Sequence record: PQ464595.1
Direction: 5' to 3' (one strand)
DNA length: 64,000 nucleotides
Positions within the stretch are counted from its first letter, which is position 1; each line of letters starts with the position of its first letter. Shown here one piece after another: positions 1 to 64,000 of this stretch. The position numbers were made by a program, and so were the translations under genes. A model generated the notes under the pieces. It worked only from the letters and a program-made list of their open reading frames with translations, did no database searches and was not told the origin of the DNA.

Positions 1-1
1 T

Positions 2-532
2 GATATTTCTAAATTAAGTTTAGAAAAACGATTAGATGAAGGTTTTTGGACACAGAATGATGTGTATGAAAATACTGGTGAATTCAAGCAATTCAAAGAA
101 AAAACTACCACATTTGATGAAGTTAATGGTGTAGTTACTAATACCTACATATATGAATTGATGGATTTAGAAGTAATTAAGACTGATTTAAAAGGTCGTG
201 TTGATTCTAAACGAGACAATGTATATTTCGGTGGTTTTGAATTCAATGGTAAAACATTCTTTTCAGGTCTAAGCAATCGCAGTAATATTCAACTTATGCT
301 ACTATCATCTCTAGTAGATGAAGCAAATTTCCCATCAGATTTAGTATGGGATACAGTTGATGGTGAAAGAATCCCAATGGATTTAGCAACCTTCAAACAA
401 TTTGCTCAAGCACTTGTTGATTTTACTAGAACAATATTCATTAAAACACGTGCTATCAAAGATGCTATCGAAGCTGCTACAGATTACGATTCAATTCGTG
501 CTGCGGCATCGTGGGATGGTGAAGCTCTATAA
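2..532 (+). CDS. Tail-fibre-associated protein, DUF4376-like C-terminus; 5'-truncated by window edge
   Basis: Frame is open from nt 2 (DISKLSLEKRLDEGFW...) into the 62..532 ORF. KRDNVYFGGFEFNGKTF...WDTVDGERIPMD...IKDAIEAA resembles DUF4376 tail-assembly proteins. Confidence 0.6.
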   Translation, partial: DISKLSLEKRLDEGFWTQNDVYENTGEFKQFKEKTTTFDEVNGVVTNTYIYELMDLEVIKTDLKGRVDSKRDNVYFGGFEFNGKTFFSGLSNRSNIQLMLLSSLVDEANFPSDLVWDTVDGERIPMDLATFKQFAQALVDFTRTIFIKTRAIKDAIEAATDYDSIRAAASWDGEAL

Positions 533-536
533 TATT

Positions 537-563
537 AAAAGCCAGGAAACACCTGGCTTTTTT
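537..563 (+). terminator. Intrinsic terminator
   Basis: GCCAGG-AAACA-CCTGGC followed by TTTTTT, just after the stop codon. Confidence 0.8.
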
Positions 564-574
564 ATTTGTTTTTC

Positions 575-582
575 GATAAATA
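575..582 (+). promoter_or_regulatory. T4-like late promoter (GATAAATA)
   Basis: TAAATA core ~30 nt upstream of ATG 615; same core recurs before other structural genes. Confidence 0.6.
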
Positions 583-614
583 TGTTACTTAAGCAATTTT
601 AATAAGGAAAATAT

Positions 615-1367
615 ATGGCTTCATATGTATTAGTTCAAAAAATCAATGATAATTATACTGTTATAAAATTTCTCCCAATCGGTGAATATCTTACTGCTCC
701 AAATTCAGGTTATCCAAATATGCGAGTATTGTATGGTGATAAAAATTATCCAGGAGATAATGTTTATGCTGACACTATGGAAACATATGTCTTGAATAGA
801 ACATCTGCTGGCTTTTGGTTTATGGATTATGTTGAAAGTGGATTGCAAAATATAAATGGTGAAAATCTTGAATTTAGAACGTATTCTCATTCTGAAGATG
901 AGTTTTTTGAAACTGGAAAATTTAAAAAATTAACAGTAATAAGAACAAATTACAATGTTGACCAAGATTTGGATAGTGTAAAAGAGCAGTTAAAAAATTC
1001 CACATTGTGGAAGAAAGATGAAAAGATCAATGTTCCATACACATTTAAATCTAAAGATAATAAAATTACTTTAGAATTTAATATGAGTAATGACGCTCGT
1101 TATAATATTCGTGATGCATATTATCTACAACAAGATATGAAAACTGCCGATATTTCATTTTTCATAGATAATACTCCAATTCGCTTACCTAAAAAATACA
1201 TCAAAGAGTTATTCATTGAAGTTAACGAATTTGTATACAATATTTTAGTAGAGTACCAACGACAAATTTTGAATATTGAGTCTTCAGACAATATATATGA
1301 TGCTCAAGTGAGTGCTGCTTGGGTATATGAAGGTTTTGAAATACCAGAACGCACTATTGCTAACTGA
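615..1367 (+). CDS. Putative tail-fibre-associated protein, DUF4376-like C-terminus
   Basis: 250-aa ORF with AAGGA RBS; C-terminal half echoes the upstream gene; tail-module context. Confidence 0.45.
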   Translation: MASYVLVQKINDNYTVIKFLPIGEYLTAPNSGYPNMRVLYGDKNYPGDNVYADTMETYVLNRTSAGFWFMDYVESGLQNINGENLEFRTYSHSEDEFFETGKFKKLTVIRTNYNVDQDLDSVKEQLKNSTLWKKDEKINVPYTFKSKDNKITLEFNMSNDARYNIRDAYYLQQDMKTADISFFIDNTPIRLPKKYIKELFIEVNEFVYNILVEYQRQILNIESSDNIYDAQVSAAWVYEGFEIPERTIAN

Positions 1368-1374
1368 TTAATTT

Positions 1375-1405
1375 AAGGCTGACTTATGTTGGCCTTTTGT
1401 TTTTT
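1375..1405 (+). terminator. Intrinsic terminator
   Basis: AAGGCTGAC-TTAT-GTTGGCCTT plus T-tract. Confidence 0.7.
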
Positions 1406-1414
1406 GTACCCCAT

Positions 1415-1422
1415 AATAAATA
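1415..1422 (+). promoter_or_regulatory. T4-like late promoter (AATAAATA)
   Basis: TAAATA core upstream of ATG 1454. Confidence 0.6.
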
Positions 1423-1453
1423 CAGGATACAACCATTATCTGAGGAATTTTTA

Positions 1454-3358
1454 ATGAGTGCATATACTATAAAAGGTGCTGAAGGTGTTGTGATAAACAG
1501 TACTTACTTTTTAGAACTACCAAAAGCTCCTACAAAACAAACAACCTACGCTGAACGTGCAGGTATGATTCGTTATAACTCAGAATGGAAAGCATTTGAA
1601 GGTGTAATTGAATTCACAGATGGTTCTCTGAACTATCGTCGTTTCGCTCAACTTGACGAAAACGGTCAACTACAAACTTCCCAATTACCAGATTCCATAA
1701 CAAGTGGTATGCAATGGATTGGTACTTATGCTCCTATTTCTGATGATATTGATCCACCTGTTGACTCTGCGTATACAAAACTTCCCGCTCCAAGTTCTAC
1801 CAATTCTGGTCAGTACTACATTGTTCGTGGGATTTATGACGCTGCTGTAACCCACTTTAGAGCGAATAACCCAACTACTGCTACAGTAACATTCACTCCT
1901 ACAAACCCAAGTTCAGCAGGAAACTGGATTCAAATCAAATATTATATTGATACTGACCCAACAAATACTGCTAATAGAATAGTAGTTGCTGCTTTTGCTC
2001 GTATCGTAACTGCTAGTATTCCAGCTACAGGACATGAAGGATTAGTGTCTTTAGCAAATAATGATTCAAACTTAACTGCTGCTTTTACTTCAGTAGTTGA
2101 TAAAACTGCTGAATTAGGTCTAACCGATGGTGACTGGATTATCAGTACTGGAACAACAAATGTACGTCTTCGTCAGAATCGTGTAAGCGTTAGTGCTGGT
2201 GCTGTATCATTCGATAGAACCTTTATGACTTCTTCAAACCGTCCATTTACTAACAGTTCAGGCACAGTACAAACTATCATAGATAGTATTCTATTACAGG
2301 GTCTACGTCGCACAGGTGACACCATGTACAACGATGGAGGTACTGGTGCTGGTAGGTTAGGTGTGGTTTATGGAACCGCTACAGCCCCTTCTATCGCGTT
2401 TAACAACAATACATTTGATGCTACAACTGATCCAGGTGTGAATCCTGCGTTATGGTCAGACACTACAACTGGTATCTTCCATCCTGCTACTGGCAGTATT
2501 GGTTTATCGGCTAGTGGTACTGAGCGTTTACGTGTTAGTCCTACACAATTAATTGTATATCCAGTAACTTCAAGTACTGCTACTGTTCCGAATATTCTAT
2601 TCTCAGCAACAGGAAACACAGTACTTGGTATGAATGTGAAATCGAACACAATTGATTTCGTTAGCAACAGTGCTGTAAACGTGAGTTTAGCACAAGGCTT
2701 AAGTACTTTCAATGGAAATGTTGTAGTAACTGGAAACACCACTCTAGGTGATGCTAGTACTGATACTTTAACGGTTAATGCTGCTAGTACATTTATAGGA
2801 ACAACCCTATTCAATAATGCAACAAACCGTTTTGCTGTCGGTGCGGTATTAAGTTCAGGTGCTACGTTGTCATTTGAAGGTACTAACACCGCAACAATCA
2901 CTAAAGCTGCTACTGAACTACGTTTCAATATGGATAACTTTAATGATGTATCTGTTTATGATGGAAGTACATTGCGTACTAAGATTAACAGATATGGTAT
3001 TCAATTACCAGTAATTAATCCAATTGATGATGCGGTTGGTGTTGATGGGATGATTGCCTACAGTACTGAACGTAGTACTGTTATTCAAAAGACAAACGGT
3101 ACATGGACAACTGTAGGTTCAGGTGGTGGGGTAGCGACTACTTTCACTACTGCGAATTGGGTCTTGAGTGGTTCATATTATACATATACCATTACTAATC
3201 CTAACATTCAAACTATAGTAGTTCAAGAACTTTCTGGTTCTAACTATAGTCCAGTTGAAGTTGATTCAATAGTAATTTCTCCAACGAATGCTGTACTTTC
3301 AGTACCTGCTTCGCCAGATTTACGTTTCAACGGTCGTGTTATCGTACAATATCAATAA
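1454..3358 (+). CDS. Virion structural protein (tail fibre/baseplate-associated), Thr/Ser/Gly-rich
   Basis: Start moved from TTG 1397 to ATG 1454 (GAGGA RBS, late promoter in between). Beta-rich composition and FNGNVVVTGNTTLGDASTDTLTVNA segment typical of tail fibres. Confidence 0.65.
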   Translation: MSAYTIKGAEGVVINSTYFLELPKAPTKQTTYAERAGMIRYNSEWKAFEGVIEFTDGSLNYRRFAQLDENGQLQTSQLPDSITSGMQWIGTYAPISDDIDPPVDSAYTKLPAPSSTNSGQYYIVRGIYDAAVTHFRANNPTTATVTFTPTNPSSAGNWIQIKYYIDTDPTNTANRIVVAAFARIVTASIPATGHEGLVSLANNDSNLTAAFTSVVDKTAELGLTDGDWIISTGTTNVRLRQNRVSVSAGAVSFDRTFMTSSNRPFTNSSGTVQTIIDSILLQGLRRTGDTMYNDGGTGAGRLGVVYGTATAPSIAFNNNTFDATTDPGVNPALWSDTTTGIFHPATGSIGLSASGTERLRVSPTQLIVYPVTSSTATVPNILFSATGNTVLGMNVKSNTIDFVSNSAVNVSLAQGLSTFNGNVVVTGNTTLGDASTDTLTVNAASTFIGTTLFNNATNRFAVGAVLSSGATLSFEGTNTATITKAATELRFNMDNFNDVSVYDGSTLRTKINRYGIQLPVINPIDDAVGVDGMIAYSTERSTVIQKTNGTWTTVGSGGGVATTFTTANWVLSGSYYTYTITNPNIQTIVVQELSGSNYSPVEVDSIVISPTNAVLSVPASPDLRFNGRVIVQYQ

Positions 3359-3360
3359 CG

Positions 3361-3390
3361 AAAAAAGGGAGCCAATGGCTCCCTTAATTG
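3361..3390. terminator. Terminator between convergent genes
   Basis: AAAAAA-GGGAGCC-AAT-GGCTCCC-TT between 1454..3358(+) and thyA(-). Confidence 0.8.
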
Positions 3391-3391
3391 T

Positions 3392-4324
3392 TTATACAGC
3401 CATTGGTGCTTTAATGGTTGCATCTGGATTGTAGTTTTCTAACCTGAATGATTCCATAGTGAAATCTTCAATATTAGTAATACTCTTATCAATCCATAAT
3501 GTAGGCATTTCACGTGGTTCACGAGAAAGTTGCTCTTGTACAGCATCAACATGGTTCTGATAGATGTGAACATCACCACCAATCCAAATAAATTCACCAA
3601 CTTCTAAATTACATACTTGTGCAAGCATATGAGTTAGTAATGAATAAGAAGCAATATTGAATGGTACGCCCAAGAACAAGTCAGCACTACGTTGATATAG
3701 AGTGCATGATAATTTTCCATCTACTACAAAGAATTGTGAGAATGCATGACAAGGTGGCAATGCCATTTTATCAAGTTCACCGACATTCCAAGCTGAAAGA
3801 ATATGTCTACGAGAATCAGGATTATTTTTCAATCCATCAATCAGTACTTGAATTTGGTCAACAGTACGTTCAAATACCGTGATTCCTTGGTATGAATCAA
3901 AAGCAATTTGTGAATATCCAGCATCCGTATATTCAGAATGGTCAATATATGAAGGAACTACTATATGATCTTTCCAATCCCGCCATTGTTTACCATAAAC
4001 TGGCCCAAGTTCACCATCTGAATATCCTAGAGCAACACCCTGATTTAAGTAGTTGTCAGTCCAGATAGTTTTTTTAGATTCATCACGAGTGCCATGAAGT
4101 ATTTCACATAGTCTACGTTCATCATGTGAACCTTCTAAGAACCATAGAAGTTCTGAACTCATTGCTTTCCATGCTAAACGTTTTGTTGTCGGGGCAGGAA
4201 AATACTCAGAAAGGTCAAACCGCATTGTTTCACCCATGAGTTTAATCGTACCTACACCAGTTCGATCAGTACTGAGAGTACCAAATTCAAGAACTTTTTT
4301 GTATAGATCGTGTAATTGTTGCAT
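3392..4324 (-). CDS. thyA: Thymidylate synthase
   Basis: DRTGVGT, ELLWFL, LGPVYGKQWR, PDSRRHI, ALPPCH (catalytic Cys), YQRSADLFLGVPFNIASY. Confidence 0.97.
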   Translation of the reverse strand: MQQLHDLYKKVLEFGTLSTDRTGVGTIKLMGETMRFDLSEYFPAPTTKRLAWKAMSSELLWFLEGSHDERRLCEILHGTRDESKKTIWTDNYLNQGVALGYSDGELGPVYGKQWRDWKDHIVVPSYIDHSEYTDAGYSQIAFDSYQGITVFERTVDQIQVLIDGLKNNPDSRRHILSAWNVGELDKMALPPCHAFSQFFVVDGKLSCTLYQRSADLFLGVPFNIASYSLLTHMLAQVCNLEVGEFIWIGGDVHIYQNHVDAVQEQLSREPREMPTLWIDKSITNIEDFTMESFRLENYNPDATIKAPMAV

Positions 4325-4655
4325 TCTCTTTCCTTAGAGCGTAATTCTCTTCTTTCAATTGTCTAATAGTACATTGTAAGCTAAGAATCATGTTTTCCAT
4401 GTTATATTGTAATTCAGTTAATTGATTATCAAAGCGTTCTTGTTCATCTTCAACAGCAGTTCGAAGTTCCCGTTTCATTTCTAGTTCATGCTCAGCATGT
4501 AATTCTTCAATACCTTCAGCATGGTCTTTTTCCATTTGTTCGATAATCTTGTCGTACATTTCAGTAGTGCTTTCAGTACCAGCTTCAACACCTTCTTCAT
4601 ATCCAACATCGTAACCAACATCATATTGATCGGGAATTTCTACTATATCTGTCAT
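4287..4655 (-). CDS. Acidic coiled-coil hypothetical protein
   Basis: Start moved to ATG 4655 (TAATG overlap with upstream stop); heptad-like Glu-rich sequence. Confidence 0.6.
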   Translation of the reverse strand: MTDIVEIPDQYDVGYDVGYEEGVEAGTESTTEMYDKIIEQMEKDHAEGIEELHAEHELEMKRELRTAVEDEQERFDNQLTELQYNMENMILSLQCTIRQLKEENYALRKENATITRSIQKSS

Positions 4656-5242
4656 TAGATAAACTTCGCTTCGAATGCTCGTAAGTCTTCTTCTGTGGCA
4701 CGACGAGTACCAATACCTGTCCAACGGCCATGTGGGGCAGGAACAGAATCAACTTGAATGAATTGTTTTGTTTCGTTACAGTACTTATATGTTAACTTAT
4801 CCATAATATCGAAATGATATATTTCTTTATCATCATCATTTAAATCTAAGTACATTTGTACAGCCCATGCTGTTCCACCGTCTAATTGAGTAGGAGATAC
4901 TAATTGACCAATGGTATATACACGTTCAGTACAGTAAATTTGATAGCTATTTCGAGCTAATAGGTTATAAACATATCCCCAACGAGGAACACTACGCCCT
5001 AAAGCTTTATTTGCTAGTTTGAGTTGAACACCTACTTCATTACAAGTAAGCATTTCAAAAGGGAGTTCTAGTACTGTCTCAGGTTTGACATGTGCTTTAT
5101 GACCTTTAAATGAAAAGTGGACTTCTTCATGTCCATTTTCTTCAGCCCACAAACCAAAAAGGCGGTCAGCTCCCGCCGCCCCGCCACTAAAACATACGTT
5201 TTCGAACTCTAACAACATCTCTTGGAGATCATTGCGATTCAT
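4655..5242 (-). CDS. SLOG-superfamily (YspA-like) nucleotide-binding protein
   Basis: CFSGGAAGAD, GGTAWAV and WTGIGTR motifs. Confidence 0.6.
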   Translation of the reverse strand: MNRNDLQEMLLEFENVCFSGGAAGADRLFGLWAEENGHEEVHFSFKGHKAHVKPETVLELPFEMLTCNEVGVQLKLANKALGRSVPRWGYVYNLLARNSYQIYCTERVYTIGQLVSPTQLDGGTAWAVQMYLDLNDDDKEIYHFDIMDKLTYKYCNETKQFIQVDSVPAPHGRWTGIGTRRATEEDLRAFEAKFI

Positions 5243-5537
5243 CTTCTTTATCTTCCAGTTTAGATAATAATTCTTTTATACTATCATCTTCTAAAGAGAA
5301 ACTTGTTTCAAGAGCCGCTAGAATAACGGCTGCTGATTTAATCAGAGATTGACGGAATTCGTCAAACGAAACATGTTTATCAGGTCTAGAAGCACTTTCA
5401 AATAAGTAATACCCAGCTAAACCTGTCCAATCATTTTTCGTTTTAAGATGATCTGCTAAAGTATTTGGGTTGCTCATTTGTTTCAAGCGTTCTTCAATAA
5501 CTAACTGAAGAATTTCTTCCCTACTAACTTTTGACAT
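5229..5537 (-). CDS. Small all-helical protein, possibly MazG-like NTP pyrophosphatase fold
   Basis: EERLKQ...W...E...FRQSLIKSAAVILAALE resembles E-x-x-RQ...ELIQVAAVA MazG-like proteins; degenerate. Confidence 0.35.
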   Translation of the reverse strand: MSKVSREEILQLVIEERLKQMSNPNTLADHLKTKNDWTGLAGYYLFESASRPDKHVSFDEFRQSLIKSAAVILAALETSFSLEDDSIKELLSKLEDKEDESQ

Positions 5538-6217
5538 TATTCACCTTTACGTTCTTTCAATGCTTTTTTGACAAGTTCTACTGCTTTAGCTTGTGAGATA
5601 CCTTCTGGTAGTTCAAGATACAGTGAAGTAGGTTCTTGACTGTCGGCTTCAACTACTGAATCAGATGGTAGTACTACTGCTTGTGCTTGTGGACGTAGAC
5701 TTGGGTCTAGGTTATAAGCACGTTCGCGGTTTTCACGAGCTAGAGTTTCATACTTAGCTGCTTCTTCAAGCAGACGAGAAACGATAGTACCTTGTTCTGG
5801 ATACTGAGTCTGCGATTGTTGTTGTTCGTAAGGGTTGAATGCCTTAACAGTACCGTCTTGTACAACAGCACTTTGGTTAATTTCTTCATTCAATACGTTT
5901 AGAGGAATCTTATTAGATCCACCAACATGCATATCAATATCTAATGTACTTTGTTTACGGATATAGCCCATACGGTGAAGTACGGAAAGCATGTTTCCAC
6001 CTTCTAGGGTTCCGATTTTATCCATTACATCCCATAGTTCAATAGAACTCTGACCACGACCGAGAACAAGCTCAGCAACGCGATTAGAATAAACTTCAGG
6101 TAGAGAGTCACGATAGACTACTAGGCAATGGGATTGATCATTTTCCAGTTGACGCCATACGACGAAAACACGAGATCCAGTACTACGGACTACACCACAA
6201 TGACGTACAATACTCAT
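5537..6217 (-). CDS. Conserved jumbo-phage hypothetical protein
   Basis: 226-aa ORF, TAATG-coupled; HCGVV...HCLVV...GNMLSVLH pattern. Confidence 0.7.
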   Translation of the reverse strand: MSIVRHCGVVRSTGSRVFVVWRQLENDQSHCLVVYRDSLPEVYSNRVAELVLGRGQSSIELWDVMDKIGTLEGGNMLSVLHRMGYIRKQSTLDIDMHVGGSNKIPLNVLNEEINQSAVVQDGTVKAFNPYEQQQSQTQYPEQGTIVSRLLEEAAKYETLARENRERAYNLDPSLRPQAQAVVLPSDSVVEADSQEPTSLYLELPEGISQAKAVELVKKALKERKGE

Positions 6218-6218
6218 A

Positions 6219-6458
6219 TTATTCTCCTTCTACGTCAGAAGCTGTTTGTTCTGCTTGAGCAGCACGAGCTTCTTGATCTGCTAGAATAGCAGCGGAGAAA
6301 TCCTGGAAACGTGAAACGATTGGTGCAACTTCGGATAGTTCTTTAACATTAAAGATACCACGCTCAATTGCTGCTTCCATGATTTTTGTAGCATTGATAA
6401 TATCAATGAATTCTAGTTGTGGTCCAACTACGGTTTCTTCTTGAATTTGATTGCTCAT
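6219..6458 (-). CDS. Conserved jumbo-phage hypothetical protein
   Basis: Start moved to ATG 6458 (GGAG RBS; promoter at 6492-6520); AIERGIF motif. Confidence 0.7.
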   Translation of the reverse strand: MSNQIQEETVVGPQLEFIDIINATKIMEAAIERGIFNVKELSEVAPIVSRFQDFSAAILADQEARAAQAEQTASDVEGE

Positions 6459-6491
6459 TATATACACTCCATGTATTTTTGAATTATCTAT

Positions 6492-6520
6492 ATTATACCA
6501 CAAAAGTGTGGTACGTTCCA
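6492..6520 (-). promoter_or_regulatory. Class B promoter: TGGAAC-N17-TATAAT, extended TGTGG
   Basis: Same geometry at 9441, 25177, 32545 and 41273. Confidence 0.7.
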
Positions 6521-6563
6521 AATATTTGTAAGATCGCCATCCTTGACGACCTTCTATTTAGTA

Positions 6564-7946
6564 TTATGCTGTTTGTTGTTCAAGTTCGTAATGAACCGTG
6601 ACACCAAATGGAGCATCTACTTTAGGGTTTGAATGGATTACAAACAACGTATCACAGTAGTTTGGATCACCCCATGAACCCCAAGGCTCACCATCCGTAA
6701 ACATTACTAATTGTTTTGGACAGTATTCATCGGCTTTCATGAAATCCCACACAGCAGTAAACAATGTACCGCCGCCGCCCCGCACAGGATATTCAAGAAT
6801 TTGTTGTTCTTGTCCAGTACGATAATCATGTACTTCATAGATACTAGTATCAAATGTCAGTACGCGAATTTTGAATTGTGAGAATTGTTTGGTCATACCA
6901 TAAACTTCTGATAAGAAGTCTTGTAACCATTCAGAACGGATACTTCCAGATGCATCAAGTGCGATACAAATGTCAATATCTTCATCAGGTTTCATTCCAG
7001 GATAGATAGGCATCCCATAACCAATACCATTAGACCATGAACGGCGGTTAGGCATCATATAAGTTACGTCATTCTTAATCAAAGAACGTAAAGTGCGGTT
7101 AAGTTTAGTACGCCAATCAATCTTAGGTTCTTTAAAGTCCTGAACCATAGCACGAATTTCTGGTGGAGCACCTTGTGCCATTGCTGCGTTGATCATTGCA
7201 TCTTTGAATGATTCCATGAATCCTTCCAATTCCTCTTGTGAGAAACCAGGAAGATCATCAAATTCCATTCCTTCACCATCACTATTTTCACCATCGTCAT
7301 CATTATCTGATGGAGAACCTTCTTGTGGAATATCGTGTTGGTCTAAAGTACCACCACCAGTTCCTTTACCACCATTACCTGATTCTTCCTGTTCCTTACG
7401 TTCCATAAGGATGTTATAGATTTCTTCTGCTGGCATCTTATCGAAGTCAGGAGAGAATAACCAGGATTTGCGAATTTCACCAAGTGCTTTATCACGTGCG
7501 ATAATTTGGTTAATTGCGAAATCAGCAGCTTTGTTCCACATCTTAGCATCACGTGTACCTTTACGCAAGAAGTGGTTATATGCACAGTGAAGAATTTCAT
7601 GACACACTGCTGCGATTAAGTTCTGTTGAGTTAATCCGTTAAGAGCATCATTAATTTGTTCAGTAGTGAGGTCATCAATACTTTCACGAAGCATATCTTC
7701 ATATTCTTGGCGACGTGAAGGGTCTTCAACACCCATAATGAATTCGACATTGTAGTACAGATGTTTACCATCTACTGCCAATGTACGACACCAAGTATTA
7801 TTAGCTACAGGTTCCAACTGAGCAGCCAGTACTCCAAAGAATGGACAAGCCATAATCATAGTTGTACGTGCCACAATAAGTCTGTCAAAACATTCTTGTG
7901 CTAATTCATCCGATACTTTGTACGGGATACGTTTTTTCTTTGTCAT
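6564..7946 (-). CDS. DUF2201-type HExxH metallopeptidase-like + vWA domain protein
   Basis: CHEILH motif, acidic linker, MIDAS DASGS, RGGGGTLF, MFTDG; start moved to ATG 7946 (GAGGA RBS). Confidence 0.85.
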   Translation of the reverse strand: MTKKKRIPYKVSDELAQECFDRLIVARTTMIMACPFFGVLAAQLEPVANNTWCRTLAVDGKHLYYNVEFIMGVEDPSRRQEYEDMLRESIDDLTTEQINDALNGLTQQNLIAAVCHEILHCAYNHFLRKGTRDAKMWNKAADFAINQIIARDKALGEIRKSWLFSPDFDKMPAEEIYNILMERKEQEESGNGGKGTGGGTLDQHDIPQEGSPSDNDDDGENSDGEGMEFDDLPGFSQEELEGFMESFKDAMINAAMAQGAPPEIRAMVQDFKEPKIDWRTKLNRTLRSLIKNDVTYMMPNRRSWSNGIGYGMPIYPGMKPDEDIDICIALDASGSIRSEWLQDFLSEVYGMTKQFSQFKIRVLTFDTSIYEVHDYRTGQEQQILEYPVRGGGGTLFTAVWDFMKADEYCPKQLVMFTDGEPWGSWGDPNYCDTLFVIHSNPKVDAPFGVTVHYELEQQTA

Positions 7947-7963
7947 AAAATCCTCAAATAACA

Positions 7964-7983
7964 AAAGGGGCATAAGCCCCTTT
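7964..7983 (-). terminator. Hairpin/terminator between AAA and vWA genes
   Basis: AAAGGGGC-ATAA-GCCCCTTT; T-rich flank on the minus strand. Confidence 0.5.
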
Positions 7984-7989
7984 GTTTTA

Positions 7990-9342
7990 TTACTTCAGTG
8001 TACGTGCTTTACGCAGCAGTGGACCATATTTCGTTACGAATGGTTTGAATGCTGGAACTTCTTTATACGTAATGTTTACGTCAGCATCAGTAATAGCACG
8101 AATCGCGTGTACGATAAGTTCTTTTTGAGTTTCAGAGAATTGAGATTCTAAGAATGTCACAAAACTAGTACAGTACAAGCACCAATCATCAAGTGATAAT
8201 TCACCTTTCTGTTTAACTTCGAAGAATTCAATGATTTTCTGAGTAAGACTCAAAGTAATGAAGTAGTTCTTCGAAATTTCTTTCTTGTGATCACCAAAAT
8301 CAGTTACTACGCCTGTCAGAATATCCATTACATCTGGCAGGTCAGCCATGTTTTTGATGTAAGTAATATATTCAATACCAGCAGTACTACCAACACGACC
8401 AGCAACCATTGCTTTGTATACTGGATCAGAAATGCCATGAGAACTACGGACGTTTTGAATGTCAGAAACACGAGTCCATGAACGCGGGGATGAACCACCA
8501 CTATGACTTGTATCTTTCGGACTTAGTGTGTTGAACCATTTAGCACCAGTCTGGTGAATAAATGCGATAGTACCAGGATTCAGACGTTTTGGAATTGCGA
8601 AGTTATTCAGCCAATCAGTATAGTCTGGAATCATTTCTACGTGAGTCATACGGTCACGCAGTGGAGTTGCCAGTGAGAAGGTTACACCACCATCAGTTTC
8701 ACGGTTCCCTGCTGCCAGAATCAAGCAACTATCAGGAAGAATCAGTTCACCAACACGGCGATCAAGAATCAACTGATAAGATGCTGCCTGAACAATTGGC
8801 ATAGCGGAGTTGATTTCATCAAAGATGATAACACCCTGCCAATCACGAGGAAGTTGAAGGATTTTCGGAGCAGCCCATACAACACCAGTTTCTTCAGTGT
8901 ATCCTGGGTTATCAGCCAGTTCATGTTCCAGTACTACTTTACCGTCACGGCTCAGGAAGTACTTAACAGGAATTGGAATACCACGAAGGTCAGAAGGTTC
9001 AACCTGAGACAGACGGAAGTCAATAAAGTTCTCGTCCTGGTCAAGCAGTGAATTGTTGAATGCATGGTAATCAGCCATTGTTACCATTTCATCATCTGGA
9101 TCTTCGGCACGTTGTAGCATATATGCTAAACGGTTAAGATTATTTTTACGCAATGGATATATTTCATTTGCGTATTGAAGGGCAATTGCGGATTTACCAA
9201 TGCCTGGTGAACCCCAAATCATCAAACTATCACGGCACAAATCTGCGACCATCATAGCTTCCATAATTTGAGAAGGTTTTAAATCATATTTTAGGGCGTT
9301 TTCAGTTACTACAGCGTTGCTCATACTCGTTTCTTCTACCAT
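7990..9342 (-). CDS. MoxR-like AAA+ ATPase
   Basis: Walker A WGSPGIGKS, Walker B IIFDEIN, LAAGNRETD, PLRDRM, SPRSW. Start may be ATG 9324. Confidence 0.9.
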   Translation of the reverse strand: MVEETSMSNAVVTENALKYDLKPSQIMEAMMVADLCRDSLMIWGSPGIGKSAIALQYANEIYPLRKNNLNRLAYMLQRAEDPDDEMVTMADYHAFNNSLLDQDENFIDFRLSQVEPSDLRGIPIPVKYFLSRDGKVVLEHELADNPGYTEETGVVWAAPKILQLPRDWQGVIIFDEINSAMPIVQAASYQLILDRRVGELILPDSCLILAAGNRETDGGVTFSLATPLRDRMTHVEMIPDYTDWLNNFAIPKRLNPGTIAFIHQTGAKWFNTLSPKDTSHSGGSSPRSWTRVSDIQNVRSSHGISDPVYKAMVAGRVGSTAGIEYITYIKNMADLPDVMDILTGVVTDFGDHKKEISKNYFITLSLTQKIIEFFEVKQKGELSLDDWCLYCTSFVTFLESQFSETQKELIVHAIRAITDADVNITYKEVPAFKPFVTKYGPLLRKARTLK

Positions 9343-9380
9343 TTGTTGTGTTAAACTACTTAACCAAATCCGTTTGGCAA

Positions 9381-9414
9381 AAAAGAAAGCACTGAGTTGC
9401 GTCAGTGCTTTCTT
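9381..9414 (-). terminator. Strong intrinsic terminator in the AAA-gene leader
   Basis: Minus strand AAGAAAGCACTGA-CGCAAC-TCAGTGCTTTCTT-TTTT. Confidence 0.8.
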
Positions 9415-9440
9415 GCTTCCATTGTTATCTTAACAATTCC

Positions 9441-9469
9441 ATTATACCACAAATTTACTTTCCGTTTCA
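9441..9469 (-). promoter_or_regulatory. Class B promoter: TGAAAC-N17-TATAAT
   Basis: TGTGGTATAAT extended -10 with TGAAAC 17 nt upstream. Confidence 0.65.
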
Positions 9470-9841
9470 CAAAAATGCGGCAAACAACTTAGAAAAATCA
9501 TCTCTACAAAATGTGAGTTGTGCTATCACTAAGTCGTCTGATAAGTACAAAGTGTCTCCGACTATATAGTACGGAGTGGTGCAAATACGGTCTAAAGATG
9601 TGTAAACGTTCGAATTACGATCCTGCTTCTTAAGCGGAATAGCCAGGAACTCATATAAGGAATTATCTTCGCAAATCTGAAATCCTAACTTACTCAACCG
9701 CAAGCCACCACCAGTTCTGTAATTATCAAAAATGGATAACAGTATCATTCTATCATTGAGTTCAGAATCAAATTCATAAACTTCTTTAATAGCATGTAAT
9801 ACACCATATTGAATTTCAGTACTGTTGGTTCTTGGGACCAT
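9467..9841 (-). CDS. Conserved jumbo-phage hypothetical protein
   Basis: 124-aa ORF; GGLRLS and LDRICTTPYY motifs; last gene of the structural operon. Confidence 0.65.
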   Translation of the reverse strand: MVPRTNSTEIQYGVLHAIKEVYEFDSELNDRMILLSIFDNYRTGGGLRLSKLGFQICEDNSLYEFLAIPLKKQDRNSNVYTSLDRICTTPYYIVGDTLYLSDDLVIAQLTFCRDDFSKLFAAFL

Positions 9842-9843
9842 GA

Positions 9844-10257
9844 TTAGATTCCCACAAAACCTTTCTTCTCAGGATATGAAGAACCTTGTGGATTCTCATA
9901 ATTCTGAGTGCCGTTAGCGTCGAAAGATGGTCCCATACCTTCAGCACCATGATCTTCTTCAAGATCGTCTGAACCAACATCTGATTCAAAATCATCAGAG
10001 TATTCACCATCGTCTGATACATCTTCATCAGAACCAGTTAGTTCTTTTAGAGAATCAGCGATAGTTTGTAGGTCAGATGTTAGTGATGCTAAATCTTCGA
10101 TTGACCCATCAGCTACTTTGCTTGATAAGTCACGTAGGGAACCTACGATTTCTTTTAATAGTTCTGGAGCAGATAGCTCAGATTCTTGTTCAAACGATTC
10201 TTCGTCTGCTTCATAAATGTCATCAATTGATTCCATTAAATTTTTCATGCTACTCAT
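9844..10257 (-). CDS. Highly acidic protein, candidate prohead core/internal head protein
   Basis: D/E/S-rich; LME-S and IYE-A motifs; structural operon. Confidence 0.55.
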   Translation of the reverse strand: MSSMKNLMESIDDIYEADEESFEQESELSAPELLKEIVGSLRDLSSKVADGSIEDLASLTSDLQTIADSLKELTGSDEDVSDDGEYSDDFESDVGSDDLEEDHGAEGMGPSFDANGTQNYENPQGSSYPEKKGFVGI

Positions 10258-11198
10258 TATAGACCATCCATAAATTTCTTATACTTGTTATTAATTGATT
10301 CGAAAATGTCCTCAACGGATTCATCATCATCTTCACTTTCATGTACAAGTGGATTGTCACCTAATGCTGTTCCTGGTTGTTTACCTTTATAAGCATGTCG
10401 AGAATGTTGAATACCTGAGTCATCATAGAATTCAGGATTTGGTTCAGTGGTAGCATCTTCTTGCATAGTTCTACGCCAGTAGAAAGCATTACCTTTAGGA
10501 ACAACGATAAAGTTGTCACCTTCGAAACCGTTAGTTTGACGTTGACCATCAATTACACATTCATGTTCTGAACGGAATGGACCGAATTCTTTTTGAGAGT
10601 CGGTAGCAATTGAATCTTCGTCTAGTGATAGATCTGGTAGTAGACTTTCAGAAACAGAATCGTCAGCATCTTCTTCGGCATCATCGCCGCTATCTGCGTC
10701 AACATCATCTGATTCATCGTCATCAACACTTTCGTGGATACCTGCGAGGGAGGACATACGACCCATATCAAAATCATCATCACCCATATCAGGTGAACCC
10801 ATTTCTGGTTCGTCTAATCCTAGACCTGGTTCTTCTGGAGCATCCATAGAGTCTACACCATCAGCCACACCACCGTCAAGCGAATCGTCGCCAAAATCTG
10901 TCACTGAGCCAGCTAAATCACTGACCGCTGAGCCTAAAGCATTATCTCCAGCACCTGACATATCATCAGCACTTGGAGCCATATCAGGACTCATAATAGG
11001 TTGAGTTTCGGAATCACCGCCCATACTATCGAAATTTAATGGAGCGATAGCAGGAACAGAAGTCATTCCACCTAATTGAGAGGAACCACGTTCCGCTTGC
11101 CCTGCTAGAGCAAGCATACGAGATAGTGTATCAAGATCGCTAGATTCTAAACCTTGAACATCTATACGAACTGATGCCTCATTAATTTGTTTTTTCAT
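10257..11198 (-). CDS. Acidic low-complexity protein, candidate scaffold/internal head protein
   Basis: Asp-rich; INE-A, IHE-S, VSE-S, LDE-D, VHE-S, IFE-S motifs. Confidence 0.55.
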   Translation of the reverse strand: MKKQINEASVRIDVQGLESSDLDTLSRMLALAGQAERGSSQLGGMTSVPAIAPLNFDSMGGDSETQPIMSPDMAPSADDMSGAGDNALGSAVSDLAGSVTDFGDDSLDGGVADGVDSMDAPEEPGLGLDEPEMGSPDMGDDDFDMGRMSSLAGIHESVDDDESDDVDADSGDDAEEDADDSVSESLLPDLSLDEDSIATDSQKEFGPFRSEHECVIDGQRQTNGFEGDNFIVVPKGNAFYWRRTMQEDATTEPNPEFYDDSGIQHSRHAYKGKQPGTALGDNPLVHESEDDDESVEDIFESINNKYKKFMDGL

Positions 11199-11219
11199 AA
11201 GAACTAATTCCTTTTATAA

Positions 11220-12653
11220 TTAATCTTCAGTATTTAATGATTTTAGAATCTCTGCTGCTTCCTTTTGCTGTCCAGCAAGTAGAATATCAGCAGCTAATAG
11301 TGATAAATCATCACCACGGCTTAGAAGTACTACAATCTTACGAGCTAATGGATTAGATTTAATCTCGTTAGCAAGTCCTTGTAGTGGGTCATTACCTTGT
11401 GGAGCACCTTCTGAACCTTGATTAGCACCTTGTTCTGGTTCACCTTGTGGCGTACCGGAATCAGTACTTTCAGTACCAGTACCGGAATCTTGCGGTTCAC
11501 CTTGCGGTTGACCTTCAGAAGAACCTTGTTCACCAGATTGTTGCTGGGATAGGTTTGCTAGTACTTTTTGTGCTGTATCTGGTGGAAGAAGTTTTCCATT
11601 ATCAGAAATAAAGCGATTACCACCAACATAACGGTAAGTAATACCTTTCTTAGATTTGAATTCTTGACCAATTTTGATTGGTGATGAAGAATTAAACTTA
11701 GCGATTTCACCTTGAGCAGCACGTTCTAACATAGGTACTGAGGAACTATTAATAGGTTGCTTAGTAGCTGAGTTGAACCATTGTCCATTTTTCTTGAAAT
11801 AGCTATTACCTTTTTTGGACTTATAAACATATCCATTAGGCACTTCACCTGAAGATGATTCAGTACTTCCAGAATCTTGTGCTGGAGCATCAGGAGCTGC
11901 TTCTGGAGCAGTATCTTGACCTTGTGGTTCACCTTCTGCGGCTGGTTCACCTTGACCGGAACCTTGAGCAGATTTATCTTCTTTAGCTTTCTTTTCCATT
12001 CTATCGGTAAATTCACTATTTGTTCTACGACCTTCATCAGTTACAAAAGCATCACCAATATAAGTTAGCGTTTTACCATTGTGTTCAATCTGAGTACCAA
12101 TTGGCATAGCTGCTTTTGGATCATTATTGTGTTGATGAATAATATCTAGAGCATCATTTGTGATTTCTGTATTTAAACGTGGATTATGAACTGCTTGTTG
12201 GTGTTCACTATCCTTATTAATCCACCAGCCATCTTTGTAGTAATATCTATCGTTATTTCTACCATAAGAAGTTTGGAAATAGTTTGGAATCTGATCATTT
12301 TTTTGACCAGGTTTATGTTGTTCTTCGTCAGCTTCCACTAAACGATGAACACGAGTATTCATGCTTTCTGAAAGTAGATTTCCCTGTAAAGAGAAATTGT
12401 TACGACCAACATAGGTGTATTCGGATTCGTTTATAACATAGCTCTTGCCAATTTGCAAGGAACTTTTTTCGTTATGTTCTGCGATTTGACGCATCGCCGA
12501 TTGATTCATTTTGAATGTATGAGCATTTTCTACAATCTTCATGGAATCACAATTGACCCATGAACCTTCGAGGTACATATATTCAGTACCTCTGTTGGAT
12601 GTATACACATAATTATTTGGAATCGAATTGTTACTCTGTAGAGATTTAAACAT
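11220..12653 (-). CDS. Three-repeat virion-associated protein
   Basis: Three copies of a PN-x-Y...G-x-W-x-N + IG...TY[VI]G module with Q/G/E/P-rich linkers. Confidence 0.6.
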   Translation of the reverse strand: MFKSLQSNNSIPNNYVYTSNRGTEYMYLEGSWVNCDSMKIVENAHTFKMNQSAMRQIAEHNEKSSLQIGKSYVINESEYTYVGRNNFSLQGNLLSESMNTRVHRLVEADEEQHKPGQKNDQIPNYFQTSYGRNNDRYYYKDGWWINKDSEHQQAVHNPRLNTEITNDALDIIHQHNNDPKAAMPIGTQIEHNGKTLTYIGDAFVTDEGRRTNSEFTDRMEKKAKEDKSAQGSGQGEPAAEGEPQGQDTAPEAAPDAPAQDSGSTESSSGEVPNGYVYKSKKGNSYFKKNGQWFNSATKQPINSSSVPMLERAAQGEIAKFNSSSPIKIGQEFKSKKGITYRYVGGNRFISDNGKLLPPDTAQKVLANLSQQQSGEQGSSEGQPQGEPQDSGTGTESTDSGTPQGEPEQGANQGSEGAPQGNDPLQGLANEIKSNPLARKIVVLLSRGDDLSLLAADILLAGQQKEAAEILKSLNTED

Positions 12654-12665
12654 ATTCTTCTCCTA

Positions 12666-13232
12666 TTAAGAAATTAGTCTTAGTAGCTTAGCTCGATCAG
12701 CAGGAGATAGTGAAGAAAGACGATCATTAATACCTGATCCTGCATTTCCACCTTGTCCTTGACTTGGTTGTGGATTGTTTTGACCTTGTGACTGACCATT
12801 TTGTGGTTGTCCTTGTTGGTCATTTCCGCCTTGTGCTGGTTGTTGATCTTGAGCATCATTGCCGTAGTCAGTATTTAGCTTCTGAACTGCTTTCATTAAT
12901 GCCGCACCAACATCTTTAGGAACGAATGAACGACGCTCATTGTCACCTAAGAAAGAGGTATCAAGTTTGTTACCTTTGAAAAATGCTGCTACATCTGCGT
13001 ATGGTACTGATTGTGGATGTGACCCGTACTTACGTCCAACATAACGTTTGAAGTCACTCCATAGTTGGTTTGCCATCTGTCCAGTTTCTTGAGCACCTTG
13101 CTCAACTTGTCCTGAACCGAACATACCTTTTACTTTGCCTTTCGCCGAGTCAATCGCTGATTGTGTACGACTATAAGGACGTTCATTTAATGGTTCTGGT
13201 TGACCATCAAACATTTCTTCTAAAAGACTCAT
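12666..13232 (-). CDS. Hypothetical structural protein with Q/G/N-rich tail
   Basis: 188-aa ORF in the late operon; N-terminal LLEE/LNER. Confidence 0.55.
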   Translation of the reverse strand: MSLLEEMFDGQPEPLNERPYSRTQSAIDSAKGKVKGMFGSGQVEQGAQETGQMANQLWSDFKRYVGRKYGSHPQSVPYADVAAFFKGNKLDTSFLGDNERRSFVPKDVGAALMKAVQKLNTDYGNDAQDQQPAQGGNDQQGQPQNGQSQGQNNPQPSQGQGGNAGSGINDRLSSLSPADRAKLLRLIS

Positions 13233-13234
13233 AA

Positions 13235-13774
13235 TTACCCCTTCTTACCGAAGCCAGCAGACATATATTCTGCGTATGATTTTTTCTTAGTACTGTCAAT
13301 TGCATCTTTAACGGCTTTATCAGCACGACCTTGACCACCAAGTTCTTCAGCATTAACTTTTGGAACTTCTTTATATTCAGGGTCTAAAAGACGTGGTTCG
13401 TATTCATCAAATGTAATATCATCTTCGAAATCAGCAAGTTCTTCCTGATATGGATCTAGATTATTACGAACATGAATTAGTGCTTCTGACCAACTCAATA
13501 GGTTTCCAATTTCGAATAGTAAGATTTGAGGTTGTACACCACGCTTACATTTAAAATCGAACATCCAAATTTCACCACAATCTAGATTATAAAAATCAGT
13601 AGGGCGATCTTGGAAGATTGTTTTCTTCATTGGACCAACTTCAAAAGCATCATAACGGTCAGTAAGTCGAGTAACAACTTTATGCAATTCTTCGGAGCTT
13701 GGCTCACACGCAAATTTTACACGGTATGAATATTCTGGAGTAAGATCTGTTAAAATTTTTTGTAATTTATTCAT
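13235..13774 (-). CDS. Hypothetical protein (late operon)
   Basis: 179-aa ORF with GGAG RBS. Confidence 0.6.
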   Translation of the reverse strand: MNKLQKILTDLTPEYSYRVKFACEPSSEELHKVVTRLTDRYDAFEVGPMKKTIFQDRPTDFYNLDCGEIWMFDFKCKRGVQPQILLFEIGNLLSWSEALIHVRNNLDPYQEELADFEDDITFDEYEPRLLDPEYKEVPKVNAEELGGQGRADKAVKDAIDSTKKKSYAEYMSAGFGKKG

Positions 13775-13801
13775 GTTAACTCCGAGTCACAGTATTTTAT
13801 T

Positions 13802-14365
13802 TTATTTATTCTTATTCATAGCAGCAAGCATCTCATTTCGAGACTTTACAGCTACTACCTTCTCACCTTCAATAGCATTAGGATCAGAGTTGTCACTAAT
13901 TGCCTGTTTAGGTTTCTGATTAAGTTCAATTTCCATCTTATCTTTCTTGATCTGCATGTCAATTAACTTAATATCGGAGTCGATAACTTTAGCATGAGCA
14001 TCTAAAGCAATCTTGAGCATAGCATTCGCAGCATTAATCATTTCTGCCGCAAATCTATCTTCGCAATTAAAAGCACGGTCGAAAATATCTTCAAACTTAT
14101 CTTCAGCCATTTTAGCTAATCTGTCTAAATGAGATTTACGATGTGTAATATCTGGAATATCCTTTAGTTGCTCACGATATTCTTTAAGTTGACTCATTGA
14201 ACGACGAGCATTTTCTACTTCTGGACGACCCGCAAGTTCAGTACTTTCGTCGTCATCTTCATCATCGTAGAAATCATCTTCATTGTAATCATCGCCTAGT
14301 AGCTTTTTCAATTCTTCAGAACTTGGTAGTCCTAATGCTTCTTCTACACCACGTTTAGCTTTCAT
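13802..14365 (-). CDS. Helical protein, possible terminase small subunit
   Basis: Acidic N-terminus, helical core, coiled coil, C-terminal VKSRNEMLAAM; layout recalls T4 gp16. Confidence 0.3.
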   Translation of the reverse strand: MKAKRGVEEALGLPSSEELKKLLGDDYNEDDFYDDEDDDESTELAGRPEVENARRSMSQLKEYREQLKDIPDITHRKSHLDRLAKMAEDKFEDIFDRAFNCEDRFAAEMINAANAMLKIALDAHAKVIDSDIKLIDMQIKKDKMEIELNQKPKQAISDNSDPNAIEGEKVVAVKSRNEMLAAMNKNK

Positions 14366-14366
14366 A

Positions 14367-15922
<1,556 letters not shown>

Positions 15923-15933
15923 TTAGTACTCCT

Positions 15934-16707
15934 TTAAATTTGTGTGCTACCAAAGATTCTATCAATAATATCCAAAGTACTGTTAACATCATCTGGAAGA
16001 AGTGAAGTGATTTTGTCAGAATACATTTCTTCGATCATATCGTATTGTACGCAGTTGTCTGGTTTAATAGTTAACTTAATAGTAATAAATTGAGAAGAAC
16101 CATAATCTAATGAATCCCACTCAAGGTCAGTAATAATGCATCCGTACAGAACCCAACGGTCTAAAGTACTAATAGCATTATAGCCATTTCCACCAACAAA
16201 ATCGTCGATAGCATTAACTAGACCTGCGTTATTAGTAATTGCTGTTGCTGCGTCTACTGCGGTATCACGTAAAAGGTTATTCACGGAATCTTCAGGGTTC
16301 GCACCACCAGTTGTTTCAATCATCATACGGAATTTATATCCAGCGGTTGGCTGTTCTGATTTCGCAGAAATACGACGTTGAAAATCGAGTTGTTTCTGTA
16401 ATTGACGAATAATAGACTTAGCTACTTTATTGTCAACTGCATCACGAATTGTAAGAGTAATAGGTTTCCAATCCCAACGACCTACATATGAGGTATTAGT
16501 ACCGAATAGTTTAATTTGATGCGTTTCAAAAGAAATGCTTGGACGATCCACGCTATTAACTTCTAAAGCTACATAGTCTTTTTCGTTAACATCAGTACCG
16601 AAGTTGTATACAACTACACGGAATTTATGCTTAACTTTAGGTTGACTCATAGATCGGTTTGCACCACTTGGTAGAGGAACACCATACTTATCCATCATTG
16701 TTGCCAT
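15934..16707 (-). CDS. Tail tube protein paralog
   Basis: MDKYGVP...QPKVKHKFRV, VDRPSI, WKPITLTIRD, LYGCII, LDYGSS; paralog of 16789..17478. Confidence 0.75.
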   Translation of the reverse strand: MATMMDKYGVPLPSGANRSMSQPKVKHKFRVVVYNFGTDVNEKDYVALEVNSVDRPSISFETHQIKLFGTNTSYVGRWDWKPITLTIRDAVDNKVAKSIIRQLQKQLDFQRRISAKSEQPTAGYKFRMMIETTGGANPEDSVNNLLRDTAVDAATAITNNAGLVNAIDDFVGGNGYNAISTLDRWVLYGCIITDLEWDSLDYGSSQFITIKLTIKPDNCVQYDMIEEMYSDKITSLLPDDVNSTLDIIDRIFGSTQI

Positions 16708-16720
16708 TTATATTTTCCCC

Positions 16721-16728
16721 TATTTAAT
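16721..16728 (-). promoter_or_regulatory. Late promoter (ATTAAATA); second core GCTAAATA at 16744-16751
   Basis: TAAATA cores between the terminator and gene 16707. Confidence 0.5.
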
Positions 16729-16754
16729 ATGGAATGTATATTATATTTAGCAAT

Positions 16755-16781
16755 AAAAAAAGCCCTGAACAAGTCCAGGGC
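16755..16781 (-). terminator. Intrinsic terminator after the major tube gene
   Basis: GCCCTG...CAGGGC with a T-tract on the minus strand. Confidence 0.75.
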
Positions 16782-16788
16782 ATAAGTA

Positions 16789-17478
16789 TTATTGTCCTTC
16801 GTAGAAGTTAGAATCTGATAGTGTATCAGAACTAATTGAAGTTTGACCGTTAGTAATAGATACTGCGTTTTCAGGAGTACCAGTACCAGCGACTTCATCA
16901 CCAAGAGCTTGACCTTCTGGTCCAACTAGTACACATCCATCAGGTTGTACAGTCATGGTAATTACTTGAGCTTCTGAACTTGAATAATCCCAATCACCGA
17001 AGTTAGAATCGGTAATGAAACATCCTTGACAGATCCAAGTATGTAGTGTGCCTTCATAAAGGTTTGTTAGGTTGTCTGAGTTAGAACCATCTAGTGCTTG
17101 AATCCACATTTCGAACTTATACTGAGAAGCAGTAGTACGAGACTCTTGAGAGTAGTAGTTAAATTCTTTACGCATTTGGTTCCAAAGAGCTTTTAGAGAA
17201 AGGTTTCCTACTGAGTCGCGGAAAGCAACTTCAATAGTGTTCCAGGAATATTTCCCTTTAAAGTTCGCAGAACTGTTGTAACTATGAACTTTGATTGGTT
17301 CATGTTCAACGTGTGGAGTACCAACAGTGTTAGTATCCAAAGTAATATAGGTTCCGTCCTCAGTATTACCGAATCCGAAGAATACTACACGGAAACGATA
17401 TTTAGGCTTCGGTTGTTTCATTGGAGCACGAGAGCCACCAGTGATAGGAACGCCATATTTATCCAGTAAATTTGCCAT
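16789..17478 (-). CDS. Major tail tube protein (T4 gp19-like)
   Basis: Directly downstream of sheath; PKPKYRFRV, KGKYSWNTIEVAFRD, QGCFITDSNFGDWDYSSSE; own TATAAATA promoter. Confidence 0.85.
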   Translation of the reverse strand: MANLLDKYGVPITGGSRAPMKQPKPKYRFRVVFFGFGNTEDGTYITLDTNTVGTPHVEHEPIKVHSYNSSANFKGKYSWNTIEVAFRDSVGNLSLKALWNQMRKEFNYYSQESRTTASQYKFEMWIQALDGSNSDNLTNLYEGTLHTWICQGCFITDSNFGDWDYSSSEAQVITMTVQPDGCVLVGPEGQALGDEVAGTGTPENAVSITNGQTSISSDTLSDSNFYEGQ

Positions 17479-17516
17479 TATTAATCTCCCAATAATTTAA
17501 GGAATAATCTTTAATG

Positions 17517-17524
17517 TATTTATA
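17517..17524 (-). promoter_or_regulatory. Late promoter, exact T4 consensus TATAAATA
   Basis: Plus-strand TATTTATA ~40 nt upstream of the tube ATG. Confidence 0.8.
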
Positions 17525-17550
17525 AACTTTATGGATCTATTGAGTACTAC

Positions 17551-17583
17551 AAAAAGAAAAGGGAGCCAATGGCTCCCTTTTTT
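17551..17583 (-). terminator. Intrinsic terminator after sheath
   Basis: GGGAGCC-AAT-GGCTCCC with A/T tracts both sides; identical stem-loop to 3367-3383. Confidence 0.85.
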
Positions 17584-17589
17584 GTTTAA

Positions 17590-20244
17590 TTAAGATGTTA
17601 AACTGTTTTCCAAACGGATTGGAATATAGATGAAGTTGATTGAACGAGTCGGAACAAGTGCAATATCCATCCACAATTCATTCGCATTGATACGAGCGGT
17701 TGTGTTGTTTGATTCGTCACACACTACTAGGAAGTCGTATAGACCGTTTAGTTGAACAATCTCAGCTAGGAAACTGTTAACTACAGAAGTAAACTCTTGA
17801 CGAGTACTTGCGGTGTTCAAACGGAATAGGAACGGTTCAGCTAGTACTGATAGTTGTGTACGAATATACACTACTAGACGAGCAACGTTTACACGGCTTA
17901 GAGCAGATGTATCATCAGCAGCTAGAGTTTTATCTCCGTATACTAGTAATCCACGGTTAGGACGCATCGCGATTGGGTTAATCTTGTTAACATACATTGT
18001 ATCACGTTGGCCTTGGTTGTATACTACTGGAGCATATTCACCTTCGTCATTGATATAACCAATGCTTGCTGCGTTACTTACAACACCACGTGAAGTACCT
18101 GCTGGTGGATACCATACATAACTTACGCTATCGCTATAAGCATAGGTACGCATCGCAATAGTACTGCCTGGTACTGCTACTTCAGATCCGTCAACGTTAG
18201 TTCCAAGACCCCAGCCCATATACTGAGCAGCGTAAGAGTAAGCAGTTACACGACCAACATCACCATTAGATGCTGCGTTGTTAGCGTTTGTAGCCCAAGC
18301 TTGAACGTCAGTAGCAGTTGGAGCTAGACGTGCTGGAACATCGGTAACAATGAAAGCAGTTTCTTTACGGTCAGTGTTTAGAGTTACTAGTTCATCTAGA
18401 AGTTCTACATAACCAGGAACACACATTAGGTTGAACTGAATACTTTCAGCACGAATGTCTTCGTTGGAAACAACAACAGATGCTAGAGCTTCTACAATGA
18501 TATTACGTTGAGCAGCACGACCAAATAGGCCAGCACCGTTTAGAGCAACACCACTAGCTACAGTCCAAACACCGTTAGTCATAACTTTTACAACACCTTC
18601 AGTAGTACCTAAGTCTACTGCGAGCATTCCATTCTGATACAATTCAGCAGCAGGAACATCACTAGTAGTGAAGTCATCGAAGATCATACCATTTAGAGTA
18701 CTTTGGTCAGTGTCATCTAGTTTAACCCAAGTTCCGCTAACATTACGATAGAATACATAACCGTCAACACCTTGTGATAGTGGTTGTACCCAAAAATCAC
18801 GGTCTGCCGCTGGTTCGTCTAGTTGAACGTACATGTTAGTGTTAGGATCAATAGCATCCCATGTATTTGTGCTAACGTTAGCAACATATAGACCCACAGT
18901 TAAGGAATCAGAGTTACTGAAGTTGTACCAGTAAGTGCCATTTGCTGCTTGAGCAGTTGGAGTACTAGAAGAAACACGTAGGTTATTGATATTAACTTGA
19001 ACATAGTTGCTTGAATCAACAGTTAATTTTGCCAAATCGTTTGTGTTAAAGATTTGTTGTCCAATACTTGTAGTTTGGAAACTATAACCATTACGGTTAG
19101 TTACTACCAAAGCGTTAGTACCAGTGAAAGTGAAACCTGCGTTGATTAGGTCAGCACTTTGATTTAGGTTGGTGATTAGTGTAGCAGTATTAATTACTTC
19201 ACCAGAATTCACCGCAACAACAGTATAAGACTTGTTCAAGAACTTGATGGTTAAAGAACCAGCAGCAGCAGCTACTTGACTTGAAGATTGTCCGATTGGT
19301 GTTGCTGGAGCACTAGCAGATGCGATAGAACCAGCTTTGGTATAAAGAGTGAAACTCTTACTATCTTCATCAAATAGTGAACCAAAGTAAGTATTGTCGA
19401 AAGTACCAGATTTTGCTTCAATTTCATAGAAACTGTTACCTGTCCAAACATTAACTTCAGTCCATACGGATGTTAGAGAAGCGAAACGCTTAACAACAAA
19501 ACGTGTACCAAAGTAGTTAGAACCATTCTTTGTATAACCATCGCGAATCCAGATATTTCCTTTTTCGACTGTTACACCAGTTGGTACTCTGTTAATTGGA
19601 GACAAGTAAGTTTCAACTTGAACTAGACCAGCAGCTTCGTACTTGTACATTAGCATTTGTCCGTTCGCTGGGTTATGGCGTAGTACTAAATCGTCTACAT
19701 TCAAACCTGAAGTATCAACATCATCAATGTCTGCTTCGCTCACGATTGTAACAGTTTTTACTGTCCAATCATAGAAACTTTGTGGGTTGTCTTTTGAAGC
19801 AACATATGCTTCAATTTGGGTCGCACTTGTATCTAACCATAGTGTACCGTTAGATACTGGTCCAGTAGGAGCAGTTGCCGCTGGTGCTAGTTGTGCTAGG
19901 TCAATATCAGCACGAACTACATAAGCTCGGTTAGCGATACCCATATAGCTGTATAGTGCATGAAGACCATATTCGTTAAGTTCGTCGCCTTGAACTACAG
20001 AACCATTACTTGATTGAAAAATAGGTGATCCGTAAGTTTCAAGAGCATTTCTTTGCGATGTAATAAGTTGTAGTTTGCCAGAGTTGACTTTAGTTGTACC
20101 TGTAGCCACAGAAGTACTGCCTGTCACAAGTTTATCTTGTGCTGTCGCAATGACAAACAAAGGCACTGTTCCGTTACCACTAGTAGCACTAATAGTCTCG
20201 TCGGTAACTGTTACACTTACACCAGGTGATAGTAAATCAGCCAT
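17590..20244 (-). CDS. Contractile tail sheath protein (T4 gp18-like)
   Basis: N-terminal LLSPGVSVTVTDET; C-terminal WYPPAGTSRG, KINPI, LVYGDKTL, RVNVARL, VVCDESNNT, INFIYI. Confidence 0.95.
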   Translation of the reverse strand: MADLLSPGVSVTVTDETISATSGNGTVPLFVIATAQDKLVTGSTSVATGTTKVNSGKLQLITSQRNALETYGSPIFQSSNGSVVQGDELNEYGLHALYSYMGIANRAYVVRADIDLAQLAPAATAPTGPVSNGTLWLDTSATQIEAYVASKDNPQSFYDWTVKTVTIVSEADIDDVDTSGLNVDDLVLRHNPANGQMLMYKYEAAGLVQVETYLSPINRVPTGVTVEKGNIWIRDGYTKNGSNYFGTRFVVKRFASLTSVWTEVNVWTGNSFYEIEAKSGTFDNTYFGSLFDEDSKSFTLYTKAGSIASASAPATPIGQSSSQVAAAAGSLTIKFLNKSYTVVAVNSGEVINTATLITNLNQSADLINAGFTFTGTNALVVTNRNGYSFQTTSIGQQIFNTNDLAKLTVDSSNYVQVNINNLRVSSSTPTAQAANGTYWYNFSNSDSLTVGLYVANVSTNTWDAIDPNTNMYVQLDEPAADRDFWVQPLSQGVDGYVFYRNVSGTWVKLDDTDQSTLNGMIFDDFTTSDVPAAELYQNGMLAVDLGTTEGVVKVMTNGVWTVASGVALNGAGLFGRAAQRNIIVEALASVVVSNEDIRAESIQFNLMCVPGYVELLDELVTLNTDRKETAFIVTDVPARLAPTATDVQAWATNANNAASNGDVGRVTAYSYAAQYMGWGLGTNVDGSEVAVPGSTIAMRTYAYSDSVSYVWYPPAGTSRGVVSNAASIGYINDEGEYAPVVYNQGQRDTMYVNKINPIAMRPNRGLLVYGDKTLAADDTSALSRVNVARLVVYIRTQLSVLAEPFLFRLNTASTRQEFTSVVNSFLAEIVQLNGLYDFLVVCDESNNTTARINANELWMDIALVPTRSINFIYIPIRLENSLTS

Positions 20245-20310
20245 TTAATCCTCCAAAAATTTTGGGTTTATTCGAATATTCGTATAATGTTATTTATTCG
20301 AGGATTAAAT
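20243..20310 (-). promoter_or_regulatory. Late promoter AATAAATA (20291-20298) inside an anti-SD inverted repeat
   Basis: Perfect 11-bp inverted repeat ATTTAATCCTC/GAGGATTAAAT at 20243-20253 and 20300-20310. Confidence 0.7.
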
Positions 20311-20330
20311 CTTATGTGGCTAAAGTAAAG

Positions 20331-20975
20331 TTACTTGATGATATTGCTCAGAATGGTATAAGCTTGTGAGTGTAACGAGTCAATAGTACTGTTATTTTCT
20401 ACGATATAATCAGGACGATTAATTCCAACCCAACCATATTCAGATGAATGAACACCTTCCATTTCGGTTGGCAGTACTAAACCTTCAATACCAGACTCAA
20501 CAAGTAAGTTATATTTAAAGGCAGTGTGATACCACTCTGGAAGTACTCTCTGTACTTCAACAATAGTACCAGAATTCTCACGAATCATCTTTAATTCATT
20601 AGGGAATCGACAATCAGTGATAATTACACGCTCATGAGGAAGGTTACGGATCTTATTTTCTGCTGCGAATACCCAAATATTATCGTGGAAGTGGCGACGA
20701 AGAACATCAGTACCTAGATTTTGAAGTACCCAGCGTGGAGTTACGTCTTTACCCAATTTACTTGACCAGTACTCGTCAGGTTGTTCACGAATTTTACGTG
20801 CTTCATCGGTAGTACCTTCTAGCATTTCACGATCCCAGCCAAAAATAGCTGCTACAGCATCTTTTAGGGTTTCAGCGAAGGATACTCTATAGAAACCATT
20901 GTCGATGAAAACCTGGGAAAAGGTATCTTTTCCAGATCCAATAGTTCCATTAATTGCTACTAATTTACGTTCCAT
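20331..20975 (-). CDS. Deoxynucleoside monophosphate kinase (T4 gp1-like)
   Basis: GTIGSGKDT, SFAETLK, TPRWVLQNLGT, ITDCRFPNE, HSSE. Confidence 0.9.
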   Translation of the reverse strand: MERKLVAINGTIGSGKDTFSQVFIDNGFYRVSFAETLKDAVAAIFGWDREMLEGTTDEARKIREQPDEYWSSKLGKDVTPRWVLQNLGTDVLRRHFHDNIWVFAAENKIRNLPHERVIITDCRFPNELKMIRENSGTIVEVQRVLPEWYHTAFKYNLLVESGIEGLVLPTEMEGVHSSEYGWVGINRPDYIVENNSTIDSLHSQAYTILSNIIK

Positions 20976-21010
20976 GTTTGTGTTTCCTTTAAACGAAAAA
21001 AGGAAGAACC

Positions 21011-21265
21011 TTATTCAGATTCTTCCATGAGTTCCCAATCATATTCATAAAATTGGATTAAAAATAATGCTTCAGCCCAATCAGGAAAGCATACTGAAGC
21101 ATAATACAGTGGTATGCCACCAACTACTTCTTCTTTTATTTCAAATGTACCAGATTCAGTTTCATCACTAATAGCCGTAATGAATTTCAACATCTTATTT
21201 GATATTTCACTACTTTCACCACTATATAAAAATTCATCTGTACCCATAAAAGCTTCGTAACGCAT
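21011..21265 (-). CDS. Small acidic hypothetical protein
   Basis: 84-aa ORF preceded by TATAAATA at 21296-21303. Confidence 0.55.
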   Translation of the reverse strand: MRYEAFMGTDEFLYSGESSEISNKMLKFITAISDETESGTFEIKEEVVGGIPLYYASVCFPDWAEALFLIQFYEYDWELMEESE

Positions 21266-21295
21266 AATATCACCATAACATTTCTAATTATGGTG

Positions 21296-21303
21296 TATTT
21301 ATA
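21296..21303 (-). promoter_or_regulatory. Late promoter TATAAATA
   Basis: Exact T4 late consensus abutting the neck-gene stop. Confidence 0.6.
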
Positions 21304-22089
21304 TTAACCGATAATGAAGCCTAGCGGTGTACTACCATCTTCGTACTTACGTATACGGTCACGAAGTTCTTGTTGCATACGGATTGCGTTCTGTAACAAG
21401 TCAGCACCATCCATTGAGAATGATCCTTGTGGACCAGGAAGGGTTGCGAATTTAGAACGATAACGTCCTAGAATCATCATTGCTTCGGACAAAGCCCAAT
21501 CACGTAACCACGGATAAGTACTTTGAGTTTTGAATAAAATTGGTTCTGGTTTGTTGTGGTAAACGTGTAGAAGTACTTCTTCTTCACCACGAATATCACG
21601 TTCTAGCGTTAGTTTTTTAGTAACGGAGTTCCATAGGAACATGATTTCACGTCCAAACATACGACCAACAGTTTCATCAAATTGATGATACAAGTCATAC
21701 GTCAATAGACCACCACCAGTACTACCGCGTACTGCACTTAATAGATATGTATTACTGTACGCCAATGAGAATGGATCAACTGTTGCTCCTGAACCGGAAA
21801 CAACACCATTACCACGACGATAAATTCTACGAACAATTTCAACCTCAGTAGGTAGTTCATAAACAGAATCGGACTCATAGAACTTCATATGTAGGAAAGC
21901 TTCTTCTTTCGAAGCAGCAGCCCAAGCACGATAATTAGCTACAGCATTATCAATGCATAATTCAAGTTGTTCATCAGTCAATTCTACTTCAATAGAACCC
22001 GCACCGAGCATTACAGTAATAACACGTTTCATTTCTTCACGATGATCGTATTGTGGAGAATCTGGATTCCCGCCATAATTATAAGACAT
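21304..22089 (-). CDS. Neck/head-tail adaptor protein (T4 gp13-like)
   Basis: LGAGSIEVELTDEQL..ID.A, ILGRYRSKF..LPGPQG..MDG; start moved to ATG 22089 (GGGGT RBS). Confidence 0.8.
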   Translation of the reverse strand: MSYNYGGNPDSPQYDHREEMKRVITVMLGAGSIEVELTDEQLELCIDNAVANYRAWAAASKEEAFLHMKFYESDSVYELPTEVEIVRRIYRRGNGVVSGSGATVDPFSLAYSNTYLLSAVRGSTGGGLLTYDLYHQFDETVGRMFGREIMFLWNSVTKKLTLERDIRGEEEVLLHVYHNKPEPILFKTQSTYPWLRDWALSEAMMILGRYRSKFATLPGPQGSFSMDGADLLQNAIRMQQELRDRIRKYEDGSTPLGFIIG

Positions 22090-22095
22090 AAAAAT

Positions 22096-22130
22096 ACCCC
22101 TAAACATGTTTGTATATCATATTTAGGGGT
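22096..22130 (-). promoter_or_regulatory. Late promoter CCTAAATA within a 13-bp RBS-sequestering hairpin
   Basis: Minus strand ACCCCTAAATATG-9nt-CATGTTTAGGGGT. Confidence 0.7.
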
Positions 22131-22137
22131 TCTAGTC

Positions 22138-22500
22138 TTAAATACGGCGACAGTTCTGAGTGAAATACCGTAGACGTTCTGCGTCAAATGGTCCGATTAC
22201 CATAATCATAGATTGTGAATCTTCTTCAATGAAGTTGATTGGAGCACCTTCTAAATTACAGTGGAATTCAATTTCTGATAACAAATCAGATTCAGAAGCA
22301 ACATATAAATGTTGTTCATAACCATTTTCTACCCATTCAGCAAAATCTTTCTTGAAGATTTTATGCTCATTATCGCCCACATATTGTGTACGAGTTGGGT
22401 CGAACTGGTTCATGATTTCCATACCAGCACGTACTGATAGTTTAACTAAATCCATTGGTGATTGTCCTTCGACAATCACAATTGCTTGATATACACTCAT
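22138..22500 (-). CDS. Peptidyl-tRNA hydrolase Pth2-like protein (divergent)
   Basis: YQAIVI...EWVENGYEQHLYVASESDLL...G...IEED...MVIGPF...YFTQ follows the Pth2 pattern. Confidence 0.55.
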   Translation of the reverse strand: MSVYQAIVIVEGQSPMDLVKLSVRAGMEIMNQFDPTRTQYVGDNEHKIFKKDFAEWVENGYEQHLYVASESDLLSEIEFHCNLEGAPINFIEEDSQSMIMVIGPFDAERLRYFTQNCRRI

Positions 22501-22509
22501 TTTGTACCG

Positions 22510-22830
22510 TTAGATAATGATTTTATTGTCTGGAACGATCAGCTTAGGAGCAGATTTCTCAGCTTCTAGTGATTCAATTGCACTGATATAAGCTGCTTCG
22601 ATTGATGGTGCTGGGTCGTTTACTGAAACGATATTAGACTTCATGAAGATAGTATTCTTGGTAGGATCAATGATACCTTCTAGATAATCACGAATAACCA
22701 TTTGGTTTTCTTCATCTAGACCGAACTGACATGGGTTATTAACCACGATAGCGTCAGTTACATCATCCTGAATAGTTCCGATGATTGGACCAATACCGTT
22801 AATAAAAATTAGTTTTACATTGCTTGACAT
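22510..22830 (-). CDS. Small hypothetical protein (possible Sm-like fold)
   Basis: NVKLIFINGIGPIIGTI...VVNNP pattern common in T4-like phages. Confidence 0.45.
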   Translation of the reverse strand: MSSNVKLIFINGIGPIIGTIQDDVTDAIVVNNPCQFGLDEENQMVIRDYLEGIIDPTKNTIFMKSNIVSVNDPAPSIEAAYISAIESLEAEKSAPKLIVPDNKIII

Positions 22831-22859
22831 AATACTTCCTTGTATTTGTGTGATTGAAC

Positions 22860-23357
22860 TTATTTCAGTTCATAGAGATTCTTTGTTGCGTGTTTTACAC
22901 GATGGTCGATTATTTCAGAAATAACATTCCAGCATCCACCACCTAAATCTGAACCGATTTTAGGGAAATGCATATGTACTTCTTCAATACCCGATACTGC
23001 TTTCAGTACTTTAGCGGAGTTGTCAAGTTCTAAGAAGATCTTGTCAATCGCATCATAGCTGACATATTTAGCACCGTCACGACCATAGAATTCTTGGGTG
23101 ACAGTATTACAGATGATAATATCTGGCTCAGCAGCATGATAGATAACAGTACCAACATTTAAGTGGTTATTACCTTCTTCATACGCTACAATATAATCAT
23201 CATAGGCATTTGGAAAACGTTCACGTAGTTCTTTTGCGAAACCAGAACCCATACGCCCTTGAGCATTACATCCGTGGATGATATAGTGAACATCACTATC
23301 CCAACGTTGACCATTGAGTACTAGGTCAAATAAATTTCCTACATGTGTATTAATCAT
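22860..23357 (-). CDS. Macro domain protein (ADP-ribose-binding/hydrolase)
   Basis: IIHGCNAQGRMGSGFAK, ICNTVTQ, FPKIGSDLGGGCW. Confidence 0.9.
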   Translation of the reverse strand: MINTHVGNLFDLVLNGQRWDSDVHYIIHGCNAQGRMGSGFAKELRERFPNAYDDYIVAYEEGNNHLNVGTVIYHAAEPDIIICNTVTQEFYGRDGAKYVSYDAIDKIFLELDNSAKVLKAVSGIEEVHMHFPKIGSDLGGGCWNVISEIIDHRVKHATKNLYELK

Positions 23358-23371
23358 AAATGCCTCAATTG

Positions 23372-23398
23372 AAAAAAGGGAACCCGAAGGTTCCCTTT
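23372..23398 (-). terminator. Intrinsic terminator
   Basis: GGGAACC-TTCG-GGTTCCC-TTTTTT on the minus strand (cUUCGg loop). Confidence 0.85.
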
Positions 23399-23401
23399 AA
23401 A

Positions 23402-23644
23402 TTATTCTAATCCGAAACGGATTCGCTTTGTCTCTTTACGATGCTTTCTTGCAATATTACTTTGGTAAAGTCTCGTGCCGCGTTTATTATCCTTCGATAA
23501 GTACCAGGTATCTTCCGGTACATCAAAATCACAATATCCGTCTTCTGTAATTGTTCCTAGAAACGCTGATTTCTTAGGAATACTTATAGATGATTTAACA
23601 CTTTCAAAAATGCCTTTCGCTAATTTTTCACGATAACTGAGCAT
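23402..23644 (-). CDS. Small basic hypothetical protein
   Basis: Likely start ATG 23644 (GGGAG RBS); track start 23689. Confidence 0.55.
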   Translation of the reverse strand: MLSYREKLAKGIFESVKSSISIPKKSAFLGTITEDGYCDFDVPEDTWYLSKDNKRGTRLYQSNIARKHRKETKRIRFGLE

Positions 23645-23695
23645 AATTAATCTCCCAAATTGTAATACGAAGGAATCTGTTTCCTTCATCAGTAT

Positions 23696-24037
23696 TTAGG
23701 GCTGATTGAGTTGCTTATCTATGAATTCAATCACGTCCTCTGGTGTACATACTGACAGTACTTGCTTGAGAATAGCATCATAGTCTTCACTATGTTCTTG
23801 ATATTTCTGAACTAATTCCTTATGTTTAATAACGGCTTCAGGTTCAGGCAGAGTAGGTGTATAGTCAACACCTAGACTCTCTGCTAACTCTTTCACTTTC
23901 TGTAAACGTGCTGCGTGACGATCTTGCATTTCACGAATGTTACGTTCGCCTAAAGTGAAGTGAGACATATTAACTTTATAACGAGTATCTTCATCTAAGA
24001 TATATGCGTTAATTGAAGTGGAATCCTCGCGTTTCAT
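23696..24037 (-). CDS. Hypothetical protein
   Basis: 113-aa ORF, operonic. Confidence 0.6.
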   Translation of the reverse strand: MKREDSTSINAYILDEDTRYKVNMSHFTLGERNIREMQDRHAARLQKVKELAESLGVDYTPTLPEPEAVIKHKELVQKYQEHSEDYDAILKQVLSVCTPEDVIEFIDKQLNQP

Positions 24038-24038
24038 C

Positions 24039-24452
24039 TTATGCTCCTAACTGGCTGAATAGAGTATTTGCGTCTTTACCATTATACTGACCGTCATAGT
24101 TAGCTTTCAGGTAAGGGAACATATTTTTCTTTTCTGCCATAGCTGGATCAGCGGCGATTGCGGCTTGCATGATAGCAAGTAGTTCGTCATTGGATAGTTG
24201 CTTAGGTAGGAGATCGACTAGGAGTACTTTTTCAGATTCCAGGTCTGGTTGTTCAGTTTTTGCGACTGCTAAGGTTTCATTTACACTTTCAAGTAGTTTC
24301 TTGATGATCTGAATTACATCCGTATCTGGAACTTCCTGAGAAGTAGTTTTACGTTGTACTTCAGCAATAATAACACCGAAAAGGTTATATTTGACTCGGT
24401 TCTGACCGAGTGCGTGTTGACGTTCCGTTTGAATGGTCTGATAAAGACTCAT
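24039..24452 (-). CDS. GatB/YqeY domain protein
   Basis: IIAEVQ...VIQIIKKL...E...L..LLPKQLSNDEL...YLKANYDGQYNGK. Confidence 0.85.
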   Translation of the reverse strand: MSLYQTIQTERQHALGQNRVKYNLFGVIIAEVQRKTTSQEVPDTDVIQIIKKLLESVNETLAVAKTEQPDLESEKVLLVDLLPKQLSNDELLAIMQAAIAADPAMAEKKNMFPYLKANYDGQYNGKDANTLFSQLGA

Positions 24453-24453
24453 A

Positions 24454-24690
24454 TTATTCTCCTTTTAGAAAAGCTTCAAACTTATCACATCCTCCAATGT
24501 ACTGTTCATCTACGAAAATTTGCGGTACTGTCCGTACTGGAGTACCCACCACTTCTGCTAAATCAGCAGCACTTAGACCTTGTGCTTCAATATCAATAAA
24601 TTCTAATTCATACCCATTCATTTCACAAATGAGTTTCGCACGATCACAAAATTTACATCCTTGTGCTCGACCATACATTTTTACATTCAT
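24454..24690 (-). CDS. Glutaredoxin
   Basis: CKFC active site, RTVPQIF, YIGGCD. Confidence 0.92.
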   Translation of the reverse strand: MNVKMYGRAQGCKFCDRAKLICEMNGYELEFIDIEAQGLSAADLAEVVGTPVRTVPQIFVDEQYIGGCDKFEAFLKGE

Positions 24691-24720
24691 AATATTCCCT
24701 TATTATGTTACTTCTTAATA

Positions 24721-25143
24721 CTATTTTTCCATGAATTGTGTGACAGCCTTAATAATACTATTACACATACGCTCAGTCAGGTAGTACTGACAATCTTCTA
24801 CGTCAATATACATGAACCTATCTAATTCGGGCTTTTCTTGACCGTACCGATTCGTATATGTGCTAAGACATTCCAACTCAGAAACCTCTGGTTTTTCAGG
24901 TGCGGTATAGAAGAATAATACTAGACGCTTCCCTTTGCGATAGGCAACTTCACCTATCAACAAAAGGTCGTCTTCGGATATTTCAAATCCGGTTTCTTCG
25001 TAACATTCCCGTACTGCTGCTTCCTTGTAGGTTTCACCTTCTTCGGTTTTACCTTTAGGAAGATCCCAATGAGATTGTCCGGTCGTATGACCTATAAGTA
25101 TCTGACCGTCGCGGTAAAAAATTATTCCACATGTATAACGCAT
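24721..25143 (-). CDS. NUDIX hydrolase
   Basis: Nudix box WDLPKGKTEEGETYKEAAVRECYEETG. Confidence 0.92.
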   Translation of the reverse strand: MRYTCGIIFYRDGQILIGHTTGQSHWDLPKGKTEEGETYKEAAVRECYEETGFEISEDDLLLIGEVAYRKGKRLVLFFYTAPEKPEVSELECLSTYTNRYGQEKPELDRFMYIDVEDCQYYLTERMCNSIIKAVTQFMEK

Positions 25144-25176
25144 ATGAATTTCCTACTAAAATTATCAGATACCTAT

Positions 25177-25205
25177 AGTATACCACAATTTTTAACACCG
25201 TTCCA
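25177..25205 (-). promoter_or_regulatory. Class B promoter: TGGAAC-N17-TATACT
   Basis: TGTGGTATACT extended -10. Confidence 0.65.
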
Positions 25206-25208
25206 AAA

Positions 25209-26324
25209 TTATGCGAACATCTTTTGGATCTCGGTGGTTTGGATACCCTTAACGTGAGTACGAATATCCTTCGCTTCCAGTTTTCCAGATTTAACCATAT
25301 CTTCAATGTCGCCTACTGGAGCATCGGTAAAGCGATCAAATACCTTCACAATAAGGTCTTCGAGTTCATTATCCATCTCACGACGAATTAAGAAGTACTC
25401 GGTGACTTTGTAAAGGAATTCTTCACCACCGTTATTTTTGATGTTCATAGTACTGAACAGTTCTACCATTTCTTCCGGTTTCTTTTTGCGGAATTTCAGC
25501 AGACTTTCAGTATGCGTCTTAATGAAGTTACTGAACTTCACAAAACGTGCTGGCAGTTTAATACCACCAACAACATATTCTTTATTTGGTGTTAACTTAG
25601 AAAGAATAACAGTCCAAATAAATTCTTCGCGGTGTGAATCTGAGCTAGTATTTACGATATGATCGATAAGCTCCAGTTCTTTTTGAGTTGCCTCAAAACC
25701 TGGCAGCAATACAGTTAACGCACCAATATCTTTCAGGTACTTCAGGAAGATACTTGGTTTTGCTTCGCTGAATGCTTTCTCGAATTCAACATAAACACGC
25801 TCTTTGGTCAGATGATTGATTTCACCATCCTTAACCATTTTACGAACCATATCATCAGTACTTTTATGTACGGTGAAATCCGCATAGCGAGCTTTGAAAC
25901 GTGCCAAACGCAGAACACGCAGAGGATCTTCTTTGAACGCATCCGATACGTGACGAAGTACCTTGTTCTGAAGGTCTTCTTTGCCTTTATATGGGTCAAC
26001 ATGGGTTTTAGTACCAATGTCCCAAGCGATGGCGTTGATAGTCAGGTCGCGACGGAACAGATCTTGCTCCAGTGTTACACCCTGAGTTTCGACGGTGAAA
26101 CCATCATAACCAGTACCAGTCTTACGCTCGATACGTGCCAGTGCGTATTCGTCACCATCTGGTGACAGGAATACAGGGAAGTCAGCACCGACTTGCTTGT
26201 AACCTTGACTTTTCAGGTATTCAATGTCCTTCGGCTTAGCACCGACCAGTACATAATCCTTGTCTTTTGGTTGAAGACCCAGGATCTTATCACGGACAAA
26301 GCCACCTACGATATACTTTTTCAT
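25209..26324 (-). CDS. cca: tRNA nucleotidyltransferase (CCA-adding enzyme), short form
   Basis: YIVGGFVRD, DKDYV, VGADFPVF, EYALAR, DLFRRDLTINA, EDPLRVLRLARF; no recognisable HD domain. Confidence 0.93.
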   Translation of the reverse strand: MKKYIVGGFVRDKILGLQPKDKDYVLVGAKPKDIEYLKSQGYKQVGADFPVFLSPDGDEYALARIERKTGTGYDGFTVETQGVTLEQDLFRRDLTINAIAWDIGTKTHVDPYKGKEDLQNKVLRHVSDAFKEDPLRVLRLARFKARYADFTVHKSTDDMVRKMVKDGEINHLTKERVYVEFEKAFSEAKPSIFLKYLKDIGALTVLLPGFEATQKELELIDHIVNTSSDSHREEFIWTVILSKLTPNKEYVVGGIKLPARFVKFSNFIKTHTESLLKFRKKKPEEMVELFSTMNIKNNGGEEFLYKVTEYFLIRREMDNELEDLIVKVFDRFTDAPVGDIEDMVKSGKLEAKDIRTHVKGIQTTEIQKMFA

Positions 26325-26335
26325 TTGTATTCCTC

Positions 26336-26704
26336 TTATTCAAACATGAATCCACCAAAACGTGGAGGACGACCACCAACTACGCGAGTCTTTGGAGGCT
26401 CAGGCGGTTTAGGCGGTTTAGGTGGAGATGGTATTTGTTTTTTCAAATCATGATTAATTAAACCAAACCAAAACGGTTCTTCTTCTTTTACGAAGTTCGG
26501 TTCACTACGATAACCTTTTAAGAAAAGATCATCTTTGAACATTTCCTTCAAAATACGATGACTTTGAACATTGTCCTTTTTATCGTAAATTGAATGAAAC
26601 AATGGTCGTTGGAGAATGAAAACATTCCCCTGGTACTCAATTTCATAATGACATTTATCTGCGATATGTGTCACTTTCATATCAAGTAAGTGTATAGCCA
26701 TCAT
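26336..26704 (-). CDS. Hypothetical protein with Pro-rich C-terminus
   Basis: PSPPKPPKPPEPPK tail. Confidence 0.6.
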   Translation of the reverse strand: MMAIHLLDMKVTHIADKCHYEIEYQGNVFILQRPLFHSIYDKKDNVQSHRILKEMFKDDLFLKGYRSEPNFVKEEEPFWFGLINHDLKKQIPSPPKPPKPPEPPKTRVVGGRPPRFGGFMFE

Positions 26705-26709
26705 ATCAC

Positions 26710-26946
26710 CTATAGATCAAAATTGCCAGTACGTTTTTTGGTTTTGTGAAGAATATCAGTGTTGATCAACTCTCCCCAAAAAGTACCGTCACATTGTGTG
26801 CGAGGTTGTGGTGGGGTATAACTCTGTATGTGTTTTAAATGCGAACGCATAGCCTTTTCAATACGACCATCATCAGGCCAACCCAAGCCCCAATCTTCTT
26901 CGAGCATTACTGGAACCGCACCGGAATCATCAAAGAAAATACTCAT
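26710..26946 (-). CDS. Hypothetical protein
   Basis: Start moved to ATG 26946 (ATGA overlap). Confidence 0.55.
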   Translation of the reverse strand: MSIFFDDSGAVPVMLEEDWGLGWPDDGRIEKAMRSHLKHIQSYTPPQPRTQCDGTFWGELINTDILHKTKKRTGNFDL

Positions 26947-27371
26947 AAAATATCCTCCACAATTAAAGCACCCCAAAACGTAATACCGAGTTTACTAATT
27001 ACAACACGAGCACGTTCTTTCTGTTCTTCTTCAGATTTACGTTTTTGTGCGTCAAAACGTTCACGTTCGCGGATTGTTAAATTTTTAGGTACATAATCAT
27101 CAGTACCGAAATATTCTTCATACATTGCCATTTCAGATTTCTCCATTTGTCCAGAACGTGCTATTTTGTGAAGAAGCTCACGGTATACTTGATCTGGAGG
27201 ATATGTTATTTCCATATAATTACACATTGTACGGAAATGATGTGCTTCATCAATGAACCTAAATCGCTTTCTTAGTTTCATCAACGTAACATTACATATC
27301 CAACGAGTAGAAGAATAGGGTTCATACTCGAACCGAATTTCCATATCATGGATATAAAAAGTTTCGGACAT
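26943..27371 (-). CDS. Hypothetical protein with hydrophobic C-terminus
   Basis: 142-aa ORF, GGAGAG RBS. Confidence 0.6.
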   Translation of the reverse strand: MSETFYIHDMEIRFEYEPYSSTRWICNVTLMKLRKRFRFIDEAHHFRTMCNYMEITYPPDQVYRELLHKIARSGQMEKSEMAMYEEYFGTDDYVPKNLTIRERERFDAQKRKSEEEQKERARVVISKLGITFWGALIVEDIL

Positions 27372-27392
27372 ATTTTCTCTCCACTTAAAACG

Positions 27393-27423
27393 AAAAAAGG
27401 ACAGAGCATTGCTGCCTGTCCTT
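27393..27423 (-). terminator. Intrinsic terminator after hpf-like gene
   Basis: AAGGACAG...CTGTCCTT-TTTT on the minus strand. Confidence 0.75.
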
Positions 27424-27461
27424 ATAATGTAGCATGTTGTTACGGTTCTGTCAAGCAGTTT

Positions 27462-27797
27462 TTACTCAACATCGTCCTCGGCTGGTACATCAACATCGCG
27501 GTCGATATGTGTACGTTTCCCTTTTGCCGTGCGGAATTGGGATTCCAGTTTAGCTACCATGAGGTCAATACCTTTATACAAATCGTCATCTACTGCCTGA
27601 GCATTGTAGGCGACGCCTTCGAACGTACCGTGTGAATGTACCTTGAAAGAAGAACCTTCTTTCGAATATGAAGTATGGAAATCTACCGGAACTTCACCAG
27701 TGAATTTTTCCAACTTATTGAAAGCATCAAAAGTGTGATATTCCAGTTCTTCAGATACTGCGATACGGTCATTATAAGAAATTGTATGTTTGATCAT
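27462..27797 (-). CDS. Ribosome hibernation factor HPF/RaiA (S30EA)-like protein
   Basis: ISYNDRIAVSEELE...KLEKF...DDLYKGIDLMVAKLESQFRTAKGK. Confidence 0.8.
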   Translation of the reverse strand: MIKHTISYNDRIAVSEELEYHTFDAFNKLEKFTGEVPVDFHTSYSKEGSSFKVHSHGTFEGVAYNAQAVDDDLYKGIDLMVAKLESQFRTAKGKRTHIDRDVDVPAEDDVE

Positions 27798-27822
27798 AAA
27801 AGTACTCCCTTGTATTGTACTG

Positions 27823-28767
27823 TCAAAGACTACTTAATAGCATATCAGCACGGCCTGAACCAACCTGATTGTACCATAAAGAGTTCTTGATTTCTTTTTT
27901 GAATTTACGAGCATTACTGTTTTCAACACTTTTCCAGAGTTTGTTAAACTTAGCAAGTTTATCCGCACCCATAGTATATGTCATCTCGTAAAGAACACGC
28001 TGCTGGTCAATAGTTAAATCAATAGCACGTTTACGTTGAAGTAAAAGAATGAAATCATCCCTTGTGCGTTTCATATCCTCGATTAAGAGATTATGAGCTT
28101 GACCTTTTGAAATACCATTACGGTACTTTGCTGCGTCTTTCTCGCCCTTACCAATATAATGACCGTAACCTATTGTAAAGTTACCAGTACTGTCACGATA
28201 TGGATAGAACTTTCCATTTTTAAAAGATGGACCAACTTTACCGCCAAGTAAACGCCGCTTTAATACGGATTGGGATTCACTTGTTCCTTCTGCTTTTTTA
28301 ATATGAGAGAGAATTTCTTCATCATGAATACTGAACAGGAGTTCAATTTCTGGTAAAGTAACTTCTTTCAAATCGGTTGCATTAGGAAGGTCAAACAATG
28401 TACCAGGATGCATCACAGCTTCCTTATTCACCACCTTTAGTACTTTTACGTACTCGTTAACTTCAACGTTTTGTGGTTTAATTTTGTTCGCAATAGTCCA
28501 TAGACTATCACCACTTAGTACTTTGTATTGCTTTCTGCTATCAGTTGCTTCAGGTTGTACAGGTATAATCTGAGCTACTGGCGGTTGCTTTTGAATTGTT
28601 AATTGTGGTTCTTGTTGTACTACCACCACTGTTGGTACAGTAGCCGATGATGTAGTACGATCATGTGAGTTAAAACCTAATCCAATAGCAGCGGCAAGCA
28701 ACAGAAAACCTGCTAGGATATTTTTCAATCCAGCACGAGTCTTGAGTTCTTGTATCGCTTTATACAA
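27823..28767 (-). CDS. Membrane-anchored LysM + T4-lysozyme (GH24)-like peptidoglycan hydrolase
   Basis: TTG start with AGGAGG RBS; TM helix ILAGFLLLAAAIGLGF; LysM YKVLSGDSLWTIA; KAEG...YRDSTGNFTIGYGH; SLWYNQVGSGRA. Confidence 0.85.
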   Translation of the reverse strand: MYKAIQELKTRAGLKNILAGFLLLAAAIGLGFNSHDRTTSSATVPTVVVVQQEPQLTIQKQPPVAQIIPVQPEATDSRKQYKVLSGDSLWTIANKIKPQNVEVNEYVKVLKVVNKEAVMHPGTLFDLPNATDLKEVTLPEIELLFSIHDEEILSHIKKAEGTSESQSVLKRRLLGGKVGPSFKNGKFYPYRDSTGNFTIGYGHYIGKGEKDAAKYRNGISKGQAHNLLIEDMKRTRDDFILLLQRKRAIDLTIDQQRVLYEMTYTMGADKLAKFNKLWKSVENSNARKFKKEIKNSLWYNQVGSGRADMLLSSL

Positions 28768-28773
28768 AATTCC

Positions 28774-28813
28774 TCCTTATTACACATTTTGTGCTTCTTC
28801 TGCGTAATAAGGA
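28774..28813 (-). promoter_or_regulatory. RBS-sequestering hairpin of the lysin gene
   Basis: Perfect 10-bp inverted repeat TCCTTATTAC/GTAATAAGGA covering part of the SD. Confidence 0.6.
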
Positions 28814-28877
28814 CAAACCTTCGGTGCGACCTTATTTGCACAAAGTCGCTTTTGGACTTTCTACAATAGTACGAATA

Positions 28878-29456
28878 CTACTTCGAAATTTTCTCTGTTC
28901 TGATAGAGAACAGCCGTTCTATGTCATACATAGTAAGCTGTTTCTTCGTGGCTGTCAAGGAAATTGACCCTAACGTGTCAAGATCGCAGCCATTAATTCC
29001 AGTACTCATAAATTCATCCAGACACTGGAGCATATGAGGTGGAACGTATTCAACAAGTATAGAATGATATTTATCGTTCGTCAAGGCGAAATTCAGCAAG
29101 GTTTGATCTACATCACCAAATCCATCAATTACTGCCTGGGAAACGATAGCTTTAAACCATTCTTGATGATCTTCATCTTCTGGTTTGCCTAAAATAGATG
29201 ATTCAATAACACTCGGTACTGATACCGTGGAACTTATTACTAATCTAAGTTCATGTATAGAGAATCTATTCAAGCTTATATAACGTTTGTTTCGAATCAT
29301 ATCCATCTGCGATGAATGCAAATATGCCATAGCAGATGAATATGTATCAAAAACCTTTCCATTCGTGGAATTTATGATATTCCCACTAGCGGAAAGTAAT
29401 TCTACAAATTGTCCGGTTTTCATATCACGGATTTTGTAGACAACATCTCTAATCAT
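28878..29456 (-). CDS. Hypothetical protein
   Basis: Likely start ATG 29456 overlapping the upstream stop. Confidence 0.6.
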   Translation of the reverse strand: MIRDVVYKIRDMKTGQFVELLSASGNIINSTNGKVFDTYSSAMAYLHSSQMDMIRNKRYISLNRFSIHELRLVISSTVSVPSVIESSILGKPEDEDHQEWFKAIVSQAVIDGFGDVDQTLLNFALTNDKYHSILVEYVPPHMLQCLDEFMSTGINGCDLDTLGSISLTATKKQLTMYDIERLFSIRTEKISK

Positions 29457-29874
29457 AGTAAGTTCGACCAATTGTTATGTGGAAGTCACGATACACTGGT
29501 AAACCTAACTCACGACGAATATCAGATAGTTCAGGACATTCAAAGTTGATTACATAGAAACTTCCACTCTTTTTCTTATCCTTCACTTCTACAATGTTCG
29601 GAAAGAATCGGAATTTGAATTTCTGTTTGTGATACTTCTTCCACAAGTGAATATGCTCGTCATCTGGTTTTTCTCCACGAATAATACTTACGTGAGCACC
29701 CCAGGCTGGCATTTCAAGTTGTATGTGTTTGTCAGTGCGAAGAAAGTACTGATAGTATCGTACCAAATCGTTTGGTAGTTGAAGTACGCACCAGTACTGA
29801 GTTCGCGTTTTCATGTCTTTCCGGTCAGGATCGTATTCAAGATACCCTTCCAGTTCGATATATTCAGTAGTCAT
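29449..29874 (-). CDS. 2H-phosphoesterase family protein
   Basis: Two H-x-[S/T] motifs (AHVSII, FHITIG); start moved to ATG 29874 (GAGG RBS). Confidence 0.75.
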   Translation of the reverse strand: MTTEYIELEGYLEYDPDRKDMKTRTQYWCVLQLPNDLVRYYQYFLRTDKHIQLEMPAWGAHVSIIRGEKPDDEHIHLWKKYHKQKFKFRFFPNIVEVKDKKKSGSFYVINFECPELSDIRRELGLPVYRDFHITIGRTYYD

Positions 29875-29899
29875 GATGCACCTCAAGTTAATTAAACTC

Positions 29900-29928
29900 A
29901 GTGTAGCACATCAAATCGGGTAAGTCAA
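29900..29928 (-). promoter_or_regulatory. Sigma70-type promoter TTGACT-N17-TACACT
   Basis: 17-nt spacing, TG-extended -10, directly upstream of the 2H gene. Confidence 0.65.
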
Positions 29929-29929
29929 A

Positions 29930-30070
29930 TTATAGACCGAAGATTTTTGCTACAGATAGGACAAATCCAGCAGCTACGATAGTGCCTAGAGTTGTGATGA
30001 TAGGGTTAACGGCGAACGATGTTTTGTACATCATTACTAAGCCTAAGAAGTGATTTCGAAGAGTTTTCAT
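29930..30070 (-). CDS. 46-aa membrane protein, absent from the ORF track
   Basis: MKTLRNHFLGLVMMYKTSFAVNPIITTLGTIVAAGFVLSVAKIFGL; AAGGA RBS. Confidence 0.6.
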   Translation of the reverse strand: MKTLRNHFLGLVMMYKTSFAVNPIITTLGTIVAAGFVLSVAKIFGL

Positions 30071-30087
30071 ATTAATTCCTTTTAATA

Positions 30088-30600
30088 TTATATTTCTTTT
30101 ACAGTTTTATAAAAACTTTCTGTACATTTTTTACATATAAACAATTCTTTTATTGTGTCACCCAAAGAAATAAATTGTTTAGATTCAAGAATGTGATTAC
30201 ATTCACCATTATCATTTTCAGATAACCATGTATTCATGCTAATACCATTTTGACCAAAAAATATACTCTGGTCAGAAGAATTCGTGGTAAAAGTGTTGTT
30301 GATATCATTTAACATATTAGTACATTGTTCAATTGAATGTTTTGATGATATAAAAAAATTAATTGACTTACGTTCATAGTTATTATCATCATCATTATCA
30401 ATTTTAATAATTTCATCATTTTTAATGATTTCAAGTTCTAAATCAGAAATAAGATATTTTTCAAAATTTGTGTTAATATGATTAAAAGATGTGAAAAATG
30501 TATCTTTAATTACGTTAATAATATCACTTTCATAAACATCATATTCGCCGTTTGAATCAATTTCTGGAACATCATAATAACATGTGAATTTTACTTTCAT
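30088..30600 (-). CDS. Very AT-rich hypothetical protein with C-terminal C-x-H...C-x-x-C
   Basis: 170-aa ORF; ECNHILE...FICKKC. Confidence 0.6.
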   Translation of the reverse strand: MKVKFTCYYDVPEIDSNGEYDVYESDIINVIKDTFFTSFNHINTNFEKYLISDLELEIIKNDEIIKIDNDDDNNYERKSINFFISSKHSIEQCTNMLNDINNTFTTNSSDQSIFFGQNGISMNTWLSENDNGECNHILESKQFISLGDTIKELFICKKCTESFYKTVKEI

Positions 30601-30621
30601 ATTACATTCAACCTATCAAAT

Positions 30622-30648
30622 AAAAAATCCCCATTAAATGGGGATTTT
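30622..30648 (-). terminator. Intrinsic terminator
   Basis: AAAATCCCC...GGGGATTTT with T-tract. Confidence 0.75.
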
Positions 30649-30661
30649 AATATAAAAAATA

Positions 30662-32176
30662 TTAACCAAGTACTTGATAACGTGGTGCGTCGATTACGCG
30701 GAGCATAACTTTCACTGGATCTACATCCTCACCGCTCAGAATTGCTTCCAACACGCTTGGAGAGAAACCACTTACCAGAGCTACGTTGTTCTGGTCGAAA
30801 CGAACAGGATTGTTACCCGGACGTGCGTTAAGGTTCCAGAAGACGATAGTTGGCAGTTCATAACCCGCTGCTGCGAAGTCTGCTTTCGCAGAGTTGAACG
30901 CCGTAGCGTTCCAACCACCCGCATTGCTTGGGTTGAATTCCATGTCAGACAGAACAATCAAGTTCTTAGGCATCTGGTCTGCTGGTACTTGCTGAGCTTT
31001 CGCTACACGCAGTACTTCACGGAATGCCGCCTGAATGTTAGTGCTACCACCCCAGAACTGACCACTGCGATAGTTCATCAGGTCACGGTACTTAGCAGCA
31101 ATGTTATTACCTTTCAGTTCAAACATTTGTGGCTGAGTACTGAAGTTCAGGAACAAGTTCTTGAACGCACCTTCTTGCTTATCGGCAATGTACAGACCCA
31201 AAGAAATCGCAACGTTCATACAAGTCATGCCTGTAGAACCAGCAGAACAGTTCATTGAAGAACTAGTATCTACCATTGGTATTGCTTTGTTGTCGCCCAT
31301 GAAGTTACGCAACTGTTCCCATTGAGCAACGCCCAAAGTTTCAGCAGCAGAACCGTTACTCAAACGAGTTGTTACATCGTATGGGTACAGAGCACCAGCG
31401 TTTACCTTCACTTCGCCTTTTTCGATTGAAGCCAGGAACTCACGGTAGCGAGCTTCGTCACGCTTCATGAACGCTGGCAGATAACGAGCACTAGCAACTG
31501 ATGGCAGCTTGCTGTATTCGATTTCTTCCCATTCGTTAGCACACATCTTCTGTTCAACAGTGTTGCTCAGAGATGACAGAAGCTTACGATACGCACGTTC
31601 GTTGATGTTCATGGTGGTCATGATCTCACGAGCGATTTTGTTGTTCGCAGCACGGTTTTTGTTCGCTTCGGTGTTCATATCAACAACGCCAGCGGCGTTC
31701 TTCTTGAACTTGTAAACACGAGGCATCCACTTAGCACACAGTGCGTTACCAGTGGTCAACGCTTCTGAGATTGCCTGGTAAGCCAGGGTCTTAGCAGCGG
31801 CAGTTTTGAAGATCAGAAGATCATCCCAACGACCGAAATCTGCCAGTACTGGAATTACACGCAGTACAGCTTCAGGATGCTTAACTTCAAGGTACTTCAG
31901 AAGTTCGCGAGGGGTATTACGTTCACCAGCACCACCACGAATATCACGTGCCCAAAGAATCATCTGGAGAGCAAGCGTAGGGTTCGCCTCGTATGCTGCG
32001 TCAAATGAGTTTTTGTACACGCCGAGATCTTTGCCACGCAAAGAACCGATCATGAAGAACAGATCTACCAGCGGGTTCAGCGTACTTTTCAGTGATGCCG
32101 CACCGTTTGCGGTGGTAGAACGATTTTGTGCTGCTGTTGTGTTAACGTTGTTAACTGCGTTTTTAAATGCTGACAT
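30662..32176 (-). CDS. DUF2828-type TROVE/Ro60-like protein with vWA domain
   Basis: NPLVDLFF, WARDIRGGAGER, FGRWDDL, CAKWMPR, MIDAS VDTSSSM, VLSDMEF, IVFWNL, VSGFSP. Confidence 0.85.
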   Translation of the reverse strand: MSAFKNAVNNVNTTAAQNRSTTANGAASLKSTLNPLVDLFFMIGSLRGKDLGVYKNSFDAAYEANPTLALQMILWARDIRGGAGERNTPRELLKYLEVKHPEAVLRVIPVLADFGRWDDLLIFKTAAAKTLAYQAISEALTTGNALCAKWMPRVYKFKKNAAGVVDMNTEANKNRAANNKIAREIMTTMNINERAYRKLLSSLSNTVEQKMCANEWEEIEYSKLPSVASARYLPAFMKRDEARYREFLASIEKGEVKVNAGALYPYDVTTRLSNGSAAETLGVAQWEQLRNFMGDNKAIPMVDTSSSMNCSAGSTGMTCMNVAISLGLYIADKQEGAFKNLFLNFSTQPQMFELKGNNIAAKYRDLMNYRSGQFWGGSTNIQAAFREVLRVAKAQQVPADQMPKNLIVLSDMEFNPSNAGGWNATAFNSAKADFAAAGYELPTIVFWNLNARPGNNPVRFDQNNVALVSGFSPSVLEAILSGEDVDPVKVMLRVIDAPRYQVLG

Positions 32177-32237
32177 TATACTTTCCTTCTCAGAAATGGT
32201 TAAATTTAATTTGTTGACTCACTTCTCTAACTTTTGG

Positions 32238-32528
32238 TTAGTCGTCATAGTCCGAATCAGGAGCACGTTCACCTGGCAACTCCAATGTATGGAACATACC
32301 AAATGCGGCTTCGACTGCTTTACCCGTTTTGCGATGATAAGCGTACACTGAATCCGTTTTATAATTTGATTCGTCATGCATCACTTCATCAACCCAAATA
32401 TGGCTTTCGGTCAAATGAACAACTTCGGTTTCATCACCTTGGGTAATAAAACCAGCACCATGAAAGAAACGATTAACTTTATCGCCGACCTTCAATGATG
32501 CCAAATACTCTTGCTTAGTCATAAGCAT
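32238..32528 (-). CDS. Hypothetical protein
   Basis: 96-aa ORF with GAGGA RBS behind a class B promoter. Confidence 0.65.
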   Translation of the reverse strand: MLMTKQEYLASLKVGDKVNRFFHGAGFITQGDETEVVHLTESHIWVDEVMHDESNYKTDSVYAYHRKTGKAVEAAFGMFHTLELPGERAPDSDYDD

Positions 32529-32544
32529 CCTCTTAATGATTTAC

Positions 32545-32574
32545 ATTATACCAGATTTTGCTGGGCTGTTTCAA
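32545..32574 (-). promoter_or_regulatory. Class B promoter: TGAAAC-N17-TATAAT
   Basis: CTGGTATAAT -10; TGAAAC 17 nt upstream (alternatively TTGAAA at 18 nt). Confidence 0.65.
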
Positions 32575-32586
32575 ATTTTTTCGATT

Positions 32587-32611
32587 AAAAAGGCAACTTT
32601 TTCAGTTGCCT
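32587..32611 (-). terminator. Intrinsic terminator
   Basis: AGGCAACT...AGTTGCCT-TTTT. Confidence 0.75.
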
Positions 32612-32616
32612 ACATT

Positions 32617-32820
32617 TTAGAAGGTTTTACATTCTGGCCTGAAAGGTATCATAGCACGGTCAGTACTGAAAGCAAATGGATTTGCTACTTTTTCATTTGC
32701 GATATTATTCACCATGTAATCTTTTACCTGATTACAAACTTCAGGCGATGGCATAGGAACTACCTGAATAGCACTATTACCACCATATGACATTACGACA
32801 TAAAACAAGAATGTTGCCAT
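32617..32820 (-). CDS. Small hypothetical protein, hydrophobic N-terminus
   Basis: 67 aa, two Cys. Confidence 0.55.
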   Translation of the reverse strand: MATFLFYVVMSYGGNSAIQVVPMPSPEVCNQVKDYMVNNIANEKVANPFAFSTDRAMIPFRPECKTF

Positions 32821-32823
32821 ATT

Positions 32824-34089
32824 TTAATCCTCCACTTTCAGAAGATATTTGTTGTTGATGACTTTGAAGTGGATAGTTTGACCATTCACTTTTACAGTAC
32901 TTTTGTACACGTCACCTTCACAAATCGGAGCTACGATACTCGCATGATCCGCTGAATCAAGTGCTTCTTTAATGGAATTGTATACATCGAAGAAGTATAC
33001 AATCTCACCCTGCGGAGCTACTGTCAGACCCAGGATGCGAGTCAGTTCGATGAAATCCGCATCATCAAGGAAGTTCTGAGCATCAATATCCCATACGCGG
33101 AATGCGTAGAACTGATGTTCTTCCAGTTGTTCGATGTTGCCCTGGATACCTGGACCCATACATTCGCCCTGAATAGCAAGCTGGCGGTTGTTATCGGTAC
33201 AGTACTTACGCAGACTTTCAATAATGTCGTCTTTCAGTGCTGCTTTCCAGAATGCCGCACTTTCATCGAACTTCAGTGCGAGGTTACGTGAACACACGAT
33301 ACCCTGACCATCTTCCCACTGGAACGGGTAAGGAATGACTTCTGCGACTTCCAGCGTCTGAGTTTCCTCATTGAACACTTTCAGATCATCATCAATCTTC
33401 TCTACGAAGAAGTCAGGATTGCTTACGAAAGCAATAGTCTGACTTGAACCTTCCAGTTTCAGAGATTTACGGAACGGTACGCCTTTCATAGTCTGACTGA
33501 ACTTACCGAATACGTTCTGAATACGATCTTCATCAGTTTTCGGAATGAAGATTGGGAAGTTCCCAGCAGTCTTCACACGACCAGCACCAGTACCGCCATT
33601 ACGTTCATCAGGACGTTCGTACTTAGTCACGTTGATGAATTGTTCCAGACCCTGACGGTTATCTTCCAGGTCAGCAAGAATTTCTACTGAATTGGACAGT
33701 ACTTCACTTGCTGACGGAGCCAGGAAGTAACGAACATTCGGGTTCAGTTCGTAGAAGATTTCATAGAACGCCGCAATCGGCAGAGCAAGACCTTGAGAAA
33801 TTTGCCCACGAAGTTTGATCGTGCGGAGGCGAATACGCTCTACACCGTTTTCATCAGTTTTAGTACCTTTTCCAGCAAGGAAAGCGAAACGACCGTCATT
33901 CGCAGGAAGGAATGAGTCAATTTCAAAGAACATGCAGTAGTCACCTACCGCAAATTCACCTTTCTTAATAACTACGTTCCAGCCGTCGATGGTTGCTACT
34001 TCGATAGCATCAGCATTCGGAATTGGATTGATCGCGTTTATTTTGCGAACAGTTACCAGACGACGACCTTCAGTTACGAGTTCAGCCAT
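32824..34089 (-). CDS. RNA ligase, Rnl2-type with N-terminal OB/tRNA-binding-like domain (DRB0094-like)
   Basis: IPNADAIEVA...GWNVV, RGQISQGL, FIPKTDEDRIQN, motif I KLEGSS, AIQGECMGPGIQGN, EGDVYK, FKVINNKYLL. Confidence 0.9.
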   Translation of the reverse strand: MAELVTEGRRLVTVRKINAINPIPNADAIEVATIDGWNVVIKKGEFAVGDYCMFFEIDSFLPANDGRFAFLAGKGTKTDENGVERIRLRTIKLRGQISQGLALPIAAFYEIFYELNPNVRYFLAPSASEVLSNSVEILADLEDNRQGLEQFINVTKYERPDERNGGTGAGRVKTAGNFPIFIPKTDEDRIQNVFGKFSQTMKGVPFRKSLKLEGSSQTIAFVSNPDFFVEKIDDDLKVFNEETQTLEVAEVIPYPFQWEDGQGIVCSRNLALKFDESAAFWKAALKDDIIESLRKYCTDNNRQLAIQGECMGPGIQGNIEQLEEHQFYAFRVWDIDAQNFLDDADFIELTRILGLTVAPQGEIVYFFDVYNSIKEALDSADHASIVAPICEGDVYKSTVKVNGQTIHFKVINNKYLLKVED

Positions 34090-34124
34090 TTTTCTTTTCT
34101 CTCTTTGTTTGATTAAGTGTGAGC

Positions 34125-34153
34125 ATTATAGCTAATACTCACGCCCCTGTCAA
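34125..34153 (-). promoter_or_regulatory. Consensus sigma70 promoter TTGACA-N17-TATAAT
   Basis: Perfect consensus upstream of the RNA ligase. Confidence 0.85.
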
Positions 34154-34728
34154 GCATTCGGTAGACAAAAATCAATATAATTTTGTTCTGAATCCGTTGC
34201 TGAGTATAACGTATTTTTAACATTCGTGAACAGATTTTCTACCAAGAATGGACAACCTTCATGGTTACGATAATTGAACACAACCTGATTAACATGATTG
34301 GTAAAGCACACATCAGCGTACAGAATGTTTTTCAATTCAGTACCTTCAGGCCAATACGCATCGTAGTACTTGTCTTCGTACTTAATAGCACAATGACAGA
34401 AAATATCAGGCAGAGTATAGCCAGTGAATGCTGAACGTTCGTCGGCTTCCCATAAACCAACAATTTCAACTTCAGTTTTATGAACATCCATCATATAGGA
34501 TTGAACAAATAACGCAGTTGGTAAACAGATACCAGTACCTAACTGATTACGACCACTACACACGTTCATATCGAACAGAACACGATTCAATTTACGTGAA
34601 CGTATTAGATGTGGATAGTTAGTTTCTAACCAGTTACGATGATTAGCATCATGTGCTGGCTTGAATACTTTCAAATGTTCTGCGATTAATGCGTTGTAAG
34701 CTGTACCGATACTTTCTGAAATGTTCAT
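34150..34728 (-). CDS. Hypothetical protein
   Basis: 192-aa ORF; C...HC..K...YYDA could be a transglutaminase-like triad (weak). Confidence 0.6.
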   Translation of the reverse strand: MNISESIGTAYNALIAEHLKVFKPAHDANHRNWLETNYPHLIRSRKLNRVLFDMNVCSGRNQLGTGICLPTALFVQSYMMDVHKTEVEIVGLWEADERSAFTGYTLPDIFCHCAIKYEDKYYDAYWPEGTELKNILYADVCFTNHVNQVVFNYRNHEGCPFLVENLFTNVKNTLYSATDSEQNYIDFCLPNA

Positions 34729-34736
34729 AACGTACC

Positions 34737-35060
34737 TTAGTATTTGGTTGGTAAATCTTCGAGTTTAACATCTAATCCATATTTTTCATTGAATTGCTCG
34801 ACGTTCTGAAAAACACGAGAAGCAATTACTTTATTACGGATTCGTGAACGATGATTACGTGAAGTAATCTCAATTGGAACATTAACCATTTTGCTGAAAC
34901 CGTTACGGCGATAAGCACGTTCTGGTACTTCAACTTTATGATATTTTGAACTTCGTTTGAAGTACTGGAAAGATGGATCTCGATGAAGAAGATACAGTAG
35001 CTTATTCTTCGTCCAGAATGTCATCTTCGCTTTGTTGCGATTGATCAGTTTTCTTTTCAT
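34737..35060 (-). CDS. Basic hypothetical protein
   Basis: 107-aa K/R-rich ORF. Confidence 0.55.
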   Translation of the reverse strand: MKRKLINRNKAKMTFWTKNKLLYLLHRDPSFQYFKRSSKYHKVEVPERAYRRNGFSKMVNVPIEITSRNHRSRIRNKVIASRVFQNVEQFNEKYGLDVKLEDLPTKY

Positions 35061-35193
35061 GTTCTTTTATCTTCTTACGTAGAGTTGAACTACTGGAGAA
35101 TCCAGGCTTAGCCTGGAATTCTTCTTTGCGTTCCTCATATTCCTTATTAAAGGATTTGAGGATTTTCTTTGCGTGTTTTTTGAAATCAGTCAT
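35002..35193 (-). CDS. Small charged hypothetical protein
   Basis: 63-aa ORF. Confidence 0.5.
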   Translation of the reverse strand: MTDFKKHAKKILKSFNKEYEERKEEFQAKPGFSSSSTLRKKIKEHEKKTDQSQQSEDDILDEE

Positions 35194-35302
35194 GGGTGAA
35201 TACCAGATACCCTGCTATTAACCAGACACCCCAAAGATCTAAATCCATGAAATATCCACCAGCACCGACAGCCAATAAACCTAAAGATAACCAAGTTTTC
35301 AT
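35186..35302 (-). CDS. 38-aa membrane protein, absent from the ORF track
   Basis: MKTWLSLGLLAVGAGGYFMDLDLWGVWLIAGYLVFTHD; fills the gap between operonic genes. Confidence 0.6.
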   Translation of the reverse strand: MKTWLSLGLLAVGAGGYFMDLDLWGVWLIAGYLVFTHD

Positions 35303-35304
35303 TT

Positions 35305-35640
35305 TCACGGTGCTATTCCCACATCATACATGTCTTCGTAAACAATACCGTCATCATCAGTGACTAGGCTAACTACCCAATCTTTGTATTTCTGAGATGC
35401 TTCACCAGTTACGAAACGAAGTTCAGTATGACCATTATCCCATGATGCTAAAGATACAATAACTGGAGTATCATTTAGAATACGTGCCGCTTGGTCGAGA
35501 ACCCAATCTTTATGAGGGGAACCATCAATACCACCGTACATACCAATGAAGATAAGAGCCAGTACTGAAGATGGAGCACCATAGAATGGGTTCAGTTCTG
35601 AATCGTTGGTTACATCTACTTCGCCTAAGTATCCGTTCAT
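35305..35640 (-). CDS. Conserved phage hypothetical protein
   Basis: YGGIDGSPHKDWVLDQAARIL motif. Confidence 0.65.
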   Translation of the reverse strand: MNGYLGEVDVTNDSELNPFYGAPSSVLALIFIGMYGGIDGSPHKDWVLDQAARILNDTPVIVSLASWDNGHTELRFVTGEASQKYKDWVVSLVTDDDGIVYEDMYDVGIAP

Positions 35641-35641
35641 T

Positions 35642-36172
35642 TTATTTTCCGTGTAATGGTTTATTGCTTTGGAAATAATAAGTCTTCTCTGGAGTTTCCA
35701 GAGTGAAACTTTTCTGGCACAGAGTTTCTGCCAGTTTAAATGCTAATGCCTTGGCTTCGTCTAGAAGCTGGTCATTCGATTTAGGAAATCGCGGATAACA
35801 TATAACACGAGCAGTAATACCAGATTCTTTACCACCAGTATAGACATAATCACACGCACTAATTTGGTAGCAGGCTCCCTGTTCGAAAGTGAATTCGCGA
35901 GCCGTTTGAATTGCCGTATCATAATCACCTGCCATATGGATAGTCACGTATGACGTATCACATGAGTTTACTTCTTTGTAGAATTCATGTTCTACTTTTT
36001 GCTTCAGGGAAAGACGCTGGAACATTACTGCGAACCATGTAGAAAGTTCATCAAGTTCCATTTCAGTTAAAGTACTTTGTACTTCAATCAGAAGTGGAGA
36101 GCTACGACGATACCATTCTTCTAACGTATAACAATCCTGGTACAATTTTTCAAAATCACTACGAGTTACCAT
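35642..36172 (-). CDS. Conserved phage hypothetical protein
   Basis: YVYTGGKESG...YPRFP motif. Confidence 0.65.
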   Translation of the reverse strand: MVTRSDFEKLYQDCYTLEEWYRRSSPLLIEVQSTLTEMELDELSTWFAVMFQRLSLKQKVEHEFYKEVNSCDTSYVTIHMAGDYDTAIQTAREFTFEQGACYQISACDYVYTGGKESGITARVICYPRFPKSNDQLLDEAKALAFKLAETLCQKSFTLETPEKTYYFQSNKPLHGK

Positions 36173-36764
36173 TTGATACCTTTATTGGGGTTAAGTGTAA
36201 TACTGGTTCAGCTAAACGTTCTTCTAGGTCAACAATCCGCAAGAAGGTATATGGGCTGATAGTATAATGATCGCTGTCAAAACAAATATGCCTGTTATGA
36301 ACTGAACGATACAAACGACCATAGGCGTAGTATTTGTTCGAAATCCATAGTTCATCACCATTGGCAAAGTCCAATGTACAATGACCGATTTTGGCTTCGA
36401 GATCACCAGCTTCATAAGCCAGAATCAGACGAAGAATATAACGGTCAGCACGATCAAGAATTTCACGATTTTTGTGTTTTTCTTGATACTCTTTCCATGC
36501 AATAGGATACTGACGTTTCAGATAGTCAAAGTGCTGGTCAGAAGTCATTACAACTTCGGGAATAGTCTCTGTAACCAATTCCCCAGGAACTAAACCATGA
36601 TCAACAGAACGTAGCCGTGCGAGTTCAGCTTGTGCTTCAGCAATCTTTTTAATTGCCTTTGAGCTACGAGCAGATGAAATTTGAGTGTTCAACAACCACC
36701 CTAATACTCCAACAATAACGTGAGAAGCAGCAATTCCAATAACACCTACAGTTGAGATAATCAT
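36159..36764 (-). CDS. Membrane-anchored hypothetical protein (paralog of 36761..37270)
   Basis: N-terminal TM; RLILAYEAGD...YYAYGRL...ISPYTFLRI. Confidence 0.6.
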   Translation of the reverse strand: MIISTVGVIGIAASHVIVGVLGWLLNTQISSARSSKAIKKIAEAQAELARLRSVDHGLVPGELVTETIPEVVMTSDQHFDYLKRQYPIAWKEYQEKHKNREILDRADRYILRLILAYEAGDLEAKIGHCTLDFANGDELWISNKYYAYGRLYRSVHNRHICFDSDHYTISPYTFLRIVDLEERLAEPVLHLTPIKVSNGNS

Positions 36765-37270
36765 GATAAATGTACTTCCTCGTTCTTACGCTTACGGGTG
36801 AAGAAACCATGACGCACAGGTTTTTCTCGTTCTTCCATCAGTACTGAACGTATTTCCATGAGTTTTACCCATGCTTCAGTACTGATTGCTTTACGACCTT
36901 TTTTCAGATTTAAAATGTTCTGATGATAATGAGCTACGTGTAATGGTTCATCTGCCATCCAACCAAAGCAATAATGTTCGGGTTGGTCAACCTGTACGTA
37001 TATACGTTGAGCATCGTACTGAACACTAGAAGTACCATGTTGAAGTACTTTAGTGAACAACAGATTGTCGTTATACTTGCTCAATTGAACAGTGAATTCA
37101 CCATTCTCATAACGCTCAAGTACACGCAGAAGACGTTCACTTTCAGCCTTATCTTTGCGACCATGAAGTTGAAAACGTTGAGCACGGATACCGAACCAAC
37201 CTGCTAAGGATGCTTCAGTTATGAACCAACCAGCACTGATGCCAGTCATGATTGAAAATCCAATCCACAT
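36761..37270 (-). CDS. Membrane-anchored hypothetical protein
   Basis: N-terminal TM; RVLERYENGE...HYCFGWM...ISTEAWVKL. Confidence 0.6.
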   Translation of the reverse strand: MWIGFSIMTGISAGWFITEASLAGWFGIRAQRFQLHGRKDKAESERLLRVLERYENGEFTVQLSKYNDNLLFTKVLQHGTSSVQYDAQRIYVQVDQPEHYCFGWMADEPLHVAHYHQNILNLKKGRKAISTEAWVKLMEIRSVLMEEREKPVRHGFFTRKRKNEEVHLS

Positions 37271-37300
37271 TTTTGTCTCTCCATTAATAAGATAAGGCTA

Positions 37301-37329
37301 ATTCTATCAGCCCTCGTCGGCCTTGTCAA
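37301..37329 (-). promoter_or_regulatory. Sigma70 promoter TTGACA-N17-TAGAAT
   Basis: Overlaps the tdk 3' end. Confidence 0.75.
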
Positions 37330-37894
37330 GCCGTTCTTTTTGAAATTTTCGGTAGCAGTGGCGGCACATACTTTGATATACATCGTTACCACCAATCAAT
37401 ACTTGTTCAGTACTTTCAACTAACCGAGCATTGAAGATAGCCTTTTTGCCACAATGACAGATAGTTTTCATTTCTTCAATACTGTCAGCAATTTCAAGAA
37501 GACGTTTTGAACCACTAAACAATTTAGATTCAAAATCAGTCTTGATTCCGTAGCATAGTACTGGAACATTTAAATCATCTGCTATTATTCCTAAAATGTC
37601 AACCTGTTCTTCTGAAAGAAATTGACATTCGTCAATAAAAACTGCTTTAACATCATTAGCAAAAATATCGTATAATGCTTGATTGAGTACAGTTAAATCA
37701 TCTTTAGGAATGATAATCGCATCAGCATCTATACCAATTCTAGAGGTTACTTTTCCGGTTCCATACCTATCATCTAAAGCAGATGTGAATATAAGTACGT
37801 TGTAATTACGTTCCTTGTAGTTATATGCTGCCTGTAGAAGTGCTGTACTTTTACCTGCTGACATTACGGAATGTCTGAAATAAATCTTCGCCAT
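37307..37894 (-). CDS. tdk: Thymidine kinase
   Basis: SVMSAGKSTALLQ, VTSRIG, FIDECQFL, YGIKTDF, CHCGKKA, YQSMCRHC. Confidence 0.96.
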   Translation of the reverse strand: MAKIYFRHSVMSAGKSTALLQAAYNYKERNYNVLIFTSALDDRYGTGKVTSRIGIDADAIIIPKDDLTVLNQALYDIFANDVKAVFIDECQFLSEEQVDILGIIADDLNVPVLCYGIKTDFESKLFSGSKRLLEIADSIEEMKTICHCGKKAIFNARLVESTEQVLIGGNDVYQSMCRHCYRKFQKERLDKADEG

Positions 37895-37905
37895 AGTAAA
37901 TCCTT

Positions 37906-38205
37906 TTACTTTAGTTGAATATGTGTAACTTTAACTGTTCCATATGAATCTGGAGAGTTAACCATTTTTATCTTACCTTTCTTGATAAGACGTTTTAAAT
38001 CTGGATCATGTTTAGTCTGTAAGCAGTACTTACGATTAACACAAAAACTAAATCCAGCTTTAAGGACTTCTAGAATTAAAGCCCTACGTTCTTTTCCATA
38101 ACTCATGTCACGAATTTGCCAGTACTTTCTCAGTAATGGGGTTGGGTTTTGATTTTCATCACGCAGCAACCCATCTGGAGTACTTACGTATGCTCGTAAT
38201 GCCAT
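37906..38205 (-). CDS. Basic hypothetical protein
   Basis: 99 aa, TAATG-coupled. Confidence 0.6.
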   Translation of the reverse strand: MALRAYVSTPDGLLRDENQNPTPLLRKYWQIRDMSYGKERRALILEVLKAGFSFCVNRKYCLQTKHDPDLKRLIKKGKIKMVNSPDSYGTVKVTHIQLK

Positions 38206-38633
38206 TAGTTATCATCACCAGAATCTTTGCATTCAAATTCATAAATGCGACGGTCTTCTTTTCCCTTGAACCAACGAGCACGTTCACCATCAAGTTCATA
38301 TTCGCAATCCATATCTTCTAAGTCTGCGTCATAACCTTCTTTATATTCATCACTTTCATAGTACTCATAGTAGTGTTCTGGATTATAGCCACTAAGAGTA
38401 TATCCCAACAATTCAATAAGCCATGAAACTTTTTCTTGATCATCAGTTACAACAGTACAGCATTCCTGCCATTTAAAGTCATCTAATGATGCTTCAGAAT
38501 GTTTACCGAATGCTTCACCAAAAAAGATATTAGCATTATTAAGAAGATTCAATTCTTCTTCAGTACTAATGAACAATCCTTCAAGGTCATATCCTCGACC
38601 AAAATCAACATAGAAACGAAATAATTTATTCAT
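38205..38633 (-). CDS. Conserved phage hypothetical protein
   Basis: FYVDFGRGYDLEGLF...FGEAFGKHSE. Confidence 0.65.
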   Translation of the reverse strand: MNKLFRFYVDFGRGYDLEGLFISTEEELNLLNNANIFFGEAFGKHSEASLDDFKWQECCTVVTDDQEKVSWLIELLGYTLSGYNPEHYYEYYESDEYKEGYDADLEDMDCEYELDGERARWFKGKEDRRIYEFECKDSGDDN

Positions 38634-39105
38634 GTTTTTTTACCAAATAATGTGGAAGCCTAAGCTCCCTATCAAAACTATCTAATTTTAACTGGATGTA
38701 ACGTGGATCATCCAGTAGGGAAACTGTACCAGTAAATTGTTGTTTCTTAAGAATTCCCCATGAGAAATCTTCACTATCCACAATTACAGCATCACCAAGT
38801 ACTGCTACTGTACCATCACGGTATGTAGCTTCTTGAACAGCAAAGTATTCTTGTGCTTCTTCAATATCGAAATAATCATCAAAATCGTGATGATAAAATT
38901 CATGTTCTTCTATATCTTTCAGTACTTCATCTAAGTTGGTATCTTCATAAAATAGAATGAATTCAGAATAGTGATCGTAATGACCATAATGTACCCGAAG
39001 ATAATATTCAACGGCTGTTTGATAATCAGTTATCAGTTCAGGATTATAATAAAAAGTTCCTGCTTGGTCTGACCATACTTCAACGGCAACCAATGGTCTA
39101 ATCAT
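38626..39105 (-). CDS. Acidic hypothetical protein
   Basis: Start moved to ATG 39105 (GGAGA RBS). Confidence 0.6.
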   Translation of the reverse strand: MIRPLVAVEVWSDQAGTFYYNPELITDYQTAVEYYLRVHYGHYDHYSEFILFYEDTNLDEVLKDIEEHEFYHHDFDDYFDIEEAQEYFAVQEATYRDGTVAVLGDAVIVDSEDFSWGILKKQQFTGTVSLLDDPRYIQLKLDSFDRELRLPHYLVKKHE

Positions 39106-39120
39106 ACTTTTCTCCACATA

Positions 39121-39145
39121 AAAGAAAAGGAGGCAAAGCCTCCTT
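39121..39145 (-). terminator. Intrinsic terminator
   Basis: AAGGAGGC-TTT-GCCTCCTT-TTCTTT on the minus strand. Confidence 0.7.
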
Positions 39146-39146
39146 A

Positions 39147-39761
39147 TTATTCTTCCTCTTGTTCTTCATCGTCAAATGTGTAATCGTCGTCGGATTCATC
39201 ATATTCTTCATAATCATCATCCTCCCAACGGTACGCATCGTAACGTTCGTCTTCCGAAGAAGTGAGTTCAACTTGAACTCCATGTTGCCTCAAATACGAA
39301 ATGAAGCTATCAGGATTGTTTTCATTCAGTGCTCCTTCGTAGAACGCATAATACGCATCTTCGAATTCGTTCTCTGAATAATAACTATATTCCCAATAAG
39401 TATCCCAATCCGTGTCTTTAGGCCAATTAGCCCAGGTTGGATGAACTTTACGGTCTAGTAGTCCACGATCAATAATCGCAATCTTATAGCGTTGTTCAAG
39501 TTCCTCGTTTGTTTCACGAGGTTTCCATTCTGGACGTGGAATACCACAGCCGATACTCTCTAAGCGATTAAGAATTTCATTACAAAATGCATAATAATCT
39601 GCTTCCTCAACATCGTAACAATGTGCTGAAGTACCAGAACTATACTCTCCAAAATTCTGATGTGAATCAGAATGTACTGAAAGAATATCGTTACTATAGG
39701 AACCGCACATTTCACAATCTGAATAGCTATCATGAACATTGATGGTTAATTCTACTGACAT
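39147..39761 (-). CDS. Acidic hypothetical protein with CxxC/HC possible Zn site
   Basis: DCEMCGS...AHCYD; D/E-rich tail. Confidence 0.6.
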   Translation of the reverse strand: MSVELTINVHDSYSDCEMCGSYSNDILSVHSDSHQNFGEYSSGTSAHCYDVEEADYYAFCNEILNRLESIGCGIPRPEWKPRETNEELEQRYKIAIIDRGLLDRKVHPTWANWPKDTDWDTYWEYSYYSENEFEDAYYAFYEGALNENNPDSFISYLRQHGVQVELTSSEDERYDAYRWEDDDYEEYDESDDDYTFDDEEQEEE

Positions 39762-39774
39762 ATTTTATCTCCAT

Positions 39775-39801
39775 AAAAGAAAAGGACACATTATGTGTCC
39801 T
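39775..39801 (-). terminator. Intrinsic terminator
   Basis: AGGACACA-TAA-TGTGTCCT-TTTCTTTT. Confidence 0.7.
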
Positions 39802-39807
39802 CATTGA

Positions 39808-40257
39808 TTATTGTAGTACTTTAAGTTTATATAAGATGCTCTCAACAAAACTCATTATATCTTCGAGTGTGTTTACAGAGCCATATTCGCCAAGTCCATC
39901 CAATATTTCATGTATTTTTACGCAATGTTTTACGTATTCTTCGAGTAGAGGAATTGCTTCTTCTAAAGGTTGGAAAACATAAGTACTGCCAGTACTGAAA
40001 ATTGGACCACGTTCTGCCATCATTCCTTCAATAAAGGAATCAACATATTCTGGCAATCCTTTATAGAATTCATCCAGTTCAATGTGTTTAGAATAGAACT
40101 TGCACTGTAAGTGCCAGTGGTGTGCTTGGGATTCAAGAAATAGACTATTCTCTACGAATTTAATTAATATATCATCGTGAGTGTCGTCAGTAGTTTCTAC
40201 ATAATCAATCATACTGCGTATGTCGTTAGGATCAAAATGTTCGCTCATAGGTATCAT
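39808..40257 (-). CDS. Ferritin/Dps-like four-helix protein
   Basis: AHHWHLQ...SKHIELDEFY...VDSFIE resembles the Dps H-W...H..LDE..D..E pattern. Confidence 0.6.
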   Translation of the reverse strand: MIPMSEHFDPNDIRSMIDYVETTDDTHDDILIKFVENSLFLESQAHHWHLQCKFYSKHIELDEFYKGLPEYVDSFIEGMMAERGPIFSTGSTYVFQPLEEAIPLLEEYVKHCVKIHEILDGLGEYGSVNTLEDIMSFVESILYKLKVLQ

Positions 40258-40282
40258 CCCTTCAGGTTATTGATAACTGTAT

Positions 40283-40648
40283 TTAGCAGTGAAAAATAAA
40301 CTTCGGGTTGTAGTAGTCACAAACTTTTTTGATTTTCTCATATTCCACGGTTCCGTAAACAAAAAGAAATTCACACGGAACTTCAGACAAATACATGGTA
40401 TTAGTACTGATGAAGTGTAAATTATCTGTCTTCTGAACAGGGAAATGAGGATCAAAATTTAAACAGATAACACAATTATCTTCTAGAGCAATTTCTTTCA
40501 TTGCTTCGTAGATTCCTAATGCTTTGTCATCATTTAAACTTGGTAGGTATATTCGATTCTGTCTTGTTAGATAAGAACCGTACTCAATTAAAATTAGAAA
40601 ATATATCAACATTGTACTGTTGAAATATTCATTGTCTGCTAGTTCCAT
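40283..40648 (-). CDS. Hypothetical protein
   Basis: 121-aa ORF downstream of late core ATTAAATA. Confidence 0.55.
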   Translation of the reverse strand: MELADNEYFNSTMLIYFLILIEYGSYLTRQNRIYLPSLNDDKALGIYEAMKEIALEDNCVICLNFDPHFPVQKTDNLHFISTNTMYLSEVPCEFLFVYGTVEYEKIKKVCDYYNPKFIFHC

Positions 40649-40719
40649 TGCCTAACTCCGTTAGTCAAGAATTTTCGTTAGTACTCACGTTGTTCGTACT
40701 TAACTCAATTCCTATAAAC

Positions 40720-40727
40720 TATTTAAT
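40720..40727 (-). promoter_or_regulatory. Late promoter (ATTAAATA)
   Basis: TAAATA core downstream of the ncRNA terminator. Confidence 0.5.
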
Positions 40728-40794
40728 ACGTTTAACACTGTTTATACTGACGGGGTTTGTTGATCTATTTGCATCCCCCCGCAAAAGGGGAACG

Positions 40795-40819
40795 AAAAAA
40801 AAGTCAGAACTAAGCTGAC
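40795..40819 (-). terminator. Intrinsic terminator closing the candidate ncRNA
   Basis: GTCAG-CTTAGTT-CTGAC-TTTTTTTT. Confidence 0.8.
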
Positions 40820-41266
40820 GGTGGTAGTCTTACCATCTGAATTTGTAGATTTCACTCAAATTTTGGACGGATCTATATTGTCAAAAATAAGTAGTAAACA
40901 CTGGCGGGTTGTCCTATTTCCAGTTACTACAGTCGCATACAACGGTCGGAGTTTTCTCATTTCTCCGCATATAGTACTTGCTAATTCAGCAACAGGTACT
41001 ATTGATATTCCGTAGAATATCTCCCTTTTAACAGGTGAGTATGCCTCTAATGCCTATCTAGTGCGTTCATGTCAAGGACGCATTTAAAGTGCCGCATTGC
41101 CGTGGGTGGTACAAACTATGCCAACTCCTAACGGGTAAATTATATTGCACTCGTACTGATTGAACTACTCAACTGCTGTTTACATTTTCAACTAGGTCAG
41201 GTTCAAACTATTCCATTTCTGGATCAATCAGAGTTATAAAACTATGAAGACCTTTATAGGATCTTC
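40795..41266 (-). ncRNA. Candidate ~470-nt large structured ncRNA of unknown family
   Basis: Bounded by promoter and terminator; no RBS-supported ORF; about ten or more stems with GAAA, GCAA and cUACGg loops on the minus strand. Confidence 0.75.
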
Positions 41267-41272
41267 ATGTAC

Positions 41273-41301
41273 ATTATACCAGAACTTTTAGTTCTGTTCC
41301 A
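41273..41301 (-). promoter_or_regulatory. Class B promoter: TGGAAC-N17-TATAAT
   Basis: CTGGTATAAT; fires into the ORF-free structured region. Confidence 0.7.
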
Positions 41302-41308
41302 TTTATTT

Positions 41309-41566
41309 TCAATCTTTGTAAAAATTATCGTTGAACGATTGTGTCTTTACCAGATATGCTGGATCGATGTTTTCAGGCTTGATGTTATCGTTCAAGAACT
41401 TAATTGCCTTTTCTTCAGTACTGAATATTAAGCGTTCATCAGTTCCTTTAGCACACAAAAACCGACTACGATCATAATCGTATTCATCAAAGTCTTGCAT
41501 ACAACAAACAGTAATAATATCGTCATTGTCGCCTATACGAATCAGGCGATAGTATACATCATCCAT
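41309..41566 (-). CDS. Hypothetical protein
   Basis: 85-aa ORF, GAGGA RBS. Confidence 0.6.
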   Translation of the reverse strand: MDDVYYRLIRIGDNDDIITVCCMQDFDEYDYDRSRFLCAKGTDERLIFSTEEKAIKFLNDNIKPENIDPAYLVKTQSFNDNFYKD

Positions 41567-41576
41567 TATTTAATCC

Positions 41577-41963
41577 TCACATAAAGAGTCGTTTTAATTC
41601 ATTTGGGGAACGGTCAAAGAACTGTTCGATGAAATCAATGTCTTCAAACAGTGAAGGTTCAAGGTCACGCTCATAATAAGCACGTTTGCTGTACTTCTCT
41701 GTTCCGTTGTACGCAATCTTGATTGGAAGTACTGTTTGTCCTTCTTCATTCAACGTGTACGTACATGCTAATTTAATATATTTGTTCTCGTTTTCAAGAG
41801 CATTCTTATGAAATGCCAGTTCTAGACCTTCTAAATGACTAAAAGAGTCTTCTTCTTTAACCATGTTGATTGTGATAGTTACATGCTTTTCATAACCTAA
41901 ATCAGTAATGTTTTTGGTACAAGCAGTAACTTCCAGGTTGTCAAAGTTAATATCTTTCAGCAT
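41577..41963 (-). CDS. Hypothetical protein
   Basis: 128-aa ORF, GGAG RBS. Confidence 0.6.
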   Translation of the reverse strand: MLKDINFDNLEVTACTKNITDLGYEKHVTITINMVKEEDSFSHLEGLELAFHKNALENENKYIKLACTYTLNEEGQTVLPIKIAYNGTEKYSKRAYYERDLEPSLFEDIDFIEQFFDRSPNELKRLFM

Positions 41964-41977
41964 TTAAGGCTCCAAAC

Positions 41978-42005
41978 GAAAAAAAGGAAATCTCACGATT
42001 TCCTT
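41978..42005 (-). terminator. Intrinsic terminator after spanins
   Basis: AAGGAAATC-GTGA-GATTTCCTT-TTTTT (GNRA loop). Confidence 0.8.
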
Positions 42006-42006
42006 A

Positions 42007-42035
42007 ATTTTACTTCAAATTTTGGTTCCTGTCAA
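42007..42035 (-). promoter_or_regulatory. Sigma70 promoter TTGACA-N17-TAAAAT
   Basis: TTGACAGG -35 as at 34148 and 50798; start site falls inside the terminator arm. Confidence 0.65.
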
Positions 42036-42350
42036 CTACTTTTTAGGAACTTCTTTCATATCTTTTAGACCATTCAAAGTTTCAACAAGTTTGTTATGCA
42101 TAGACGCACACTTGTTATAATAGTCTTGCCAATCACGTAGAACACGATACATCTCTTGACCGTTATATACCTGTTCACCTTTGTCATTTAGGACATAATT
42201 CGTAGGAATTGGGGTATCAGTACCACAAAGTTGTACTAAATTGGTTTGCTCGATAATAGGCTTAGTTTGAACTGGAACAGTTGAACAACCAGTGATTGCT
42301 AGAGTACAAGCCAGTACTACCGCAGCAAAAAACATTTTTATCTTATTCAC
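42036..42350 (-). CDS. Outer-membrane spanin (o-spanin) lipoprotein
   Basis: Signal peptide with lipobox LAITGC; C...P, CASMHNKL; overlaps the i-spanin stop. Confidence 0.8.
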   Translation of the reverse strand: MNKIKMFFAAVVLACTLAITGCSTVPVQTKPIIEQTNLVQLCGTDTPIPTNYVLNDKGEQVYNGQEMYRVLRDWQDYYNKCASMHNKLVETLNGLKDMKEVPKK

Positions 42351-42715
42351 TTAGTTTTCTTCCCGTTGATAATATCAGCAGATTGTTGACGATATTCTTT
42401 CAATAAATCAACACCAGCTTGATCCATACACTGTTGTAGGTAAATTGGTTGTTGTAGAATAGTTTTCTCTTTGATGATAGTGTTTGTCTTAGCATCAGCA
42501 AGTAAATCTTTCTGATCTTCTAAACCTTGAGCTTGAGCACTTTGGTACTTTGAGATACCAGCATCAACGATTTTCTCTACTTTTTGGTCTAAACTTTCTT
42601 TATATCCATCATAATATGTATGGACTTTCCAGCCACCGAAAACCATAATAATTGTGTACAGAACGAACGCAACAATGGTAATAGGGAGCTTGTATAACTT
42701 AATAAAATCTAACAT
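42347..42715 (-). CDS. Inner-membrane spanin (i-spanin, Rz-like)
   Basis: N-terminal TM, periplasmic helical region, PIYLQQCMDQAGV. Confidence 0.78.
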   Translation of the reverse strand: MLDFIKLYKLPITIVAFVLYTIIMVFGGWKVHTYYDGYKESLDQKVEKIVDAGISKYQSAQAQGLEDQKDLLADAKTNTIIKEKTILQQPIYLQQCMDQAGVDLLKEYRQQSADIINGKKTK

Positions 42716-42745
42716 GGTACACCTCTTAATACTTAGGTTATACCA

Positions 42746-42753
42746 TATTTAAT
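42746..42753 (-). promoter_or_regulatory. Late promoter (ATTAAATA)
   Basis: Between the terminator and the spanins. Confidence 0.55.
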
Positions 42754-42755
42754 GG

Positions 42756-42780
42756 AAAACCCGCCATTCCTGACGGGTTT
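42756..42780 (-). terminator. Intrinsic terminator after the ACP gene
   Basis: AAACCCG...CGGGTTTT. Confidence 0.6.
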
Positions 42781-42788
42781 AAGTGCTA

Positions 42789-43196
42789 TTAATGTGTAAC
42801 CGCACGTAAAATATCATCAACGGTACGGAAGCTTTCAGCAACCCAATCGTCGATTTCAACATTGAATTCTTCTTCAACTGCCATGATGATTTCAATCATG
42901 TCCAGTGAATCCATCTGAAGTTCTTCAACCAGGAACTGAATAGATGCTTCTGGTTTTACGTACTCATTGATCACATCAATATGTGAACCGGATTGATCTG
43001 CGAAGATCTTACGAAGTTTATTCATAGTATGATCTTCAACTTTGAATTCACGGTTAACCATAGTGTCGATGGTTTCCTGCCGCAGATTCTTGATTGTTTC
43101 TTCAACTTGCTGAAGAATCATATAACGTTCAGTACTGCTGGTTTCGTTCAGATATACAGACTCTAACTCACGCAGTACTTGATAAAGACTTGGCAT
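42789..43196 (-). CDS. Acyl carrier protein homolog with ~55-aa N-terminal extension
   Basis: LVEELQMDSLDMIEIIMAVEEEFNVEIDD...TVDDI aligns with E. coli AcpP [29 protein letters not shown]; Ser97 in DSL. Confidence 0.9.
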   Translation of the reverse strand: MPSLYQVLRELESVYLNETSSTERYMILQQVEETIKNLRQETIDTMVNREFKVEDHTMNKLRKIFADQSGSHIDVINEYVKPEASIQFLVEELQMDSLDMIEIIMAVEEEFNVEIDDWVAESFRTVDDILRAVTH

Positions 43197-43743
43197 GTTT
43201 GATCCTCTCTTTGAATCCAGCAGTAACCCGAATGAGTAGACGCTGGCAATTGGTTTCTAGTAACGGACAGTTGTGAAGTACTTTACTGGTATACTTATGA
43301 GCCGTGCTTGTTGGAGCAACAGCTTCTACCAGTACTTCATTCCTGAGTACATCTTGTACTGAATTGTACCCAATAACGTTGATTGGGTTCATAACGAAGC
43401 TCGTACCCTGAACAGTACCGAAGATGATATGTGTTTCAGGTTCGAAGTCATCATGAATGTCATTAGTACAATCCAAATGGTATCCGTACAGTTGTGAACC
43501 ACTATCACCCGCAGATAAATTACGAACGCGATAATCCACGACAACTGACCGATCATCGTATTTTTTGACTTCATCAATCATACGCTGTACCAATTGTGCC
43601 ATATCGGGAGGGATGTTGGCAAGTACTTTTTGCGGGGTTTCGTATTTAAATTCCTGAACAGGGAGGTTATCAGGAACCTCCCAACTGAACAGATTTAATT
43701 CAATACTACCCGTAGGTTGTAAAGTATTAATGTCCACAGTCAT
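43168..43743 (-). CDS. 2OG-Fe(II) oxygenase-like protein
   Basis: H89-x-D91 (GYHLD), distal H157 (VLHNCP), R168/R172 (RLLIRV). Confidence 0.55.
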   Translation of the reverse strand: MTVDINTLQPTGSIELNLFSWEVPDNLPVQEFKYETPQKVLANIPPDMAQLVQRMIDEVKKYDDRSVVVDYRVRNLSAGDSGSQLYGYHLDCTNDIHDDFEPETHIIFGTVQGTSFVMNPINVIGYNSVQDVLRNEVLVEAVAPTSTAHKYTSKVLHNCPLLETNCQRLLIRVTAGFKERIKHAKSLSSTA

Positions 43744-44206
43744 ATTCTTTTACCGTAATCTGAACAGTTTCACCAGTAAAATCAATGACAATATTGAAGT
43801 TAGTTTGATAAACTACTTCTAAGCCATCTTCGAACTTCGCAGCACTAAGAATGTCTTTAATTTTTTGAGCATCTTCGTTTGAAAGATTGCTGTTAGCAGT
43901 TTTGTATGCTTCTGGACACTCACTTTCATCACGCCAGTACAAACGCTCAACATACTCACTTACGGTATCCCATGAACGGGTATCATCATGAGTAATGAAT
44001 ACTTCAGAATCATGAGTACATTCTTCTCCGTCATTCCATTCTGGAGTTTCCCCTAGAACGAAAATGAAATCCAGTGCTGGGAACTGAGCCTTAAGCTCAG
44101 CACAATCGTATTTTAATTCATCAAGGAATTTAGCCTGAAGATTCTTTTTCAGAGTTTTTAAAGTTTCTTGGTAATCAGTTACAGCAGTTTTCACATTATC
44201 GAACAT
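43727..44206 (-). CDS. NDGxxCxH-family paralog 4
   Basis: GETPEWNDGEECTH...EYDCGH; start moved to ATG 44206. Confidence 0.75.
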   Translation of the reverse strand: MFDNVKTAVTDYQETLKTLKKNLQAKFLDELKYDCAELKAQFPALDFIFVLGETPEWNDGEECTHDSEVFITHDDTRSWDTVSEYVERLYWRDESECPEAYKTANSNLSNEDAQKIKDILSAAKFEDGLEVVYQTNFNIVIDFTGETVQITVKEYDCGH

Positions 44207-44207
44207 A

Positions 44208-44666
44208 TTAGTATCCACAGTAGTAATGATGAACTTCGATAGTTGGTTCTTCACCAGTTAGATCGATATAAACTTTGAAGTTAGTATCATTTTGTTCTTC
44301 AAGTAGATCTTCCAGATGACCAATGATGAAACGGATTTCATCATTATTTTCTGGTTTGATGATATTAATAGGATTTTCATCAAGATAATCTTCATATTCA
44401 TCATATTCTAAATTTTCTGGAAGACCTAAGAACTCTTGATTATCATCAGCAATTTCATACAAATCATCATCATAATATGGAGTACTCCAGTGTTCACATG
44501 GATCTCCATCGTTAAATGATGGTGTGTAACCAATAATAATGATTTTGTTTAGACCGTCAAATTTTTTCAATTTAACCAATCCATCTTTGATAATGCGGTC
44601 AATATTATCGGAAAGATACTTACGATGTTCGATATAAGTATCGAATGAATTAGTGTCCACAATCAT
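44208..44666 (-). CDS. NDGxxCxH-family paralog 3
   Basis: GYTPSFNDGDPCEH...HYYCGY. Confidence 0.75.
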   Translation of the reverse strand: MIVDTNSFDTYIEHRKYLSDNIDRIIKDGLVKLKKFDGLNKIIIIGYTPSFNDGDPCEHWSTPYYDDDLYEIADDNQEFLGLPENLEYDEYEDYLDENPINIIKPENNDEIRFIIGHLEDLLEEQNDTNFKVYIDLTGEEPTIEVHHYYCGY

Positions 44667-45147
44667 ATTCCTCTAAGGTAATATCAGTTTCTTCAGTTGT
44701 AAAATCGAACAAAGCCAAATAATTAGTATATTCAATTTGTTCAACCAGATAATCCAGAAGTTGGATTAACTCACGAACTTTTGGTTCATCAGCGTCAGAA
44801 TAGGTGTTTACATTTTCAAAACCTTCCCAATTCCACGGTTCACCAGATTCCTGAACTTCTTCTGGAACATTCATCATACGGAAGAATGAATAGTCTTCTT
44901 GTTCCGCAAATTCCTGAAAATGATAATCACGGAACAGACATTCGCTGCTATGAGTACAAGCATCACCATCGTTAAACCCTGGAGTATAACCATAGATCAC
45001 GAGCTTATTCATTCCTGGAATAGCTTTTAATTGAGCAGCAACGTCTTTCAGAATCTGACGTTTATTAGTACTCAAAAAGTTTGACAAGTCGCATTTCGCG
45101 GCGTCAGATTTAGTTTTCAGTTCTTGAAATTGTTCAAACAGTGTCAT
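44650..45147 (-). CDS. NDGxxCxH-family paralog 2
   Basis: GYTPGFNDGDACTH...EYDCGH; start moved to ATG 45147. Confidence 0.75.
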   Translation of the reverse strand: MTLFEQFQELKTKSDAAKCDLSNFLSTNKRQILKDVAAQLKAIPGMNKLVIYGYTPGFNDGDACTHSSECLFRDYHFQEFAEQEDYSFFRMMNVPEEVQESGEPWNWEGFENVNTYSDADEPKVRELIQLLDYLVEQIEYTNYLALFDFTTEETDITLEEYDCGH

Positions 45148-45148
45148 A

Positions 45149-45565
45149 TTAGTATCCGCAGTAGTATTCTTCATGTTTAATGGTGATCTCACCATCCTGG
45201 ATAATAAATCCAAATTTGTAGTTCGTTCCGTAGATATGAATCAGAATTTCATCCAGTACTGCTAGTTTAACTTCAATGGCACGACCTTCTGTATCATTCA
45301 GATTATTATCATCATAATCTTCTGCTACATCTTCGATGAAATCAGTAATATCATTGTCCATGTAGCGAATCTGAATGTCGCTACTATGTTCACATGCTTC
45401 ACCATCATTCCACTCAGGAGTATAACCAACAATCATACCGTTGGTTAATCCTGGATGGTCAATACCCAATTCTTTAATGAACTCCTTCATGATTTCGTCA
45501 TGATGTTCATTCAGGAGGGTATTATATACTTCACGAGCGGTTTTAAATTGGTCTAGGATGTTCAT
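45149..45565 (-). CDS. NDGxxCxH-family paralog 1
   Basis: GYTPEWNDGEACEH...EYYCGY; start moved to ATG 45565 (TAATG). Confidence 0.75.
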   Translation of the reverse strand: MNILDQFKTAREVYNTLLNEHHDEIMKEFIKELGIDHPGLTNGMIVGYTPEWNDGEACEHSSDIQIRYMDNDITDFIEDVAEDYDDNNLNDTEGRAIEVKLAVLDEILIHIYGTNYKFGFIIQDGEITIKHEEYYCGY

Positions 45566-46815
45566 TATTTGTTTCCATACCACTGCATCTCACGCATTTC
45601 AATTAGCAGTTTAGCTGCCCTTTTAATGTCTGGAGAGTGTGGTAATACAGATTGTTTATATAGTACTTCACGGATGTAATGATCTTTTTCTTGCCAGTAT
45701 TCCATCATTTCATCGAACGTCCACGCACCATTACGGATAGCCAGAAGTTCTGCTGCGTCAGGTCGTTTGACATGAACTTCACCAGTACTCAATGCTTCTT
45801 CAGCAGTACGCATTAGACGAACAACATGCATCGCATGTTTTGTATCGTAGCCGTTCTGTTGTTCTAACTCAGAACGTGCTTCGTTACGGTTTGCTTTCCA
45901 TGTATGATAGTTGTGACGGTTGTCAGAACTTTTCTCGTATTCTTCCTTGTTGAATTTTACGATCAGCTTTGGTTGTTCTTTAACTTCTTCAAGTGATAGA
46001 TTGCTCGTATCAATACGATGAACGCTACCATCATCATTCAGTGTACGACCACCTTCTTTTGGAACAACACCAAATGTGTTATCACCGTAAGGAACTAACT
46101 GATAGCCGTAATTGTAATTCAGAATTGTGAAGTCACGATCCAGTACTTGATGATCAAAATAGTTATGAACCAGTTTGATGAAGTGATACTGTTTCAATGG
46201 TTGAGTACTCAACATCTGAAGGGAAGCATTACGAAGTTGTTTTTCGAAATGGAAATCCATTGAGGTTTTAACATACTGACCACGACCGCGTTCAACGTCC
46301 AGAAGACCCATAACATAGTCAGGGAATGTATCACCAATCCACTGAATAGTCTGTTCACATGGGAAAGCATCGAAGAATTCCTGGAGAATACGAACACCAG
46401 TACGTTCACGATCCATCCAGCCATGATGGTTCTTCATACGTTTAGCCTGGTTATGAGCATAGCCAGTATAGGTAAACGCAATCTTAGAAGACAGTAAATC
46501 GCCACGAGCCGCACGAAGATGATCGTACAATCCAGTACTAACCTGAATGTCACCTTCATCAACCCACAGTGATTCTAGGATGTTCGGGTTCGCATCAAGA
46601 TACAGTTTCATGTAGTTGTTAAGTTCGTAGTACTTAGTATCTTCTTCTTTAGAATCGGTTACTTCATTTACGGTGAAGAACGGAGTCAGGATGAATTCTT
46701 TATCAGCCATGAAGATACCACGGAAATCGGTATCTGAGGTTGGAGTACTAGTACCGTAAGCCTGGGAACCTGCCAGGTGTCGGACAATAAGATTGTCTAA
46801 ATGATTATCTGCCAT
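45565..46815 (-). CDS. RlaP-type (Pol beta superfamily) nucleotidyltransferase
   Basis: AGSQAYGTSTPTSDTDFRGIF, ANPNILE, YDTKHAMHVVRL, LLAIRNG. Confidence 0.85.
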   Translation of the reverse strand: MADNHLDNLIVRHLAGSQAYGTSTPTSDTDFRGIFMADKEFILTPFFTVNEVTDSKEEDTKYYELNNYMKLYLDANPNILESLWVDEGDIQVSTGLYDHLRAARGDLLSSKIAFTYTGYAHNQAKRMKNHHGWMDRERTGVRILQEFFDAFPCEQTIQWIGDTFPDYVMGLLDVERGRGQYVKTSMDFHFEKQLRNASLQMLSTQPLKQYHFIKLVHNYFDHQVLDRDFTILNYNYGYQLVPYGDNTFGVVPKEGGRTLNDDGSVHRIDTSNLSLEEVKEQPKLIVKFNKEEYEKSSDNRHNYHTWKANRNEARSELEQQNGYDTKHAMHVVRLMRTAEEALSTGEVHVKRPDAAELLAIRNGAWTFDEMMEYWQEKDHYIREVLYKQSVLPHSPDIKRAAKLLIEMREMQWYGNK

Positions 46816-46919
46816 TTTGCTTCCTTGTTGGAAAATCCAAGATGTTATAAACCATAACAGGAACTACTTTTTCACGTTGTAGTCTTCCTTGTGATTGTCG
46901 GTATCTTAACGAATTGGTA

Positions 46920-47780
46920 TTATAGATAGTTTTCTCGCCCATATTGTAATAGCCTTTCAATGATTAGTTCGTAGTACTGGTCGGACTTTTCAATAAGAAC
47001 ACAATTACGATTAAGCTGTACAGCACTTAATGCTGTTGTTCCTGAACCACCAAATGGATCAAGAATCCAGTCCTGTTCTTCAGTACTGAGTTTGATAAAG
47101 AAGTTCGGTATGTCAATAGGATAAACCGCAGGATGACCAATATTCAAGTTACTGGTACTACATGTAAGAACGTTACTTGGGCGTACCATATCTTCAGCAA
47201 CACGCTTAGACATGTTCATAGTACTGCCATTAGTGACGTTGTGTTCACCTTTGTTTTTACGTTTCTTCTCACTTTCCAGATATTTTGAAGTACTTTGTAC
47301 CTTCACTTCATCAGGAAAGAATTTATATTTTGAGGTGTGATTAAACTGAAAGATTCGTTCGAATCCATCCTTCAATCGGGTTTTAGCACCAGTTGGGAAA
47401 GGATTAGTCTTGTTCCAAATGTACTCGTCGCTCCAGTTATATTCGTCAGACATAGCAATAATGGTGCGATACACATAGGTATCACGCTTACCTTTATCAA
47501 CATGTTCTTTGATATTAAAGAAGTACGAGCCATCTTCATGAATGACATTCATAATATCAGTACTGATATTCTTGTACCATTCAGGAAAGTCTTCAGGACT
47601 TATGCTGTCATACACATCTTTACGCTGTTCAGCGTAAGGAGGGGATGTAATAGCAGAATTGAACTTAACTTCCGATTCGTGGAGTTCTTTAAGCACTTCA
47701 GCACAATCACCATTAATTACGATGATTGTGCTCGTGCCTAACTCAATAACTTGATGCGGGGATTGTCCGGTATATTCCAT
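46920..47780 (-). CDS. Beta-class amino-DNA methyltransferase (N4-C/N6-A), SPPY type; no adjacent restriction enzyme
   Basis: NGDC, catalytic ITSPPY, YIWNK, HPAVYP, SAM-binding ILDPFGGSGTT. Confidence 0.92.
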   Translation of the reverse strand: MEYTGQSPHQVIELGTSTIIVINGDCAEVLKELHESEVKFNSAITSPPYAEQRKDVYDSISPEDFPEWYKNISTDIMNVIHEDGSYFFNIKEHVDKGKRDTYVYRTIIAMSDEYNWSDEYIWNKTNPFPTGAKTRLKDGFERIFQFNHTSKYKFFPDEVKVQSTSKYLESEKKRKNKGEHNVTNGSTMNMSKRVAEDMVRPSNVLTCSTSNLNIGHPAVYPIDIPNFFIKLSTEEQDWILDPFGGSGTTALSAVQLNRNCVLIEKSDQYYELIIERLLQYGRENYL

Positions 47781-47786
47781 AGTTCC

Positions 47787-48398
47787 TTATGAATACTTGT
47801 CGAGTATTCCTTCTTTGAATTTTTCTACTACTCGTAGTTCTTCCATAATTTTTTGTTGACGCATAATTTCTTCTTCTGCGTCTTTGGCATCTTTGATCGC
47901 ATTGTATACGTCTTCGAACCAAGCATGATCTGCACCACCGAACAGTACTACATTTTGAATAGTAGTTTGTTTTGCTTCAAGAATGAAGTAATGGTTCAGT
48001 ATCTTGTCATGAAGAATACGTGGATCTGGATCATCAACAGTTTCACCAAACGCAGATGAACGATACATTCCACGCATGATTTGAACCGAGTTATGAAAAG
48101 ATTTAAGAACAATATCTGTTTCAGGAATCATCAACCTAACAACTTCTGAACTCTGGTCAAATGCTCGTACTGGAGTCAGAATGTCAAAACGATTAACATC
48201 AGTAGCAATTGTTTTCAGAAGATTATACTTCTTCATAGGCAACGAAGCAAGCTGACTTTTCATGAAAATAATATGCTGGCGACGATTACAACGAACACGT
48301 CCCGCACCAACAGCACTAACGTATTCTTTCAGTAGTTTCGTATTCTTTCGCAGAATAAGAAAAAGGATTTTCATATTTGTGAATTTAGTTGTTGACAT
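47787..48398 (-). CDS. 'LRK' family paralog
   Basis: LILRKNTKLLKE...KSQLASL...IATDVNRF; C-terminal coiled coil. Confidence 0.6.
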   Translation of the reverse strand: MSTTKFTNMKILFLILRKNTKLLKEYVSAVGAGRVRCNRRQHIIFMKSQLASLPMKKYNLLKTIATDVNRFDILTPVRAFDQSSEVVRLMIPETDIVLKSFHNSVQIMRGMYRSSAFGETVDDPDPRILHDKILNHYFILEAKQTTIQNVVLFGGADHAWFEDVYNAIKDAKDAEEEIMRQQKIMEELRVVEKFKEGILDKYS

Positions 48399-48877
48399 TA
48401 GCGAAACTCCGATAAGATACCCATACGCTGTTCTTCGATCTCACGTTCTTCCATCAGACGTTTCTGACGTTCCTGAGCACGAATTAAGCAACCAAACGCA
48501 ACGATGAAAGCATGATGTTCAGTACCTTCAAAGATAACAACATCATTGGACATGACGTTTTTATGAAACACAACAAAACGATTTCCAGTGTTGTTATCGA
48601 TCAATGTAGGATGACCATATTTGGAAACATTAGCCCCATTCTTCTCACTTTCATTTTCCATCGTTGAGGTAAACGCATTAGTATTCGCGTTCGAAGACGA
48701 AAAACGTTCAATATCGGTAGCCATGACACGAATCATGTTACGCAGCATTGGTTGAAGCTTTGAGTACTGATATTTCAACTGAATTAAAAACTTGCGGTCA
48801 GTATCTGTATTAATATCTTCTTTCAGGACATTATTACTTTTACGCAGAAGTGCGAACAGCAAATCAGACTTTTTCAT
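48398..48877 (-). CDS. 'LRK' family paralog
   Basis: ALLRKSNNVLKE...KYQYSKL...MATDIERF; start moved to ATG 48877. Confidence 0.6.
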   Translation of the reverse strand: MKKSDLLFALLRKSNNVLKEDINTDTDRKFLIQLKYQYSKLQPMLRNMIRVMATDIERFSSSNANTNAFTSTMENESEKNGANVSKYGHPTLIDNNTGNRFVVFHKNVMSNDVVIFEGTEHHAFIVAFGCLIRAQERQKRLMEEREIEEQRMGILSEFR

Positions 48878-48884
48878 ATGAACC

Positions 48885-49190
48885 TCATTCGTCACTAAGC
48901 ATTTCAACTATCGTGTTGAAAACTTCAATTATCACATCTCCGTGGCATTCCAACGGAGCACAAGAGCATCCGATACGTAGACCGCTTAGGCTCAATACGT
49001 CATCGGTTGTTATTGTACCACTCTCCAGGCAGTCATACAAGTACTCTCTGTACATTTGTATAGAAACTTGGCGAGAAATTCCCGCCCCTGGATCGAGGGG
49101 AAACGGATTTCCCCACATTGTACCACGTCCGATGTAAATGTCAAACTCGCCTTTGTGACGATTTACAAGGACAGGTGTAACGTATTCCAC
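48885..49190 (-). CDS. DUF4326 family protein
   Basis: VNRH...DIYIGRGTMWGNPF...LSGLRIGCSCAPLECHGDVI. Confidence 0.85.
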   Translation of the reverse strand: MEYVTPVLVNRHKGEFDIYIGRGTMWGNPFPLDPGAGISRQVSIQMYREYLYDCLESGTITTDDVLSLSGLRIGCSCAPLECHGDVIIEVFNTIVEMLSDE

Positions 49191-49940
49191 TTATTCCTCG
49201 TCTTTATCGAAGACCAAGTGCATACGCTCAAGAGTACTGAGATCTTCGAATTTCTGACCTACCAGTACTTCAGTTACATGAGAACGGATTACTTCTGTAC
49301 CTTCATGCATCTTGATGTAATTCTGACGTTTGAAGAATGAACCTTCTTTCCATGCTTTCGGATAATCATTCCAGTTAATACCAGCTTCCAGAAGCATATC
49401 AAGCTTGTTATTAGTGGACTTACCCTGAAGCTTAGAATGCCCGAACGTCGCGTGAGCAGCCATAGAGATACTGTTACGTACCGCATCTTGAACACGCCAC
49501 AGTACTGCGTTAGTGGCTTCTGAGCGTGATGGAACCTGGAATACACGACAATCGAAGTGTGGCAGACGTTTAGAGCATTCTTCAGGGAAATGCTGAAGTG
49601 CCATTGATACAAACATCGCAGTTGCCAATGATGCCAGTACTGAAATCATCTTCTGCTTTTTGCCAGAAAAGAACACATCACTTTCATAATCACGTTGCCA
49701 GAACACCAAAGTAATTTCATCACTCTGAGTATATCCAACAGTCGCCCCAGTTTCTTCAACTAGGTACTTAGTAACAGCTTGCATGATCATAGTCATGTTC
49801 ATGTCAAACGGTTTAGTCATGCTCTTAGTAAATTTACTGAAAGAGCGACCATCCAGCCGTGCTACAATTGGAATCATCGGCATGAATTTATCTGCCGTTT
49901 CCATCTTTTCATAATGCTTGATACGATCACCGAGATTCAT
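49191..49940 (-). CDS. tRNA-His guanylyltransferase Thg1-like 3'-5' polymerase
   Basis: ARLDGRSFSKFT, GYTQSDEITL, HFDCRVF, WRVQDAVRNS, WNDYP. Confidence 0.93.
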   Translation of the reverse strand: MNLGDRIKHYEKMETADKFMPMIPIVARLDGRSFSKFTKSMTKPFDMNMTMIMQAVTKYLVEETGATVGYTQSDEITLVFWQRDYESDVFFSGKKQKMISVLASLATAMFVSMALQHFPEECSKRLPHFDCRVFQVPSRSEATNAVLWRVQDAVRNSISMAAHATFGHSKLQGKSTNNKLDMLLEAGINWNDYPKAWKEGSFFKRQNYIKMHEGTEVIRSHVTEVLVGQKFEDLSTLERMHLVFDKDEE

Positions 49941-50224
49941 TGATTTTCCTTAATGAACTTTTGTAATTTTTCATGATATGCGATAGAGATTGAATTGTAA
50001 TCTTGAACGATTTCAACATGAAGATTAGCGAATACAATTTCTTTACCGAAGTAAAACTCACATGCCACCACGATAACTCCACTTGGGTAAGAAGTTGCGT
50101 GATGTAAAATGACTTGATCACAGCCATTGTACCATTCTTTGATGTGACGTTCAAACAAAAGTTGGTACAAATTATCAGGATGTGTGTGTTTGATTTTTTT
50201 CAGCTTGATATATTTCGAAGACAC
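49937..50224 (-). CDS. Hypothetical protein
   Basis: GTG start, ATGA overlap with Thg1; start uncertain. Confidence 0.45.
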   Translation of the reverse strand: MSSKYIKLKKIKHTHPDNLYQLLFERHIKEWYNGCDQVILHHATSYPSGVIVVACEFYFGKEIVFANLHVEIVQDYNSISIAYHEKLQKFIKENQ

Positions 50225-50759
50225 TGTTTTGTACCTCTAATTTCTCCAACTCCTGTTGAAGTTTATATTCATTTTGACGCATATGATCTAATGACCGAAC
50301 CACCCGGAACATCATTAATTCTTCATGATCAGTTAAGAACTCTTCACCATTAATGTAAATTTTTGGTAAAGGTGAATCTTTATCAGGGTCATGGTTATAA
50401 CCTGAACGAAAATTATAAATCTGAAAGTACATCTGATCATACGCAGTATCATCAAGTACCATTCTTGAATCTTCAGTTGTGTCACGAAATTCAAATCGCT
50501 TTGGATTTCGTGCCATAGCAGTTAATATTGCCAATACTTCAGGACGACACTTACTTAGCTGGTACTTAGTGTTAATAATATGACGAGATGCGTCTTTACG
50601 CTTGTTGAAATATTTTGTGTACTCCAACAACTTACCAGCACTTTTACGCAGTACTAAAAGATGTAAATGACGATGAATATCAAAGATTTCTTTAACATTC
50701 AACTCAGGATTCTTTTTACCTGGTGGTGGCGGATTTCGTGGCATTGGTTGATACCCCAT
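50175..50759 (-). CDS. 'LRK' family paralog
   Basis: LVLRKSAGKLLE...KYQLSKC...MARNPKRF. Confidence 0.6.
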   Translation of the reverse strand: MGYQPMPRNPPPPGKKNPELNVKEIFDIHRHLHLLVLRKSAGKLLEYTKYFNKRKDASRHIINTKYQLSKCRPEVLAILTAMARNPKRFEFRDTTEDSRMVLDDTAYDQMYFQIYNFRSGYNHDPDKDSPLPKIYINGEEFLTDHEELMMFRVVRSLDHMRQNEYKLQQELEKLEVQNSVFEIYQAEKNQTHTS

Positions 50760-50774
50760 AGAATTAATTCCTAT

Positions 50775-50803
50775 ATTCTAGACGAAGCATAGCGGCCTGT
50801 CAA
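50775..50803 (-). promoter_or_regulatory. Sigma70 promoter TTGACA-N17-TAGAAT
   Basis: TTGACAGG class with an A-rich upstream element. Confidence 0.75.
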
Positions 50804-50846
50804 GGACTATTTTCACTTAATTTGGTTATTTTTTTGTGGTACGCAC

Positions 50847-50875
50847 ATTATAACAGGTACAAAAAAAGCGGTCAA
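50847..50875 (-). promoter_or_regulatory. Second tandem promoter TTGACC-N17-TATAAT
   Basis: -35 lies inside the tail-fibre terminator hairpin. Confidence 0.6.
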
Positions 50876-50885
50876 TGACCGCTTT
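50861..50885 (-). terminator. Intrinsic terminator after the tail-fibre operon
   Basis: AAAGCGGTC-ATT-GACCGCTTT-TTTT. Confidence 0.8.
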
Positions 50886-50894
50886 GATTTTTTG

Positions 50895-53639
50895 TTAATG
50901 CCAACGTGAACCTGTACTTGAAGGTACTCCAGTACTCGCAGGAATCGCAGAACCACGTTTAGTAGTACTCGGTCTGTAAGTAAGGAACCTTGTCACTTTC
51001 TCTGTTGTAATTGATGTTATTGATGATGCTCCAGTAACGATTGTACCAATGTAAACCCTGTACAATTCTTCCGTAAGAAGTGTAGTACTAATTTGATAAA
51101 TTGCCGCACCTTCAACTATTGTTATGTACAAATAGAATGTTGTGTTAGCAGGGTTAGCCTGAATAGTGGTTAAGTTAATCGTCTGAACTTGCATTTCATA
51201 ATATGCACCATGAAGAAACACTGGAATTTCTTGAGTGAAATACACATTGAAACCTTGTGGTACTTCTTGTGAAGCAACTACATATCGAGCCGTTGGTGTT
51301 GATGTTGGATCAGCAATCAACGCATCTAAGTTGGCTTCAGTAGTACCATGATACTTATAAACTAGTTTAGTTTGATAGTCTGTAACATCACCATTCTCAA
51401 ATAATCCGAAACCAAATCCAGGAAGAACACCTACTTCATATGATGTGCCACCACTCAAGTACTGAGAAGTAATTGCTCTTAAAGATACAATATTGTTTGA
51501 AGCATCGAGCTTTCCTAACATAGATCTAAATGAAGCATTACTACTAGTACCCATATTGAATAGGGCAGGAATTCCAATATATGAGAATCCACTATACTTA
51601 GCGATTGTCAATCCAGCCATACGAGCAAAGTATGTTAGATTAATTGTAATCACACCACTGCTTACACCATTAATTACAGAAGCCGCAGCATTTAATGCTG
51701 TAATATTCTGACCACTCAATGTAACATCTACAGTACTTACAATTACATGACCACTATATCCAGAACCATCAACTGTATCAGTTCTCAATGAAACAATAGC
51801 AATACTCTTTCCATATGAGCTATCAGGTACATAATATAGAACAATTTTACTTTCTAGTACTGTACCAGTTATCGTTACCGCGTTGATCATCTGAGTTTTC
51901 AGTGTAGTTAACAATGCTGTATTTGTCATAGTGTATGCTGTGCCAAAATCAAACGTACTAGTATTAAGTAATCCACCAGCAGGTTTAGTTAGACCTTCGA
52001 CAAATGAAGAACCATATGAGCGAGTAGTTCCGTCCTCTGCTACTAGTGTAATCATTCCAGTATATTTGAAATCCGCATTATCAACTCTTGTTCTTGTTGG
52101 TTGTGGAGCATAGCCATTAATAGTTGAATCACTAACGATTGAGTTATATGAATAAGTTCTGGTTGAACCAATATCAGCATATACTCTAGAATCAAAACCG
52201 AATGAACCATTTGAATCATTACCACTACAAGAAAGCATTATTCTGGTAGGAGATATAACTATTGGGTTAATAAGATTCTCACCTAGTGCTGAACCATAAA
52301 CTGGATTAACATATTTCAGTGTAACCGAATTTAGTGTACGATTTACAAGATTCAATGAATCATAAGCATTAGTAAATGAACTGATTGTTGCACGAGTGAT
52401 TTTATGTTGCGGTGATGTGATATATCGAGCCACAGTACTGAATACCATACCATCTGCTGTCTGGAATATAGTTGGAACATTACCTTGAGCATCACTTGGA
52501 AAACCATTAATATTTTCCATAGTTGAGTTATATGGATTCGTATAAGTAAATGAACTACCATTTGATGAAACCATTATTGGTCCAGCCGCAGGTTTATCCA
52601 GAACATAAGCTTTAGTACTTATATTGTAAGTTAAACTTAATCCCCAATGTGTTTGTATTCCTGTAATTCCTGTAGCATTCATAGCCCACGGATGGAATAA
52701 CGCAACACGAATTGATGTACTATCTGAGTTCGCAGCAGCTTGAATAACACCATTGGTATTCAACTGAAATAAACTTGTTGTAGTATTAGCATCCGTTAGT
52801 AAGAATGGATTATCAGAGCTTGAAGTACTGATATAACGCTGAGCAATACGGACTGTATTAGACGCACTAACCGCAGTTCCATAAATTGTAGCACCGCTGA
52901 ATCCAGTAACTCTAGCTAGAGATGTTGTCACACCATTACGGACATTATCCACACTTATTGTATATAATGAAATATCAAAAGCACTTGTAGTTTCATATGA
53001 ATCAATACACCAAATATAAATTGTACTATCAACAATATGAGCATACTGAGGATCAGTTGTTCCTAATAGACTTCTATTAAATTCAACATATTGATGTGAA
53101 ATACTATTCATAGTACCATTTGTTAGACCAATTGTATATGTATCATTAGTTCCATTATTAGTTTTCATGAATAGCAATTCACTTGCCTTCGTTCCAACAA
53201 AATCAAGTAATTTGTGATTTACTGTAAAGAATGATGGTACATATTTGGTATTAGATAGTACTGGAACCAAGTCTGATACATTACGAGCATCTGCCGTATA
53301 GCAATAATAATAACCATCAGTACTACCATTTGTACCTGGTCGAAGATAAACTAATGTTCCATTATCTTCAATGATAATAGGTAGAATATGTTTTGAAGAA
53401 TAATATGTTGTAGCACCTTCATATGAACCATTAATACTCATTGGTAGATAATCCATTGTACCTACCCGCGATACTGGCAATACTGCTGTAATACGGTCAA
53501 TTTCTTCTTTAGTATAAAGTGGGAACGGGATGTTCCCACTTTGATCGGCGGTAATATTGTTAATGTCACGAATAGCATTTTTACTATTCACGATTGTATT
53601 ACTGGAAACACTTAAGTCACCAATTATTTTTTTAGACAT
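50895..53639 (-). CDS. Tail fibre/spike-like structural protein, paralog 3
   Basis: T/S/G/N-rich; EDNGTLVYLRPGTNG; C-terminal ASQEVPQGF...ANPANTTFY...RPSTTKRGSAIP. Confidence 0.75.
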   Translation of the reverse strand: MSKKIIGDLSVSSNTIVNSKNAIRDINNITADQSGNIPFPLYTKEEIDRITAVLPVSRVGTMDYLPMSINGSYEGATTYYSSKHILPIIIEDNGTLVYLRPGTNGSTDGYYYCYTADARNVSDLVPVLSNTKYVPSFFTVNHKLLDFVGTKASELLFMKTNNGTNDTYTIGLTNGTMNSISHQYVEFNRSLLGTTDPQYAHIVDSTIYIWCIDSYETTSAFDISLYTISVDNVRNGVTTSLARVTGFSGATIYGTAVSASNTVRIAQRYISTSSSDNPFLLTDANTTTSLFQLNTNGVIQAAANSDSTSIRVALFHPWAMNATGITGIQTHWGLSLTYNISTKAYVLDKPAAGPIMVSSNGSSFTYTNPYNSTMENINGFPSDAQGNVPTIFQTADGMVFSTVARYITSPQHKITRATISSFTNAYDSLNLVNRTLNSVTLKYVNPVYGSALGENLINPIVISPTRIMLSCSGNDSNGSFGFDSRVYADIGSTRTYSYNSIVSDSTINGYAPQPTRTRVDNADFKYTGMITLVAEDGTTRSYGSSFVEGLTKPAGGLLNTSTFDFGTAYTMTNTALLTTLKTQMINAVTITGTVLESKIVLYYVPDSSYGKSIAIVSLRTDTVDGSGYSGHVIVSTVDVTLSGQNITALNAAASVINGVSSGVITINLTYFARMAGLTIAKYSGFSYIGIPALFNMGTSSNASFRSMLGKLDASNNIVSLRAITSQYLSGGTSYEVGVLPGFGFGLFENGDVTDYQTKLVYKYHGTTEANLDALIADPTSTPTARYVVASQEVPQGFNVYFTQEIPVFLHGAYYEMQVQTINLTTIQANPANTTFYLYITIVEGAAIYQISTTLLTEELYRVYIGTIVTGASSITSITTEKVTRFLTYRPSTTKRGSAIPASTGVPSSTGSRWH

Positions 53640-53651
53640 TTAATTTTCCTT

Positions 53652-56405
53652 TTACCAGTTAATTGTTCCTGTTTGAGTAGGATTACCAGTACTAACAGGG
53701 AACGCAGAACCAATTTGTGTAGTACTTGGTCTGTATGTGTCTAGTCTAGAAACCTTCTTTATATTTAACGTAGCAACTTTAGTACCATCAGTAACAATTG
53801 TTCCAAGAAACATTTGGGTTTCAGTTTCAGGTAATGTAGTAGTACTTACTACATAAGATGGAGTCCCTAATGCTAATTTTATATAAACATAAAATGTAGT
53901 ATTTCCTGGATTAGCTTGAATTGTGCTTAAATCAATTGCTGTAATTGGAACATCAAAGTACTGTCCACTTATGAATAATGGAGTAACTTCAGTAAAATAC
54001 AAATAGAATCCTTGTGGAACATCTTGTGCTAAAATTACAGTTTCTGTTCCTGTTCCTGCTGCTAAGTTTGAATTATATTCAGCCAATGTGTTACCACATC
54101 GTTTGAAGATAAGTTTTGTTCCTTGATCGGATTTTTCGAACATATAATATCCGAATCCATAATTTGGAATATAGCTATATTCACGAGCACTTGGTGAAAT
54201 ATCAGGAGCATGATAACTATTTGTCATTATTAATGAAGTTAGTGTATTTCCAGATTTAACTCCAGCATATGTGTATTCTCTGGTATCACCCGCTACGCCA
54301 GCATTAATTAAATGTGGTAATGAAACATATGTAAAATCACTATAATTAACAACACATAATCCACCATGTCTACGCATTTCAGAAGTAGCTGTACCATTAA
54401 CCGCAGTATTTAAAAATTCTGAATCGCTGTAATTATTAATTACAGTGTTAAGTGTAGCTGTAAGGACTGAAGCTGTATCTGCCGTACAATTAACTGATGC
54501 TAAAATCATATTACCTCCACCAGAAGAATTAACACTGGTAACACAAGCAACACTTGCGAAGTAAGATGTATTAGGGGAATAATATAACGCAATAGTACTT
54601 GATGATGGGGATAATCCTTGATTTGCCAATATACTATTTTTCAAATTAGTTAGTACTGTATTTGAAATAGATATTGTTTTATCGTACAATAGAGTTGTTG
54701 GATTTAACAAATAACCAGCAGTTAACACATTATTCTCTACAAAAACTGTTCCATAAAATGTCACATTTCCTGAAGCATCACAATAAGATATTCCACCATA
54801 TGTTGAATTTTCAGTAATAGTTGGTAATGGTAAACGAGTTGCTTGCGGAGCATAACCAGTACTTGTTCCAGTTGAAAATGAATTGTATGTATAGGTTCTT
54901 GTGGTTCCAATATCTGAAATACCTTTTGTATATTTTAAATATTTTGTTCCATTATATGTTCCAGTACCACTAAACATCATTCTACTAGAACTAATTGGAA
55001 TTCCACCCATAAGCTGATCACCAACCCTTGAAGCATAATCAGCATATACATCATATTGAACAACACTATTAAATGTTCTTCCTCTGATATTATAAGCATT
55101 TACTTTATTAGTAAAGCTGTTTATTTTTCCTGAATATACTGGATAATAATCACTAAGAATATATTTTTCACGAATATAATATTGTGTTCCATTTTCTGTA
55201 ATATACCATGTTCCATTCAAGCTATCAGAAACTGATGAACCAACACCGAACATATTAGTTGTTGTTATAGCATAGGGGTTATTCCATGTAATAGTACCAG
55301 AACTGCCACCAGTAGCAACTACTGGAGCACCAGTGGTTAAATCTGTCGTAAATGCTTTTGTATTCACATTATAGAACACTCTAAAAGAAGGTCTTGTATC
55401 TACACGTGCTGTTATATTTCTAACGAACGAATTATTATTCATTGAAATAACTAAATTTGTTCCATCAAAAATACATTTTAAAATCCCATACATTGAATAT
55501 GTATAACCAAAACATTGTGACAACGCAGCACTATATCGCAACCATGATTTAGAACCACTTTCAATAGTACTTTGCCAAAGGTCAGCAATTCTAATATATC
55601 CTTGAGAACCTTGAGAATCTCCATATAGAGTATTACCTGTAATTCCTGTAATTTGTTCAACAGTACTTACAGTACCTGCTTGAATTTGAGAAACTGGAAT
55701 TCTATATAATATGAATTGGAATGGATCATTTCCATTATAATATACACCAGTAGGATTATTAATATCATATACTGATGAATACAATGAAACAATATACATA
55801 TATGATCCAACAACAGTTGAATTCATAATATAATACGGAATTAAGTTACGATTAATCGTTGCTGTTTGGTGATTAGCTTTTGCCATAGTTCCATTAGTTA
55901 GTACTAAATGAAGTATGTTATTACCAACTTCTTCATATGTTAGGCATGATTTGGCATCACTATCATGAAATAAAATTTTCTTCCATGAACCTGTATAATA
56001 CGAGTTTATAGTCGTAAATGGTTGCATTGAAGCACTTGGGTTATTGATATAAGTATAGTAATAATTAATAGAACTACCATTCGTTCCTGGGCGAAGATAT
56101 ACTAATGACCCATCATCTTCAAGAAGTACGGGCATAGCTGAGTAATATGACAGTGTACTACCGCCATCGAATGTTCCTGCTACACCAGGGGCGTTATTGT
56201 TTAACGCCCCATATTGTGAAAGAGGAAGTTGTTTTAAAATGTAATCCACATCGGATTTGGACGGTAAAGGTAAATCTACGTGTCCAGTAGTATCAGCCAA
56301 GTAAACAGTACTATTACCTGTTGTTGTTATACTAGTACCGACATTTTTACTTTGTACTGTTATATTTCCGGTGACATTCACATCACCTTTAATGACATAT
56401 GCCAT
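53652..56405 (-). CDS. Tail fibre/spike-like structural protein, paralog 2
   Basis: EDDGSLVYLRPGTNG; LAQDVPQGF...ANPGNTTFY...RPSTTQIGSAFP. Confidence 0.75.
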   Translation of the reverse strand: MAYVIKGDVNVTGNITVQSKNVGTSITTTGNSTVYLADTTGHVDLPLPSKSDVDYILKQLPLSQYGALNNNAPGVAGTFDGGSTLSYYSAMPVLLEDDGSLVYLRPGTNGSSINYYYTYINNPSASMQPFTTINSYYTGSWKKILFHDSDAKSCLTYEEVGNNILHLVLTNGTMAKANHQTATINRNLIPYYIMNSTVVGSYMYIVSLYSSVYDINNPTGVYYNGNDPFQFILYRIPVSQIQAGTVSTVEQITGITGNTLYGDSQGSQGYIRIADLWQSTIESGSKSWLRYSAALSQCFGYTYSMYGILKCIFDGTNLVISMNNNSFVRNITARVDTRPSFRVFYNVNTKAFTTDLTTGAPVVATGGSSGTITWNNPYAITTTNMFGVGSSVSDSLNGTWYITENGTQYYIREKYILSDYYPVYSGKINSFTNKVNAYNIRGRTFNSVVQYDVYADYASRVGDQLMGGIPISSSRMMFSGTGTYNGTKYLKYTKGISDIGTTRTYTYNSFSTGTSTGYAPQATRLPLPTITENSTYGGISYCDASGNVTFYGTVFVENNVLTAGYLLNPTTLLYDKTISISNTVLTNLKNSILANQGLSPSSSTIALYYSPNTSYFASVACVTSVNSSGGGNMILASVNCTADTASVLTATLNTVINNYSDSEFLNTAVNGTATSEMRRHGGLCVVNYSDFTYVSLPHLINAGVAGDTREYTYAGVKSGNTLTSLIMTNSYHAPDISPSAREYSYIPNYGFGYYMFEKSDQGTKLIFKRCGNTLAEYNSNLAAGTGTETVILAQDVPQGFYLYFTEVTPLFISGQYFDVPITAIDLSTIQANPGNTTFYVYIKLALGTPSYVVSTTTLPETETQMFLGTIVTDGTKVATLNIKKVSRLDTYRPSTTQIGSAFPVSTGNPTQTGTINW

Positions 56406-56417
56406 ATGTAAATCCTT

Positions 56418-59111
56418 TTACCAGTTGATTGTTCCTGAATCAGTAGGTAGACCATAACTCACAGGGATTGAAGAACCCGCAGCTTCTAGTGAAGTGCCAA
56501 ACACATCTAAACGACTGCGTTTAAAAATGTTAATTGTTTCAATTTGTAGAGCATTGGTTGTTACTGTACCAATCCAGAATGTGTTATATGCGGTTGTTCC
56601 TGATTCAGCAATTACCGTTTCCGTTGCAATATATTTTGCTAATCCTTCTTGCATTACTGCGTATATGTAAAAAGTACTATTAGCTGGGTTGGCTTTCACT
56701 GTTGACAGATCAATATTTTGTACTGGCAATGTGAACGATTTACCACTGAGTAGTAACGATGTTGGTTCTGTAAAGTAAATTATAAACCCTTGAGCAACAT
56801 CCTGTGATGCTAATAGAATTGGAGAACCTACATCAGTCCACGCATTATATTGTGCTAGAGTAGTACCACATGAACGGAATATTAATCTAACAGCATCGTC
56901 AGCCCATGAAGCAACATAATCAATATATCCAAAACCAATTCCTGGAGCGGCGAACGGCATTGAACCAACATTAGGAACATGGTTCTGATAGGTACTAGTC
57001 GGAATGAAACTATCCATTTGACCAGTACTTTTTGTTACTTTAGCTCTGAAAGTAATAGCATTACTATCACCAGTAGTTTTATAAATGTATGGATCAGCAC
57101 CACCAATGAAGTAGAATGTTCCTGCATCATAAATTGTCAATCCAGTGCTTGCTTGAGATACACCATAGGTTGCCGGTTGAGCAATTGAATCAAATTGACC
57201 AGAATCTTCATAAACAAGTCTCTTTAACGTTAATGATGTAATAGCTCCAGTTCTTGTATTAACATTCACTTCCACCACTTTAACATAACTTGTTTGTGTT
57301 GTGGTAACTGCTGTAATTAGAGCAAATGCTGGACAATCAGTTTGTTGTGGAACATACAGAGTAATATTACTTACATTTGATGAATCCAAAGTAATTGTAC
57401 TAGATGCTAATTGTGAATTTTTAAATGATGTTAAAAGCGAATTAGCAATACTCATTGAGCCAGTACTATTCATATCACCATCATATGTTACACCAGATGA
57501 AATTTTATTATTCTCAATGAACATACCACCATTTGTTGTAACTGTACTTCCATTAATAGTACTAATGAAGAAACGATGATCATTATCGTATGTAGTTCTG
57601 TAACGATTAACTGTTGGTTGATAACCTTGAATTGTTCCAAATGATACTGAATCAAAAGTATATGTAGCACCTGGAACATATTGGTTAACTGAGTTAACCC
57701 ATGAGCCGATCTGAGAATTTACTCTATATCTATTATTAGGCAACCACTCCATGCTCATTAAATTAGAACCAACTGGTGAACCATATTGATAGTTCATATT
57801 TGATTGAGTATAATTTATGCTTGTTGGATAGCTACGAACCTGTAAAGTATCATATACTGATGTTGCATTTGGATAATTACCACGACTTATTAACGTGTTA
57901 CCTTGGTTTGGAGAAGCGATAGCTATTGTTGTACCATTATCAAAATAATAATATCCCATTACATAGTTTGAACGTTGGGTATTAATAGTTGGAATTGGAT
58001 CAGTAGAATAAGTTGAACCAGATACATTAAGTACTGTCCCACTACCTGGATCTGTAATTGTCAATGGAGCAATATTGCCAGCTTCAAGAGTCGCAGTCTT
58101 AGTTGTCATATTCAATAAGAAACTAAATGTATGTTTAGGACGTGCATTTCTAAGTGCTGTTGTACACCAAGCATCACCAACAACTCTAAGTCTAATTGTT
58201 CCAGCACTATTTTGAGCAGCGTATATATCAACACCTGTCATAAACAAACCTGCACCGGTCGTAGCTGCTGGAATTAACATATAAGGATTAGCAGCAGCAC
58301 TAGTACTTTGAAGTAATGGTATAATTGTTAATTCAGTACTATTAGTAACTGTACCATAAAAGCCTGTAGTACTCCAAGTAGCATAATTCGTAATAGTATA
58401 TGAACCACCTGCTTGTACTTGAGAAATAGGAATTGACCTAATTTCAAATGATAAATTAGAACCAGTACTGACTTCTGTAAAGAAGTAAATGTTGGTATTA
58501 CCAGTCATCACAAAACGCACTGTACCACTCGGCACAATTGTTGCTAGTGGGATTAGAATACCAGTATGTTGTGTATCATTTAATGTACCATTCATCCATG
58601 ATACAAATACATATGGATCATTGGATGTATTAAATGCCACACCAGAAGTCACTCTGTTGTCTGTAGCATACAAATACTTTGCTGTATAAGTTGATCCGAA
58701 ATAACCTGGTTTGTATTCTTTATTTGTATTAATTGATGTTGATAATGTTGTAGTACTTAAAATGTTATTCAAATATGAATAGTAAACACCACGTTTAGCA
58801 CCATTTGTGCCCGGACGTAGAATCATTAATGTTCCATCATCTTCGACGAATAGTTTACGGTATCTGTAGCTTATTACATCACTCGCACCTTCATAAGAAC
58901 CGTAAACTCCAGCAGGAATGTAGTTAAAGGAACCATAGTGAGATAGTGGTAATACACTAACTATTTTGTTGAATTCATCTTGGGTGTAAGAATCGATCTC
59001 TAGACTTCCTGAAGTACTAAAGTTTGCTCCCTCAACTGAACGTGTTAAGTTTCTTCCTTGAGAAGAAGCATATCTTCCAACCTGTAAATTTCCTAGAATT
59101 TTTTTAGCCAT
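56418..59111 (-). CDS. Tail fibre/spike-like structural protein, paralog 1
   Basis: EDDGTLMILRPGTNG; ASQDVAQGF...ANPANSTFY...GSSIP; late promoter upstream. Confidence 0.75.
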   Translation of the reverse strand: MAKKILGNLQVGRYASSQGRNLTRSVEGANFSTSGSLEIDSYTQDEFNKIVSVLPLSHYGSFNYIPAGVYGSYEGASDVISYRYRKLFVEDDGTLMILRPGTNGAKRGVYYSYLNNILSTTTLSTSINTNKEYKPGYFGSTYTAKYLYATDNRVTSGVAFNTSNDPYVFVSWMNGTLNDTQHTGILIPLATIVPSGTVRFVMTGNTNIYFFTEVSTGSNLSFEIRSIPISQVQAGGSYTITNYATWSTTGFYGTVTNSTELTIIPLLQSTSAAANPYMLIPAATTGAGLFMTGVDIYAAQNSAGTIRLRVVGDAWCTTALRNARPKHTFSFLLNMTTKTATLEAGNIAPLTITDPGSGTVLNVSGSTYSTDPIPTINTQRSNYVMGYYYFDNGTTIAIASPNQGNTLISRGNYPNATSVYDTLQVRSYPTSINYTQSNMNYQYGSPVGSNLMSMEWLPNNRYRVNSQIGSWVNSVNQYVPGATYTFDSVSFGTIQGYQPTVNRYRTTYDNDHRFFISTINGSTVTTNGGMFIENNKISSGVTYDGDMNSTGSMSIANSLLTSFKNSQLASSTITLDSSNVSNITLYVPQQTDCPAFALITAVTTTQTSYVKVVEVNVNTRTGAITSLTLKRLVYEDSGQFDSIAQPATYGVSQASTGLTIYDAGTFYFIGGADPYIYKTTGDSNAITFRAKVTKSTGQMDSFIPTSTYQNHVPNVGSMPFAAPGIGFGYIDYVASWADDAVRLIFRSCGTTLAQYNAWTDVGSPILLASQDVAQGFIIYFTEPTSLLLSGKSFTLPVQNIDLSTVKANPANSTFYIYAVMQEGLAKYIATETVIAESGTTAYNTFWIGTVTTNALQIETINIFKRSRLDVFGTSLEAAGSSIPVSYGLPTDSGTINW

Positions 59112-59144
59112 ATATATCCCTATAGTTTAAGATATTCATTGTTG

Positions 59145-59152
59145 TATTTATG
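59145..59152 (-). promoter_or_regulatory. Late promoter (CATAAATA)
   Basis: TAAATA core 34 nt upstream of ATG 59111. Confidence 0.65.
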
Positions 59153-59164
59153 CAGGGTACAAAC

Positions 59165-59187
59165 AAAAAAAGCACCCATTGGGTGCT
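59165..59187 (-). terminator. Intrinsic terminator
   Basis: AGCACCC-AAT-GGGTGCT-TTTTTT. Confidence 0.8.
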
Positions 59188-59360
59188 TATTCTTCATCAG
59201 GATCATAGTCTGGTGGTGTGTATGTTACCGTAACAGTGAATGTACCGTGAGCATCACCAAACGCATCAGTAACAACATCATCATTGTCTAAGAAATCAAT
59301 TGGATCAATAGACTCAACCGAATTACCTTGAAATGTTTTGTCGTATATAACTTTACTCAT
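59187..59360 (-). CDS. 57-aa acidic protein, absent from the ORF track
   Basis: MSKVIYDKTFQGNSVESIDPIDFLDNDDVVTDAFGDAHGTFTVTVTYTPPDYDPDEE; overlaps the nrdG stop, AAGGA RBS. Confidence 0.6.
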   Translation of the reverse strand: MSKVIYDKTFQGNSVESIDPIDFLDNDDVVTDAFGDAHGTFTVTVTYTPPDYDPDEE

Positions 59361-59826
59361 AATCTTTTCCTTTTATCAGTACTCTCTGATTTTCAGAACC
59401 TCTAAATGGAAGTTGTAGGTTTTTAAGTTCTTCAACAAATTTCCCATCAACTAACACATCAACATAATTAAGAATATCATGAGCATGATTTTGTAGCACT
59501 TCTTCTAGTGTATAACCAGTCCAGCACCATATATTTTTTGTAGGAAACTCGTCTTTTACTACTTTACACAACTCAAGAACAGTACTGATATTTTTAGGCA
59601 TCAGAGCATCACCACCAAGTAGAGTTAATCCTTCTACATAAGGTTTAGATAATTCTTCTCTTATTGTATTAATTTGTTCTTCCCCAAATGGTGTTCCAGA
59701 TCGGTAATCCCAAGCTGATTCATTGAAACAGCCAGGACAGCCGTGACTACAACCTGATACATATAAACTTACACGAACACCAGTGCCGTTTATTAGGTCA
59801 TCTTTTACTATTGTTTGATAGTTCAT
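59353..59826 (-). CDS. nrdG: Anaerobic RNR activating radical-SAM enzyme
   Basis: NGTGVRVSLYVSGCSHGCPGCFN, GLTLLGGD, VLVDGKF, FRGSENQR. Confidence 0.96.
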   Translation of the reverse strand: MNYQTIVKDDLINGTGVRVSLYVSGCSHGCPGCFNESAWDYRSGTPFGEEQINTIREELSKPYVEGLTLLGGDALMPKNISTVLELCKVVKDEFPTKNIWCWTGYTLEEVLQNHAHDILNYVDVLVDGKFVEELKNLQLPFRGSENQRVLIKGKDYE

Positions 59827-60275
59827 TAGTAGTTACTCATTAGAAATTCGTGAGTATCATAAATTTCATCAAAATACGTGATACCTTCTAAAAACTCAAT
59901 AGCATGTTCACGATCTTTGAACCGCATAATTTTGTCACCATCATCACAACCAACAAAAATAACAACATATTTGTTATCATTGAAATTTTGAATATAGTCA
60001 TCGCGATAGATTTCATGCCGTAATACATCTACTTCTCGTGATTTTGGTGACAATGATTCACGCATAAAGAAATCTTCTTCAGCAGTTGTCCATTCATCAC
60101 TAACTTGGTACTGGTAGCATGGAACAACTCGGCGATGTTCTGCTTCAGGGTGCAGGTTCTCACACGAATAGTAACTGATAGCATTAAAATCTTCATCAAA
60201 AACTGGCAGGTATCCTAGAAGTTCAGAATCATTAAATCGTAAACCCCATATTGTATTAACTTTTTCATGTATCAT
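59826..60275 (-). CDS. Hypothetical protein
   Basis: 149 aa, TAATG-coupled to nrdG. Confidence 0.6.
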   Translation of the reverse strand: MIHEKVNTIWGLRFNDSELLGYLPVFDEDFNAISYYSCENLHPEAEHRRVVPCYQYQVSDEWTTAEEDFFMRESLSPKSREVDVLRHEIYRDDYIQNFNDNKYVVIFVGCDDGDKIMRFKDREHAIEFLEGITYFDEIYDTHEFLMSNY

Positions 60276-60790
60276 AACTTATCCTTAGAGAATATAGGAA
60301 TGTAATTATTGATTTTAGTACTGAATATTAGAGCATCACGAGTACTTCCACTAAAATTACTATCATCAATGATAATAGAATTTTGCTTCACTACAGTCCT
60401 TGTAAAAAGATGCTCTATATATTTTGTTCGTTGGGTTGCTTTAAGCATATTGATCTTAAAGGTATCCCCCATTTCTTCCATACGTTCTAAATGACTACGT
60501 AATTCAGCCTTTTGAAGACCAAGCGTAGGAGATAAGTCTTTAAAGTACTGAATATTATTTTTCTTCGCAATACGAATATCTTTTCCTAAGTTCTTCACAA
60601 CTTTAAAAATAAAATCAGAAGAACTTTCAGGAATAATAATAGTACTTCTCGTCTTGACATATGGCTCAAGAGCACAACTTATTGTATGAATCATTATATT
60701 ACGATTATCACCCAAGGTGTAACCATGTTTCTCTTTAAGAGCAAAATACAGAAGCATGTTTTCGCGTTTTGTCAAGTCGAGTGGAATCAT
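60272..60790 (-). CDS. Hypothetical protein
   Basis: 172 aa, ATGA overlap. Confidence 0.6.
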   Translation of the reverse strand: MIPLDLTKRENMLLYFALKEKHGYTLGDNRNIMIHTISCALEPYVKTRSTIIIPESSSDFIFKVVKNLGKDIRIAKKNNIQYFKDLSPTLGLQKAELRSHLERMEEMGDTFKINMLKATQRTKYIEHLFTRTVVKQNSIIIDDSNFSGSTRDALIFSTKINNYIPIFSKDKL

Positions 60791-60791
60791 A

Positions 60792-61421
60792 TTAAGTATT
60801 CATTATGTTAAAGATAACGCCATTACCTGCGTAGAATGGCTTAATTTTTCCAGCAATATCATCTAAAGCATAGAAAACAGGATAATTATCACCGTTGATG
60901 ATAACAAAGTAGTTACCAAATGACAAATCATGAACATGATTCAGAGTTGTTACCTGATCTACATCGTGTGAGCACTTTGTAAAGACAAATTCATCATCAC
61001 CCATATAGGAAGTGAATTCGTCGATATTTCCTTTACGAACTGGCTTAGACGCAATGTACAGGATTTTATCTCCAGCGTGGTCTTTAGTTACAATCTTCGG
61101 TTTAATCTGAGTAAACTTACTAACCACCAACTCGATATGATCACCAGTGTGGTTATAAGTATAATCAGAAACATGTTCCATGTAATAATCTAGTAATTCA
61201 TATAAACCATTCTTAGCTTCTAACAAAAGGTTAATCTGAGATACAGATTCCCTTGCTTTTTCTAAGAAGTATGAACCATCTTCAATTTTATCAAATGTTG
61301 CCAGAATGTCTGGAATATCACCACGAATACTGGCTACAGTAATCTTACCTTCACCTAGACCCGTAATTAATTTTGATAATACATCTACTACTTTCTGTTT
61401 ACTTTGAGATAAATCTTCCAT
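60792..61421 (-). CDS. Hypothetical protein
   Basis: Start moved to ATG 61421, just after the nrdD stop. Confidence 0.6.
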   Translation of the reverse strand: MEDLSQSKQKVVDVLSKLITGLGEGKITVASIRGDIPDILATFDKIEDGSYFLEKARESVSQINLLLEAKNGLYELLDYYMEHVSDYTYNHTGDHIELVVSKFTQIKPKIVTKDHAGDKILYIASKPVRKGNIDEFTSYMGDDEFVFTKCSHDVDQVTTLNHVHDLSFGNYFVIINGDNYPVFYALDDIAGKIKPFYAGNGVIFNIMNT

Positions 61422-61422
61422 T

Positions 61423-63228
61423 TTAGCTTCCGTGTTTGATTCTTTGTATAACTTCTTGTTGTTTACCAGTATTGAAAGGTCTACTATTCGGAGCACTAAG
61501 ATAACCAGATACTCTACGAATAACTGACATAGTACCTTCTTCTCGGTTATCACATTGTGGACAATGGAAACCAACTTTATCTACCGAAAATTCACCTTCA
61601 AATTCACACTTATAACACTTATCGACTGGTTGGTTAATTCCAAAATATGGAATACGCTCATACGCATAATCGATCAGTACTTCTAAGGCTTTTAAATTGT
61701 TAGAAAGATTCGGAGTCTCAACATAACTGATGTTTCCACCATTGCTCAAGTACGCAAAACTTTCTTCATAATCAAACTTCCTGAAAGGAGATGATTCAAT
61801 CCATACTGGTTGGTGGAATGAATTTGTTATGAAATCTCTTTTTAGTACATTTGGATATTTTTCTTCTATTGCTTTCGCAAATTTATAACATAAGCTCTCT
61901 GCTGGTGTACCATATAAACTAAATGCGATAGTACTTTCATCTTTGAACTGTTCACATTTGTATTTCATATAGTGCAAGATGGATTTACAATAATCCTTAC
62001 TTAACTGTTGTAGCATAATTTCAGAACATTCAGCTAGTCCAACATATCCAATACTGATACTCGCATATCCATCATAGAATAACTGGTCAATTGTATCATC
62101 AGCATTTAAACGAGCAATAGCACCTTCCATAAACATAGTAGGGTTCTGTCGAGCTTTCATTGTTTTCAATCGTTCTACACGATTCATTTGTGCTCGATAA
62201 GCCATTGTCATGTGATAATCCAATTTACCGAAGAATTCACCATCGGATTTAGATTCAAGAGCAAGTAATGGAAGATTAATAGACACTACGCCTAAGTTAA
62301 ATCTACCATCATATTGTTCAGTACCGTTATGTTCCCATTTACCAAGGAATGAACGACAACCCATAGGCGATACAGCCATAGAAGTACTGCCAGTTACTTT
62401 CTTATTCAATGGTACTGATACGAAGTCTGGATAAATGCGTTTAGCACTGGTTTTCATCGCTTGCTGTTTAAGGTCATAATTAGGATCAGACTCTTTCATA
62501 TTCACCCCATCTTCTAGGAAGAAGACAACTTTAGGAAATACTGGAGTACTGCCATCTACACCTAAACCTTTCTCATGTACTTTTAAGTACGAATCGGTAA
62601 TCATCTTACCGAATTTAGAGGTGTTTAGACCCATTGTAATCGTAACAAAGGGGGTTTGACCGTTACTGCTTGTGATGGTATTAACCTGGTACAGAAGTGC
62701 TTGCATAGCGTCGTACACCTCTTTCTGGAGTGTCTTCTGTACGTATTCATCCGGTAGACCGAATTCTTTTTGTTGCTCTAGGAGCTTGTTATAGGACTTC
62801 TGAACGTATGGTTCTAGACCGAAGTCAATATGTGCTAGTGTTTGACCACCGTATTGACTTGCTGAAACTGCTAGTACTATTTGTGTCAGTACTGTACTTG
62901 CTACCCCAATACTATTAGGTGTACCAACTTGTGCGTTTCCAATCTTGAAACCGTTCTCCAACATGTCTCTGTAATTAACTAAACAACAGTTAGTCAAAGG
63001 GCTTATGAAGTAATCAAGATCATGTATATGTCCATATCCGTTCTTGTGCCAAAGCATAAGTTCTTCTGAGATTTCATCCTCAGCGAAATGCTTAGATAAA
63101 ATACCTGCTAGTAAGTCACGATGCGTGTTTACAATCTTCGCATCCTTATTAGCATTCTCATTCATTATATCTTTATTACTTTGGTTTATTAGTGCGGATA
63201 CATCATTATACAGTCTGTCGTTATTCAT
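61423..63228 (-). CDS. nrdD: Anaerobic (class III) ribonucleotide reductase, no ATP-cone
   Basis: NENANKD, HIHDLD, TNCC, NGQTPF, MGCRS, NLGVVSINL, TPAESL, YITNS-like FITNS, CYKC...CPQC, RRVSGYL glycyl-radical site. Confidence 0.97.
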   Translation of the reverse strand: MNNDRLYNDVSALINQSNKDIMNENANKDAKIVNTHRDLLAGILSKHFAEDEISEELMLWHKNGYGHIHDLDYFISPLTNCCLVNYRDMLENGFKIGNAQVGTPNSIGVASTVLTQIVLAVSASQYGGQTLAHIDFGLEPYVQKSYNKLLEQQKEFGLPDEYVQKTLQKEVYDAMQALLYQVNTITSSNGQTPFVTITMGLNTSKFGKMITDSYLKVHEKGLGVDGSTPVFPKVVFFLEDGVNMKESDPNYDLKQQAMKTSAKRIYPDFVSVPLNKKVTGSTSMAVSPMGCRSFLGKWEHNGTEQYDGRFNLGVVSINLPLLALESKSDGEFFGKLDYHMTMAYRAQMNRVERLKTMKARQNPTMFMEGAIARLNADDTIDQLFYDGYASISIGYVGLAECSEIMLQQLSKDYCKSILHYMKYKCEQFKDESTIAFSLYGTPAESLCYKFAKAIEEKYPNVLKRDFITNSFHQPVWIESSPFRKFDYEESFAYLSNGGNISYVETPNLSNNLKALEVLIDYAYERIPYFGINQPVDKCYKCEFEGEFSVDKVGFHCPQCDNREEGTMSVIRRVSGYLSAPNSRPFNTGKQQEVIQRIKHGS

Positions 63229-63279
63229 TAGACACTCCTTGTCAAATTGTTAGGTAGTTTATTTAAACCACTTAAAAAT

Positions 63280-63306
63280 AAAATACCCCATACTAAGGGG
63301 TATTTT
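63280..63306 (-). terminator. Intrinsic terminator
   Basis: AAAATACCCC...GGGGTATTTT plus T-tract. Confidence 0.7.
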
Positions 63307-63338
63307 CTTTGATCTAGATCAATGTTTTAGCACTTTGG

Positions 63339-63455
63339 TTAACGTTTGTTCAGGAAGCTACAGAAGTCCAAAATAACAAATATTACTAAAGCTCCAATGG
63401 AACTTAAGGCAATAACATAGAACCAAAACATAATCATTAAGAAAGTATAAAGCAT
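63339..63455 (-). CDS. 38-aa membrane protein, absent from the ORF track
   Basis: MLYTFLMIMFWFYVIALSSIGALVIFVILDFCSFLNKR. Confidence 0.55.
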   Translation of the reverse strand: MLYTFLMIMFWFYVIALSSIGALVIFVILDFCSFLNKR

Positions 63456-63457
63456 TT

Positions 63458-64000
63458 TTAGACCCCTTTAGCCTCGAAGCCGTACTTTTCGCTCAGTACT
63501 TCAAGGATACGAATTGGCATTTCTTCATGAGTATATTCACGCATGTCAATGAATGGAATATTCATTTCTTCCAAATTGCGAACAAAGATAGCATCAATTT
63601 CTTTTGCCTGTTCCAGAGTCTGTGTGCGACCGTACTGATCATATTCTGGTTTACGTGGGAGCAGGAATACAACATTCTCATATTGATTATATAGCTCTAA
63701 CGCAATTTCAGAACTTATATTATCAACATCATCATAGAATTCATTGTACATGATACCATTCAGTAGTGAAGCATCAGATACGACAAAATCCACCTTTCCG
63801 TTTAAACGGAATAGGCGGTGATTTTGTTGAGCAGTAATTAGAACCTGGTCTTGCATTGCCATTTTGTTTTCATCATAAACATAGTCTTTGATTACTTCAG
63901 TGACAATCTCAACTTTCTGTTTTGACTTTAGTTTTAGTGCTGCGAATAGACCAGCAGCAGTTGTTGATTTACCGCAGCACGGTCCACCAACAAGATTAAT
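63458..64000 (-). CDS. NadR/AAA_28-type P-loop kinase, 5'-truncated by window edge
   Basis: Frame is open to nt 64000: INLVGGPCCGKSTTAAGLF...VTEVIKD, then VVSDASLL, GRTQTLEQAKEID. Confidence 0.8.
   Translation of the reverse strand: MNLVGGPCCGKSTTAAGLFAALKLKSKQKVEIVTEVIKDYVYDENKMAMQDQVLITAQQNHRLFRLNGKVDFVVSDASLLNGIMYNEFYDDVDNISSEIALELYNQYENVVFLLPRKPEYDQYGRTQTLEQAKEIDAIFVRNLEEMNIPFIDMREYTHEEMPIRILEVLSEKYGFEAKGV

Follow-up and report, generated by a model that had tools for sequence, protein, structure and literature searches.

Genome-wide enrichment of the palindrome AGTACT in enterobacterial Rak2-like jumbo phages suggests a possible lineage-specific recognition site

The word (C)AGTACT(G) is best explained, with a probability that we put at about one half, as a lineage-specific, positively selected and dyad-symmetric recognition site of the enterobacterial Rak2-like jumbo phages, read by a putative factor. 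The window analysed is a stretch of 64,000 bases (PQ464595.1, 248001-312000) from Erwinia phage Kaldavass, whose whole genome measures 366.5 kb. Exact counting finds 170 copies of AGTACT in the window, one per 376 bp, where a mononucleotide model at 37.5% G+C expects 21.3 (observed/expected 8.0); the initial annotation, which by eye had tallied about 165 sites against some 20 predicted at about 36% G+C, was close, and its examples at 1499, 1812, 2144, 3062/3074, 39982/39991 and 62873/62888 are all true sites. Genome-wide, 1,114 copies stand against 121 expected (9.2x; about 3.0 per kb, or one per 330 bp), and every 10-kb bin is enriched, by 5.8- to 18-fold. The runner-up among hexamer palindromes in the window, GAATTC, reaches 1.9x, and the remaining NGTACN words have 0-57 copies each. 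No prior report of AGTACT enrichment in Rak2-like phages was found in the searchable literature. The sites discussed by position, and the field that they belong to, are as follows.

1..64000, unstranded: AGTACT field, 170 sites, 2.7 per kb, all frames
3062..3079, unstranded: site pair 12 bp apart
39982..39996, unstranded: site pair 9 bp apart, within the DUF5856 gene at 39808-40257
62873..62893, unstranded: site pair 15 bp apart, within the anaerobic ribonucleotide reductase large-subunit gene
15925..15930, unstranded: intergenic AGTACT between two tail-tube genes
17543..17548, unstranded: intergenic AGTACT in the sheath / tail-tube gene gap
27801..27806, unstranded: intergenic AGTACT
40680..40685, unstranded: intergenic AGTACT at a divergent gene junction

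The excess persists under nulls that preserve amino acids and codons, the comparison set beforehand as the one that could overturn it: shuffled windows hold 30-62 copies. A within-gene synonymous-codon shuffle that keeps protein and codon usage gives a mean of 42.7 (sd 5.2; z = 24.7), with 58 as the highest count among 300 shuffles; a codon-order shuffle gives 30.2 (z = 28.4), and a synonymous shuffle that also keeps all dinucleotides gives 61.8 (z = 21.8). Markov models of orders 0-3 predict 19-74 copies for the window and order 4 predicts 140, a figure inflated because that model is built on AGTACT's own 5-mers.

As the initial annotation had proposed, sites occupy all three reading frames (87 as AGT-ACT, 56 as xxA-GTA-CTx and 23 as xAG-TAC-Txx in the window, with 4 at gene boundaries or in non-coding DNA) and extend outside genes; conservatively defined non-ORF DNA holds 56 copies against 4.4 expected, a 12.7-fold enrichment, and comparison of these 56 sites revealed no longer common context. 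Synonymous choice is strongly bent towards the word: 62% of Ser-Thr dipeptides in Kaldavass are written AGT-ACT against 14% expected, 57% of the possible x-Val-Leu and 39% of the possible x-Tyr-x positions have been turned into AGTACT, and 990 of the 1,734 synonymous opportunities in the genome (57%) are occupied. Ser-Thr and Val-Leu dipeptides are themselves more frequent, amino-acid usage having moved toward the site. Selection works on the DNA, not on protein or codons.

The flanks of the hexamer bear preferences that are dyad-symmetric and independent of frame, C at -1 and G at +1 being elevated in the three frames and G at -1 and C at +1 depleted; CAGTACTG, with 194 copies against 4.4 expected, is the most over-represented 8-mer of the genome. 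Information content is close to zero outside position +/-1, apart from a weak T at +/-3-4, and a search for sequence conserved past the 6-8 bp core (a longer repeat, a promoter or a terminator) found none. The symmetry could also be explained by an enzyme that reads a single strand and needs its site on both. Over genes, the sites of the window are spread in a Poisson-like manner and have no positional bias inside them. Occupied opportunities are more evenly placed than random subsets (CV 0.924 against 1.033 +/- 0.032), with 52 gaps over 1 kb instead of 69; no value so low arose in 3,000 permutations. Close pairs (within 30 bp) are not in excess genome-wide, with 83 against 97 expected.

The terminal-repeat region is the densest. 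In phage CBB, where it is the genome end, the repeat carries 6.4 sites per kb (19.5x), and its homologue in Kaldavass reaches 15-18x, with an occupancy of 73% against 54-58% elsewhere. Small early genes, whose proteins are less constrained, could account for part of this gradient, although synonymous occupancy is raised there as well. True Chi octamers (GCTGGTGG) are enriched in the Kaldavass genome as well (34 against 3.5). Eight of them lie within 15 kb of the terminal-repeat homologue's own sequence, where AGTACT also peaks, and this clustering shows end-processing nucleases at work in shaping that region. Conservation of AGTACT is 1.3-2.3 times that of average hexamers. Alignment of five genomes placed 50-56 sites in each, 16 common to all five and 43 private to one; sites turn over while density stays constant, and the short Kaldavass branch shows gains at 0 of 112 one-off opportunities, no excess over the roughly 1 expected. 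Selection favours many sites, even coverage without long gaps and top density at the terminal-repeat region.

All ten Rak2-like genomes sampled (Kaldavass, XbC2, CBB, GAP32, BF, Hallingskeid, 121Q, Munch, RaK2 and XaC1) are enriched, by 5.7- to 11-fold, with 8.1x in Hallingskeid, 5.7x in 121Q, 5.8x in Munch, 7.2x in RaK2 and 11x in XaC1. A T4-like phage has 6 copies against 9.5 expected, and one 50-kb sample of E. coli K-12 has 3 against 11.6 (0.06 per kb), so that density is roughly 50 times higher in the phage than in that single sample. AGTACT is the ScaI restriction site, and lytic phages usually deplete 6-bp palindromes as restriction targets; the expectation that phages normally deplete this one agrees with coliphage phi92 (0 against 9.8 expected) and with a PA5oct-like Pseudomonas relative (1 against 10.2). 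That relative has TCTGCA/TGCAGA at 6.5x on both strands, which may be its own word. Avoidance of palindromes is extreme in Kaldavass too, 29 of the 64 hexamer palindromes having no copy in the window and 24 of them, together with GCGC, none across the 366 kb genome. Avoidance of the ScaI/Eco255I site concerns the same word and is seen in phi92 and the PA5oct-like phage; in Kaldavass the sign is reversed, and the 9.2x genome-wide excess rules out restriction-site avoidance of AGTACT there. With some 1,100 copies at even spacing, a word shunned by other phages therefore looks like a selected "self" mark.

Positive selection, as the initial annotation had supposed, thus agrees with the protein-preserving nulls, the occupancy, the non-ORF enrichment, the conservation and the even spacing, and its reading of the word as a DNA-level mark stands. 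The cause that it had favoured does not. This was the product of the following gene, taken to mark the phage's own DNA:

46920..47780, - strand: N4-cytosine-type DNA methyltransferase, 286 aa, PF01555, SPPY at residue 46

The enzyme is indeed an N4C-type methyltransferase, M.PvuII being its best solved relative, and its gene itself holds 5 AGTACT sites, but its orthologues are confined to the genera Mimasvirus and Eneladusvirus; the gene block is absent from the syntenic place in 121Q, and no match was found in the partial loci of other clades. Since Hallingskeid, 121Q, Munch, RaK2 and XaC1 lack the gene and are comparably enriched, enrichment does not track the presence of this methyltransferase, which does not drive it. 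Its cellular homologues lie in prophage-like contexts, with no ScaI-type endonuclease next to them. Self-marking by this enzyme is thus a very unlikely explanation, even if AGTACT may still be its target in the genera that carry the gene.

Another phage methyltransferase could nevertheless target AGTACT, the methylated site being what is read. This reading, which overlaps the preferred one, is a real possibility although a minority one, and in it a dense methyl mark would take the place of the hypermodified bases by which T4 separates its own DNA from that of the host. Kaldavass encodes three DNA methyltransferases (N4C PF01555, C5 PF00145 and Dam-like PF05869); the Dam-like gene is shared by all enriched clades and has no listing in PA5oct-like phages, the C5 gene occurs in the Mimasvirus, Hallingskeid, Asteriusvirus and Alcyoneusvirus clades, and unprotected copies in such numbers would be risky because other phages of these hosts avoid the word. 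Against this, half of the enriched clades lack the N4C gene, the Eneladusvirus and Munch groups have no listed C5 orthologue, phi92 has no AGTACT despite a 50%-identical C5 enzyme, and the Dam-like enzymes share only 43-48% identity between clades. Moreover, TGATCA is tolerated (1.06x genome-wide) while GGATCC (0), CGATCG (0) and AGATCT (0.5x) are low or absent, a pattern that fits GATC methylation because BclI is blocked by Dam methylation whereas BamHI, PvuI and BglII are not, and that suggests GATC as the site on which the Dam-like enzyme acts. Were AGTACT methylated at its cytosine, it would offer purine-mC targets to McrBC, yet K-12 MG1655 is a recorded host of 121Q-like phages. The neighbours of the three Kaldavass genes belong to no informative family, the analysis found no reader, binder or nuclease for AGTACT, and being a methyltransferase target supplies by itself no reason for enrichment. 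On the unlikely side is the proposal that some phage enzyme of replication or recombination prefers to start or to cleave at AGTACT, for which a T4-type primase (six bases, of which five are copied and one is cryptic), a T4-type topoisomerase II (with the four-base GTAC stagger inside A|GTAC|T) or a nicking or processing nuclease modulated as Chi modulates RecBCD are candidates. Even coverage with few long gaps is what priming or end-processing needs, a palindrome serves both strands at once, Kaldavass has genes for a gp61-like primase, a DnaB-like helicase, topoisomerase II subunits, UvsX/UvsY and SbcCD-like and RecB-like nucleases, and the Chi cluster described above speaks for end-processing. 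T4-like and PA5oct-like phages, however, have the same enzyme families without enrichment, the terminal-repeat peak is not predicted by the primase model, and we know of no primase or topoisomerase with such hexamer specificity.

A by-product without function, arising from mutational or repair bias (very-short-patch-like), from codon or dipeptide preference or as spillover of palindrome avoidance, is highly improbable and already largely refuted. The genome is indeed extremely sculpted at the oligonucleotide level, as its missing palindromes attest, and NGTACT near-cognates are slightly elevated genome-wide (1.8-3.2x), but a codon, dipeptide or composition artefact is rejected by the shuffles and by non-ORF DNA, where enrichment is strongest, and a very-short-patch-type repair drive by the C-to-T neighbours AGTATT and AATACT, which are at expectation rather than depleted (39 against 41 and 42 against 43 in the window; 1.07x genome-wide). 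Amino-acid usage is displaced toward the word, other Ser-Thr codon pairs contain no avoided palindrome, and a context-blind bias would be unable to avoid gaps, yet occupied positions do. Least credible of all is that the phage exploits or titrates a host factor, the enterobacterial nucleoid-occlusion protein SlmA. Enriched phages are recorded mainly on Enterobacterales and the Pseudomonas relative is not enriched; Pseudomonas, to our knowledge, lacks SlmA. The SlmA-binding site GTGAGTACTCAC has the identical hexamer at its core and belongs to a factor of the same host order (PMC3020112), but the outer bases that it requires are missing from the phage. The G and T at its positions 1-2 are not enriched, G at -1, a purine that SlmA accepts, is the most depleted flank base (6-9%), and the whole genome has no full site and only 18 and 20 half-sites against 31 expected; the lack of G-T-purine before the core and of the mirror bases thus speaks against SlmA-binding sites. 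The phage has no SlmA homologue, and phi92, on the same host, has no AGTACT at all.

The preferred reading, a recognition site of the phage lineage, has partial parallels in known systems. Chi (GCTGGTGG) with RecBCD is likewise a short, genome-wide over-represented word of which each copy is useful, here with 3.0 AGTACT per kb in the phage against 0.06 in the E. coli sample, and it lets a nuclease treat self unlike foreign DNA, a role that for AGTACT is hypothetical. Chi is asymmetric and strand-oriented, occurs about once per 4.5 kb and is recognised by RecC in single-stranded form; AGTACT, in comparison, is palindromic, present once per 330 bp and symmetric in its flanks, and orientation dependence or strand skew of the Chi type is absent from this self-complementary word. 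GATC, with Dam, MutH and SeqA, the analogy drawn by the initial annotation, is a palindromic mark useful through chromosome coverage, as the evenly spaced AGTACT would be, although no methyltransferase could be linked to AGTACT and the phage annotation contains no MutS, MutL or MutH; in E. coli, GATC is not known to be strongly over-represented (1.2x in the 50-kb sample). The uptake sequences of Neisseria and Haemophilus are self-recognition words that occur about once per kb, also inside genes, and shape codon and amino-acid usage; they are 9-12 nt long and non-palindromic, function when competent bacteria take up DNA, and do not double as restriction sites. Primase sites of T4 (GTT/GCT) and T7 (GTC-based pentamers) are needed regularly on both strands, and a T4-type pentamer primer with one cryptic base makes six bases; these sites are, however, specified by three bases and, as far as we know, not enriched, and a link of the Kaldavass primase to AGTACT is hypothetical.

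In mechanistic terms, a factor of the phage lineage with two-fold symmetry would read AGTACT in duplex DNA, with a per-site, coverage-type benefit that would set phage DNA apart from host DNA. The benefit might be protection from, or control of, nucleases, or the recruitment of replication or recombination functions, with a logic like that of bacterial Chi or uptake sequences. The other suggestion of the initial annotation, that the word is bound by a phage protein which organises, replicates or packages DNA, fits the data, the binder being hypothetical. Because other phages of the same hosts purge the word, the phage probably shields it, by methylation or via the binding factor itself. More tentatively, in T4-related jumbo phages without hypermodified bases a dense palindromic word may stand in for base modification and label the entire chromosome as "self": a factor of the phage or its virion would read (C)AGTACT(G) every few hundred bases, so that phage DNA is spared or repaired and host DNA is shut off or degraded. 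If true, the word would be the viral equivalent of Chi, its armour strongest on the terminal repeat, the CBB genome end.

The palindrome AGTACT, the ScaI/Eco255I site, occurs 170 times in the window against 21.3 copies expected from base composition, an 8.0-fold excess; the initial annotation had claimed about 165, and all the example positions it cited are genuine. Among the hexamer palindromes of the window, the runner-up reaches 1.9-fold and 29 of the 64 have no copy at all. The excess had been predicted to vanish under a null preserving codons and amino acids if it were spurious, and it persists: shuffling synonymous codons inside each gene, which keeps the protein and its codon usage, yields 42.7 ± 5.2 copies (maximum 58, n = 300), shuffling codon order yields 30.2 ± 4.9, and a synonymous shuffle that also keeps all dinucleotides yields 61.8 ± 5.0. 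These nulls are conservative, as the codon usage they keep is already inflated by AGTACT, and since all of them stay far below 170, the enrichment is real. The full genome carries 1,114 copies (9.2-fold), with an excess of 5.8- to 18-fold in each 10-kb bin, and the top 8-mers are all derivatives of AGTACT; the extended form CAGTACTG, with C before and G after the word, is present in 194 copies genome-wide where 4.4 are expected. The remaining top hexamers on the plus strand of the window (CAGCAG, CACCAG, CCACCA, TTCTTC and TCATCA) are non-palindromic and strand-asymmetric, probably reflecting for the most part a codon-level effect of minus-strand genes, and some of the other top hexamers overlap fragments of Chi.

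The window corresponds to bases 248001-312000, plus strand, of Erwinia phage Kaldavass, a T4-related jumbo myovirus of 366,556 bp belonging to the Rak2-like group, with relatives that include XbC2, CBB, GAP32, BF, fHe-Yen9-04, 121Q, PBECO4, Munch and RaK2. The window is 95.5% coding, with nearly all genes on the minus strand, and two of its entries deserve comment:

Window 6564-7946, minus strand: gene annotated as an HNH endonuclease, matched in Pfam by DUF2201 (putative metallopeptidase) and a VWA-like domain.
Window 50895-59111, minus strand: three neighbouring ORFs of 914, 917 and 897 aa, hypothetical in the record.

Pfam finds no HNH domain in the first product, and the label in the record is probably wrong. 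The three ORFs occupy the stretch of lowest G+C in the whole genome (34% in the 300-310 kb bin), look like tandem paralogues and are possibly fibre-like. Outside the window, at about 74.04 kb, unannotated DNA holds a tandem AGTACTAGTACT (positions 24021-24072 of genome piece L009) flanked by an apparent tRNA T-arm on one side and an apparent D-arm on the other; ARAGORN calls no tRNA there, and the two stretches may be abutting tRNA remnants.

The AGTACT signal resides in the DNA rather than in the proteins. Sites in the window are read as Ser-Thr (87), x-Val-Leu (56) and x-Tyr-x (23); AGT-ACT spells 62% of Ser-Thr dipeptides, where codon usage predicts 14%, and the word is carried by 57% of the possible x-Val-Leu places and 39% of the possible x-Tyr-x places. 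Across the whole genome, 990 of the 1,734 positions at which synonymous codons could write AGTACT are occupied. Ser-Thr dipeptides are themselves raised (142 versus 101 expected; reverse order Thr-Ser, 104), as are Val-Leu dipeptides (131 versus 107; Leu-Val, 84), so that the word biases even the order of amino acids. In a conservative set of non-ORF DNA (13.1 kb), 56 copies stand where 4.4 are expected, and these 56 sites share no longer context. In every frame, C is raised before the word and G after it, and the converse flanks, G in front and C behind, are under-represented; in one example, G at +1 reaches 46% against a codon-position background of 13%. A two-fold symmetry of this kind, independent of frame, is what recognition of duplex DNA should leave behind, and a requirement for the word on both strands predicts the same equally.

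Along the genome, per-gene counts are consistent with a Poisson distribution, and the sites show neither a positional preference within genes nor heterogeneity between them; there is no helical phasing and no clustering, pairs within 30 bp being slightly fewer than random (83 versus 97 expected). The occupied opportunities are more evenly spread than equally large random subsets drawn from all synonymous opportunities (CV 0.924 versus 1.033 ± 0.032; none of 3,000 permutations as low), and gaps above 1 kb between them number 52 rather than 69. Opportunities in site-poor stretches are thus used preferentially, which is beyond the reach of a context-blind mutational bias, and such even coverage indicates a function that wants AGTACT within reach everywhere.

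Superimposed on this coverage is a density peak of 15- to 18-fold at 1-30 kb of the Kaldavass genome. The greater part of this stretch, about 2-18 kb, corresponds by homology to the 22.5-kb terminal repeat of CBB, with the order inverted. In CBB, the repeat holds 143 copies (6.4 per kb, 19.5-fold), compared with 13-fold in the adjoining 22 kb. Synonymous occupancy is 73% in the terminal-repeat homologue versus 54-58% elsewhere, so that the gradient reflects more than relaxed protein constraint alone. The Kaldavass genome also contains 34 Chi octamers (GCTGGTGG) where 3.5 are expected, eight of them in one orientation within 15 kb of the repeat homologue (1205-14953), and seven lie in matching orientation in the CBB repeat (9311-21027 of the CBB sequence L027). 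This concentration of Chi in the repeat homologue shows that nuclease processing of DNA ends shapes the region, and suggests that one genome end is protected against RecBCD. It also makes a Chi-like role for AGTACT attractive but unproven.

Comparison with relatives shows how the word is maintained. Aligned AGTACT sites are kept more often than average hexamers in XbC2 (0.82 versus 0.61), CBB (0.55 versus 0.32), GAP32 (0.57 versus 0.30), Hallingskeid (0.35 versus 0.15) and 121Q (0.24 versus 0.15). Over 24 kb aligned among five genomes, each carries 50-56 sites; 16 (30%; control median 15%) are at the same position in all five, and 43 occur in a single genome only. Counts being constant despite the sites restricted to one genome, density is maintained through gains and losses, and selection bears less on individual positions than on how many sites there are and how they cover the genome. 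The short Kaldavass branch shows gains at none of 112 opportunities, where the roughly one expected is too few to be informative. The commonest replacements at lost sites are AGTATT and AATACT; since two of the three frames accommodate them without an amino-acid change, they have no bearing on cytosine methylation.

AGTACT in relatives and comparison genomes (samples of 30-50 kb per relative)
XbC2, Rak2-like: 7.6-fold
CBB, Rak2-like: 7.3-fold
GAP32, Rak2-like: 7.1-fold
BF, Rak2-like: 6.4-fold
Hallingskeid, Rak2-like: 8.1-fold
121Q, Rak2-like: 5.7-fold
Munch, Rak2-like: 5.8-fold
RaK2, Rak2-like: 7.2-fold
XaC1, Rak2-like: 11.4-fold
Phage 30-3, PA5oct-like (Pseudomonas): 1 versus 10.2 expected
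MLF4, T4-like: 6 versus 9.5 expected
phi92, unrelated coliphage: 0 versus 9.8 expected
E. coli K-12 (50 kb), host sample: 3 versus 11.6 expected

The enterobacterial Rak2-like phages have this excess as a derived character. Outside this lineage AGTACT is avoided (phi92, phage 30-3), in keeping with the earlier statement that phages deplete such palindromes, and the word is about 50 times denser in the phage than in the single host sample counted. In its small sample, phage 30-3 over-represents another hexamer on both strands, TCTGCA/TGCAGA (26 and 25 copies, 6.5-fold), together with CTGCAG (15 versus 2.4 expected); TCTGCA/TGCAGA may be a different signature word of this sister lineage. XbC2 and XaC1 have Xanthomonas vesicatoria as host on record, though the group is otherwise enterobacterial; the XbC2 sheath gene is 94% identical to that of Kaldavass, and the recorded host of both phages may deserve a second look.

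Phages usually purge restriction-type palindromes, a rule that AGTACT reverses, and to our knowledge Rak2-like genomes otherwise rank among the most palindrome-free. Restriction-site avoidance in Kaldavass is extreme: 24 hexamer palindromes are missing from the entire 366.5 kb (18-47 copies of each expected), and GCGC is absent where 494 are expected. GCGC is also missing from the samples of 121Q, RaK2, Munch and XaC1 and present in the PA5oct-like, T4-like and phi92 samples. The set of purged palindromes varies by clade: GATATC is lacking in Mimasvirus and Eneladusvirus but at ordinary levels in Hallingskeid, 121Q, RaK2 and Munch, and TTGCAA and GTGCAC are purged, among the clades compared, in Kaldavass and XbC2 only. 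This variation probably stems from different host restriction repertoires. Genome-wide, TGATCA is at expectation (128 copies), GGATCC and CGATCG are absent and AGATCT is halved; given which restriction enzymes Dam blocks, this is the pattern expected with GATC methylated by Dam of the host or by a Dam-like enzyme of the phage.

The initial annotation had proposed that the word is a positively selected mark and, as one of its candidate explanations, the target of a methyltransferase of the window:

Window 46920-47780: SPPY methyltransferase (PF01555), with SPPY at residue 46; nearest solved relative M.PvuII (N4-cytosine).

Selection for number and even coverage stands, while this enzyme as the source of the excess is largely excluded. 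Its orthologues (at least 85% identical) are confined to Mimasvirus and Eneladusvirus, the next phage match (53% identity) is in an unrelated Cellulophaga phage, and 121Q lacks the entire gene block at the syntenic place; clades without the gene are equally enriched, so the enzyme does not explain the excess, although it could act on AGTACT where present. No palindrome is tolerated only in the clades that have the gene, GATATC showing the opposite pattern. Cellular homologues lie in prophage-like surroundings beside other methyltransferases or family-less genes, with no ScaI-type endonuclease among these neighbours. Kaldavass has two further DNA methyltransferases. One, the C5 enzyme (PF00145), is found in the Mimasvirus, Hallingskeid, Asteriusvirus and Alcyoneusvirus clades, with no listing for the Eneladusvirus and Munch groups; a copy 50% identical is present in phi92, which has zero AGTACT. 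The Dam-like enzyme (PF05869) is the sole methyltransferase found in all enriched clades, with only 43-48% identity between them, and its gene has a conserved neighbour of roughly 170 aa (three sequences aligned). In Pfam and PHROGs, the neighbours of all three methyltransferases match only families of unknown function. AGTACT could still be a methyl mark; cytosine methylation would create McrBC targets, yet K-12 MG1655 is a recorded host of several 121Q-type phages. AGTACT could also be an action site for a primase, topoisomerase or nuclease. A functionless by-product is largely excluded by the shuffles and the even spacing, and a repair drive was rejected, AGTATT and AATACT showing no depletion. 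The SlmA-binding sequence has an AGTACT core (PMC3020112), and this identity is likewise largely excluded: there is no full binding site, the flanks are wrong and no phage SlmA homologue was found.

AGTACT is thus shown to be a lineage-specific, dyad-symmetric DNA word, positively selected for number and even coverage and strongest in the terminal-repeat region. It is a putative recognition site for a factor of Rak2-like phages, and its recognition would label the whole chromosome as 'self'; the benefit may lie in protection from or control of nucleases, in recruitment of replication and recombination proteins, or in a methyl mark that is then read. Chi, uptake sequences and KOPS are genome-wide functional words of bacteria. 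The closest parallels are Chi, uptake sequences and GATC/Dam, whose over-representation and coverage AGTACT matches; it lacks the polarity of Chi and the required flanks of SlmA sites, and it fails the co-occurrence test with the SPPY methyltransferase. The literature searched holds no link between AGTACT and Rak2-like phages, and the CBB, PA5oct and Sharanji papers and a jumbo-phage review do not mention the enrichment.

In practice, AGTACT offers a simple metagenome diagnostic of the Rak2-like lineage, and ScaI digestion would reveal in one step any modification of the DNA. That a group of 350-kb phage genera retains about 1,100 copies of a restriction-type palindrome, despite the cost in codons and amino acids, points to a sequence-specific system that operates over the full length of the phage chromosome and may be a reader, a protector or a replication/recombination enzyme. 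Such a system could account for the ability of T4-like phages lacking modified bases to discriminate their own DNA from that of the host.

Follow-up and report, generated by a model that had tools for sequence, protein, structure and literature searches.

Evidence for a family of large structured RNAs encoded at fixed positions in the genomes of Rak2-like jumbo phages

Large, intricately folded RNAs without an assigned function are rare, and several of them have opened new biochemistry. Elaborate tertiary folds are typically seen in RNAs that function as folded particles (ribozymes, ROOL, GOLLD, OLE, raiA); ROOL and GOLLD, large ornate RNAs associated with phages and prophages, form RNA-only cages. 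The RNA described here, from the Rak2-like jumbo phage Kaldavass of Erwinia, resembles ROOL and GOLLD in being phage-encoded, at least 0.5 kb long, devoid of an ORF, rich in helices and long-range tertiary pairing, and without an assigned function. However, it matches neither covariance model. It also differs from them in occurring in virulent jumbo phages of enterobacteria, where a genome has 4-5 diverged paralogues, located at fixed and roughly even positions and each provided with its own promoter and a conserved tail past the terminator.

Other described systems share parts of this arrangement. ColE1 RNA II is likewise ~0.5 kb long, has its own promoter, depends on its folding and has a G-rich segment near its 3' end, followed by AT-rich DNA. 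The Kaldavass-type RNA has no homology to it, its fold (as read from the DNA) is far more conserved and knotted, and in most copies a terminator precedes the G-run. T4 origins combine a middle promoter with a DNA-unwinding element, are mutually non-homologous and need no structured RNA. The Kaldavass element is comparable to T4 oriF and oriG in its T4-like replication setting, several sites per genome, AT-rich block downstream and a non-canonical promoter class reported before DNA-synthesis genes, but its promoter and AT-rich block are separated by a conserved fold of 470 nt. In the HK022 put and EAR systems, a structured RNA also lies between promoter and terminator and leads long operons; the Kaldavass RNA is 4-7 times larger, has no Rfam match, and one of its copies (K3) leads no operon. 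In the distantly related jumbo phage PA5oct, ncRNA001-004 (236-619 nt, two of them highly expressed) were defined by RNA-seq (PMC7318152). Like the RNA described here, these are long and non-coding, have no assigned role and come from the same broad phage clade. A nhmmer comparison with ncRNA002 and ncRNA004 detected no homology (best E = 0.15).

The window analysed is a stretch of 64,000 nt from the Kaldavass record PQ464595.1. The interval 40649-41308 (660 nt) is the widest in the window without an ORF of at least 70 aa, the runner-up being 244 nt, which agrees with the initial annotation of this DNA as the longest gene-free stretch. Each sense frame contains 5-20 stop codons of mixed types. 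The longest of the small ORFs lie at differing places from paralogue to paralogue, no ORF is conserved, and single-base indels separate orthologues even inside the most conserved blocks. Substitutions track base-pairing rather than codons.

The element is carried by 71 phage records; Kaldavass has five paralogues, 121Q has four and RaK2 at least two. The collected family set comprised 44 copies; the counts given below for pseudoknot PK1 and hairpin Pc2 were made over 43 copies, and those for the 5' pairs over 42. The Kaldavass copies (K1 to K5) all lie on one strand, at 44.8, 122.8, 207.6, 289.1 and 355.2 kb of 366.6 kb, and the copy positions are syntenic out to RaK2. K1, K2, K4 and K5 each lead 65-85 kb of co-directional genes, while downstream of K3 come baseplate genes on the opposite strand and a strong terminator, with no gene on its own strand. 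The flanking proteins of the five copies showed no mutual similarity, either upstream or downstream (best E above 0.3). The identity of the core among orthologues was 84-94%, compared to 64-68% for their flanking genes; the RNA is more conserved than the surrounding proteins, which, like its positional pattern, sets it apart from earlier large RNAs with no assigned function. We conclude that 41267-40747 (minus strand) almost certainly belongs to a set of five paralogous genes, each for a highly structured, protein-free RNA of ~520 nt, the positions of which are fixed across Rak2-like jumbo phages. The phages that encode it are virulent and in culture, and some of them grow on E. coli K-12 (Sharanji, like 121Q an Asteriusvirus); the host of Kaldavass is Erwinia aphidicola. 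Since each genome holds 4-5 diverged natural variants, compensatory mutants are already supplied.

The promoter, the 5' domain and the central region comprise the following features:

41273-41301, minus strand: promoter recognized by sequence, with a -35-like TGGAACA at ~41301-41295 and an extended -10, TGGTATAAT, at 41281-41273
41244-41268, minus strand: optional 5' hairpin where the transcript is predicted to begin, with compensatory changes among K1 orthologues
41231-41224 with 41163-41156, minus strand: helix P1, CTGATTGA/TCAATCAG, enclosing P1a and P1b
41223-41212, minus strand: hairpin P1a, TCCA-GAAA-TGGA, inside P1
41200-41173, minus strand: hairpin P1b with conserved loop GAAAAUGUA, 86-90% paired (42 sequences)
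41151-41147 with 41092-41088, minus strand: helix P2, 100% paired, both partners changed in 3 of 5 pairs
41136-41128, minus strand: ACCCGUUAG motif inside P2
41124-41107, minus strand: swappable hairpin inside P2
41104-41093, minus strand: CACGGCAAUGCG motif inside P2
41082-41062, minus strand: hairpin H3 (TGCGT..ACGCA), with compensatory variants
41061-41021, minus strand: central junction, CUAGAUAG...AAGGGAG, with motifs kept in all paralogues
41021-41004, minus strand: hairpin 3' of the central junction

The promoter previously proposed at 41273-41301 was confirmed by comparison, since TGnTATAAT is present at the same relative place upstream of 43 of the 44 family copies. Furthermore, -35 and -10 signals are annotated at the matching place in the fHe-Yen9-03 orthologue. 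The promoter is of the 'TGAAACG / TATAAT' class of this phage and is probably used in transcription. The TGAAACG/TATAAT class was described in phage CBB, where it was reported upstream of DNA-synthesis genes (PMC5259590).

In the 5' domain, the proposed long-range pairing CTGATTGA/TCAATCAG (P1) was 98.5% paired in 42 sequences, which show changes of both partners in 4 of its 8 pairs and in all four pairs of P1a. The H3 stem, also predicted earlier, occurs as UGCGU/ACGCA, UACGC/GCGUA and GGCGU/ACGCC. The 5' hairpin ATGAAGA..TCTTCAT, flagged as terminator-like by the terminator scan, covaries within K1 orthologues but is absent from paralogues K3-K5. The suggested CCACG-GCAA-TGCGG hairpin was unsupported, as this is an invariant motif in which the rare changes disrupt the proposed pairs. 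The swappable hairpin has two interchangeable forms (23 nt or ~40 nt), scattered over the orthologue groups.

The 3' domain is composed as follows:

40971-41002, minus strand: hairpin hp2 (ATAGTAC..GTACTAT), seen by covariation
40989-40983, minus strand: 5' strand of PK1, the hp2 loop CUGAAUU
40967-40947, minus strand: hairpin Pc1 (CGGAG..CTCCG), seen by covariation
40947-40940, minus strand: GACCGUUG motif of the 3' domain
40931-40927 with 40848-40844, minus strand: family-wide helix Pc3, UGUAG/CUACA
40924-40900, minus strand: hairpin Pc2 with an invariant 15-nt loop, seen by covariation
40887-40859, minus strand: hairpin of an inserted module (TTTTGAC..GTCCAAAA), seen by covariation
40843-40837, minus strand: 3' strand of PK1, AAUUCAG

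This domain (40837-40967) is the best conserved part of the element, with 94% identity among K1 orthologues compared to 64-68% for the flanking genes. Pc2 retains 5 of 5 pairs in 42 of 43 copies through nine sequence variants, and for Pc3 there are seven compensatory variants, the context being aaU-NNNNN-a throughout. PK1 is a long-range loop-to-strand pseudoknot of 7-9 bp: a perfect 7-nt complement was found in all 43 copies, with 10 distinct target 7-mers, compared to 8.4% at control offsets. Covariation also upheld the hairpins hp2, Pc1 and TTTTGAC..GTCCAAAA of the initial annotation. Its GTAGTAA..TTACTAC pairing is rivalled by the family-wide Pc3 helix, and TGGTA-AGAC-TACCA proved specific to K1. 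Both strands of the proposed GCATAC/GTATGC pairing are invariant.

The 3' end of the element and the DNA behind it contain:

40835-40822, minus strand: K1-specific hairpin just 5' of the terminator region
40820-40815, minus strand: first CGUCAG repeat, overlapping the terminator
40819-40795, minus strand: intrinsic terminator GTCAG-CTTAGTT-CTGAC followed by T8, found by the terminator scan
40793-40772, minus strand: conserved C4/G6 hairpin of the post-terminator tail
40771-40747, minus strand: conserved remainder of the tail, CAAAUAGAUCAACAAACCCCGUCAG, with the second CGUCAG repeat
40712-40746, minus strand: AT-rich block directly 3' of the tail, weakly conserved in sequence
40649-40711, minus strand: accessory 3' module, GAAUUGAG...AAUUC followed by a UUGAC hairpin, running as far as the start codon (40648) of the ORF that follows

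The terminator scan recovered the predicted terminator; the element does not end there, however, as its conserved core continues for ~50 nt, to 40747. A T run of at least 6 is present at the terminator place in 27 of the 44 copies and missing from the other 17. The tail occurs in all five paralogues as well as in 121Q and RaK2, and its identity among K1 orthologues is 89%. The two CGUCAG repeats vary in concert: the Kaldavass clade has CGTCAG, the 121Q clade CGTCAA and RaK2 CTTCAAG. The G6 run, invariant and located 470-520 nt from the promoter, can pair with an upstream C-run or a downstream YCYC; on the pyrimidine side only C/U changes occur, so pairing with G is kept. The AT-rich block follows every one of the 44 copies: over the 45 nt immediately behind the tail, the mean GC content is 23.9%, compared to 38.4% genome-wide, and 45-nt windows with a GC content of 22% or less make up only 0.5% of the genome. 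The accessory module is common to K1, K3, K5 and some 121Q-clade copies; its conservation is only ~70%, similar to that of the flanks, and it may lie outside the RNA proper.

Taken together, covariation backs at least seven helices plus PK1. The 25 pairs of the 5' domain were 93.3% paired, compared to 73.3% in shuffles, and 205 cells were altered on both sides, compared to 75 after shuffling (0 of 500 shuffles); when the partner was shifted by 1-3 columns, pairing fell to 26-46%. The helices contain 59 G.U cells, which on the opposite strand would be A.C mismatches. In the RaK2 copy every helix is retained through different sequences. These results bear out the original proposal that the promoter strand specifies a large structured phage ncRNA. 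There is little doubt that the fold consists of a 5' domain (P1, P1a, P1b, P2) and a 3' multi-helix junction (Pc1, Pc2, Pc3) locked by PK1, and this scaffold in all probability displays about ten motifs that are invariant and unpaired. Folding energy was not used as evidence, since the MFE z-score was not significant for the promoter strand (-1.5) and was better for the other strand (-3.6).

No match to Rfam 15, including GOLLD, ROOL, HEARO, OLE and raiA, was obtained in the whole window at gathering thresholds. At E up to 10, the region 40600-41450 gave just chance matches to snoRNAs and miRNAs, and at E up to 5 nothing consistent appeared in 13 paralogue loci. ARAGORN found no tRNA or tmRNA genes in the window. 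A search of 185,579 bacterial genomes with the core pattern returned 93 matches, all due to chance and without BLAST similarity to the family; the matches listed for a looser 15-base pattern were also chance and were discarded. BLAST against both strands of E. coli genomes revealed no similarity, and therefore, at this sensitivity, the RNA is not a mimic or antisense of host sequence. No description of a Kaldavass-type RNA was found in the literature that was searched in full text. The element has the properties of a large ornate ncRNA (length above 400 nt, absence of a conserved ORF, numerous covarying helices, long-range tertiary pairing), and the RNA is a new class, undescribed in the literature searched, as had been thought probable from the start.

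Several specific identities were considered and rejected. Y RNAs are ~100 nt long, carry a Ro-binding stem and are encoded beside the Ro gene. The Kaldavass element is five times larger and has no Rfam match, and its five copies are scattered over the genome, unlinked to the gene for a DUF2828/DUF7788 protein (30662-32176), four of them lying far from it. A riboswitch or leader of a paralogous gene family was rejected because the flanking genes are unrelated and K3 has no same-strand downstream gene. Mimicry of the 16S 3' end by 'AAGGAUCGCACCUUACC' was dropped, as conservation is limited to the AGG/CCU stem and the loop is variable.

Whether the element works through its RNA or as a site in the genome, the outcome would be new: either a giant-phage RNA particle or RNP, or RNA-defined landmarks of replication or transcription. 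The explanation that we tentatively prefer, at somewhat less than even confidence, is a folded RNA that acts in trans, is encoded in several copies for dosage, and is ROOL/GOLLD-like in kind. The host polymerase would transcribe it from the TGAAACG/TATAAT-class promoter, and the 4-5 gene copies would supply dosage in the fashion of rRNA and tRNA genes. The product would be a trans-acting architectural RNA, the invariant loops of which may bind either a conserved partner from phage or host or further copies of the RNA, as in oligomeric ROOL/GOLLD particles. The initial annotation had suggested that the RNA may serve as a scaffold or decoy, or may partner the TROVE-like protein or RNA-repair enzymes. 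Module exchange between paralogues is expected of such equivalent copies. The 17 copies without a terminator count against a role in trans, since their co-transcription with downstream genes is to be expected.

Some features of the locus are left unexplained by a trans-acting RNA, namely the 89% conservation of 50 nt past the terminator, the AT-rich block after every copy and the 56-85 kb spacing of the five copies. The sense-strand MFE z-score of -1.5 was also counted against it.

These features would fit a cis-acting replication origin, which we regard as possible but unlikely. The promoter would yield a structured pre-primer, and the G6 run and AT-rich block would form an R-loop that primes the leading strand, as in ColE1 RNA II or T4 oriF/oriG, giving 4-5 origins along the 350-kb genome. 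The promoter class matches the one upstream of DNA-synthesis genes in CBB (PMC5259590), the predicted transcript length is ~0.5 kb, and the conserved tail with its G6 run on the RNA strand persists past the terminator, with the 45-nt block of 24% GC behind all 44 copies. Most copies lead long gene arrays of the same direction, and their positions are syntenic as far as RaK2. The five same-strand Kaldavass copies are separated by near-even gaps of 78, 85, 82, 66 and 56 kb; the probability of so large a smallest gap on a circle is ~0.003, a post hoc value, as the spacing was noticed only after looking. The gaps between the four 121Q copies are 102, 55, 79 and 112 kb (P ~0.05), but the lineages are syntenic and therefore their spacings are not independent. 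Moreover, in 27 of 44 copies an intrinsic terminator precedes the proposed R-loop zone, and a pseudoknotted fold with many invariant loops far exceeds the known needs of an R-loop. AT-rich spacers are common between genes, and homologous repeated origins are not known from any T4-type phage. There is no change in GC skew at the elements; the skew tracks gene orientation and is uninformative on origins. If true, this would be the first ColE1-style structured-RNA-primed origin system in a lytic phage.

Control of transcription in cis is less probable still and, in our view, rather doubtful. The nascent RNA would modify the polymerase or switch a downstream terminator, licensing read-through into the gene array, either by processive antitermination (HK022 put, EAR) or as a very large attenuator. 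The order of promoter, structured RNA, intrinsic terminator and conserved tail is suggestive of such a role, as are the alternative C-run and YCYC partners of the G6 run, with pyrimidine changes that are all C/U, and the 65-85 kb of co-directional genes behind K1, K2, K4 and K5. K3, however, faces opposite-strand baseplate genes and a strong terminator, and 17 of 44 copies lack the terminator that would be regulated. Known put and EAR elements are only 70-120 nt long and Rfam gave no match, while the unrelated downstream genes speak against a gene-specific riboswitch.

It is very improbable that the element is a DNA-level repeat (a recombination hotspot, protein-binding array or ssDNA signal), with an RNA structure that is incidental or formed in DNA. 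A shared sequence-specific binding factor would suit the concerted change of the two YCGUCAR direct repeats, and modules are swapped between copies; but a conserved promoter lies immediately upstream of 43 of 44 copies, the 59 G.U cells fall in the helices of one strand, and duplex DNA has no use for a loop-to-strand pseudoknot or for tetraloop-type hairpins. Hidden coding, by the small ORFs annotated over the element in the Kaldavass and fHe-Yen9 records or by a frame read through its stops by the suppressor tRNA annotated at record positions 92884-92956, is hardly credible in view of the 5-20 mixed stops per sense frame, the differing placement of the longest ORFs, the indels in the most conserved blocks and the substitutions that follow base-pairing. 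The annotation of dozens of phage records, with spurious small ORFs over the element, is thereby corrected.

The element, a large structured RNA gene on the minus strand (41267-40747), is a class of large structured RNA without an earlier description. The initial annotation had proposed a ~470-nt ornate RNA at 40795-41301; the finding is real, and larger than described there. No Rfam 15 family matched the element at any threshold tried, no tRNA or tmRNA was detected, E. coli genomes showed no similarity to it, and there were no true relatives among the core-pattern matches in 185,579 bacterial genomes. The PA5oct ncRNA002 and ncRNA004 showed no homology to the element, and no description of this RNA was found in the literature searched.

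Window positions 40650-41310 are 100% identical to record positions 288650-289310 of Erwinia phage Kaldavass (PQ464595.1; record coordinate = window coordinate + 248000), a Rak2-like jumbo myovirus with a 366.6-kb genome. The largest part of the window lacking an ORF of at least 70 aa is 40649-41308 (660 nt; runner-up, 244 nt), and the longest sense-strand ORF in the element has 34 codons, with 9-20 stops per sense frame. Both the promoter and the intrinsic terminator were found where the initial annotation had placed them. The features of this copy (K1) are:

41281-41273, minus strand: extended -10 promoter TGGTATAAT, with TGGAACA upstream
40819-40795, minus strand: intrinsic terminator with T8, from a terminator scan
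40931-40927 with 40848-40844, minus strand: 3'-domain helix Pc3, UGUAG with CUACA, with compensatory variants

The region is not singled out by folding energy (z-score -1.5 for the sense strand, with 8/100 shuffles folding equally well, and -3.6 for the antisense strand). The promoter spacer (41280-41296) is filled by a 6-bp inverted repeat, CAGAAC-N5-GTTCTG, with a compensatory version in the GAP32 orthologue (CACAAT-N5-ATTGTG) and only partial retention in other orthologues; it may be an operator, or due to chance.

The K1 interval was found full-length, at 82-95% identity, in XbC2, GAP32, CBB, BF, pEa_SNUABM phages and fHe-Yen9-03/04, and the element was recognisable in 62-71 phage records, including 121Q/PBECO4 and, for its 3' half, RaK2/K64-1. 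It is open to experimental study in coliphages. When the interval was compared by BLAST with the remaining Kaldavass sequence, four further copies emerged, all on the minus strand and in gaps full of tiny annotated ORFs; the core motif ACCCGTTAG...CACGGCAAT occurs at exactly five Kaldavass sites (record 44810, 122767, 207611, 289136 and 355164). 121Q carries four copies and RaK2 at least two. A pattern scan of IMG/VR gave 55 loci, of which 44 full-length members remained after removal of chance matches and incomplete loci; these form five orthologous groups (K1-K5) plus the 121Q-clade copies. The two retrieval motifs were used to collect the sequences, and their invariance in this set therefore holds by construction; copies found by other routes (the fourth 121Q copy, RaK2) show AACCUGUUAG / CACGGCGAC and ACCCGUUUAG. 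TGnTATAAT precedes the core motif by 100-146 nt in 43/44 family copies. Pairwise identity among K1 orthologues was 84% in the 5' domain, 86% in the centre, 94% in the 3' domain and 89% in the 50 nt past the terminator, versus 64-68% in flanking coding sequence. The copies have unrelated genes at their flanks, and we therefore rejected the idea that the RNA is a leader for some family of paralogous genes.

For the 5' domain, 25 pairs were defined in helices P1, P1a, P1b and P2 on a 42-sequence MAFFT alignment and then counted. Paired cells made up 93.3%, compared to 73.3% in 500 shuffles (0/500 reaching the observed value) and 26-46% with the 3' partner slid by 1-3 columns; cells changed on both sides numbered 205, against 75 (0/500) and 29-73, respectively, although kinship of the sequences means that such cell counts exaggerate independent events; the count to rely on is that of distinct compensatory variants. 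The covariation score was 0.512 (shuffled, 0.168; slid partner, 0.045-0.129). P1 reads CUGAUUGA/UCAAUCAG in K1, CUGAAUGA/UCAUUCAG in K2, CUGCUUGG/UCAAGCAG in K3, CUGUUUGA/UCAGGCAG in K4 and UGUUGG/CCAACA in RaK2, while pairing in P2 is complete (100%), with exchanges of the GC/CG/UA and AU/UA kinds. The helices contain 59 G.U cells, which on the opposite strand would be A.C; together with the promoter and terminator, these fix the strand of the RNA.

The 3' domain comprises the hairpin Pc1, with many variants; Pc2, whose 5-bp stem exists in 9 sequence variants and closes an invariant 15-nt loop, AAACAGGACAACCCG; and Pc3, a long-range helix of 5 bp that has 7 compensatory variants and whose 3' strand always stands in the context aaU-NNNNN-a. 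In K1, Pc3 rivals the GTAGTAA/TTACTAC helix of the initial annotation. The 7 nt directly 3' of the Pc3 3' strand perfectly complement the loop of hairpin hp2 (41002-40971) in 43/43 copies, with 10 different target 7-mers, whereas a complement was found for only 8.4% of 7-mers at control offsets. This pseudoknot, PK1, is CUGAAUU/AAUUCAG in K1, UUCAUGU/ACAUGAA in K2, AUUGCAU/AUGCGAU in K3, AUUGUAU/AUACAAU in K4 and 121Q, GUCGAAU/AUUCGAU in K5 and CUUGAAU/AUUCAAG in RaK2.

The hairpin at 41107-41124, between ACCCGUUAG and CACGGCAAU, has two unrelated versions, of 23 nt (GGCAUAGUUUGUACC) or ~40 nt (GUACUAGCAGUC...GACUAC), a site also seen in other retrieved loci (L005, L009, L012, L014, L045, L049 and others). 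One and the same orthologue group can contain both versions, and some K2-group copies have the K4-type Pc3 sequence, so the paralogues appear to swap modules by recombination. A hairpin with loop ACAAUAUAGAUCC (40859-40887) lies downstream of Pc2 in K1 and upstream of Pc1 in K2-K4, indicating relocation of a structural module within the RNA; several K1 orthologues have duplicated CUACAAAUU on either side of it, the upstream Kaldavass copy being CUACUUAUU.

All paralogues continue beyond the end point of the initial annotation. The first CGUCAG is followed by a terminator-like hairpin with a T run (27/44 copies), a C-run/G6 hairpin, AUGMAAAUG...CAACAAAYCYCGUCAG, and a 45-nt block of 24% GC (genome mean, 38.4%), with only 0.5% of genomic 45-nt windows as AT-rich. 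Direct YCGUCAR repeats (40815-40820 and 40747-40752) bracket the terminator and G-run segment, as in loci L277 and L281. The two repeats vary in concert (CGUCAG twice in the Kaldavass clade, CGUCAA in the 121Q clade, CUUCAAG in RaK2), which is suggestive of a common sequence-specific reader or of processing sites. K1, K3 and K5 share an extra 60-nt module up to the next start codon, conserved no more than the flanks.

The element folds into a pseudoknotted RNA structure under strong selection. It has a predicted promoter of its own and exists in 4-5 diverged copies, syntenic across at least five phage genera. We tentatively favour action in trans as a folded RNA, a reading in keeping with so complex a fold, with promoters and terminators belonging to individual copies and with the swapping of modules between them; several gene copies would be kept for dosage, and the invariant loops may be offered to a partner or to the RNA itself. 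An origin or R-loop element is possible but rather doubtful. Copy spacing is near-even (gaps of 78, 85, 82, 66 and 56 kb); the formula (1 - n*g/L)^(n-1) gives P ~0.003 for the smallest gap reaching such a size, a post hoc figure as the spacing was noticed after looking. For 121Q, P is ~0.05. The conserved tail with its G6 run past the terminator, the AT-rich block after it and the promoter class, with a TGAAACG-like -35, also point this way; in phage CBB this class was called a divergent RpoD-like promoter and reported upstream of DNA-synthesis genes (PMC5259590). However, terminators are present, and priming is not known to require so elaborate a fold. Control of transcription in cis is improbable, being weakened by K3, which heads no operon. 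K3 (L007 7000-7100), the only copy without a same-strand gene after it, runs up to a strong bidirectional terminator facing the baseplate-hub gene cluster and is a handy natural control for cis-regulatory models. An element acting at the DNA level is very improbable, and coding sequence, with no annotated small ORF over the element kept between paralogues, was ruled out by ORF comparison and is next to inconceivable.

The annotated "RNA-binding protein" at 30662-32176 (504 aa, minus strand) has DUF2828, DUF7788 and a weak VWA match, an architecture resembling that of Ro60. An RNA ligase gene (PHA02142 OB-fold and RNA_ligase domains) lies 650 nt away (region 30662-34089, minus strand). The initial annotation had tentatively linked the RNA to this TROVE-like protein; its gene has just one of the five RNA copies within 10 kb, leaving the link unsupported by location, and no Y-RNA-like Rfam match was found near the gene.

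The Kaldavass GenBank record places three tiny opposite-strand ORFs over 40690-41015 (record 288690-289015) and 41267-41431 (record 289267-289431), and lists a 32-aa ORF instead of the 85-aa ORF at 41309-41566; the fHe-Yen9-03 record has two different small ORFs at the locus. These spurious ORFs differ among related records; the annotation of the locus needs correction in dozens of records. Among the 34 annotated tRNA genes of the phage is a suppressor tRNA outside the window (record 92884-92956; L004 42884-42956), which is unable to restore the element interval as coding and may matter for other genes with in-frame stops.

Follow-up and report, generated by a model that had tools for sequence, protein, structure and literature searches.

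In ribosomal-peptide natural-product clusters, 2-oxoglutarate (2OG) hydroxylases are encoded beside several precursor genes. Among phages, a subclass of thymidine dioxygenases belonging to the TET/JBP family is described as needing a separately encoded regulator, a ParB (PMC13229309). Two RlaP nucleotidyltransferases from Pseudomonas were found to add 1–2 nucleotides to RNA 3′ ends (3′-OH) (PMC12776372), and in jumbo phages the distribution of RlaP tracks that of RNA ligases (PMC7824862). Virion preparations of three Eneladusvirus phages contained an ortholog of the ACP-like protein considered here; the virion-protein table for those phages does not name the nucleotidyltransferase (PMC7760394). 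At the present locus, genes for an RlaP and an ACP-like protein flank four small acidic Cys/His paralogs and a minimal oxygenase, P6. The paralog-oxygenase pair, for which no published description was found, occurs in many unrelated phages and is the piece of the seven-gene block that matters.

The window (the whole stretch of DNA analyzed, 64,000 nt) was 100% identical to Erwinia phage Kaldavass PQ464595.1, a RaK2-like jumbo phage. Seven minus-strand ORFs reported in an earlier note on this DNA agreed with the GenBank CDS of PQ464595.1, and their junctions, each an overlap or a 1-nt spacing, were confirmed on the sequence (Table 1); the parB start at ATG 45147 was backed by the CBB ortholog. 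The terminator placed at the end of the block was borne out in part: the hairpin folded at –14.7 kcal/mol (z = –3.7; 0/200 shuffles folded as well) and its stem was unchanged in phages XbC2 and CBB, but its U-tract was short (four bases) and it was not called in a consensus terminator scan. The same scan returned no minus-strand terminator-like site within the seven-gene block.

Table 1. Features of the seven-gene block and its borders, in window coordinates, from upstream to downstream on the minus strand.
Feature	Coordinates	Strand	Description	Basis	Junction with next gene
Intergenic region	50760..50894	-	Probable start of transcription for the unit containing the seven genes	Terminator hairpin, two promoter-like sites	
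RlaP	45565..46815	-	RlaP-family Pol-beta nucleotidyltransferase, 416 aa	PF10127, phrog_388	1-nt overlap
parA	45149..45565	-	Paralog A, acidic Cys/His protein, 138 aa	phrog_10375 (8e-43)	1-nt spacer with parB start at ATG 45147; 47-nt overlap with GenBank start 45195
parB	44650..45147	-	Paralog B, 165 aa from ATG 45147	phrog_10375 (3e-37)	17-nt overlap
parC	44208..44666	-	Paralog C, 152 aa	phrog_10375 (3e-30)	1-nt spacer
parD	43727..44206	-	Paralog D, 159 aa, copy adjoining the oxygenase gene	phrog_10375 (2e-40)	17-nt overlap
P6	43168..43743	-	Minimal Fe(II)/2OG oxygenase-like protein, 191 aa, predicted double-stranded beta-helix	phrog_21561, AF2 model	29-nt overlap
ACP	42789..43196	-	ACP-like protein, 135 aa	PF00550, PDB ACP matches	
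Hairpin	42757..42780	-	Terminator-like, closes the block	Folding energy, stem conservation	

The view that the seven genes make up the whole operon was not confirmed. The RlaP start overlapped a small upstream ORF by 11 nt, and from that ORF to 50759 all genes overlapped or were ≤7 nt apart, close packing extending over nine further genes. From 42789 to the upstream edge of the intergenic region, that region was the sole gap of >7 nt. Because the packing runs upstream to this point, the seven genes are probably the distal end of a ~16-gene unit, itself probably transcribed early; since it continues past RlaP, tight packing is not special to the seven genes. The intergenic region held a strong terminator hairpin with a T-run (50885–50865), then two sigma-70-like promoter matches (50875–50847 and 50803–50775; 11/12 consensus positions each). 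Such matches were no commoner over the whole scanned stretch than in shuffles (38 found, 43 expected), and the sites are candidate promoters by consensus match.

The protein labels first proposed (RlaP, ACP, four Cys/His paralogs and, as a guess, a 2OG-Fe oxygenase) were each upheld by the profile, alignment and model evidence given below. P6 matched phrog_21561 (2e-111); P6 and P6-family profiles gave no match in Pfam, NCBIfam or PDB sequences, no curated 2OG family was matched at the sequence level, and 183/183 relatives were without any Pfam domain. The AF2 model of P6 (pLDDT 92.7, pTM 0.88) was compared with PDB structures using Foldseek. Nearly all of the best 40 matches were Fe/2OG dioxygenases (E from 4e-4, probability ~1.0), including HygX, AviO1/EvdO2, proline hydroxylases, the AlkB homolog ABH2 and ColD. 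The TM-scores of these matches were modest (0.4–0.48). The iron triad His-x-Asp...His was unchanged down to 18% identity (H89 in 66/66, D91 in 65/65 and H157 in 61/61 ungapped distinct sequences). R168, 11 residues after H157, was present in 61/61 and R172 in 60/60, and these five residues showed zero substitutions in 69 distinct relatives. By its position, the basic residue after the distal His would bind the 2OG carboxylate, and the conserved residues together with the model suggest 2OG-dependent activity for P6. In its predicted fold, His-x-Asp, distal His and Arg 11 residues on, P6 resembled the double-stranded beta-helix Fe(II)/2OG dioxygenases; at 160–200 aa the family is smaller than most of these and, unlike the others, is phage-restricted and has a dedicated small-protein gene ahead of it (68/69).

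All four paralogs belonged to phrog_10375 and had invariant Cys/His columns in common by alignment; residues are numbered on parA. The proteins are very acidic (pI 4.1–4.3 overall, 4.2 for parA and 4.1 for parC; net charge about –19 to –26), with a conserved loop, Thr-Pro...Asn-Asp-Gly...Cys-x-His, a conserved C-terminal Cys-Gly and a variable acidic insert. The AF2 model of parA (pLDDT 92) had an alpha/beta fold and no significant match among PDB structures. The best fold matches of the paralogs were all weak and comprised 8guo_A and 3i0t/2ia1 (DUF600/EsaG nuclease-immunity proteins; E 0.08–0.17, probability 0.3–0.54, TM 0.34–0.37); DUF600/EsaG was not matched at the sequence level. Because parA was closer to its CBB ortholog (64% identity) than to its sisters (only ~30%), the paralogs are, judging from these identities, old and separately kept.

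Gene neighborhoods were compared across 140 related loci. One to four paralog genes lay directly upstream of 68/69 distinct P6 genes, a share inflated by the use of a paralog as bait for most loci; loci fetched with P6 as bait carried paralogs as well (14/14). In 58/68, the P6 start, taken from the longest ORF, lay ≤15 nt from the paralog stop. The order RlaP, paralogs, P6, ACP was common to Mimasvirus, Eneladusvirus, Alcyoneusvirus and related uncultured phages. Both flanks accompanied the pair in 18 distinct contexts, all in RaK2-like phages, and neither did so in 26. Examples of the pair without RlaP or ACP came from two Acinetobacter phages (BS46 and TaPaz), from numerous IMG/VR and metagenome contigs and from a small number of rhizobial genomes, and its other neighbors were heterogeneous. 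Conversely, E. coli phage WPEC5 had RlaP and an ACP-like gene with the pair absent. RlaP and ACP are thus lost or shuffled independently of the pair in relatives, whereas the paralogs and P6 remain joined in nearly all cases. The seven genes are, with high confidence, three separable parts and not one pathway: RlaP, a paralog-oxygenase module and the ACP-like protein. Of 59 distinct P6 genes for which the downstream sequence was long enough, 39 had no ACP-like gene after them; on this count, and on the 26 contexts with neither flank, P6 lacks the constant carrier-protein companion looked for in carrier-dependent 2OG hydroxylases and halogenases of the SyrB2/CurA-Hal type.

The four paralogs and P6 are then probably an enlarged version of a two-gene module that is self-contained and specific to phages, in which translation of a minimal Fe(II)/2OG oxygenase is coupled to that of one to four small acidic proteins. 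P6 would use Fe(II), 2OG and O2 to oxidize, most simply hydroxylate, the neighboring paralog proteins, in or near the invariant Thr-Pro...Asn-Asp-Gly...Cys-x-His loop, and this oxidation would turn them into mature acidic effectors acting on host or phage factors. Architecture and mechanism taken together, this is the best explanation overall, held at a little short of even confidence; its enzyme-substrate step, with the paralogs as P6 substrates, is a possibility that we put forward tentatively. A search with PADLOC, bearing on the counter-defense idea, returned nothing relevant. The arrangement resembles ribosomal-peptide clusters in that a single enzyme gene comes after one or more tandem genes for related small proteins; unlike in those clusters, the pair is not accompanied by any protease, transporter or other gene for maturation. 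Short leader-core precursor peptides were ruled out as an identity for the paralogs, which are 130–200 aa long with a confidently predicted globular fold (pLDDT 92).

Gene adjacency fits an enzyme-partner relation equally as well as an enzyme-substrate one. The paralogs could accordingly be oxygenase subunits (targeting adaptors, regulators or metal donors), each steering or switching P6 toward a target elsewhere, in a host protein, RNA or DNA. We consider this rather unlikely. The tight coupling and constant order of the genes agree with it, as does the presence of AlkB-type DNA repair enzymes among the P6 fold matches; a metal site could be formed by the Cys, His and Asp columns, which hardly vary among the paralogs, and their variable acidic insert could serve to bind a target. 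A precedent is found in the subclass of phage thymidine dioxygenases, likewise 2OG enzymes, that need a separately encoded ParB (PMC13229309). Those enzymes are of the TET/JBP family, whereas P6 had no TET/JBP-specific match in Foldseek and the paralogs do not resemble ParB. Members of the paralog family are also found with no P6 nearby, often in tandem arrays, which argues against subunits because an adaptor or metal donor would be expected to disappear along with its enzyme; for a cofactor-delivery protein, as many as four copies of ancient divergence to a single enzyme would also be unusual.

It is improbable that P6 and the paralogs are neighbors with no functional relation, the paralogs being stand-alone acidic inhibitors (DNA-mimic-like or immunity-protein-like) and P6 an independent fellow traveler. 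Their strong acidity, a copy number that varies as in immunity-gene arrays, the weak fold matches to DUF600/EsaG proteins and the family members lacking P6 are all in keeping with such inhibitors; the DUF600/EsaG matches, however, were not significant (E >0.08), and order and spacing were kept in very divergent phages in which all other neighbors differed. The state of residue 60 also followed the presence of P6: H60 paralogs numbered 95 with P6 downstream and 7 without, and the Phe variant 7 with and 14 without (Fisher p = 9e-9, with no correction for phylogeny). Since seven His-type paralogs had no P6 within 2.2 kb and seven Phe-type paralogs adjoined P6, the coupling of His60 to P6 is not strict; the signal came largely from one divergent subtype (W45/Q47/F60), so few independent events were counted.

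Highly improbable is the joint scheme of the earlier note, a single seven-protein pathway in which P6 hydroxylates and the RlaP-like enzyme nucleotidylates an ACP-tethered substrate, the paralogs serving as metal-binding helpers: the order kept in 18 contexts with both flanks, the coupled junctions, the attachment Ser retained in most of these lineages and the existence of carrier-dependent 2OG enzymes (the CurA halogenase ranked low among the P6 fold matches) speak for it, but RlaP and ACP are separable from the pair, as seen in the 26 contexts with neither and in WPEC5, RlaP was found in 324 phage records and P6 in 40, RaK2/K64-1 have the pair with the ACP Ser replaced, characterized RlaPs act on RNA ends (PMC12776372), and the ACP-like protein was in virion preparations for which the nucleotidyltransferase was not named (PMC7760394). 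Within the RaK2-like phages, the RlaP-pair-ACP synteny makes a lineage-specific functional link among them possible.

On the upstream flank of the module, RlaP scored 58.4 bits against PF10127 (cutoff 23; E 1.1e-15; residues 9–131) and matched phrog_388 ‘nucleotidyltransferase’ over its full length (5e-78); a PDB sequence search gave no match. The Pol-beta catalytic columns, Gly-Ser then Asp-x-Asp (G16, S17, D28 and D30), were kept, as in the RlaP family, and were unchanged in 6 phage homologs at identities down to 42%. A long C-terminal part lies outside the PF10127 match and is covered by phrog_388 only. The phage also encodes an RNA ligase (window 32824–34089), a CCA-adding tRNA nucleotidyltransferase (25209–26324) and a Thg1-like enzyme, the last within the same tight gene run as RlaP; no RNA ligase or other RNA-repair gene adjoins RlaP, the nearest RNA ligase being ~11.5 kb off. 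On the strength of family membership and published biochemistry, RlaP would add one or two nucleotides at damaged RNA 3′ ends, and it would be grouped with these three phage RNA-repair genes.

On the downstream flank, the ACP-like protein is predicted to have a helical N-terminal extension of ~55 aa followed by a C-terminal acyl-carrier-protein domain. PF00550 was matched at 29.1 bits (cutoff 20.8; residues 92–133), and 98 PDB ACP sequences were matched at E ≤1e-3. Residues 61–131 aligned with type II FAS ACPs in the PDB, attachment Ser included (best 2ehs, 8e-10); the score fell under the NCBIfam AcpP cutoffs (55 versus 71). The C-terminal 75 residues resembled type II AcpP, with the Asp-Ser-Leu attachment site aligned. 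Unlike AcpP, the protein has the extra N-terminal region, which is conserved among RaK2-like phages, and its attachment Ser has been lost in two lineages. As a lineage-specific neighbor of the module, the ACP-like protein may work on its own. Kaldavass has the attachment Ser, as do all but two of the RaK2-like lineages sampled; it is replaced by Thr in RaK2/K64-1 and by Trp in E. coli phage WPEC5.

All ORFs of 140 fetched loci (reference phages, IMG/VR contigs, bacterial genomes and metagenomes) were scanned with family profiles for the proteins of the seven-gene block: the RlaP nucleotidyltransferase, the four small acidic Cys/His paralogs parA-parD, the 191-aa oxygenase-like protein P6 and the ACP-like protein. 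Paralog genes were found directly upstream of P6 for 68 of 69 distinct P6 genes, as one (n = 43), two (n = 12), three (n = 10) or four (n = 3) copies; the contig of the sole exception ends 317 nt upstream. Most loci were fetched with a paralog as bait, and those fetched with P6 as bait carried paralogs in 14/14. Where Acinetobacter phage records were matched by tblastn with both paralog and P6, the matches adjoined in at least seven. The paralogs and P6 form a fixed two-gene module, a modular architecture of which we are largely confident.

P6 was searched by sequence, profile and predicted fold. The protein matched nothing in Pfam, NCBIfam or PDB sequences, and neither its profile against PDB sequences nor Pfam on 10 distant relatives returned anything. 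The profile retrieved 183 clusters, all 183 relatives being unannotated; the K64-1 ortholog is named 'oxidoreductase' in RefSeq. Fold search with the AF2 model (pLDDT 92.7) returned top PDB matches that were almost exclusively Fe(II)/2-oxoglutarate dioxygenases, including HygX, ABH2, ColD, proline hydroxylase and AviO1 (E from 4e-4, TM 0.4-0.48). Residues H89, D91, H157, R168 and R172 showed no substitution in 69 distinct relatives, down to 18% identity, and from sequence the H/D/H/R spacing reads as the iron triad and 2-oxoglutarate-binding arginine of this superfamily. The predicted fold and the never-substituted catalytic set support the guess of a 2OG-Fe oxygenase made in the earlier note, and P6 fits best as a new family within the Fe(II)/2-oxoglutarate dioxygenase superfamily, very small and restricted to phages. 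A carrier-dependent halogenase was considered and dropped, the triad containing Asp and the gene usually lying without a nearby ACP.

All four paralogs matched phrog_10375 and are very acidic (pI 4.1-4.3). They are 29-31% identical among themselves; parA, at 64% identity, is closer to its CBB ortholog than to its sisters, so the copies are old and have been kept separately. In an alignment of 65 sequences (columns in parA numbering), T49 and D54 were invariant and G47, P50, N53, G55, C58, H60, T114, Y134, C136 and G137 were each conserved at 90% or more. The C-terminus consists of C136-G137 followed by a single last residue, Tyr or His, and an acidic insert of variable length separates the conserved segments. 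The AF2 model (pLDDT 92) comprises a long helix, two strands, two helices and a hairpin. Fold search of this model against the PDB gave no significant match, the best weak ones being DUF600/EsaG immunity proteins (probability 0.3-0.54, TM about 0.35); fold search against viral models gave uncharacterised relatives only, and paralog profiles against PDB sequences gave nothing useful. Profile search retrieved 952 representative clusters, nearly all of stand-alone proteins of 130-200 aa. Pfam on 65 relatives and on long variants detected no domain and no fusion, and none of the clusters of ten distant paralogs carried a name (0/10). The paralogs are a family without known relative. A set of 185,579 bacterial and archaeal genomes, one per species, yielded five paralog loci only, and the family is therefore essentially viral. 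Three profile matches (P0068, P0085 and P0153) were judged false positives, being very long repeat proteins matched in an acidic segment only, and ribosomal-peptide precursors were dropped as an identity for the paralogs, which are folded domains. One match (P0196, locus L009, 6001-6807) is a paralog with an extra N-terminal domain of ~115 aa bearing its own Cys/His cluster; this domain matched no Pfam family, and the gene is followed downstream by a P6-like gene.

Column 60 was compared with the presence of P6 over distinct paralog sequences, P6 being scored within 2.2 kb downstream. His was present in 95 sequences with P6 and 7 without, and Phe in 7 with and 14 without (Fisher p = 9e-9, relatedness of the sequences being ignored). 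Most P6-less paralogs belong to one subtype, which also differs at columns 45 and 47 and often stands in tandem arrays, so the signal is largely one of subfamilies, with exceptions. The pattern suggests that His60 and its pocket may matter specifically when P6 is present. A merely structural zinc ligand at this position was dropped, since Phe replaces His60 while both Cys columns are usually kept. The divergent subtype (loci L056, L060, L111, L120, L125 and L131) has Phe at 60 and mostly Gln at 47, often lacks the C-terminal Cys-Gly, and occurs as two or three genes in tandem where no oxygenase lies close by, one such array being in a Nocardia genome (L060).

Anatomy, family assignments, co-occurrence and the conserved catalytic set of P6 are established; beyond these, we infer that P6 is an active Fe/2OG oxygenase working on or with the paralogs, and the module is rated as a 2OG oxygenase accompanied by a protein dedicated to it, either as partner or as substrate. 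The reading we favour is that of enzyme and substrate: P6 would oxidise the paralogs in or near their invariant loop, and this oxidation would mature acidic effector proteins. Three observations lead to this reading: a single enzyme is paired with one to four small proteins that are old and conserved separately; paralogs also occur where the enzyme is absent, as would be expected of an effector more than of an adaptor or a metal donor; and a conserved paralog residue tracks the presence of P6. We hold the enzyme-substrate step only tentatively, with the balance somewhat against it. The chief alternative casts the paralogs as subunits for targeting, regulation or metal handling, with some other macromolecule as the substrate of P6, and a reported partner-dependent phage dioxygenase offers a precedent (PMC13229309); the paralogs found without P6 are the less easily fitted to such a role. 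In its fullest form, the enzyme-substrate reading would see in the pair a novel system spread across phages: a minimal Fe/2OG oxygenase would oxidise, after translation, the acidic effectors dedicated to it, and jumbo phages would have raised their number to four to reach several host targets. This form we consider unlikely; if true, it would amount to a class of phage effectors, matured by an enzyme, that has so far gone unrecognised and may serve counter-defence. Both families are common in phage sequence data (952 and 183 clusters), and for neither is there a Pfam family, a solved relative or, so far as the search reached, a paper; literature on the family numbers, locus tags and phage 2OG enzymes held no description of the module. 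With the fixed module, what were two sets of hypothetical proteins become a single defined object of study, and the first question it poses is whether the oxygenase modifies its neighbours. The module is of moderate interest as it stands, and of much greater interest should a modification come to light.

A single pathway of all seven genes, or a joint counter-defence cassette, had been proposed in the earlier note, with independent loss in relatives as its test. RlaP upstream and ACP downstream flanked the pair in 18 contexts, all RaK2-like; 26 contexts held the pair with neither. Neither flank accompanies the pair in Acinetobacter phages BS46 and TaPaz, in many uncultured phages or in a few rhizobial genomes, where its neighbours vary (DNA ligase, exonuclease, endonuclease VII, HNH, Thg1, thymidylate synthase), and no recurring third partner was detected among 45 neighbouring ORFs of 11 unrelated contigs. 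The reverse case is E. coli phage WPEC5, in which the ACP-like gene comes immediately after RlaP and is followed by the spanins, no paralog-P6 pair being present. RlaP and ACP are thus independently lost, whereas the paralogs and P6 are not, and a single pathway is the less likely reading. Pure coincidence of paralogs and P6 is likewise less likely.

RlaP and ACP are of known kinds. RlaP (416 aa) scored 58.4 bits against the Pfam RlaP cutoff of 23 and was matched along its full length by phrog_388; comparison with PDB sequences gave nothing useful. Residues G16, S17, D28 and D30 are kept in homologs down to 42% identity, and homologs were found in 324 phage records. These records include rV5-like phages, one of which, CR3, lacks paralog, P6 and ACP-like gene in the region examined. 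Two bacterial RlaPs have been shown to extend RNA 3' ends by one or two nucleotides, with damaged RNA preferred, and T4 NrdC.11 has been placed in the same family (PMC12776372); in jumbo phages the distribution of RlaP follows that of RNA ligase (PMC7824862). The RlaP of RaK2-like jumbo phages is best read as part of an RNA-repair toolkit and not of a small-molecule pathway, which corrects the picture of these phages. A CitX/MdcG-type holo-ACP synthase was dropped, the protein passing the RlaP cutoff and occurring mostly without any ACP. In Kaldavass the toolkit would be spread out, comprising, with RlaP, the four annotated genes listed in the table.

The ACP-like protein aligned to type II ACPs over residues 61-131 with the attachment Ser present, and its first ~55 residues are an extension conserved among RaK2-like phages. 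The Ser is kept in all sampled lineages but two, RaK2/K64-1 (Thr) and E. coli phage WPEC5 (Trp). NCBIfam and PADLOC on the block identified nothing but ACP. Orthologs of three Eneladusvirus phages (pEa_SNUABM_12/47/50) were detected by LC-MS/MS in virion preparations, in a table that does not name the nucleotidyltransferase (PMC7760394, Table S5). These data suggest a late or virion protein, and association with the virion would be unusual for an ACP. The gene always lies just upstream of the spanin genes, also in E. coli phages without the pair, and this phage ACP is not to be assumed to serve the P6 oxygenase. At the corresponding position, Erwinia phage Hallingskeid (L012, 5455-6069) encodes a 204-aa protein that aligned poorly to the ACP-like family (14% identity) and lacks the attachment-site motif.

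The region was 100% identical to Kaldavass PQ464595.1 (366.6 kb), 87% identical to Xanthomonas phage XbC2 and, in part, 78% identical to Pectobacterium phage CBB, all three RaK2-like jumbo phages. The seven minus-strand ORFs lie exactly where the first reading had placed them (42789-46815), and its claim that all junctions overlap or are spaced by 1 nt was borne out, with parB started at the ATG at 45147; the GenBank start at 45195 gives a 47-nt overlap with parA.

Annotated RNA-repair genes of the window and gene junctions of the seven-gene block
Feature	Position or spacing	Strand	Basis
tRNA nucleotidyltransferase	25209-26324		annotated gene
RNA-binding protein	30662-32176		annotated gene
RNA ligase	32824-34089		annotated gene
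Thg1-like tRNA-His guanylyltransferase	49191-49940		annotated gene
RlaP / parA junction	1-nt overlap	-	sequence
parA / parB junction	1-nt spacer from ATG at 45147	-	start backed by CBB ortholog
parB / parC junction	17-nt overlap	-	sequence
parC / parD junction	1-nt spacer	-	sequence
parD / P6 junction	17-nt overlap	-	sequence
P6 / ACP junction	29-nt overlap	-	sequence

The conserved last codons of each paralog (43727-43743, 44650-44666 and 45145-45151) are read a second time, in another frame, as the opening residues of the gene that follows. The N-termini of parC and P6 are alike because these conserved codons double as the next gene's start, and the same residues stand just ahead of the preferred parB start because the paralog-end codons are read there in another frame. 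This suggests that the paralog array probably grew by tandem duplication, junction included.

Upstream, the RlaP start overlaps a 45-aa ORF, which overlaps a DNA methyltransferase gene, and from there up to 50759 the genes either overlap or lie no more than 7 nt apart. A true intergenic region first appears at 50760-50894, so the seven genes are read as the distal half of a longer unit. A strong terminator hairpin in this region, which has a T-run, serves the preceding 914-aa gene; downstream of it come two sigma-70-like promoter matches (11/12 each) and then a ribosome-binding site ahead of the ATG at 50759. Promoter-like matches were not enriched over the whole scanned stretch. Judged from consensus matches, the region is likely the start of a run of ~16 genes (~8 kb) that would end at hairpin 42757-42780; the run also has a Thg1-like gene, a DUF4326 gene and the methyltransferase gene. 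Promoter- and terminator-like matches at 49144-49070 were dropped, being inside a coding gene. Between methyltransferase and RlaP, XbC2, CBB and GAP32 have a 111-aa gene (shorter in GAP32) that Kaldavass lacks, only the 45-aa ORF being left there (46805-46942, against 10242-10577 in locus L002 and 9457-9792 in locus L003).

Of the terminator proposed after the ACP-like gene, the stable hairpin at 42757-42780 stands (-14.7 kcal/mol, z = -3.7), with no change to its stem in XbC2 or CBB, but its U-tract is short and a consensus terminator scan did not call it. Directly after it, within 42725-42756, lies a 16-nt A/T-rich stretch identical in Kaldavass, XbC2 and CBB, with the i-spanin gene next; this stretch is a possible phage-specific promoter driving the lysis genes.
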